DNA of 39,084 bases from Burkholderiales bacterium (GCA_035539675.1 DATLHW010000117.1:1-39084); one strand, 5' to 3'. Numbered from the stretch's first letter, positions 1-39,084 are shown. Notes: generated from the sequence alone by a model not told the origin. A program made the numbers and translations.

Positions 1-1971
1 CTGGCCCATCATCCCCTCGGCCACGGAGCGAGCAACCGTTTCAGCAGTGGATTTGGCGACGGATTCGGATGTGCGTCGAACCGCGCCTTGCAATTCGACC
101 AACGTCGCTTCCAGGGTTTGCCGCGAAACCTCTCCGGCAGAGGAGCGCGCAACGTTCAATACCTGCTCCATTTGCTGATTAACGGCTTCCTGAGCTGCTT
201 CGCGTAGCGCGTTAAGGTCAACCTCACTAGAGGCCTCACCAAGTTCACGGCCCTCTTGTGCGCTCTCAAAAGTCTGCTCCGCAATAGTTCGCGCCACCCG
301 TTCAGCAGCCGCGAGAATGGCGCCATCGGACTCCTGTTTCGCTTTGGCGGCTTCCGCACGCCATGCCGCTAGCGCTTCCCGCACCGCTTCGGCAGCGATC
401 GTTTTCGCCGCTGTCTGAGAGGATTGTTCGACGGTCGCCATTGTCGTGATGGCCTCACGGACGAAGGTCTCAGCGATGCCTCGCGCTGTACGCTCGGCTA
501 TCTGAGCAGTGTCTTCCACTGGCGCCAACGGCGTAGCCTTCACGTCGACAAGCGCCTGTTGAATGAGCGCGCCCGCAACTCGCTCAGCGGTTTCAACCGC
601 AACACGCTCCACATGTTCTGGAGTAACAACGTCATCGCCGCTGGCCGCTGGAGCCGCATCGCGCATCGCTCCTTCAACGGCTTGCCGAACCGACTCCTGC
701 AATGGAGCGCGCGTCGACTCAAGGACCTGACGGGAAATACTCTGGACGAAAACGTCTTTCGAGGAATCTAATGCCTGACGTGCGGCAGCTTCGGCGGCAG
801 TGCGGGCAATCCGCGCCATCTCCTCGGCGGGAGTAATTTCGGGTGCGCTTGCTTGCGCCTTCTCCAGCGCTTGCTGAATTAAGCTCTGCGACACGCGTTC
901 GGCGGTCTTCTCCACGTGCTCGTGGGTGACTGCTTCCACGCCGCCCTGCGGGACTGCGATGCTGGTTGTCGCCTGCTCAACCGCTTGGCGCACAGATTCC
1001 TGCAATTCGGTGCGCGTCGCCTCCAACACTTGGCGCGATACATCAGCAATAAGGTCGCCCTTGGCGGCATCCAATAGCTGACGCGCGGCGGCTTCCGCGG
1101 TGGAGCGAGCAATAAATAGCGCTTGCCGCTTTTGCTCGTCGGCGGCTTCCTGCACCGCCTGTCGAGCCGCCTGCGCAGCGCTTTCTCCTCCAGGATGACC
1201 TGCGGCCACACTCTCTCCACTCGCCGCAGCAAGGGCGCTTTGCACCGCTTGCTCCGCAGCGGCGCGCGCGGACTCCAGCACTTGGCGCGAGGTGTCCTCA
1301 ATAGCTTCGCGCGCGGAGTCAACGGTTTGGCGGGCGGCAGCCTCAGCCGTTGATCGGGCAATGAACAGCGCCTGCCGTTTCTGCTCGTCGGCGGATTCTT
1401 TGATAAGTTTCTCCGCCACTTCGCTCGCTATGCGCTCCGCTATTCGAGCAATCTCGTCAGCACTGATAGATGCAGCAGCGGTGGCGACAGGAGCAGAGAC
1501 GGCGGAGACAGGGGCAGAAGCGCTAACGACGGGGGAAGAAGCGGGAGCAGCGTCCGGCATAGGCTCCAGCGCGGGAGGAGAAACTGGTTTGGCAGCCCTG
1601 GCCTTCTGGCGCATTTCGGCAATGATGTCATCCAGAGCGGTATCCTCAACCGGCTTGGTGAGAAAACCACTGGCGCCGTTTTCCTTCGCCTGCGCGCGTT
1701 CGTGAGGCGTATCTTGCCCGGTGCACATGATCACCGGAATGGCGGCGGTCGCCGGCGTGGAAGTAATTATCTTGGTCGCCTGAAAACCATCCATGTCAGG
1801 CATCATGAAGTCCATGAAGATAATATCCGGCGCGATATTTTTCAGGTATTCGAGGGCCTCCGGCCCAGACGCCACCGAATCAACGCTCATCCCGCGATCC
1901 TCAAGCATGCGACTCAACTTGACCCGCACGACTTTGGAATCGTCCACAACCAGCGCTTTATGGAATTTCAT
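1..1971 (-). CDS. Response regulator: CheY-like receiver domain fused to a long Ala/Glu/Arg-rich repeat region (3' end cut by window edge)
   Basis: Absent from the ORF track because it has no stop inside the window. ATG at 1971-1969 follows GGGGGG. Hand translation gives MKFHKALVVDDSKVVRVKLSRMLEDRGMSVDS...DIIFMDFMMPDMDGF...IPVIMCTG...GFLTKPV, with the canonical receiver DD, phospho-Asp, T and K residues. The frame stays open to base 1 (ends ...RSVAEGMMGQ). The 22-aa module ADEQKRQALFIARSTAEAAARQ is encoded twice (1078-1143 and 1327-1392), and SRQVLE[AS]TR..LQESVRQAVE modules also recur. Confidence 0.85.
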   Translation of the reverse strand, partial: MKFHKALVVDDSKVVRVKLSRMLEDRGMSVDSVASGPEALEYLKNIAPDIIFMDFMMPDMDGFQATKIITSTPATAAIPVIMCTGQDTPHERAQAKENGASGFLTKPVEDTALDDIIAEMRQKARAAKPVSPPALEPMPDAAPASSPVVSASAPVSAVSAPVATAAASISADEIARIAERIASEVAEKLIKESADEQKRQALFIARSTAEAAARQTVDSAREAIEDTSRQVLESARAAAEQAVQSALAAASGESVAAGHPGGESAAQAARQAVQEAADEQKRQALFIARSTAEAAARQLLDAAKGDLIADVSRQVLEATRTELQESVRQAVEQATTSIAVPQGGVEAVTHEHVEKTAERVSQSLIQQALEKAQASAPEITPAEEMARIARTAAEAAARQALDSSKDVFVQSISRQVLESTRAPLQESVRQAVEGAMRDAAPAASGDDVVTPEHVERVAVETAERVAGALIQQALVDVKATPLAPVEDTAQIAERTARGIAETFVREAITTMATVEQSSQTAAKTIAAEAVREALAAWRAEAAKAKQESDGAILAAAERVARTIAEQTFESAQEGRELGEASSEVDLNALREAAQEAVNQQMEQVLNVARSSAGEVSRQTLEATLVELQGAVRRTSESVAKSTAETVARSVAEGMMGQ

Positions 1972-2051
1972 TTGCCCCCCTAACGGTGTATGAGGTGGAT
2001 GCCTAATGCCTGTTTGCGACGCTATGAAATATTGCTGCTTCTATAACCGTA

Positions 2052-2155
2052 AGGACCTACGCAAAAGCGTTCCAGCAAGACGCGCCGACGCAGACAGTAC
2101 GAACTTTGTACGGCAAGGAGGCGCAACGCCGCTGGAGCGCTTTTGCGTAAGTCCT
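2052..2155. repeat. Palindromic MITE/REP-like element, family B (copy B1)
   Basis: Terminal inverted repeats AGGACCTACGCAAAAGCGTTCCAGC (2052-2076) and GCTGGAGCGCTTTTGCGTAAGTCCT (2131-2155). The core TTCCAGCAAGACGCGCCGACGCAGACAGTAC...GTACGGCAAGGAG is shared with the copy at 33179-33357. ATAACCG is present in both flanks. Confidence 0.7.
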
Positions 2156-2222
2156 ATAACCGGCTTGATTCTATGTCAGCCAAACAACAAGGTGTTAGCC
2201 GAAATGCATATACCGTCCACAT

Positions 2223-2308
2223 AGGACTTACGCAAACGGTCCCAGCGACGTTACGTCTTCTTGCCCATAACTCAGCGCGTCTTGCTGGGACGGTTTTACA
2301 TAAGTCCT
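2223..2308. repeat. Palindromic MITE/REP-like element, family B (short copy B2)
   Basis: Arms AGGACTTACGCAAACGGTCCCAGC (2223-2246) and GCTGGGACGGTTTTACATAAGTCCT (2284-2308). Flanked by TA on both sides if the termini are read as GGAC/GTCC. The internal GCGCGTCTTGCTGG is the reverse complement of the B1 core. The right end abuts or overlaps the LysR stop codon (2307-2309). Confidence 0.65.
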
Positions 2309-3260
2309 ACGACAAAGTTTCACGTGCGCCCTCGGCAAGCATCCATTCTCTAAATGCAACTACGGATGGTCGATCAGCCAACGCCTCCGGTGTTACGAGA
2401 TAAAAGGCGTAACGGGATGGCGCCGCGATGTCGAAGGGAATACATAAACGTCCATCGGCGACATCGGCGGTCACGAAAGGCTTAAGCGCAAGAACCACCC
2501 CCAGTCCATCCATTGCAGCGCCCAACGCAAGCACTGCATTACTGAAATGCAATCCACGGGAAGTCTCCACGTCGGTCACACCGGCCATCTTCAACCATTC
2601 TTCCCAATTAGGACGCTCGGCCTCATCAGGGATGCTGTCATCATGAATCAGAGTGTGGTGCGTAAGATCCTGCAACGTCCGCAACGGATGCGCCCCTCCC
2701 AGCAAACGAGGACTGCATGCCGCCACATACGATGGCGAAAAAATCGGGTCGACGGAAAATCCGGGATATCGGCCATTTCCAAAGCGAATGGAGACGTCGG
2801 ACGCCTCGTCTCTCAAATCGACCACATCGGCGCCCGGCCCGTCCCTCGCATTGCTGTCGATCGTTTTCAGGCTGCTAGTGAGATGCAATTCAATATTTGG
2901 GTAATGAAACCGGAAGCTATGCAGACGCGGCAGTAGCCATCGCGCGGCAAAGCCTGGCGGCGCGCTCACCACTAAGGATCCCCCCTCTTTGTGGCGATGG
3001 GTCCGCTCAATAGCAGCAGCAAGACAAGAAAAACCCTCACGCACCTTAGGCAACATCGCCTCCGCCACTTCGGTGAGCTCCAGCGCACGGGTTAAGCGAT
3101 GGAAGAGTTTAATACTCAGGTACTCCTCCAAAGCTTTGACTTGGTGACTAATGGCCGCCGGTGTGACATGCAGTTCCTCCGCAGCCTTCTTGAAACTCAG
3201 GTGGCGGGCGGCTGCTTCGAATGCTCGTAAGGAGCCAAGAGGAGGAAGTTGGTAGCTCAT
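2307..3260 (-). CDS. LysR-family transcriptional regulator (GcvA/AmpR-like subgroup)
   Basis: 317-aa ORF with an ATG start. N-terminal wHTH LRAFEAAARHLSFKKAAEELHVTPAAISHQVKALEEYLSIKLFHR, followed by a LysR substrate-binding-type C-terminus. Confidence 0.9.
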   Translation of the reverse strand: MSYQLPPLGSLRAFEAAARHLSFKKAAEELHVTPAAISHQVKALEEYLSIKLFHRLTRALELTEVAEAMLPKVREGFSCLAAAIERTHRHKEGGSLVVSAPPGFAARWLLPRLHSFRFHYPNIELHLTSSLKTIDSNARDGPGADVVDLRDEASDVSIRFGNGRYPGFSVDPIFSPSYVAACSPRLLGGAHPLRTLQDLTHHTLIHDDSIPDEAERPNWEEWLKMAGVTDVETSRGLHFSNAVLALGAAMDGLGVVLALKPFVTADVADGRLCIPFDIAAPSRYAFYLVTPEALADRPSVVAFREWMLAEGARETLS

Positions 3261-3299
3261 AAATTAGTTTTTCTAACGCATCACATAATAATTAATCGT

Positions 3300-3316
3300 T
3301 TGTTGCGATGCAACAA
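3300..3316. promoter_or_regulatory. Putative LysR-type (T-N11-A) operator in the divergent promoter region
   Basis: Perfect 7-3-7 dyad TTGTTGC-GAT-GCAACAA inside an AT-rich spacer. It lies about 40 bp upstream of the LysR ATG and about 75 bp upstream of the divergent small ORF. Confidence 0.35.
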
Positions 3317-3389
3317 TAACCATATATTGATGTCGTATTAAGGGTTTGATTGAGCAAGTTATCAGACAAATGTCTGAATGGAGGTTGAA

Positions 3390-3599
3390 ATGAAACGAAA
3401 TTATGCTGAATTCATGATTTATGCGTACCGAGGCGAAAAAAGGCGCGGCGAGGCGCTTGCCGAGATGATCCTAGCCGTATGGCATGACATTAAAGGCTTT
3501 ATGGCCAAAATCGTCGAAGCGAAAACCGCCGGCGTACAAAAATACAGAAGGGCGCCATTTCCACGGTCGCCCTTTCTTAGACCCGCACCCCGGCATTAA
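3390..3599 (+). CDS. Small hypothetical protein (69 aa), divergent from the LysR gene
   Basis: The ORF track starts it at 3378. The ATG at 3390 lies 5 nt after GGAGG (3380-3384). A rho-independent terminator follows directly. No family recognised. Confidence 0.4.
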   Translation: MKRNYAEFMIYAYRGEKRRGEALAEMILAVWHDIKGFMAKIVEAKTAGVQKYRRAPFPRSPFLRPAPRH

Positions 3600-3613
3600 T
3601 TAACGTTATGGTT

Positions 3614-3649
3614 GGCGGCGCCTTCACGGGCGCTGCCGCCGGTTTTTTA
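3614..3649 (+). terminator. Rho-independent terminator
   Basis: GC-rich imperfect stem GGCGGCGCC...GGCGCTGCCGCC followed by GGTTTTTT, 15 nt after the small-ORF stop codon. Confidence 0.55.
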
Positions 3650-3674
3650 AACGCGTGACTTGCGCTCGCATGCT

Positions 3675-4070
3675 TCACAACGCGGCCGCAATCGTCTCAT
3701 ATAGCGTGCGTAGTTCCGGGATGAATAGCGCCATGATGAGCACGAGCAATAACAAGACAAGGAAAAGCATGGCCGCAAAAACGCGAATCGCATATCCGAG
3801 CCAACGAAACGGCTGATTAAATGCGCATTGCCATACGATAAAGACGCCAGCCCCCACGGCAAGTTGGGGAATAAGAATAATAAGGCGAGCAGTTAAGTCG
3901 TCTATTTGAGGCGCGACCTCTTGCAAAAGCACGAACACGGCGGCGAGTAATAAAAGCGCCACCGGCCCGCACAAAAACATGCCGAGCAAAAAGGCCTTCC
4001 ACAACGTTACTTTCCCGCTAAGAAGTCGCTCAAAAATTCCCATCTGAGCCTGCTTGTCGTCACCTGCCAT
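3675..4070 (-). CDS. Small polytopic membrane protein, unknown function
   Basis: The ORF track gives 3675-4094 with a TTG start; the first ATG is at 4070 and another at 4043. About four hydrophobic segments (LLGMFLCGPVALLLLAAVFVLL, LIILIPQLAVGAGVFIVW, VFAAMLFLVLLLLVLIMALFI). No family recognised. Confidence 0.5.
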   Translation of the reverse strand: MAGDDKQAQMGIFERLLSGKVTLWKAFLLGMFLCGPVALLLLAAVFVLLQEVAPQIDDLTARLIILIPQLAVGAGVFIVWQCAFNQPFRWLGYAIRVFAAMLFLVLLLLVLIMALFIPELRTLYETIAAAL

Positions 4071-4164
4071 CCAGAGCTTCCCTATTTGTAACAACCGGCC
4101 GCAGGAGGCGCTGAGTGAAAATAAGGCCCACGCAATAAGATCGTAAACAGGCGCTTTGACAATA

Positions 4165-4363
4165 GACTTCTTTCGAAACCTACTGCGCAGACCGAGATCA
4201 AGCCTGCGGTGCTCAACGCCCTTGCAGGGCGCGTTTGCGTTTGCACACGCAAACCGTTCCGCAGGTGGGAAGCATGCTCCCCGAAACCCCTGCTACACCT
4301 ATTAGTACACCTGCGCTTCTAGCGCTCGATCTCGGGCCGCTCGCTACGGTTTCGAAAGAAGTC
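4165..4363. mobile_element. Non-autonomous MITE-like element, family A (copy A1), TA-flanked
   Basis: Perfect 17-bp terminal inverted repeats (A)GACTTCTTTCGAAACC and GGTTTCGAAAGAAGTC(T), with TA on both sides (4163-4164 and 4364-4365). Same termini as the element at 33412-33532. No coding capacity. Confidence 0.7.
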
Positions 4364-4372
4364 TAATTAACT

Positions 4373-7075
4373 CTACGAAGTCGCGGCCTTGCTGTCGGCA
4401 TTCATGTGCCCTTCGCCCACTTGCGCAAGCGGCTCTTCGGAAAGTCGCAAAGCAAGGCGAAACTCCGCACCGCCTTCCGCATGGTTTCGAGCTTCTATTC
4501 GAGCGTTCATGGAGGTTAACGATTCAGCGCTCAACGCCAACCCCAGCCCAAGTCCCTGCCCCTCGGGTTTACTCGTGAAAAATGGCTCGAACAAATGACG
4601 CATGGCTTCCGGCGATAGGCCCGGTCCCGTATCGCGAACCAGAAGCCAAACCACATCTTCAGCCATCACAGAAGACACAAAGATCGCCTTACGCGGCGAG
4701 GTGGCCATCGCGTCCGCAGCGTTAAACATAAGGTTCGCGATAACCAATGACAATCGCTCTGGATCGGCTTGAATTCCGACCCCTTCGATTTCCTCGTGAT
4801 AATCGATCTTTTCCATCTTCACTCGCGGCCAAAACAATCGTCGCGCGTCATCGAAAACAGTGCGTAGATTGTGAACGGAAATCCGTGGTGGGTCCGACCG
4901 GGAAAAATTTCGTAGCCTTCTGATCAGGTTGCGTAGCCGAACTACTTCATGAGTAATATCCGGCACCATCTCGGCTGCATCCGTGGGCCGGCCTTGCTCC
5001 AGCAATTTTCCGACGTTATCCGTTAACAACGCGATTGTGCCAACCGGATGACTCATTTCATGAACAACGCCACTAGCTAACCGCCCAACAGCAACCATCT
5101 TCCCCGCATGAACAAGGACGTTACGCATCTTTTCGTGCTCAAGTTCGGCGGTCGCTGACGCCAGTTGCTGCGCGTGGGCCGCATTGGCCAACGCAACAGC
5201 GCCGTAAGCCGATAAGGTGCGAACAATCTGCCGCTCCCTTTCGCCATACGCCTTTTCCTCCACCGACTGCACAAGTAATACGCCCAGCACCTCGCCTCCT
5301 GCAATAAGGGGCGCAAACAATGCGGTCCGCATCGCTTGCGAATCGAGACTCTGGCCTGTCTCCTCTTGCCCCGGGGCAAGCTCGACCAACATTTCTCGAC
5401 GTTCGCGAGCGCTTCGAGCGGCATACGAACTCTGGCTATCCAGTGCTATGCGCAGCCTCGGCAACGGCCTCCCATCCTCCACACCAAATCGCAATTCGAG
5501 CTCATTTCCATCGATCAGCCAAATGGACAACGATGGCGCGTCCAATAAGGCGCCTACGCGATGATAGAGCGCTTTCAATACCGTTTCGGTATCAAGCGTG
5601 GTGGTGATTTCCTGGCCAATCGTCGCAAGACGCTTCATATCGGCTAACAAGACGCTACGGGTGCGGTTCGCTAGTTCAGCACGCTCCTTCGCCACCATTA
5701 ACTCGGCAGTTCTTTGCTTCACCAATTCTTCCAGCCCTGCTTGATAGGCAGCAAGCTCCCCATCCAGCGCGGAGCGAGCAAAAGCTGGCGCCAGCAACTC
5801 CAGATAATGCATCACCCCTGAGTAACGACTCGTTGCACCCGGCGGAATTAAACCCGAGACGGCGATGACACCCAACCGTCTGTTTTCGGTTAAGACCGGC
5901 AAAACACAAATGAAATGCTGCTCATCGAAGCTTTCGAGCTTACCCATTGCAGCCAATGGCGGAAAAGCAACGAGGTTGCTGCTTATGACTTCGCGCTCGT
6001 CGATATGGTCTTCGCCATAGTTTTGAATGTGACGTATCGTGAGTTTGTCAGGCTCGGCCAATGGCTCGTCCCACCGCCCGATGCAGGCCCACTGCACGTA
6101 AGGCACGAGCAACGTCATCAACGATTCGATTCTTTCAAAGCTGGCAGTGATGAGATCGCGACTAATTTCATAACTAACACCGACTGTCGTCGTCAAGTCG
6201 TCGTCCGTAATCATTTCTGGCGTTAGTCGATGGTGCTCATCCGACGCATCATCCAAAGACAATCCACTAGAGTGACGTGGAATGAAAACATTCGTCACCA
6301 GCTCCCGCCCGCCTCTCTGCTGACCACATTGGATTTGCTCCAGCGCCACGCTGACGGCACGCTCGGCAAGTTGGTCGAGATTCTGATCTATGGTAGCCAA
6401 CGGCGGCACGCATCGACGCGCCGAAAAAGAGTTGTCATAGCCGATGACAGCGATATCCTCAGGCACCCTTAAACCGGACTCCTGGAAACAAGTGATAGCG
6501 CCCACCGCATTTCGGTCAGTGCCGGCGAACGCAACAGTGATCGGGATACGACGAGTCAGAATGTCACGCGCCGCTCTCATTCCTCCGACATGACCAGACT
6601 CGTCCGTATCAAAAACATACTCAGGACGATAAGGAATTCCGTGGGACGCCAACGCATGGCGGTACCCTTCGAGCCGGCACATAACGTTGTATTCCGCGAG
6701 GTGCCCCATATAAGCGATGTGCCGATGACCTGCTTGAATCAACTCGCCAACCGCACGCGCCGTGCTCTCTTCGTTCTCGCTTTCTACTGAAACAACACTG
6801 GCGTTACCGAAATTGTGAGCGATCGAAACAATCGGTTTGCCCGTAGCAATTAGTCGTTCCAGATATTCAGGCGAGATGGAATTTAACACCACAATCCAGC
6901 CATCGATGTGGCCCAGCGCAATCGGCAAATCAAAGCGGCCTTTATTTCCGGTTCGAATTGCGATAACGCGAACGCCGTGCACCTGCGCTGACCGATGGAT
7001 CTGCGCCAACAGTTCCCCTAGATATCCGCCGCCCAAGAATGGCGTTAACACCCCAAGCGTGGTCGTTTGGAACAT
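4373..7075 (-). CDS. Soluble sensor histidine kinase: HTH-less LacI-type (PBP type I) ligand-binding domain + linker + GAF + HisKA + HATPase_c
   Basis: 900 aa, ATG preceded by GGGGGGG.
- Residues ~1-270 look like a LacI/GalR sugar-binding core (GVLTPFLGGGY...IDGWIVV...VSVESENEESTARAVGELIQAGHRHIAYMG...RLEGYRHAL...IAVIGYDN) with no N-terminal HTH.
- A coiled coil and a GAF-like region follow.
- H-box GVVHEMSHPV, N-box NLMFNAADAM, G1 RDTGPG, G2 GQGLGLGL.
- No signal peptide or TM segment seen. Confidence 0.9.
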   Translation of the reverse strand: MFQTTTLGVLTPFLGGGYLGELLAQIHRSAQVHGVRVIAIRTGNKGRFDLPIALGHIDGWIVVLNSISPEYLERLIATGKPIVSIAHNFGNASVVSVESENEESTARAVGELIQAGHRHIAYMGHLAEYNVMCRLEGYRHALASHGIPYRPEYVFDTDESGHVGGMRAARDILTRRIPITVAFAGTDRNAVGAITCFQESGLRVPEDIAVIGYDNSFSARRCVPPLATIDQNLDQLAERAVSVALEQIQCGQQRGGRELVTNVFIPRHSSGLSLDDASDEHHRLTPEMITDDDLTTTVGVSYEISRDLITASFERIESLMTLLVPYVQWACIGRWDEPLAEPDKLTIRHIQNYGEDHIDEREVISSNLVAFPPLAAMGKLESFDEQHFICVLPVLTENRRLGVIAVSGLIPPGATSRYSGVMHYLELLAPAFARSALDGELAAYQAGLEELVKQRTAELMVAKERAELANRTRSVLLADMKRLATIGQEITTTLDTETVLKALYHRVGALLDAPSLSIWLIDGNELELRFGVEDGRPLPRLRIALDSQSSYAARSARERREMLVELAPGQEETGQSLDSQAMRTALFAPLIAGGEVLGVLLVQSVEEKAYGERERQIVRTLSAYGAVALANAAHAQQLASATAELEHEKMRNVLVHAGKMVAVGRLASGVVHEMSHPVGTIALLTDNVGKLLEQGRPTDAAEMVPDITHEVVRLRNLIRRLRNFSRSDPPRISVHNLRTVFDDARRLFWPRVKMEKIDYHEEIEGVGIQADPERLSLVIANLMFNAADAMATSPRKAIFVSSVMAEDVVWLLVRDTGPGLSPEAMRHLFEPFFTSKPEGQGLGLGLALSAESLTSMNARIEARNHAEGGAEFRLALRLSEEPLAQVGEGHMNADSKAATS

Positions 7076-7369
7076 GGAGCCCCCCCCATTTTTCTTTAAA
7101 CTAGAAATCAGCGATTCAACGTTAAACAGGAATAGTTAGGATGGCCATGCCTTCTCAGAACACGACATGGCCAACACAATCCTGGCGTTTACGAGAAACT
7201 AGTTCTTATTGGGCGCGATATGTTTTGCGTTACAAAACAATCAATCGCCAGTCGGCTAAGAAGTATGGGATTACTTATACCACAAAACAAAAGTAATTTT
7301 TTCTACGGCTTTTCCGAAAATAAGCCGAGAAAGGCTACGACAAATGGTTTATCCATTTAGAGATTAAAC

Positions 7370-7422
7370 AAACGCCAAGGCTTTACGCTTTATCAGCCTG
7401 CCCCCTGAGGGGCTAGGCGTTT
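7370..7422 (-). terminator. Possible stem-loop/terminator after the response-regulator gene
   Basis: The outer stem AAACGCC/GGCGTTT encloses a GCCCC/GGGGC hairpin, and on the minus strand a T-rich GTTTAATC tail follows. It lies 28 nt downstream of the stop codon at 7450. Weak. Confidence 0.3.
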
Positions 7423-7449
7423 AGTAATTGTTTTTTACTTCCCCATCGG

Positions 7450-8817
7450 TTACTCCTCCGGTCGGCGATACTTCAACAAATCGATGTTGTAACTCTTCAT
7501 TTTTCTATAGAGCATGGAGTAATTGATTTGCAGCTCGTTGCATGCTGCATTAGCGGCGCCATCATGGCGCCGCAAGGTATCTTCGATCACAGCTCTCTCT
7601 ACCGAGGCAATGATTTCGTTCAACGAGCGCGATGCAGGCATTGCGGTTGTTCCGTCCATGGAGATTGGGACCCCAAGTTGCAATTGCTCGGCAACGTTGC
7701 GCAACTCCCGTACATTTCCAGGCCAGTCGTACGTCAACAGCTGCTGATGGATGTCCTTAGGCGGCGTCACGGCGGGCTGATTGAAGCGCAATGCAGCATC
7801 GCCAATAAAGTGCGCGAGCAACATCGGAACATCCTCACGTCGTTCACGTAGCGGCGGTATTTTTACCGTTGCAACGTTCAGCCGAAAAAACAGATCCATT
7901 CGAAATTTGTCGCGCGCGCTGTAGTCCCTAAGATCCACCTTGGTCGCGGCCACGACACGCAGGTCCACTGCAGTAATTTTATTTGATCCTAACCGCTCAA
8001 CTTGACGCTCCTGAAGCACACGCAACATTTTTGCCTGTAACTGGATAGGCATCGCCTCAATTTCATCGAGAAACAATGTTCCGCCACTGGCGTGCTCAAC
8101 CTTCCCTATTCGCTGCTTCGTCGCGCCAGTGTAAGAACCTGCCTCATGACCGAATAACTCGCTCTCAAACAGATTTTCTGGAATAGCCGTGCAGTTGATT
8201 GCGACAAAATTCCCGCGTCTGCCGCTAAATTCATGCAGACAACGCGCCACCAGTTCTTTCCCCGTCCCCGTTTCGCCAAGAATAATCACATTCGCTGGCG
8301 TGGGAGCAAGCCTGAGGACCAGATCTCTCAAATCCCGCATGACGACACTATCTCCGCGGAGAATCTGCGCGACGCCGGAGGCAAAAGCGAGCCGGTCCTT
8401 AAGAGACCGGTTCTCGAGCGTAAGCCGTCTCTGCTCCGAGGCGCGTTTCAAAACTGTCACCAGTCGATCCGAGTCAAAAGGCTTCTCGAGAAAATCGTAC
8501 GCGCCCTCCCGTATCGCTTTTATGGCCGTTGGAATATTCCCGCCTGCCGTCATCAGCACAACCGGAAGATCCGGATCAATCTGATGGGCTTCCGCCAATA
8601 CCTGCAAACCGTCGGAGCTTCCCAAATACAAATCAGTCAGCACAACATGTGGACAGGTCGCTGAAATACTTTCGAGCGCAAGCGCTGGTTCTCGAAAATT
8701 GAACACCTCAAAACCCGCCATCTCAAGCGTTCGCACCAAACCGCGCCGAAAATTATCATCGTCCTCCACTAACACTACGCGGAACCCACTGTCGCCATTA
8801 CTTTCAGTTGAAATCAT
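7450..8817 (-). CDS. Sigma-54-dependent response regulator (NtrC/DctD family enhancer-binding protein)
   Basis: The ORF track starts at a TTG (8844). The ATG at 8817 (MISTESNG) follows GGAG. Receiver (VVLVEDDD...VVLTDLYLG...EKPF), AAA+ domain with Walker A GETGTGKE, sigma-54 contact loop ESELFGHEAGSYTGA (a GAFTGA variant), and a C-terminal Fis-type HTH. Confidence 0.9.
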   Translation of the reverse strand: MISTESNGDSGFRVVLVEDDDNFRRGLVRTLEMAGFEVFNFREPALALESISATCPHVVLTDLYLGSSDGLQVLAEAHQIDPDLPVVLMTAGGNIPTAIKAIREGAYDFLEKPFDSDRLVTVLKRASEQRRLTLENRSLKDRLAFASGVAQILRGDSVVMRDLRDLVLRLAPTPANVIILGETGTGKELVARCLHEFSGRRGNFVAINCTAIPENLFESELFGHEAGSYTGATKQRIGKVEHASGGTLFLDEIEAMPIQLQAKMLRVLQERQVERLGSNKITAVDLRVVAATKVDLRDYSARDKFRMDLFFRLNVATVKIPPLRERREDVPMLLAHFIGDAALRFNQPAVTPPKDIHQQLLTYDWPGNVRELRNVAEQLQLGVPISMDGTTAMPASRSLNEIIASVERAVIEDTLRRHDGAANAACNELQINYSMLYRKMKSYNIDLLKYRRPEE

Positions 8818-9232
8818 GCCGAACGCTCCGTGTCGAATTTCCAAAAATTTGAACTACGAGACTTCCGAATAATCATATTGAGCGATCCGAGATTGAGCGT
8901 TGACCCAAGCAGAACATAAGCATCGCCGTCTCGATATTCATATCACTCCACGGATTTTCCAGAGGCCGCCTCCATTCATTTGGACATCTTGCCCTGCATG
9001 CAACATAAACCAATCGCGGCATCTGCATTAAATTGCCCTGTATTGATTAAAGTCCGGGCGAATTTGCTTTAGTCCGCACACATCGACTTTGCAAGCTCGA
9101 TAAAATCGCCACTAACTTTGTTACGCCCCTAATTTTTCGCCCTCAACGTCACCAGAGATCGACTGCAAACATGCAGGAAACCGTCACCATCATGATGACT
9201 CTCATAAGGCGTTTCCGATAATAAACGTCATT

Positions 9233-9904
9233 TCAAAATACTTCCTTCGCGCTCATGGCGCCGGGAAACCCTTCTACTGTGGTGGTCGCCGTATGAGGCG
9301 AGGTCGGCGCAGCATCCCATCGCACATTAACGCGGCCGCGCTCCCCTTGAAGAGCGCTAATGGAATCTTCATCCGCCCCCTTCGCCAACACTTTCCGCGG
9401 AGCCGCCTTGTGAATGGCTAACGGAGGAGTCCTATCCTTGATGCGTGGAACCTCTACGGAGGCCTTTATCACTCGTCGGACATACCCATTGCGAAAGCCA
9501 CGTTGAAAATCACCGGTGTTGTACGCCGATAGCGCCTTTAATAGTGCGGTGCGAGAATCATCCGTTTCTTTAAGAGCTCGACTGTAATTCTCAGAAAGAA
9601 TACGGGCGCCCGCTCGGAGGTTAAGACAGGTATCGAAGGCCGTCATTGCGTCGAGCCCGAGACGGGAAAAATGAACTGAGTTTATCTGCATTAGACCCAG
9701 ATCAACCGAATACCCTCGTGCAATGAGCCACCGCGCCCAACCTGCCGCCTCCCCCTTTGAAGCGGGCTGACGAGCAAGCCGCTTTCCGCCATTTACATTA
9801 ATTGCAAAGGGATTAAAGCCACTTTCAGTATGAATCACCGCATGCATTGTGGAAGGCGCCACTTGCGGAGCACATTCTTCGATAATGGGTGTCCAATCCA
9901 TCAT
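9233..9904 (-). CDS. virB1: Lytic transglycosylase, VirB1/TrbN-like (paralog 2)
   Basis: 223 aa. N-terminus MMDWTPIIEECAPQVAPSTMHAVIHTESGFNPFAINVNGG carries the catalytic E of TESGF; also GLMQIN and AYNTG motifs. Clearly alignable with the upstream paralog. No obvious signal peptide. Confidence 0.85.
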   Translation of the reverse strand: MMDWTPIIEECAPQVAPSTMHAVIHTESGFNPFAINVNGGKRLARQPASKGEAAGWARWLIARGYSVDLGLMQINSVHFSRLGLDAMTAFDTCLNLRAGARILSENYSRALKETDDSRTALLKALSAYNTGDFQRGFRNGYVRRVIKASVEVPRIKDRTPPLAIHKAAPRKVLAKGADEDSISALQGERGRVNVRWDAAPTSPHTATTTVEGFPGAMSAKEVF

Positions 9905-9907
9905 TTT

Positions 9908-10465
9908 TTATCCCGCTCCCGACTTTCGCTTTTTTTCCGAGGGCGGACGTCGATCGGCATCGGCGAGAATTAAGGGTGGGGCGTCGCTCTCTTCAATTCT
10001 ATTCAAGGGAACAGGCTGACGATGCTTCACAACTTTGGCGACGTAACCATTTCGAAAACCACGCTCAAAATTACCGGTGTTGTAAGCCGAAAGGGCCTTC
10101 AATAAGGCGCTTTGAGGGGTTCCTCCTTCCCGGAGCGCCCTTCTATAACTTTCTGTAAGAATGCGCGCACCGGCAGCTAAGTTTCGACATGGATCGAACA
10201 CGGAGGCGGCGTTAAGCCCAAGTCTACGTAAATTGTTTGAATTGATCTGCATCAATCCCATATCGACAGAGTATCCGCGGGAGATGAGCCAATGTGACCA
10301 AGCGGCGGCCTCGTGCAACGTGCGAGGCTTTCGTGCAAGCTTGGCGCCGCCATTTATATTGATCGCGAGCGGATTAAAACCACTCTCCGTGCGAATAATC
10401 GCTTGCATCGTGGAGGGTGCCACCTGAGGGGCGCATTCCCGAATCATGGGCGTCCAATCGATCAT
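9908..10465 (-). CDS. virB1: Lytic transglycosylase, VirB1/TrbN-like (paralog 1)
   Basis: 185 aa. MIDWTPMIRECAPQVAPSTMQAIIRTESGFNPLAININGG...GLMQINS...LSAYNTGNF. In-frame stops lie just upstream, so no longer N-terminus or leader peptide is possible. Confidence 0.85.
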   Translation of the reverse strand: MIDWTPMIRECAPQVAPSTMQAIIRTESGFNPLAININGGAKLARKPRTLHEAAAWSHWLISRGYSVDMGLMQINSNNLRRLGLNAASVFDPCRNLAAGARILTESYRRALREGGTPQSALLKALSAYNTGNFERGFRNGYVAKVVKHRQPVPLNRIEESDAPPLILADADRRPPSEKKRKSGAG

Positions 10466-10620
10466 TGTCTATTTATCGTTAAAAATAACCAATTAAATTG
10501 ATCGCTCATGCGGATTACTAAACCGCCAGCGCCATGACATACACCCCGCCACACGTCACAATCGTTCGGGAATTTCACTGTTACGATTCCCGATATGTCG
10601 ACATGGACAATTAGGACTTG

Positions 10621-10636
10621 AGCAGCAACCGTGCCA
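10621..10636 (-). promoter_or_regulatory. Putative sigma-54 (-24/-12) promoter upstream of the virB1 pair
   Basis: The minus strand reads TGGCACGGTTGCTGCT (consensus TGGCACG-N4-TTGCW, with correct GG-N10-GC spacing). It lies about 155 nt upstream of the ATG at 10465. The palindrome CTTGCAAG (10722-10729) lies about 90 bp further upstream. Confidence 0.5.
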
Positions 10637-10774
10637 AGAACACTTCCCGCTCCTTTGCGCCCTTTACCTTAGAGCGATTGTCATGAACTTATTTAATGGG
10701 TTAAACGTATAAACTTTCGCGCTTGCAAGAATGATGGCGTGACGACAGTGCATTTATGGAAGAAACAAGTTTCA

Positions 10775-12781
10775 CTATGGCTGTCCCTCTATCGCCATCT
10801 CGGCGCCTTTCCCCTCGCCTTCCGCAACCGCGATTTCAATTTCGGTTGACTGATCTGTTTCGGCTCCGCTCGCCAAATTAGCAAACGGATTGCGTATCCG
10901 ATCGCTACTTGATGGGCATTGGACTTTTGCTCGTTGGGAAAAAACCGGGTCCATGAAGTAAAGAATTTGTTTCCCATAAATCGGCGTTTGTCCCGCCATA
11001 AAAATCAACATATCCCCCGCTTCCACCACATTGCCTTGAGCGTCTTTTCGGGCGCCGGGCAATCGCATGACTTCATCGGCCGTTAATAGGGACCGTTGAG
11101 TCTCAGCAGTGGAAACTGAAACCTGGCTAAGAATGCCAAACGTACTACCCGAGTATGAGTTGTTTTGCTTAACAATTGTGGTGCTGCCAGTCATTTTGGA
11201 AAGCATTTCCGCCGTCTCAACTTTGTTAGGCGCATACGCGATACGAAGGTGGCAATTCGAGAAAATACTCTCATCTTTTCCGTAAGCGGTGTGCAGCTGT
11301 GAGATATCCTGAATAATGAGATAAGCTTTTAGACCATAGCCGGCGATAAACGCCAAGGACTCTTCAAAGATATCGAGCTTACCCAAACTAGGAAACTCAT
11401 CGATCAACAATAGTAGTCGATGCTTATATGAGGCTACGCTACGCCCATCTTTGAACTCCATTTTCTCTACAAGCGAACGAATAACCTGATTCACCACTAG
11501 CCGAATCAAAGGCTTCAGTCTATCTTTATCGGAGGGCGGCACCACTAGATAGAGAGAGACGGGTCTCTCATCATTCATCAAGTCACTAATAATGAACTCG
11601 CTGCAAGCCGTATTTCTAGCGACGATAGGATCACGATAAAGAGTCAAATAGGACACGGCGGTAGAAACAACGCTCGACATTTCCTCTTCTGCTTTATTAA
11701 GCATGTCTCGTGCTACGGCGGCGACCACGGGGTGCGTAAAGGTCGGATTGCCTTCGGTATCTACCCAGCCTCGGACACCTTCCATATCATGATCGGTGTT
11801 GAGCATATAATTCAGGCTGTCTTGAATTGTTCTCGCCGGATTACTCAGGAAGCCGATCACGCCACAAAGAGACTTGTCCGACTCCGCATACAAAACATGC
11901 AGCGCTGTGCCGACCAGTAGAGCATGACCAGTCTTCTGCCAGTGGTCGGCTAACCCCTTGCCCTCTGGATCGGCGATCATGTTCATAATGTTTTGCACGT
12001 CGGCCACTTCTTTATCCGTATAGACCCGCACCAAATCCATCGGGTTGTAGCGAATGCTTGATCCATCAATTGCAGTGGGTTCAAACTTGAGCACATGATT
12101 GTTTGCTTCTTTCTGCCGCCAGCCAGCGGTCAGCGCCCAGTTTTCCCCCTTGATGTCATACACAACCACGCTGTGGGGCCACGAAAGCAATGTGGGAAGC
12201 ACCAAACCAACACCCTTACCAGAACGGGTCGGCGCGAACGCCATGATGTGTTCTGGCCCGTCATGCCGCAGGTAGTGGACCTTTCCGGTCTTGGGGTGCT
12301 TCCACGCGCCGACGTATACGCCAACGCCTGTCCCGATTAAACCCGTTCGCTGTACCTCCTCAGGACTTGCCCAGTGCGCCGAGCCATGAATATGCTGGCC
12401 GCCCTTATCCATACTTTTTAAGGTCTTATTAAAGGTGTAGAAGATTAAAGCGACGGTCCCGGTGAAACTTGCGACAAACAACCATAACACCTGAGAAAGT
12501 GCGCTTTGTACGGTTGGATTCTTTAATTTTCCAAAACGCCCATACCATTCGACCCAGTCGAAGATCATGTAGAACTTAAATCCTCCTACACTAAACAGAG
12601 GAGCTCCTAGCGCATCTTGATAACCAAATCGGAAAGCAAGATATTGGGTGCACAACAAACTCAAAGCCATTAAAAAACAAATACCGCCGCCAATACCTTT
12701 CCATAAGATGCCCCCTGGATTCCCCGGTTGATCGGGGACATCGTACAAAGGGGTCTTTAGCGAATCGCTATATTTATCCAT
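10775..12781 (-). CDS. virD4: Type IV coupling protein VirD4/TraG
   Basis: 668 aa. N-terminal TM segments, Walker A APTRSGKGVGLVLPT, and TraG/VirD4-type motifs (LLLIDEFPSLGKL, YGKDES). Confidence 0.95.
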   Translation of the reverse strand: MDKYSDSLKTPLYDVPDQPGNPGGILWKGIGGGICFLMALSLLCTQYLAFRFGYQDALGAPLFSVGGFKFYMIFDWVEWYGRFGKLKNPTVQSALSQVLWLFVASFTGTVALIFYTFNKTLKSMDKGGQHIHGSAHWASPEEVQRTGLIGTGVGVYVGAWKHPKTGKVHYLRHDGPEHIMAFAPTRSGKGVGLVLPTLLSWPHSVVVYDIKGENWALTAGWRQKEANNHVLKFEPTAIDGSSIRYNPMDLVRVYTDKEVADVQNIMNMIADPEGKGLADHWQKTGHALLVGTALHVLYAESDKSLCGVIGFLSNPARTIQDSLNYMLNTDHDMEGVRGWVDTEGNPTFTHPVVAAVARDMLNKAEEEMSSVVSTAVSYLTLYRDPIVARNTACSEFIISDLMNDERPVSLYLVVPPSDKDRLKPLIRLVVNQVIRSLVEKMEFKDGRSVASYKHRLLLLIDEFPSLGKLDIFEESLAFIAGYGLKAYLIIQDISQLHTAYGKDESIFSNCHLRIAYAPNKVETAEMLSKMTGSTTIVKQNNSYSGSTFGILSQVSVSTAETQRSLLTADEVMRLPGARKDAQGNVVEAGDMLIFMAGQTPIYGKQILYFMDPVFSQRAKVQCPSSSDRIRNPFANLASGAETDQSTEIEIAVAEGEGKGAEMAIEGQP

Positions 12782-12817
12782 AATTTCATCTCACCAAAAA
12801 ACGTTCATCGGGCCGAA

Positions 12818-13687
12818 TTACCGGCCGAGCCGACCATGACCAGGCGTTAAGCCCGCCTGACCAATAGCGCGGGCTTCCACCGCCTTTCCCTTCACAACCA
12901 CATGCAATCGCTCACCGACTTCCGCCTCCAACAGATCGCAAGCAATACGCTCGATCTCGATAATTAAAAGCATGCGTTTTCTCGCCTCGAGTTTGAGGTA
13001 GATTTTCTTATCATCGGCATAACATATCTCACCAGTAAAGTTCGTTAGACCATCTGAAGTCATGACCACGAAATCATCAGTGCCCAATTGGCTGGCGAGA
13101 ATTTCTCGAGTGTCCGGTTTAGCGCCCGTCAAAGGCCAAATGATTTCGCCGTCATGAATCGAAACCAGAGTGATTTCATAGTTCCCGCCGTCACTCCCAT
13201 CATTGATCCAGACCTTTGGAGTCAGCGTTTTGCCTTTGCCTATATTTGGATTATCAAATTCCTGAACGGCGACCGCAGAATCCGCGAACGCCAAGCCATT
13301 AATTACCGGCGCCAAAGCGGAATATATAGCGCCGTCATACTCCTTCACGTCCGTCTGCGCGCGGACCGTAACAGGTCGCGGGTGGATGACGCCCATAGCC
13401 TTTCGGACTGTTACAACATAGTCCACTAACTGCCCCCTTCTATTGGTGACTTTAAGCTCTGGAGCCAGACTTTGGACGCCGACCTCCACGCTATTGAATC
13501 GTTGCGTCGCGATCACCAAATGATCGTCGTCAATGGAGCCAATAATGGTTGGATAACGGGCAGAGCGAACGACGCCGTCGTAAATTTTCTCATCTTCCTG
13601 AGCAATCAGCACTAGTTCGCCACGCCCAGTGTGATGAACACCAGGCGTGGAAAGCTGTTGACGGGCGCCAAGATCATCCAGAGACAT
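12818..13687 (-). CDS. Hypothetical protein with two YDG/MBG-like adhesin-type repeats and a unique C-terminal domain; no signal peptide
   Basis: 289 aa. ATG preceded by GAGGGAG, tightly packed between virB10 and virD4. Repeat 2 reads IHPRPVTVRAQTDVKEYDGAIYSALAPVINGLAFADSAVAVQEFDNPNIGKGKTLTPKVWINDGSDGGNYEITLVSIHDGEI. A degenerate repeat 1 has EKIYDGVV. The fold assignment is from memory of the repeat pattern and is not HMM-verified. Confidence 0.7.
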   Translation of the reverse strand: MSLDDLGARQQLSTPGVHHTGRGELVLIAQEDEKIYDGVVRSARYPTIIGSIDDDHLVIATQRFNSVEVGVQSLAPELKVTNRRGQLVDYVVTVRKAMGVIHPRPVTVRAQTDVKEYDGAIYSALAPVINGLAFADSAVAVQEFDNPNIGKGKTLTPKVWINDGSDGGNYEITLVSIHDGEIIWPLTGAKPDTREILASQLGTDDFVVMTSDGLTNFTGEICYADDKKIYLKLEARKRMLLIIEIERIACDLLEAEVGERLHVVVKGKAVEARAIGQAGLTPGHGRLGR

Positions 13688-13712
13688 TTTCGTTTAAGTC
13701 TCCCTCATTAAC

Positions 13713-14972
13713 TCATGGCTGATAACCGCTCGGAAACACCAAGTCCTTGTTAACCATAACCGTGAACTTGGATCCCTTGCGAATCTCAATCGTCGGTTGC
13801 ACGCCCAAATTACGCTTAGCGATCTCAATGCCAAGTTGACTCATTTGCTGTCCCACCGCAGCGCCGACAACCTGTCTATTGCTCAGTGAGGCCTCATTGG
13901 AAATGGTCTCCTGGGGTTGCGAAAGCTGAAAAGCTGCTGAGAATATCGAGGTCAGAAGCGCAAAACCAAATGTCCGCACATAGTGATTATTGACGCGATC
14001 GGCAATGCCCGCAGTACCCGCTTTGTCATGCCCCGCCATACCGCTCAAATCCATGCTCGTCGCATTAGGAAAAATAATGCGATTCCACACGACCAGTAAT
14101 CGCGATTGTCCAAACGTTATAGAAGACTGATATTGCCCGAAGAGCTTGCTTCCCTGCGGGATAAGCAAGTGCTGCCCTGTGGCGCTATCAAATATGTTTT
14201 GCGAAACCTGCCCGACAATCTCGCCCGGAAGATCTGAATTAATCTGCGTAATCATCACACCGGGAATAACGGTGCCGGTTTTGATTTCAAACTCGTTAAT
14301 AGGGGGATTTAGTTGGACTATCTGGAAATGAGCGCCCTTGGATCGCCCACCTCGTTCCAGAAACGCTTCTTTTTGGGATTGGCGATTGGGGTCATCTTTA
14401 TTTACAGCTGGGTCTTCGCGAACTGCCGCCGCCTGTCTATTGGCGCTTTGATTTGAGATTGTCTCTCTCGGCGCCATCTCCTCTTCGACTTTCGCCTGAC
14501 GCTCGGCAAATTTAATGAGTTCGGTGTCGGCCATAAACGCATTCATTTTCTGCTCTGGAGGCCGCGCAGCCGATGTGGATGTAGATGTGGAGGTGGATGT
14601 GGCTGCTGGAAGAGCGCCAGCAGAGCCTGGATCCGCTAAGGTCGGCACATTCTGTGTGGAAGCCGCATTGGGAGGCGGGGCGCTCTCCCGTGGCATCCTC
14701 GGCGGCTCTGCCGGGAGAAGCAATGGCTGGTCAGGAACATCACTCGTTAAAGCGCTTGCGGTCCCTGTTGCTGGCGTAAACGTCTGAGGCTTGTCAGGGG
14801 CGACATTCTTGGTCATGTCCTTTTGTGGCGTCGATAGATTGGAAAGGATAAAAACAAAAACGCCTACCATTACCGCCACAGCGATCATGACGGCCTTTTT
14901 GTTTAAGCGGGCGCTGATCTTAGGGGTGCCACGCAACTCCAAACCATCGGGAGATTCGATTTTCGTCGTCAT
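13713..14972 (-). CDS. virB10: VirB10/TrbI
   Basis: 419 aa. N-terminal TM segment, Pro-rich region, a (TS)n tract, and a conserved C-terminal barrel region (GTVIPGVMITQINSDLPG...LLIPQGSKLFGQY...RLLVVWNRIIFPN). Confidence 0.95.
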   Translation of the reverse strand: MTTKIESPDGLELRGTPKISARLNKKAVMIAVAVMVGVFVFILSNLSTPQKDMTKNVAPDKPQTFTPATGTASALTSDVPDQPLLLPAEPPRMPRESAPPPNAASTQNVPTLADPGSAGALPAATSTSTSTSTSAARPPEQKMNAFMADTELIKFAERQAKVEEEMAPRETISNQSANRQAAAVREDPAVNKDDPNRQSQKEAFLERGGRSKGAHFQIVQLNPPINEFEIKTGTVIPGVMITQINSDLPGEIVGQVSQNIFDSATGQHLLIPQGSKLFGQYQSSITFGQSRLLVVWNRIIFPNATSMDLSGMAGHDKAGTAGIADRVNNHYVRTFGFALLTSIFSAAFQLSQPQETISNEASLSNRQVVGAAVGQQMSQLGIEIAKRNLGVQPTIEIRKGSKFTVMVNKDLVFPSGYQP

Positions 14973-14975
14973 GGC

Positions 14976-16130
14976 TTACTCCGATCCATCCAGGCACCTT
15001 CCGAACCAACCACGTTTGGCGCATTTCTTTTCGCGGGTAACCTCGATACGCTGTTGCCCAACACCTGTGCCGGAAATCAATGCAAATCTATCAGTCATTC
15101 TATCAATAGTGTAGATATTGCCTTTCAATCGATAATTCACCATCTGCTCGCTACCATCAGGATCAATCAAAATCAGAACGGGCGCTTCCTCGACAGGTAC
15201 GTTATCGTTCATTGAAATATATGTGCGGGCGCCATCGTCCATTACGCGCAATGGCTTGAACTTTGGTTTTCCTCTGACGACCTCGACTTTGTAATCAAAA
15301 TTAATGCGTTCAACCGCCACATTGGGAAAGTCGGATTGAGGTGCGGTGGATTGCGAGCTACGCTCGGACTTGGCGGGTTGCGCCATCATCTTTTGCCACG
15401 TCTGATTACTATTGTCTGGATACTCAAACGCAACACGGGCAAGATATTTATCTCTGCTGGAAACGAGTCGTAAATGATAGGTGCGGCGATCAGTCGGAAC
15501 CATTAAATTGGTATCAAGGCCCGGCTCCGTCGGCTTGATGATGAGATGAGTAATTCTTTGATCTCCTTCGGCTGAAACCGCGGGTGCGATCTTCCATCTC
15601 ACGGAGTCGCCAATATGCGGTGCGCCTTGAATCGTTTCCCCAGGCTCCAGCTCGATATCGCAAACCCTGAGCGGAGCACAAATAATGGTCGGCGCAGAGT
15701 CACCGAAAGTAAAAACCATACGTCCATCTTTTCCTTGCGCTGGATAAGCATGGGGATTTTCAGCCCACTCTTGCGATTGACGCACAGCCAACTTCGCTGG
15801 CTCGCTTACCGTGGGCTCCGGGGTCGTAACAATAACCTGAACCGGCGCTTCTTTTATCTGGATTTCCGGTTTTAATTGCGCTTCGCTTTTTAAATCGGCT
15901 TCGCTGATACCAAGACATGAAACGGGGTCAGTGCAGGGAGCTCCGCCAGGACCGACTGAAGTCGGCATCACGGTATCTGCAGGTTTTGCAAGTATTGGCG
16001 GAACGTTCGCATTTTCCACAGCTGATGCAGGAGCGCCTCCTTGCGCACCGCCCTGACTACTATCCTGCGCTAGGGCGGCGCCGGAAGCCGCCAGGCAAGA
16101 AATCAACAAGACCAGTTTCTTGATTCGCAT
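14976..16130 (-). CDS. virB9: VirB9/TrbG with an extended Ala/Gly/Pro-rich N-terminal region
   Basis: The ORF track starts at a TTG (16166). The ATG at 16130 follows GGGGAG and gives MRIKKLVLLISCLAASGAALA (signal peptide). Core motifs VFTFGDSAPTIICAPLRVCDIELEPGE...GDSVRW. Confidence 0.9.
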   Translation of the reverse strand: MRIKKLVLLISCLAASGAALAQDSSQGGAQGGAPASAVENANVPPILAKPADTVMPTSVGPGGAPCTDPVSCLGISEADLKSEAQLKPEIQIKEAPVQVIVTTPEPTVSEPAKLAVRQSQEWAENPHAYPAQGKDGRMVFTFGDSAPTIICAPLRVCDIELEPGETIQGAPHIGDSVRWKIAPAVSAEGDQRITHLIIKPTEPGLDTNLMVPTDRRTYHLRLVSSRDKYLARVAFEYPDNSNQTWQKMMAQPAKSERSSQSTAPQSDFPNVAVERINFDYKVEVVRGKPKFKPLRVMDDGARTYISMNDNVPVEEAPVLILIDPDGSEQMVNYRLKGNIYTIDRMTDRFALISGTGVGQQRIEVTREKKCAKRGWFGRCLDGSE

Positions 16131-16149
16131 TTTCGGCTCCCCGTGAAGT

Positions 16150-16923
16150 TTAAAGTTGTTGAGCAAAGTTCAAGTCGGTTATATAAATCCCTAGCGGATT
16201 CACAATAATTTGGCGTTCGTCCGTGGGAGGTGTAATTCCAATAACAAAAGAAGCCTTGAACCGAAGTTTATTTTTCACCTCCCCTTTCAAATCGCGGTAA
16301 GTCTCGGCCCATTCCACTTGCCAGCTTTTGTCAGAGACCGCCAATATGGCTGAAAGCTCCACGGAGACAGTTCCAGTTTGGAGCCGGACGAACGGATTGT
16401 TTTCTTCGAAGTATTCATTCGCCTTCTTATGGGCTGGCGTATTAATAGGCAACATGGAATAAAGTCGGGTAACGGCATCCTTTTGCGCAACGCGGTCTAC
16501 CGTCACCGTTCGCCAATCCTGCACAAAGCGTCCTAAAAACGATTTAACAACCCTCGAATCCAAAGCGGTCGCCTTGTCGCCAGGCCCCACTGCGATAGCA
16601 GCGCCAAACTTATCGACCTGAACAACATATGGAACAATCTTATTTTGGGCGCCGATATAGCCAACGCCTATAACTGCGGCGAATGCAATCAGCGCACAGA
16701 GAAAGGCGATGTACCGCCAATTACGAGCTTGACTAATGTAGTCCCCATAACGCTCATTCCACTCGCGCCGGGCCTCGATGTAAGGATTTTCGACTTGCTG
16801 CGGCTTGCCACGCGCGGAAGCGGGCTTCTCCGCCTCCCTGGGAGCCGAAATATCTTCAATATCTTCGGATGAAATCATCGGCTCCGGATTGGCTTTCTTG
16901 AAAAACATGAGGAGGCTTTTCAT
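16150..16923 (-). CDS. virB8: VirB8/TrbF
   Basis: 257 aa. NPYIEARREWNERYGD, then one TM segment (WRYIAFLCALIAFAAVIGVGYI) and a periplasmic NTF2-like region, as is typical of VirB8/TrbF. Confidence 0.9.
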   Translation of the reverse strand: MKSLLMFFKKANPEPMISSEDIEDISAPREAEKPASARGKPQQVENPYIEARREWNERYGDYISQARNWRYIAFLCALIAFAAVIGVGYIGAQNKIVPYVVQVDKFGAAIAVGPGDKATALDSRVVKSFLGRFVQDWRTVTVDRVAQKDAVTRLYSMLPINTPAHKKANEYFEENNPFVRLQTGTVSVELSAILAVSDKSWQVEWAETYRDLKGEVKNKLRFKASFVIGITPPTDERQIIVNPLGIYITDLNFAQQL

Positions 16924-17080
16924 TTCCTGGATTCCTTTGCGTCGTTAACGTTTTGTTAACTGCTAGTTTTGCCCGGTTTAAACCAACGGGCATCTGCCGC
17001 ATTCACGTTGGTTGGGGCGACTTCGCCCACTCAATAAAACACCTTCGCCATCACCATCAGAATCGCCACACTTATCTAAT

Positions 17081-18469
17081 TCAAGAGCCTTCTACTGAAC
17101 CACCCTTCTTTCCTTCCGCCGCAGCCAGTTTCGCCTTTACATCTCGGTTTGCTCTATCTGCGGTACCCGGCTTCTTACTGGAGCCCGTGCCCATCGGATT
17201 CTTTGGATCGCCATCTTTCCCGCCAGCCTTAAATCCCGCGCTCCCGCCTTGTCCTCGCGCAGCATTCATCGCTGTACGCGCCATCTGCCCCCCCAATGCC
17301 TTGGCGAAAACACCAGCGGAATTCTGGCCTGTGGCAGCGCCGAGCTTCCGACTGTTCTGCGCAAGCTTGAACGCATGGTAACCAGCCTGCCCTACCGCTG
17401 CTGCTGCCCTACCCGGCATTGCCGCAATACCTCCCGCCGTTTTCATCCCCTGCCCGACACTTTGCGCGGAACTCACCATCGTTCCACCGGAGAAACCGAT
17501 ACCGCCACTCATTAATGCGCTGGCCATTTCAGGCGCTCTAATCGAGAGCAATACCGTCACCACAGCCACACCCATGATTTGAAATAACTCCATGTACTCG
17601 AATACGAATTTATCCCCCATCTCCATCACGAGGTTCGTCGTCATTCCGAGGATGACTAAAATCACCAGTAGCCTGAGCCCAACGGTCAAGGCGTATTTGA
17701 AATACTTGGTGACATACTCGTTTGTCCAGCTAGAACCACCAAAACACAGAAAAATGGCGCCAGCAGCAAGCAAAAGGAAGGCCTCGATACGTAAGCACAG
17801 CAACTGCGCCGCTGCAACGAAATACGCTACGGCGATTACCAATGTCGCGATCAACGCAACGCAAACCTCCCCGAGTTTTCCAAGTACGTCGAAACCTGTA
17901 GGGGCCTTGCTCCAAACAAGCGCAATAATGGCCAGGCCTGTTGCGATGACCCCATCCACCGTCAAAGGAGGCGCGCTCGTCGCATGCTCACCCGCATACT
18001 CGAAACTTTTTACGACTATGGGAATCCATTCCGGACCTTTATCTAACAAAAGAAAGAAAAAACCGATGTACATGAGCTTTTTAATTAAGTCCGCCGTAAA
18101 ACTGCTCATCTCGTCTTTTTCCAATGCCCAGAGGCATGCAGCCCATGCCAATTCAAGTGTCGCTAACAGGAAAAAGGTGTTCTCACCCAACGCCGCCAAC
18201 TTACCGCGCCAATCGTCACCCTTTGCGTTAGCCGCATCGACAAAAGGATCTAGCAAGGTAAAAGAGGGACCAGTTACGCTGCCAATGGTGACGCCAGGGG
18301 CGGCATAAACCACATCAAGTAAAAAGAAGGAGGCAACCGCCAATAGGATGCTCCACATCAAAGAGCGCTCTTTCGAGCCGCTACTTCGCGCTATGGCGTA
18401 TCGCATCGGTGATTGCCCCATTCTCCAGTCCCTTGCCTTGTTACCTGAAGTTTTTGTCGTTTGGCTCAT
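17081..18469 (-). CDS. virB6: VirB6/TrbL (paralog 2, shorter C-terminal tail)
   Basis: 462 aa, polytopic. The N-terminal ~330 aa align clearly with the upstream paralog (AAPGVTIG.VTGPSFTL.DPFV..., LELAWAACLW, LLDKGPEWIPI). The C-terminal module YHAFKLAQNS...KALGGQMAR...NPMGTGSSKKPG..DRANR.VKAKL is shared. Confidence 0.85.
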   Translation of the reverse strand: MSQTTKTSGNKARDWRMGQSPMRYAIARSSGSKERSLMWSILLAVASFFLLDVVYAAPGVTIGSVTGPSFTLLDPFVDAANAKGDDWRGKLAALGENTFFLLATLELAWAACLWALEKDEMSSFTADLIKKLMYIGFFFLLLDKGPEWIPIVVKSFEYAGEHATSAPPLTVDGVIATGLAIIALVWSKAPTGFDVLGKLGEVCVALIATLVIAVAYFVAAAQLLCLRIEAFLLLAAGAIFLCFGGSSWTNEYVTKYFKYALTVGLRLLVILVILGMTTNLVMEMGDKFVFEYMELFQIMGVAVVTVLLSIRAPEMASALMSGGIGFSGGTMVSSAQSVGQGMKTAGGIAAMPGRAAAAVGQAGYHAFKLAQNSRKLGAATGQNSAGVFAKALGGQMARTAMNAARGQGGSAGFKAGGKDGDPKNPMGTGSSKKPGTADRANRDVKAKLAAAEGKKGGSVEGS

Positions 18470-18495
18470 GGTGAACAGTTCGCGTCCTGCAACGA

Positions 18496-20352
18496 CTACT
18501 TATTACCCGAGTCATCGGGTCCGCCGCGGGAGCCTTTACCTAGCGAAGAAGGCGGGAGAGGTCCCCTCCCCGGAGATGGACCAGAACCGCCGCTAGAAGG
18601 AGGGGCAACACTTTTCGCTACGTCTTTCGCTATGCCGCCTCCCGCGAGTTCCGATGCGCCACCCGTTAAGCCTGCCGCCATGACCTTAGTTGCAACTTTA
18701 TCTGCAACTTTATCTGCAACCTTATCTACAACCTTATCTACAACCTTATCCGCGGCCTGTCTTAAGCGCCCGCGAGAACTGCCGGATTCGCCCCCACTAT
18801 CACCTCCGCCCTTCACCGCATCTTTCGCTAAGTTCTGCGCCATATCTTTCCCTGCGCCTTCCTTCACGGCGCTTTGCGCTAAGCCTTCGCCAGATTTTTT
18901 GGAATCTCCCGATCCACCTCCCGATCCACCTCCCGATCCACCTCCCGATCCACCTCCCGATCCACCTCCCGATCCACCTCCCGATCCGCCTTTAGACCCA
19001 CCGCCACTAATCTCGCCGCCTTTTTCAGCTCTTGCCGCTTCAAGCTTCGCCTTGACGAGTCTGTTGGCTCTGTCGATCCCCCCAGGCTTCTGACTAGAGC
19101 CCGTACCCATCGGATTCTTGCTGTTGCCACCGTCCGCATTCTTGTAAGCCCTGAATCCGTGACTTGTATCCTTTCCTCTGGCCACGTTCAGCGCGCTACG
19201 CGCTATCTGCCCCCCCAAAGCTTTGCTAAAGGTTCCCACAGCGCTTCCACCCGTTTCTTTAGCCAGCGCGCTACTATTCTGCGCCAGCTTCATTGCGTGA
19301 TATCCGCCCTGCGCTAAAGCTGCACCTCCCTTAACCGGCATTGCGGCGACAGACATTGCTCCAGTCGCCACACCCGCAGCGCTTTTCGCGGAACTCACGA
19401 AGCTGCCACCCGAGAAACCGATACCGCCTTGCATCAACGCGCTTGCCATCTCAGGCGCCTTAACCGCCATCATCGCGGTCATTATGGCCACCGCCATAAT
19501 CTGGAATAGCTCCTGGAACTCGAATACAAAGGTAGCCGCGACACTGTCAACAAAACCGTAGGTAAGACCTAGGATGAGCAGAAGCACCAACAAACGTACG
19601 CCTACCGTAATCGCGTATGTGAAGTACTTGGTGACGTATTCGTTGGTCCATCGGGAACCGCCAAACGCAAGGAAAATTGCGCCAGCGGCAAGTAGGACAA
19701 AGGACTCTAATCTCAAGGCGAGAAGTTGAGCAGCGGCGATAACATATCCAACAACGACAATAACCGTCACCAGAATCGCCACGAGTATTTCAGGAATATT
19801 AGCGAAGACATCACCGATGTCCCAACCGCTGGTTTCATCCCAAATGAGCTTAACTATCGCGAAACTTGTCGCGATGACGCTATCCACAGTGAGTGGAGGA
19901 GCGCCTGTCGCCTCCGTCCCAGCATACTCGAAGCTATCGACGATGATTGGAATCCATTCCGGTCCTTTATCCAGCAACATATAAAAGAAACCGATAAACA
20001 TCATTTTCTGAATTAGCTCAGCGGTAAAACTGCTCATGTTGTCTTTTTCTATTACCCACAAACATGCCGCCCAAGCCAGTTCGATAGTGGCCAATATAAA
20101 GAATGTATCTCGACCCAAATCCGCAATCTTGCCGCGAAAGGTATCGCCTTGACCTTTAGCGATAGTTACAAACGGATCGAACAATGTGAACGAGGGTCCC
20201 GTCACGTCCCCAATAGTCACTCCAGGAGCAGCATAAGCAAAATTCACGAACAGAAAGTAGGACGCCAATGCTAGGAGCGTATTCCACCACGCGCCACCAT
20301 ATGACCACGTGGGCCTTTTTGCAGTTGAGTAATGCTTTGACATTGACGCCAT
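18496..20352 (-). CDS. virB6: VirB6/TrbL (paralog 1) with a long Gly/Ser-rich low-complexity C-terminal extension
   Basis: 618 aa. ATG preceded by GAGGAA, and the start overlaps the virB4 stop region. A TrbL-like polytopic N-terminal half is followed by (GGSG)n, (DKV[VA])n and Pro/Gly/Ser-rich tail segments. Confidence 0.85.
   Translation of the reverse strand: MASMSKHYSTAKRPTWSYGGAWWNTLLALASYFLFVNFAYAAPGVTIGDVTGPSFTLFDPFVTIAKGQGDTFRGKIADLGRDTFFILATIELAWAACLWVIEKDNMSSFTAELIQKMMFIGFFYMLLDKGPEWIPIIVDSFEYAGTEATGAPPLTVDSVIATSFAIVKLIWDETSGWDIGDVFANIPEILVAILVTVIVVVGYVIAAAQLLALRLESFVLLAAGAIFLAFGGSRWTNEYVTKYFTYAITVGVRLLVLLLILGLTYGFVDSVAATFVFEFQELFQIMAVAIMTAMMAVKAPEMASALMQGGIGFSGGSFVSSAKSAAGVATGAMSVAAMPVKGGAALAQGGYHAMKLAQNSSALAKETGGSAVGTFSKALGGQIARSALNVARGKDTSHGFRAYKNADGGNSKNPMGTGSSQKPGGIDRANRLVKAKLEAARAEKGGEISGGGSKGGSGGGSGGGSGGGSGGGSGGGSGGGSGDSKKSGEGLAQSAVKEGAGKDMAQNLAKDAVKGGGDSGGESGSSRGRLRQAADKVVDKVVDKVADKVADKVATKVMAAGLTGGASELAGGGIAKDVAKSVAPPSSGGSGPSPGRGPLPPSSLGKGSRGGPDDSGNK
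18694..18753. repeat. In-frame 12-bp tandem repeat (5 units) inside virB6 paralog 1
   Basis: AACTTTATCTGC x2, AACCTTATCTAC x2, AACCTTATCCGC x1. On the minus strand these encode the DKVVDKVVDKVADKVADKV tract. Confidence 0.9.
18906..18989. repeat. In-frame 12-bp tandem repeat (7 units) inside virB6 paralog 1
   Basis: CTCCCGATCCAC x6 plus CTCCCGATCCGC x1. On the minus strand these encode (GGSG)n. Confidence 0.9.
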
Positions 20353-20355
20353 ATC

Positions 20356-22827
20356 CTATTCCTCTACTTCATGTGCTGGTTCCAATCCTAGCCATCTGTC
20401 CGCCCAACCGTTAAGCCCCCGATGTCTCAACCAGTAGGCGGGCCATTCGACTCCATGCTCTTTCATAAGCTTCCGCGCAGTACGAAGGTCTTCCTGTCCA
20501 CTGGCGCCAACAAATGAAAGCACCAACGGTCCGAACCCATAAGAGAAGAGTCGACGCCCAAGCGGGGATTTGTAGTAGTACTGTCGTTTGACCTGCGCAT
20601 GCGCAAGAATTTCGACTTCCCTATCATTCAGCCCGATCGCGTCATACATTCCTCTAGACGATGGATCTTGCGCTTCCGGATTAGGTAGCAAAATTTTGGT
20701 CGGACAGCTCGCCAAAATTACATCGCGAATTGGGCTTGCCATCACATCGGCAAGCTCCTGCGTCGCCATAAGTACAGCGCCGTTTTTCTTCCGCCACGTT
20801 TTAAGCCATTCCCGAACTTTTTCTCGGAACAATGGATGAGAAAGCATGAGCCAGCACTCGTCTAACGGCACCAATGTCGGTCGCCCATCGAGCCGCTTCT
20901 CAACTTGTCGGAAAAGATATAAAAGCACGGGCACAACGTTCTTCTCGCCCAGGTTCATCAAGTGCTCCATTTCGAACACCTGAAAGTTTCCGTCCCGCAA
21001 GCTATCTTCCTCGGCGTCTAATAAGCTGCCCATTGGACCGGCAAGCGTGTAGTGCAATAGAGCTTGACGCAATTCTTCATCTTGCAATTCGGAAACGAAT
21101 TCAGTTAGCGTCCGTCTTGGCGAATGGGTAAGCCGCATAATGGCCTCATACACCATTTGACGTAGCGCCGGGGTAACCGTCATGCCTTGCAGCGTCAACA
21201 TGACTTCAATCCATTCAGCGGCCCACGCCTGATCCTCTTGCGTATCAATGTTCTTCAGCGGACAAAACGCCAGCTCGCTATTTTCACCTCCTATGTCGTA
21301 ATAGTTACCGCCGCACGCGTTACAAAGGATAAGCGAGGAATAGCCTTTATCGAATGCAAACACCTGTGCGTTAGGGTATCGGAAGTGTTGCGCCATCATG
21401 AATGTAAGCGCGGTCGACTTACCGCCACCGGTCTTACCAATCATCAAGGTATGACCAACGTCTCCAACGTGCAGGCTGAAACGAAACGGCGCCGACCCCG
21501 TAGTCGCGGCATACAAGAGCGGTGGACTATTCGGCGGATAAAAAGGGCAAGGGTTGTGTTCAAGTCCAGACCATACTGCGGTAATCGGCAGCATGTCTGC
21601 CAGGTTTAACGTGTGCAAGATCGGCCGTCGGATATTGGGATATCCGTGGGCTGGAATAGTGCCAAGAAATGCTTCAACCGCGTTAATGTCCTCGATCCGC
21701 GCCCCGAAGCCATAATTAAGAATTTGTTTGCGCGTTTCCTGCGCGAGTTCGGAGAGCCTCTTCGGATCCTCGCTCATTAGAACGATGCACGCGGTGTAGT
21801 AACCGAACTTTACTTGGTTACTCTCCGCCTCCCCCATCGCTTGCTCTACGTCCTGGGTCATTTGCAGAGCATCGAGATCGACAGCGCCAGTAGAGGTGTT
21901 GAAGAATTGATCTTTGAAGCCTCGCTGCTTCTGTTGCCAGCGTCGGCGAACGCCGGTTAGCACGGACCGCGCTTGGTGCGCATCGAGAAAGATGAAACGA
22001 GTTGACCAGCGATACTCAAAATGAAGCTCATCGAGTATGTGGAGGATTCCAGGATAGCTGTCCGCTGGAAAGCCATCGATCGCGACAACTTTGATAAATT
22101 TTTCTCCTACCTTCGGGGCAATGCCGCCGAGGAATGGATGTGCTCCTATAACCGCATCGAGATACATAGGTATCGAAGGCAGTTTCACGGGGCGCAAGAT
22201 TCCACTCACACAAAACTCTAGATACTGTAATAATTCATCCAATACGTAGGGTCGGCCGAACTCGTCTTCCCCCTTGATGGTGCGCATTCGCTTCATTGGA
22301 AAAGTGATACCGAGAACCGACTCCATATCGCTAATCTGGCGTCTGAATGTCTCAAGAATTCGGTTTGCGAGTCCTTCCGCCGATTTGTCGCGGTGTTCGT
22401 CGTCGTAGATAAAATCCGCCATTTTTCCCGCGGCGCGGAAAGGGGGAAGGTAGGTAAGCGTTAATGCGTAAACAGTTTCAAATTGCGTGCCTTCCGACTC
22501 GTACTGCTCCCGGCGCTCCATATCCATTAACCAGGACGTTCGATCCGGAAAAGCGCCTTCGTCGGGATACGTGGTCGATACTCTTCGCATCGCGTCACAA
22601 TTGAGCAACCATCCACTACCCAAGTTTAAAAGCATCTGATTCAGTCGCGCCGAGATCCCTGCGAGTTCGAGATGCGTGGAACTTGCCATATCGTCGCCAC
22701 GAAAATACCAAGCCGCAGTCAGGCTACCATCCTTATTCAATAAGATGCCGTCATCCACCATCATCCCGAAGTTCAGCAGATCCGGCAGCCCTCTCGCTCG
22801 GTCGCGAAACTGTTTGAGCTTGATCAT
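20356..22827 (-). CDS. virB4: VirB4/TrbE ATPase
   Basis: 823 aa. Walker A MIGKTGGGKST, Walker B region TLVPLDECW, and the typical VirB4/CagE layout. Confidence 0.95.
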   Translation of the reverse strand: MIKLKQFRDRARGLPDLLNFGMMVDDGILLNKDGSLTAAWYFRGDDMASSTHLELAGISARLNQMLLNLGSGWLLNCDAMRRVSTTYPDEGAFPDRTSWLMDMERREQYESEGTQFETVYALTLTYLPPFRAAGKMADFIYDDEHRDKSAEGLANRILETFRRQISDMESVLGITFPMKRMRTIKGEDEFGRPYVLDELLQYLEFCVSGILRPVKLPSIPMYLDAVIGAHPFLGGIAPKVGEKFIKVVAIDGFPADSYPGILHILDELHFEYRWSTRFIFLDAHQARSVLTGVRRRWQQKQRGFKDQFFNTSTGAVDLDALQMTQDVEQAMGEAESNQVKFGYYTACIVLMSEDPKRLSELAQETRKQILNYGFGARIEDINAVEAFLGTIPAHGYPNIRRPILHTLNLADMLPITAVWSGLEHNPCPFYPPNSPPLLYAATTGSAPFRFSLHVGDVGHTLMIGKTGGGKSTALTFMMAQHFRYPNAQVFAFDKGYSSLILCNACGGNYYDIGGENSELAFCPLKNIDTQEDQAWAAEWIEVMLTLQGMTVTPALRQMVYEAIMRLTHSPRRTLTEFVSELQDEELRQALLHYTLAGPMGSLLDAEEDSLRDGNFQVFEMEHLMNLGEKNVVPVLLYLFRQVEKRLDGRPTLVPLDECWLMLSHPLFREKVREWLKTWRKKNGAVLMATQELADVMASPIRDVILASCPTKILLPNPEAQDPSSRGMYDAIGLNDREVEILAHAQVKRQYYYKSPLGRRLFSYGFGPLVLSFVGASGQEDLRTARKLMKEHGVEWPAYWLRHRGLNGWADRWLGLEPAHEVEE

Positions 22828-22831
22828 GTGA

Positions 22832-23152
22832 CTACCCCTTCGTCGTTGGCCTCGGTAGCGGAGCTAGCTGCGCATGAACGCAACCCTTCGCGCTGTAGTA
22901 CGCACGATAGCGAATGTGTCGTTGATAAATTTTTGACATCATCGTATCGGCTTTAGCCATCTGCGTTAGCGACCAGAATGATGCGCTCCAGAACACGAAC
23001 GCCAGAAGCAACGATAGCGGTCGAAACTTCGCACTGAAAATAATGATCGCCGCGACCAATACAGCAAACAGTAGCAGGCCCCGTTCCGCCCCCATCAGAA
23101 GCTGGGGGCGGTTCAGCGATCGGTGGATAGGCATGAATCGTGGCTCATCCAT
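22832..23152 (-). CDS. virB3: VirB3/TrbD
   Basis: 106 aa. MDEPRFMPIHRSLNRPQLLMGAERGLLLFAVLVAAIIIF plus a second TM segment. AAGGAGG lies 6 nt upstream of the ATG. Confidence 0.9.
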   Translation of the reverse strand: MDEPRFMPIHRSLNRPQLLMGAERGLLLFAVLVAAIIIFSAKFRPLSLLLAFVFWSASFWSLTQMAKADTMMSKIYQRHIRYRAYYSAKGCVHAQLAPLPRPTTKG

Positions 23153-23165
23153 GAAACGCCTCCTT

Positions 23166-23207
23166 TTTTGCTAAAGCCAAGTCGTCTTTTGCTAAAGCCC
23201 AGTCGTC
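23166..23207. repeat. 21-bp tandem duplication in the virB2-virB3 spacer
   Basis: TTTTGCTAAAGCCAAGTCGTC (23166-23186) and TTTTGCTAAAGCCCAGTCGTC (23187-23207), 20/21 identical. They lie immediately upstream, on the minus strand, of the virB3 Shine-Dalgarno sequence. Confidence 0.85.
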
Positions 23208-23238
23208 ATTCGCTGCTAGGCTCAATCAACTTCATCAA

Positions 23239-23523
23239 TTAAAAGAGATCGATGAATGACTGCGCCAACAACAGAACGGCCAAGGCTAGTACGATCGTAC
23301 AAATACGCTTCGCGAATTCCGAAAGTTCTCCACCGAACGCCAGCATGGCGCCGGCAACCGCTAATGCAATCACGCCAATCGCCCGTGCGACGTTTCCAGT
23401 CAATGACGTTTTAATCTGATTCAGCGGTCCTTCCCACGGCATTGCAAAAGCCGGTTCGCATAAAAACAAAAGTCCGATAAATAGGACAAACGCTCCTGCG
23501 TTTAATTTGTTGGTTATCTTCAT
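23239..23523 (-). CDS. virB2: VirB2/TrbC pilin
   Basis: The ORF track starts at 23586. The ATG at 23523 follows AGGGAGGAAAAACACC and gives MKITNKLNAGAFVLFIGLLFLCEPAFA|MPWEGPLNQIKTSLTGNVARAIGVIALAVAGAMLAFGG, a typical TrbC/VirB2 leader and core. Confidence 0.85.
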   Translation of the reverse strand: MKITNKLNAGAFVLFIGLLFLCEPAFAMPWEGPLNQIKTSLTGNVARAIGVIALAVAGAMLAFGGELSEFAKRICTIVLALAVLLLAQSFIDLF

Positions 23524-23582
23524 GGTGTTTTTCCTCCCTAAAAAGTTGAAATACGCTACGTGAAAAAGTTGAAACGTGTGAA

Positions 23583-24635
23583 TCAATGCCTTATTACTGG
23601 TTTAAGAATGAAGCTTCCCCCTTTGTAACCCTGAACTAACATCATCTCGCTAACTCGCCGGCCAGGGCTTTCGCCGATACGTTCAATGAACAGAATTAAG
23701 TTGATGGCTTCCGCGATCATTGCGCCAATGGCGTCATCCGATAAGTTTCGAGCTTCAGGCGCCTCATAGATAAGTTGCCTAACGCGGGTAAGTCCGGCCT
23801 CTGCGGAGTTTGCGTGAACTGTGGCGCATCCGCCTGGATGACCGGTGTTCCAGCTCTTTAGTAAAGTCAGCGCCTCGCCGCCGCGAACCTCACCCACGAC
23901 AATACGATCAGGGCGCAGACGCATGGTCGCGCGTAACAGTCTTTGCATATTTGTGTGTTCATTCGCGCGCAGCAAAACACTATTCGCAAGGGAAATCTGT
24001 AACTCGACCGTGTCTTCAATCGCGACCAGCCGATCATCAGGACATAATTTCGCTATCTCCGCGAGCACTGCATTCACCAATGTGGTCTTACCACTACCGG
24101 TTCCGCCAACCACGAGGATGTTGTTACGATTGCGGACCCCTTGACGAATTACGTCAACAGGATGGGACATGTTTTCAAATCCTGCATGGCTGTCCCCGTG
24201 TCCGATCGCATACCCTGTCATCGCCGGCGTGATAATTCCCGCTTTGACATAATCATCCAGCGTGAAAATGTTGATCGCCTTTTTACGAATCGCGAATACC
24301 GGTCTGCGTACGATAGGATGAATAAGTCCTTCGAGACGCGATCCATCCAGAGGAAATTCGCCTTCTAGGATGGGATTTTCATAAGTGATGGTCGTATTGA
24401 GCATGCTGGCGCAAGTGGCCAACATGCTTTCCGCCGATGAAGCGCTCATATCGAAACCGCTGTACTTCATTCCTTCCCCTAAAACATCCAACCATACCTT
24501 TCCGTCCTGGTTGAGCATGACCTCGATTACCTTGGGATTGTTTAAAGCGGTCACCATTTCGTGTCCGCATTCCCGTGAAAGCTTTTCCTCAAGACGTTTT
24601 CGCAAGACTTCTGTTTGACTATTCGTCGTGCTCAT
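23583..24635 (-). CDS. virB11: VirB11/TrbB ATPase
   Basis: 350 aa. Walker A VVGGTGSGKTT, Asp and His boxes (RPDRIVVGEVRG, GHPGGCATVHAN). First gene of the operon, as trbB is in Trb-type loci. Confidence 0.95.
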   Translation of the reverse strand: MSTTNSQTEVLRKRLEEKLSRECGHEMVTALNNPKVIEVMLNQDGKVWLDVLGEGMKYSGFDMSASSAESMLATCASMLNTTITYENPILEGEFPLDGSRLEGLIHPIVRRPVFAIRKKAINIFTLDDYVKAGIITPAMTGYAIGHGDSHAGFENMSHPVDVIRQGVRNRNNILVVGGTGSGKTTLVNAVLAEIAKLCPDDRLVAIEDTVELQISLANSVLLRANEHTNMQRLLRATMRLRPDRIVVGEVRGGEALTLLKSWNTGHPGGCATVHANSAEAGLTRVRQLIYEAPEARNLSDDAIGAMIAEAINLILFIERIGESPGRRVSEMMLVQGYKGGSFILKPVIRH

Positions 24636-24748
24636 CAGGCGTCCACCAATTTTGGAGTTGGAATAAAGGCGCTTCTTTAGTTCTTAAATTTTTCGCTAAG
24701 CTCCATGAATTCCGCGTGTTGTGCGAATCATGGTGACGTTTACCTTAG

Positions 24749-24764
24749 AGCACGACCCGTGCCA
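24749..24764 (-). promoter_or_regulatory. Putative sigma-54 (-24/-12) promoter of the T4SS operon
   Basis: The minus strand reads TGGCACGGGTCGTGCT (consensus TGGCACG-N4-TTGCW, GG-N10-GC spacing, a single G-for-T mismatch in the -12 box). It lies about 115 nt upstream of the virB11 ATG. Confidence 0.6.
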
Positions 24765-24846
24765 TCGCCCGCAAAACAAGTAAGTTGTTGTTTTAAATAA
24801 ATGCAGATGCACTCTTTCGGCTCGGCAGTCGATATGCGCTTGCAGG

Positions 24847-39084: not shown

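Follow-up and report, generated by a model that had tools for sequence, protein, structure and literature searches.

The locus between positions 9233 and 24635 of the DNA analysed here probably encodes an intact chromosomal Trb-type (P-type, MPF_T) T4SS that was once a conjugation machine and now works as a VirD4-dependent protein translocator. We infer the translocator function from gene content and neighbourhood. The window, that is, the whole stretch analysed (39,084 nucleotides), is an entire 39-kb contig of a Burkholderiales bacterium MAG, which is 86% complete and comprises 582 contigs. Genes were called with Pfam and NCBIfam profiles, and the T4SS operon, like the promoters and regulatory genes described below, lies on the minus strand.

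The profiles matched VirB2, B3, B6, B8, B9, B10 and B11, and the gene order, B-C-D-E-L-L-F-G-I, is the Trb order. The operon begins with the trbB/virB11 ATPase (350 aa; 23583..24635; PF00437, 1e-35), which carries the Walker A motif GGTGSGKTT and is 64-67% identical to its clade orthologs. The trbC/virB2 pilin gene (23239..23586; PF04956, 2.7e-18) likely starts at an internal ATG at 23523, giving a product of 94 aa that compares with 94-108 aa in orthologs, and is followed by trbD/virB3 (106 aa; 22832..23152; PF05101, 4e-11). The trbE/virB4 ATPase (823 aa; 20356..22827; PF03135 and PF19044) scores 961 bits against NF010404 (cut-off 810), which assigns it to the TrbE subfamily, and it is the sole VirB4 of the genome, with a single match in the MAG. 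Downstream of the trbL genes come trbF/virB8 (257 aa; 16150..16923; PF04335, 5e-42), trbG/virB9 (14976..16166; PF03524, 7.5e-53), whose start is probably the ATG at 16130 (384 aa), and trbI/virB10 (419 aa; 13713..14972; PF03743, 1e-60). In an alignment of four clade and two conjugative orthologs, TrbG is extended at its N terminus by ~100 Pro/Ala-rich residues, a trait specific to the clade, and carries the motif Cys-x-KRGW-x-G-x-C towards its C terminus. Every gene has the length of its orthologs and Walker A motifs are intact in TrbB, TrbE and VirD4; thus, no frameshifts were seen across the T4SS genes of the window. Order, families and full-length genes together confirm the Trb-ordered T4SS proposed in the first-pass annotation.

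That annotation had also reported two TrbL and two TrbN proteins. Both TrbL/VirB6 paralogs are borne out by TIGR02783. Paralog 1 (618 aa; 18496..20352; 3.6e-57) stands where conjugative relatives have trbJ and ends in a ~230-aa low-complexity tail of Gly/Ser and (VADK)n; paralog 2 (462 aa; 17081..18469; 1.3e-52) has a short tail. They are 62% identical to each other across 429 aa, whereas paralog 2 shares only 35-45% identity with the TrbL of the other members of the clade, which have just one. Two transglycosylases are indeed present, but their best profile score is VirB1-type. One (185 aa; 9908..10465; PF01464, 2.6e-19; NF010438, 2.5e-36) has no signal peptide, and its orthologs likewise begin at the catalytic core. 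The other (223 aa; 9233..9904; PF01464, 2e-18) is 64% identical to it and bears a C-terminal extension of ~70 aa. In a relative with 84% identity, every gene is retained, both TrbL and both transglycosylases among them, and so are the regulators. From the loci compared, the two duplications are specific to this lineage and not clade-wide.

TrbJ/VirB5, the pilus-tip protein, is absent. In the R388 structure, a VirB6 pentamer is reportedly capped by VirB5, which nucleates the pilus. Structural models place a VirB5 pentamer atop VirB6, as stalk component and pilus seed, and many Gram-negative T4SSs need TrbJ for substrate transfer (PMC12857230). Here, only three bases (20353-20355) separate trbE from the first trbL, which leaves no space for a trbJ gene; the two genes therefore abut and do not overlap as originally described, while the conclusion that a gene has no room there stands. 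TIGR02780 (TrbJ), run against all six frames of the entire MAG, gave no match at E<=1, a PF07996 (VirB5) search of the MAG was negative, and tblastn of the MAG with two real TrbJ queries returned only hits with E>1. The same TIGR02780 profile detects the slot genes of two conjugative relatives, L014 and L015, with E values of 1e-27 and 1e-46. Neither TrbJ nor VirB5 was found in the genomes of three relatives, and the closed Chitinimonas arctica genome was likewise negative. The three-base slot and the negative profile searches across the MAG thus bear out the reported lack of VirB5/TrbJ. We also considered whether a TrbL might contain a fused TrbJ-like part. Its N-terminal periplasmic segment is only ~45 aa long and aligns with ordinary TrbL, and its C-terminal tail is of low complexity, as it is in conjugative TrbL, so that neither end qualifies.

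The lack of VirB7/TrbH, by comparison, is real but not unusual. By coordinates, trbI directly follows trbG and the trbH slot is absent, and no credible lipobox ORF was found within 9000-25300. In L014 and L015, trbG and trbI are adjacent and TrbH is missing as well; judged from these loci, its loss is ancestral to the wider branch, and it is therefore not what sets the present system apart. Two substitutes were rejected. TrbG itself might have been a lipoprotein through the Cys in 'LLISC', but two of the five orthologs in the clade do not have this Cys, and the hydrophobic stretch preceding it spans just six residues. In Chitinimonas and Chitinivorax, the transglycosylase gene is followed by one for a conserved lipoprotein, a potential stand-in for VirB7 or VirB5; this lipoprotein has no homolog in the genome studied here and therefore cannot explain the locus.

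DNA-processing and mobility genes are missing, too. As reported earlier, the large ORFs of the window contain neither a relaxase nor an integrase domain, and its 39 kb hold no tRNA gene. Five relaxase families (PF03432, PF08751, PF03389, PF07514 and PF01076; MOBC, MOBT and MOBB lie outside this set) and a homolog of the sister-clade relaxase were found neither in the MAG nor in the closed C. arctica genome, in line with the claim that the system is relaxase-free.

What is the origin of this machine? An initial scan for related loci yielded distant systems only (TrbI 36-45% identical), and the informative relatives came from a TrbE protein search. A layout without TrbJ and relaxase is common to ten loci, whose TrbE proteins are 64-83% identical; they have the order B-C-D-E-L-F-G-I with virD4 downstream. 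In a TrbE tree, these ten loci form one clade that is nested among conjugative Trb systems with TrbJ and relaxase; the sister locus L014 encodes TrbJ, a relaxase and ArdC, and L015 encodes TrbJ. Among TrbE homologs of the same order at 40-51% identity, most have trbJ after trbE. Comparison of these loci shows the clade to have lost trbJ/virB5 and the relaxosome, to have moved virD4 to the operon end, after trbI, and to hold variable genes in two slots around virD4. The clade is chromosomal only: the relatives' loci are flanked by housekeeping genes, and among the 72,556 plasmids of PLSDB none carries a TrbE more than 60% identical, the nearest being that of an Acidovorax plasmid (59.8%). We found no description of this clade in the literature. 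The ten-locus clade, the fully retained 84%-identical relative and the TrbJ- and relaxase-bearing sisters support the earlier view of a diverged rather than decaying system.

If the machine exports protein, its cargo may be encoded next to virD4. The virD4/traG coupling-protein gene (668 aa; 10775..12781; PF02534, 2.5e-111) is 65-72% identical to its clade orthologs at the protein level. Its product carries an extra acidic C-terminal tail of ~35 aa, which among the lineages compared occurs only in the two that carry the neighbouring YDG gene. The latter (289 aa; 12818..13687; PF18657, 3e-10) encodes a protein without signal peptide. This protein comprises two adhesin-type YDG repeats and, towards the C terminus, a private domain in which KKIYLKLEARKR is invariant, and its tail is rich in Arg (GHGRLGR); all five family members aligned end in R-x-R-x-x-R. 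Homologs with 84% and 43% identity fill the same slot between trbI and virD4, so that the family spans at least three lineages. We regard the YDG protein as the candidate T4SS substrate, the only one seen at this locus, and it could instead be a structural or adhesive part and not an effector. No enzymatic domain was recognised in it, and a sequence search against PDB chains gave nothing meaningful. Low-confidence AlphaFold2 models (pLDDT 36 with three sequences, 48 with five) predict a mainly beta protein. Its gene is flanked by only 25 and 36 nt, which leaves no space for an immunity gene beside it.

In relatives, the cargo slots contain unrelated leaderless proteins, including alpha/beta-hydrolase-like (lipase-like) and TcdA/TcdB-type glycosyltransferase-like proteins as well as 975-1030-aa proteins without recognised function. 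Pfam scans detected no XVIPCD or other shared C-terminal domain in the YDG protein or in this cargo. The last 25 residues of the cargo proteins have a mean net charge of +4.0 versus +0.73 for the background (Mann-Whitney p 1.4e-6), a statistic that was defined post hoc, after the sequences had been inspected, and that sets cargo from other genomes against the ORFs of this MAG. A G-[RK]-[GSLT] motif occurs in the last 12 residues of 7 of 12 cargo proteins and in 4.4% of the background. The presence of variable, leaderless, positive-tailed genes around virD4 speaks for effector delivery rather than for the alternatives raised in the first-pass annotation, namely DNA release or uptake and contact-dependent antagonism.

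Expression of the locus may be under dedicated control. A regex scan identified a putative sigma-54-type promoter, TGGCACGGGTCGTGCT, at 24749..24764, 129 nt upstream of trbB, and a second one, TGGCACGGTTGCTGCT, at 10621..10636, upstream of the transglycosylase pair. Both agree with 9 of 11 consensus positions; the whole window contains six sites of this quality, two of them in the two operon leaders. Nearby genes encode an NtrC-type sigma-54 activator with receiver, AAA+ and HTH_8 domains (7450..8844; PF00158, 7.8e-64) and a 900-aa histidine kinase with LacI-type ligand-binding and GAF domains by Pfam (4373..7075), and both adjoin the T4SS in the 84%-identical relative, too. The activator probably regulates both promoters, and the kinase is probably its sensor partner. 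Sigma-54 control is not supported as a clade-wide trait, since a good -24/-12 element before trbB is present in this window only. The ORF at 24793-25197 (134 aa) is considered spurious; it has no family match and overlaps the promoter/activator-site region.

How might such a machine deliver its substrates? We picture VirD4 recognising leaderless substrates via their positively charged C-terminal tails and passing them to a channel powered by TrbB and TrbE, with a protist, a fungus or another bacterium as conceivable target cell. The substrate at this locus would be the 289-aa YDG-repeat protein, its Arg-rich tail perhaps pairing with the additional acidic tail that VirD4 has in this lineage. 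In the absence of VirB5, VirB6 alone would form the periplasmic stalk, here possibly through two paralogs, and a classical tip-capped conjugative pilus appears unlikely, though the pilin gene is kept. In this lineage, the adjacent kinase/NtrC-type pair would turn on expression through the two sigma-54 promoters. The full conjunction, a VirB5-less clade of protein injectors with a VirB6-only stalk (here a two-paralog hetero-oligomer) and a VirD4 tail that co-evolves with the cargo tail, is offered tentatively and is more apt to fail in some part than to hold as a whole.

Conceivably, the locus could encode a surface or adhesion organelle akin to Bartonella Trw, with the YDG protein displayed as a stand-in for the VirB5 tip adhesin. 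Its YDG repeats match thousands of repeat proteins of 1000-6500 aa, giants of a kind that we take to be surface adhesins. Conservation of the YDG protein in one slot, in three or more lineages and at identities as low as 43%, would fit such a role, as would a retained pilin and the lack of an enzymatic domain and of an immunity gene. However, VirB5 is Sec-exported, whereas the YDG protein has no signal peptide, and its predicted mostly beta structure, albeit from a low-confidence model, does not resemble the helical VirB5 fold. Other clade members also carry enzyme-like proteins in the same slots, and Trw systems lack VirD4 (PMC12857230), which is kept here. We thus consider the adhesion organelle unlikely.

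Alternatively, the machine may still move DNA, either as a mating-pair module for a relaxase and oriT located elsewhere, on an integrative mobilisable element or a small plasmid, or, like the gonococcal island system, by releasing DNA into the medium. Retention of VirD4, VirB11, VirB4 and the pilin would be in keeping with this, and a relaxase could sit in unassembled DNA because the MAG is fragmented and incomplete. Relaxases do occur elsewhere in the genomes of two relatives, in one case a MOBQ encoded on a separate contig, in the other a MOBH ~1 Mb away; these are unlinked to the T4SS, and their types do not usually accompany a Trb machine. C. arctica, whose genome is closed, has two full copies of the system, but neither the five relaxase families nor the sister-clade relaxase. 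Absence of the clade from PLSDB plasmids (TrbE >60%), a setting of housekeeping genes free of integrases, and the loss of TrbJ, which many Gram-negative T4SSs need (PMC12857230), further argue against DNA transfer, and we judge it quite improbable. Least credible, and in our estimation very improbable, is that the locus is a functionless, still-intact remnant of an integrated conjugative element. The missing relaxase, TrbJ and integrase could be read in this way, and a same-genus genome has no copy of the locus, which is thus dispensable; the flanking monooxygenase gene is absent from that genome as well. A remnant would hardly be expected, however, to be free of frameshifts with all ATPase motifs intact, to persist with the same architecture in ten loci across TrbE divergence to 64%, to keep duplicated genes at 62-64% identity and, in the 84%-identical relative, its regulators alongside, or to occur in two full copies in C. 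arctica.

The protein translocator that we favour differs in instructive ways from known systems. With the Trb systems of IncP/Ti plasmids and Tn4371-type ICEs (P-type, MPF_T) it shares the gene families and the order B-C-D-E-(J)-L-F-G-I. Unlike these, it has no trbJ, relaxase, TraF-type peptidase or integrase, its virD4 lies after trbI rather than upstream of trbB and is flanked by variable leaderless genes, and its TrbG has ~100 extra N-terminal residues and the C-terminal Cys motif. The X-T4SS of Xanthomonadales and Agrobacterium VirB/D4 provide chromosomal VirD4-dependent protein delivery via C-terminal regions, as proposed here. Agrobacterium substrates have a positively charged, Arg-rich tail, which the cargo tails of this clade resemble. 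Both systems are, in contrast, VirB-ordered and keep VirB5 and VirB7; the X-T4SS further has an N0 domain in its VirB7 and XVIPCD-bearing effectors encoded beside immunity genes, whereas the present locus has no XVIPCD match and no immunity gene beside the YDG gene. Two minimised T4SSs of the P type, Bordetella Ptl and Helicobacter ComB, have no VirB5 either (PMC12857230). Both also lack VirD4, and ComB lacks VirB11 as well; they handle a periplasmic toxin or incoming DNA, whereas retention of VirD4 and VirB11 here points to cytoplasmic substrates. The vir homolog (rvh) system of Rickettsiales has all components of the archetype but VirB5, VirD4 and VirB11 included, with duplicated and extended VirB6 (PMC2653234; PMC12857230), and to that extent parallels the absence of VirB5, the retained VirD4 and VirB11 and the extra VirB6 seen here. 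It is, however, VirB-type and spread over five islets, with five VirB6, duplicated VirB4, VirB8 and VirB9, a VirB7 and obligate intracellular hosts. The present system belongs to free-living betaproteobacteria and forms a single operon with a single TrbE in the genome, two VirB6 in one lineage only and best scores to Trb-type models. The likeness is therefore convergent, a functional resemblance only.

VirB5-less minimised systems have thus been known either without VirD4 (Ptl, ComB) or in bacteria with an obligate intracellular lifestyle, which are difficult to manipulate (rvh). This clade combines VirD4, VirB11 and pilin with the absence of VirB5 in cultivable freshwater and soil betaproteobacteria, among them Chitinimonas arctica and Chitinivorax sp. 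B, and would offer a tractable system for P-type channel assembly and substrate delivery without VirB5. It may also capture a conjugation machine turning into an effector injector while sister lineages still have TrbJ and relaxase, and the variable genes near virD4 can serve as a catalogue of effector candidates marked by a simple, testable tail signal. If our reading is correct, the clade would have arrived independently, in free-living, cultivable and non-pathogenic bacteria, at a counterpart of the rvh solution of Rickettsiales.

Pfam and NCBIfam models resolve the locus into a single array with all genes on the minus strand: TrbB/VirB11 (23583-24635), TrbC/VirB2 (23239-23586), TrbD/VirB3 (22832-23152), TrbE/VirB4 (20356-22827), a TrbL/VirB6 of 618 aa (18496-20352), a second TrbL of 462 aa (17081-18469), TrbF/VirB8 (16150-16923), TrbG/VirB9 (14976-16166), TrbI/VirB10 (13713-14972), a 289-aa YDG-domain protein (12818-13687), VirD4/TraG (10775-12781) and two SLT transglycosylases, both with VirB1 as their best-scoring model (9908-10465 and 9233-9904). 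Next to the transglycosylase end lies an NtrC-type sigma-54 activator (7450-8844) and beyond it a 900-aa histidine kinase with a LacI-type sensor domain (4373-7075). The trbB side is flanked by a monooxygenase-MBOAT operon (25413-29570), a fumarylacetoacetase gene and then type II secretion genes; of these, gspD, gspE and gspF (33385-38619) are encoded on the strand opposite to the T4SS, about 9 kb away from it. The window is one entire contig (C117) of a metagenome-assembled genome (MAG) of 4.33 Mb in 582 contigs, 86% complete, with a G+C content of 53.8%, that of the T4SS block being 48-55% in 1-kb windows. Its VirB4 gene is the only one in the genome. The transglycosylases (9233-10465) start at the catalytic core and have no signal peptide, and the same is true of their orthologs in the clade and in L015, a conjugative relative.

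That this is a T4SS without VirB5/TrbJ, as the first-pass annotation had proposed, is borne out. Every gene is full length relative to its orthologs, and Walker A is kept in all three ATPases. The supposed overlap of virB4 and virB6 does not exist: between the end of trbE at 20356 and the start of the first trbL at 20352 are three bases, indeed too few for a gene to fit. Because Pfam's VirB5 model performs poorly even with genuine TrbJ proteins, the searches were first calibrated on the trbJ-slot genes of two conjugative sister loci, L014 and L015, which gave no convincing Pfam match and matched TIGR02780 (TrbJ) at 1.4e-27 and 9.8e-47. In six-frame searches of the MAG and of three relatives' genomes, TIGR02780 had no match at E<=1. 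PF07996 (VirB5) was negative in the MAG and gave only sub-threshold, unlinked matches in two relatives, and two real TrbJ proteins found nothing in the MAG by tblastn (E>1). VirB7/TrbH is likewise absent, with no credible lipoprotein signal among all ORFs of at least 25 aa between 9000 and 25300 and with the Cys within the TrbG signal peptide not conserved across orthologs; its loss is nevertheless no special trait, because the conjugative relatives lack TrbH too, and the absence is thus ancestral. Nor does the window contain a tRNA, or any large ORF an integrase or relaxase domain. A 134-aa ORF upstream of trbB (24793-25197) matches no family, overlaps the sigma-54 promoter and upstream palindromes, and is probably not a gene.

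How widespread is this architecture? A search of 5.8 billion proteins returned about 60 clusters with TrbE at 71-83% identity, named members being Chitinimonas arctica, Chitinivorax sp. B, Parachitinimonas caeni and Burkholderiales, Ramlibacter and Steroidobacteraceae MAGs. Neighbourhoods could be read in C. arctica (two adjacent complete copies), Chitinivorax sp. B, a second Chitinimonas genome, two further genomes or metagenome contigs, two metagenome contigs at 83-84% identity and a 64% relative; in all of them trbE leads directly to trbL and trbG directly to trbI, and virD4 follows downstream of trbI on every contig that reaches that far. The clade loci are flanked by housekeeping genes (mutL, miaA, lptFG and others), without integrases. 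The next relatives outside the clade, L014 (62% identity; TrbJ, a small ORF and TrbL, then a relaxase and ArdC) and L015 (53%; TraG-TrbB-...-TrbJ-TrbL-...-SLT-TraF-type peptidase), are ordinary conjugative modules. Among 400 genomes sampled from the same order, TrbE was found at E<=1e-100 in 29 others; trbL directly follows trbE only in three genomes at 75-76% TrbE identity, and most homologs at 40-51% have a trbJ-like gene 3' of trbE. In the TrbE tree, all TrbJ-less loci form one clade nested among TrbJ-bearing loci. No TrbE above 60% identity occurs in 72,556 plasmid records, the best matches being conjugative plasmids with an annotated trbJ. Since a same-genus genome is without the T4SS, the system is accessory.

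On the closed C. arctica chromosome (L010 and L048; CP041730, ~3.337-3.366 Mb), two complete TrbJ-less systems stand in tandem about 14 kb apart, with TrbE 75% and 74% identical to that of the window and each with its own VirD4, lipase-like cargo gene, transglycosylase and lipoprotein. Beside them, two overlapping gene calls (L010:915-2293), one for a receiver (184 aa), the other for a sigma-54 AAA+/HTH part (312 aa), may derive by frameshift from one NtrC-type regulator. Immediately upstream of trbB are an IS (DDE_3) and the gene of a leaderless LRR_6 protein. A remote and minimal Trb-like set, chromosomal and with TrbE 34-37% identical, is found in gammaproteobacterial MAGs (L002, L003, L004), Candidatus Aquirickettsiella and Francisellaceae among them; it is ordered as a GH18-like gene, TrbB-C-D-E, a Pfam-less protein of ~350 aa at the TrbL position and TrbF-G-I, with housekeeping flanks and neither VirD4 nor TrbJ visible. 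In other same-order Trb-type loci (L025-L027, L041-L045), the gene directly after trbE is VirB8-like, both trbJ and trbL being absent from between them; the trbE-trbF interval has evidently been remodelled repeatedly in this order.

Within the clade, the window's lineage is set apart by duplications and promoters. Its two TrbL are 62% identical to each other and 35-48% to the single TrbL (530-652 aa) of other members, which also have at most one transglycosylase per system; the window's transglycosylase pair is 64% identical. The same full set (TrbL of 636 and 459 aa, YDG protein, VirD4, SLT of 179 and 224 aa, NtrC, a 900-aa kinase and LysR) recurs on a metagenome contig with an 84%-identical YDG protein, implying that both duplications are old enough to have diverged, with both copies maintained. 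Near-consensus sigma-54 elements occur at two sites: 24749-24764, which is 129 nt upstream of trbB, and 10621-10636, ahead of the transglycosylase pair; the former was not found in other clade members. Two features of TrbG are clade-specific and missing in conjugative relatives: an N-terminal Pro/Ala-rich linker of ~100 aa that often contains a CxxxxxC pair (15800-16130), and C-x-KRGW-x-G-x-C-(W)-D as a conserved motif at the C-terminus (14976-15020).

What might such a machine carry? The clade's slots between trbI and virD4 and between virD4 and the transglycosylase are occupied by mutually unrelated genes, which encode an alpha/beta-hydrolase-like family (343-447 aa; "phospholipase-like" in precomputed Pfam hits), a 760-aa protein with a TcdA/TcdB-type glycosyltransferase domain, proteins of unknown function (975-1030 aa) and several orphans (290-470 aa). 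These proteins have no signal peptide, and their C-terminal tails are basic and disordered-looking, the last 25 residues having a mean net charge of +4.0 versus +0.73 in a background of 1850 long ORFs of the window's MAG (Mann-Whitney p 1.4e-6). G-[RK]-[GSLT] occurs within the last 12 residues of 7/12 cargo proteins versus 4.4% of the background, which is suggestive only, as the motif was defined post hoc on the tails. In Chitinimonas and Chitinivorax, a lipoprotein of 223-236 aa (lipobox LAAC or LTGC; 36% identity between genera) follows the transglycosylase (L010:21380-22051, L048:15447-16157, L050:4076-4750); it co-occurs with the alpha/beta-hydrolase-like cargo and is thus possibly an immunity protein. 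The window's genome has no homolog, and the 25 and 36 nt flanking the YDG gene leave no room for an immunity gene. In the window, the slot between trbI and virD4 is taken by this 289-aa YDG protein, whose two YDG repeats match thousands of giant repeat proteins and are followed by a private C-terminal domain in which KKIYLKLEARKR is invariant. The protein is predicted, at low confidence, to be mostly beta and so would not be a VirB5-like helical protein. Its family ends in R-x-R-x-x-R in 5/5 members; in the two members whose surroundings could be read, the gene occupies that same slot. An extra acidic VirD4 tail (10775-10880; L051:3569-5578) is confined to the two lineages with a YDG-family protein, the last 45 residues having net charges of -6 and -15 there versus 0 to +3 in other clade members. 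These tails hint at a charge-matched, possibly co-evolved receptor-substrate pair.

Alternatively, the apparatus might be an organelle for adhesion, with the YDG protein on display. We regard this alternative as unlikely. That the machine releases DNA, or transfers it with the help of a relaxase provided in trans, is in our estimation improbable. Chitinivorax has a MOBQ gene on a different contig from its T4SS locus and one other relative a MOBH gene ~1 Mb away; the system is thus not consistently relaxase-linked. Six-frame searches of the MAG, incomplete as it is, and of the closed 5.3-Mb C. arctica genome with PF03432, PF08751, PF03389, PF07514 and PF01076 found no relaxase, nor any match to that of the sister clade. 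An inert remnant, to which the gene losses might point, is very unlikely given the full-length genes and the intact ATPase motifs.

By sequence the locus is a Trb/P-type T4SS, but it lacks the TrbJ of that class, and it does not qualify in any respect as a self-transmissible element. One review counts F, Ptl, GGI and ComB among the VirB5-less systems, of which Ptl and ComB are also without VirD4 (PMC12857230); a full-text literature search returned no description of the present clade. The likeness to rickettsial rvh, which is without VirB5 only, keeps VirD4 and has multiplied VirB6 (PMC2653234), is functional; the present locus is of Trb type and consists of one operon, and its hosts are free-living, so that the resemblance is convergent. 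Clade structure, gene losses and cargo slots are plain from the comparisons, and we consider it fairly likely that a Trb conjugation machine has here become a VirD4-dependent protein translocator without VirB5, sigma-54-regulated in the window's lineage, its recognition of the tails, the composition of its stalk and its target being putative.
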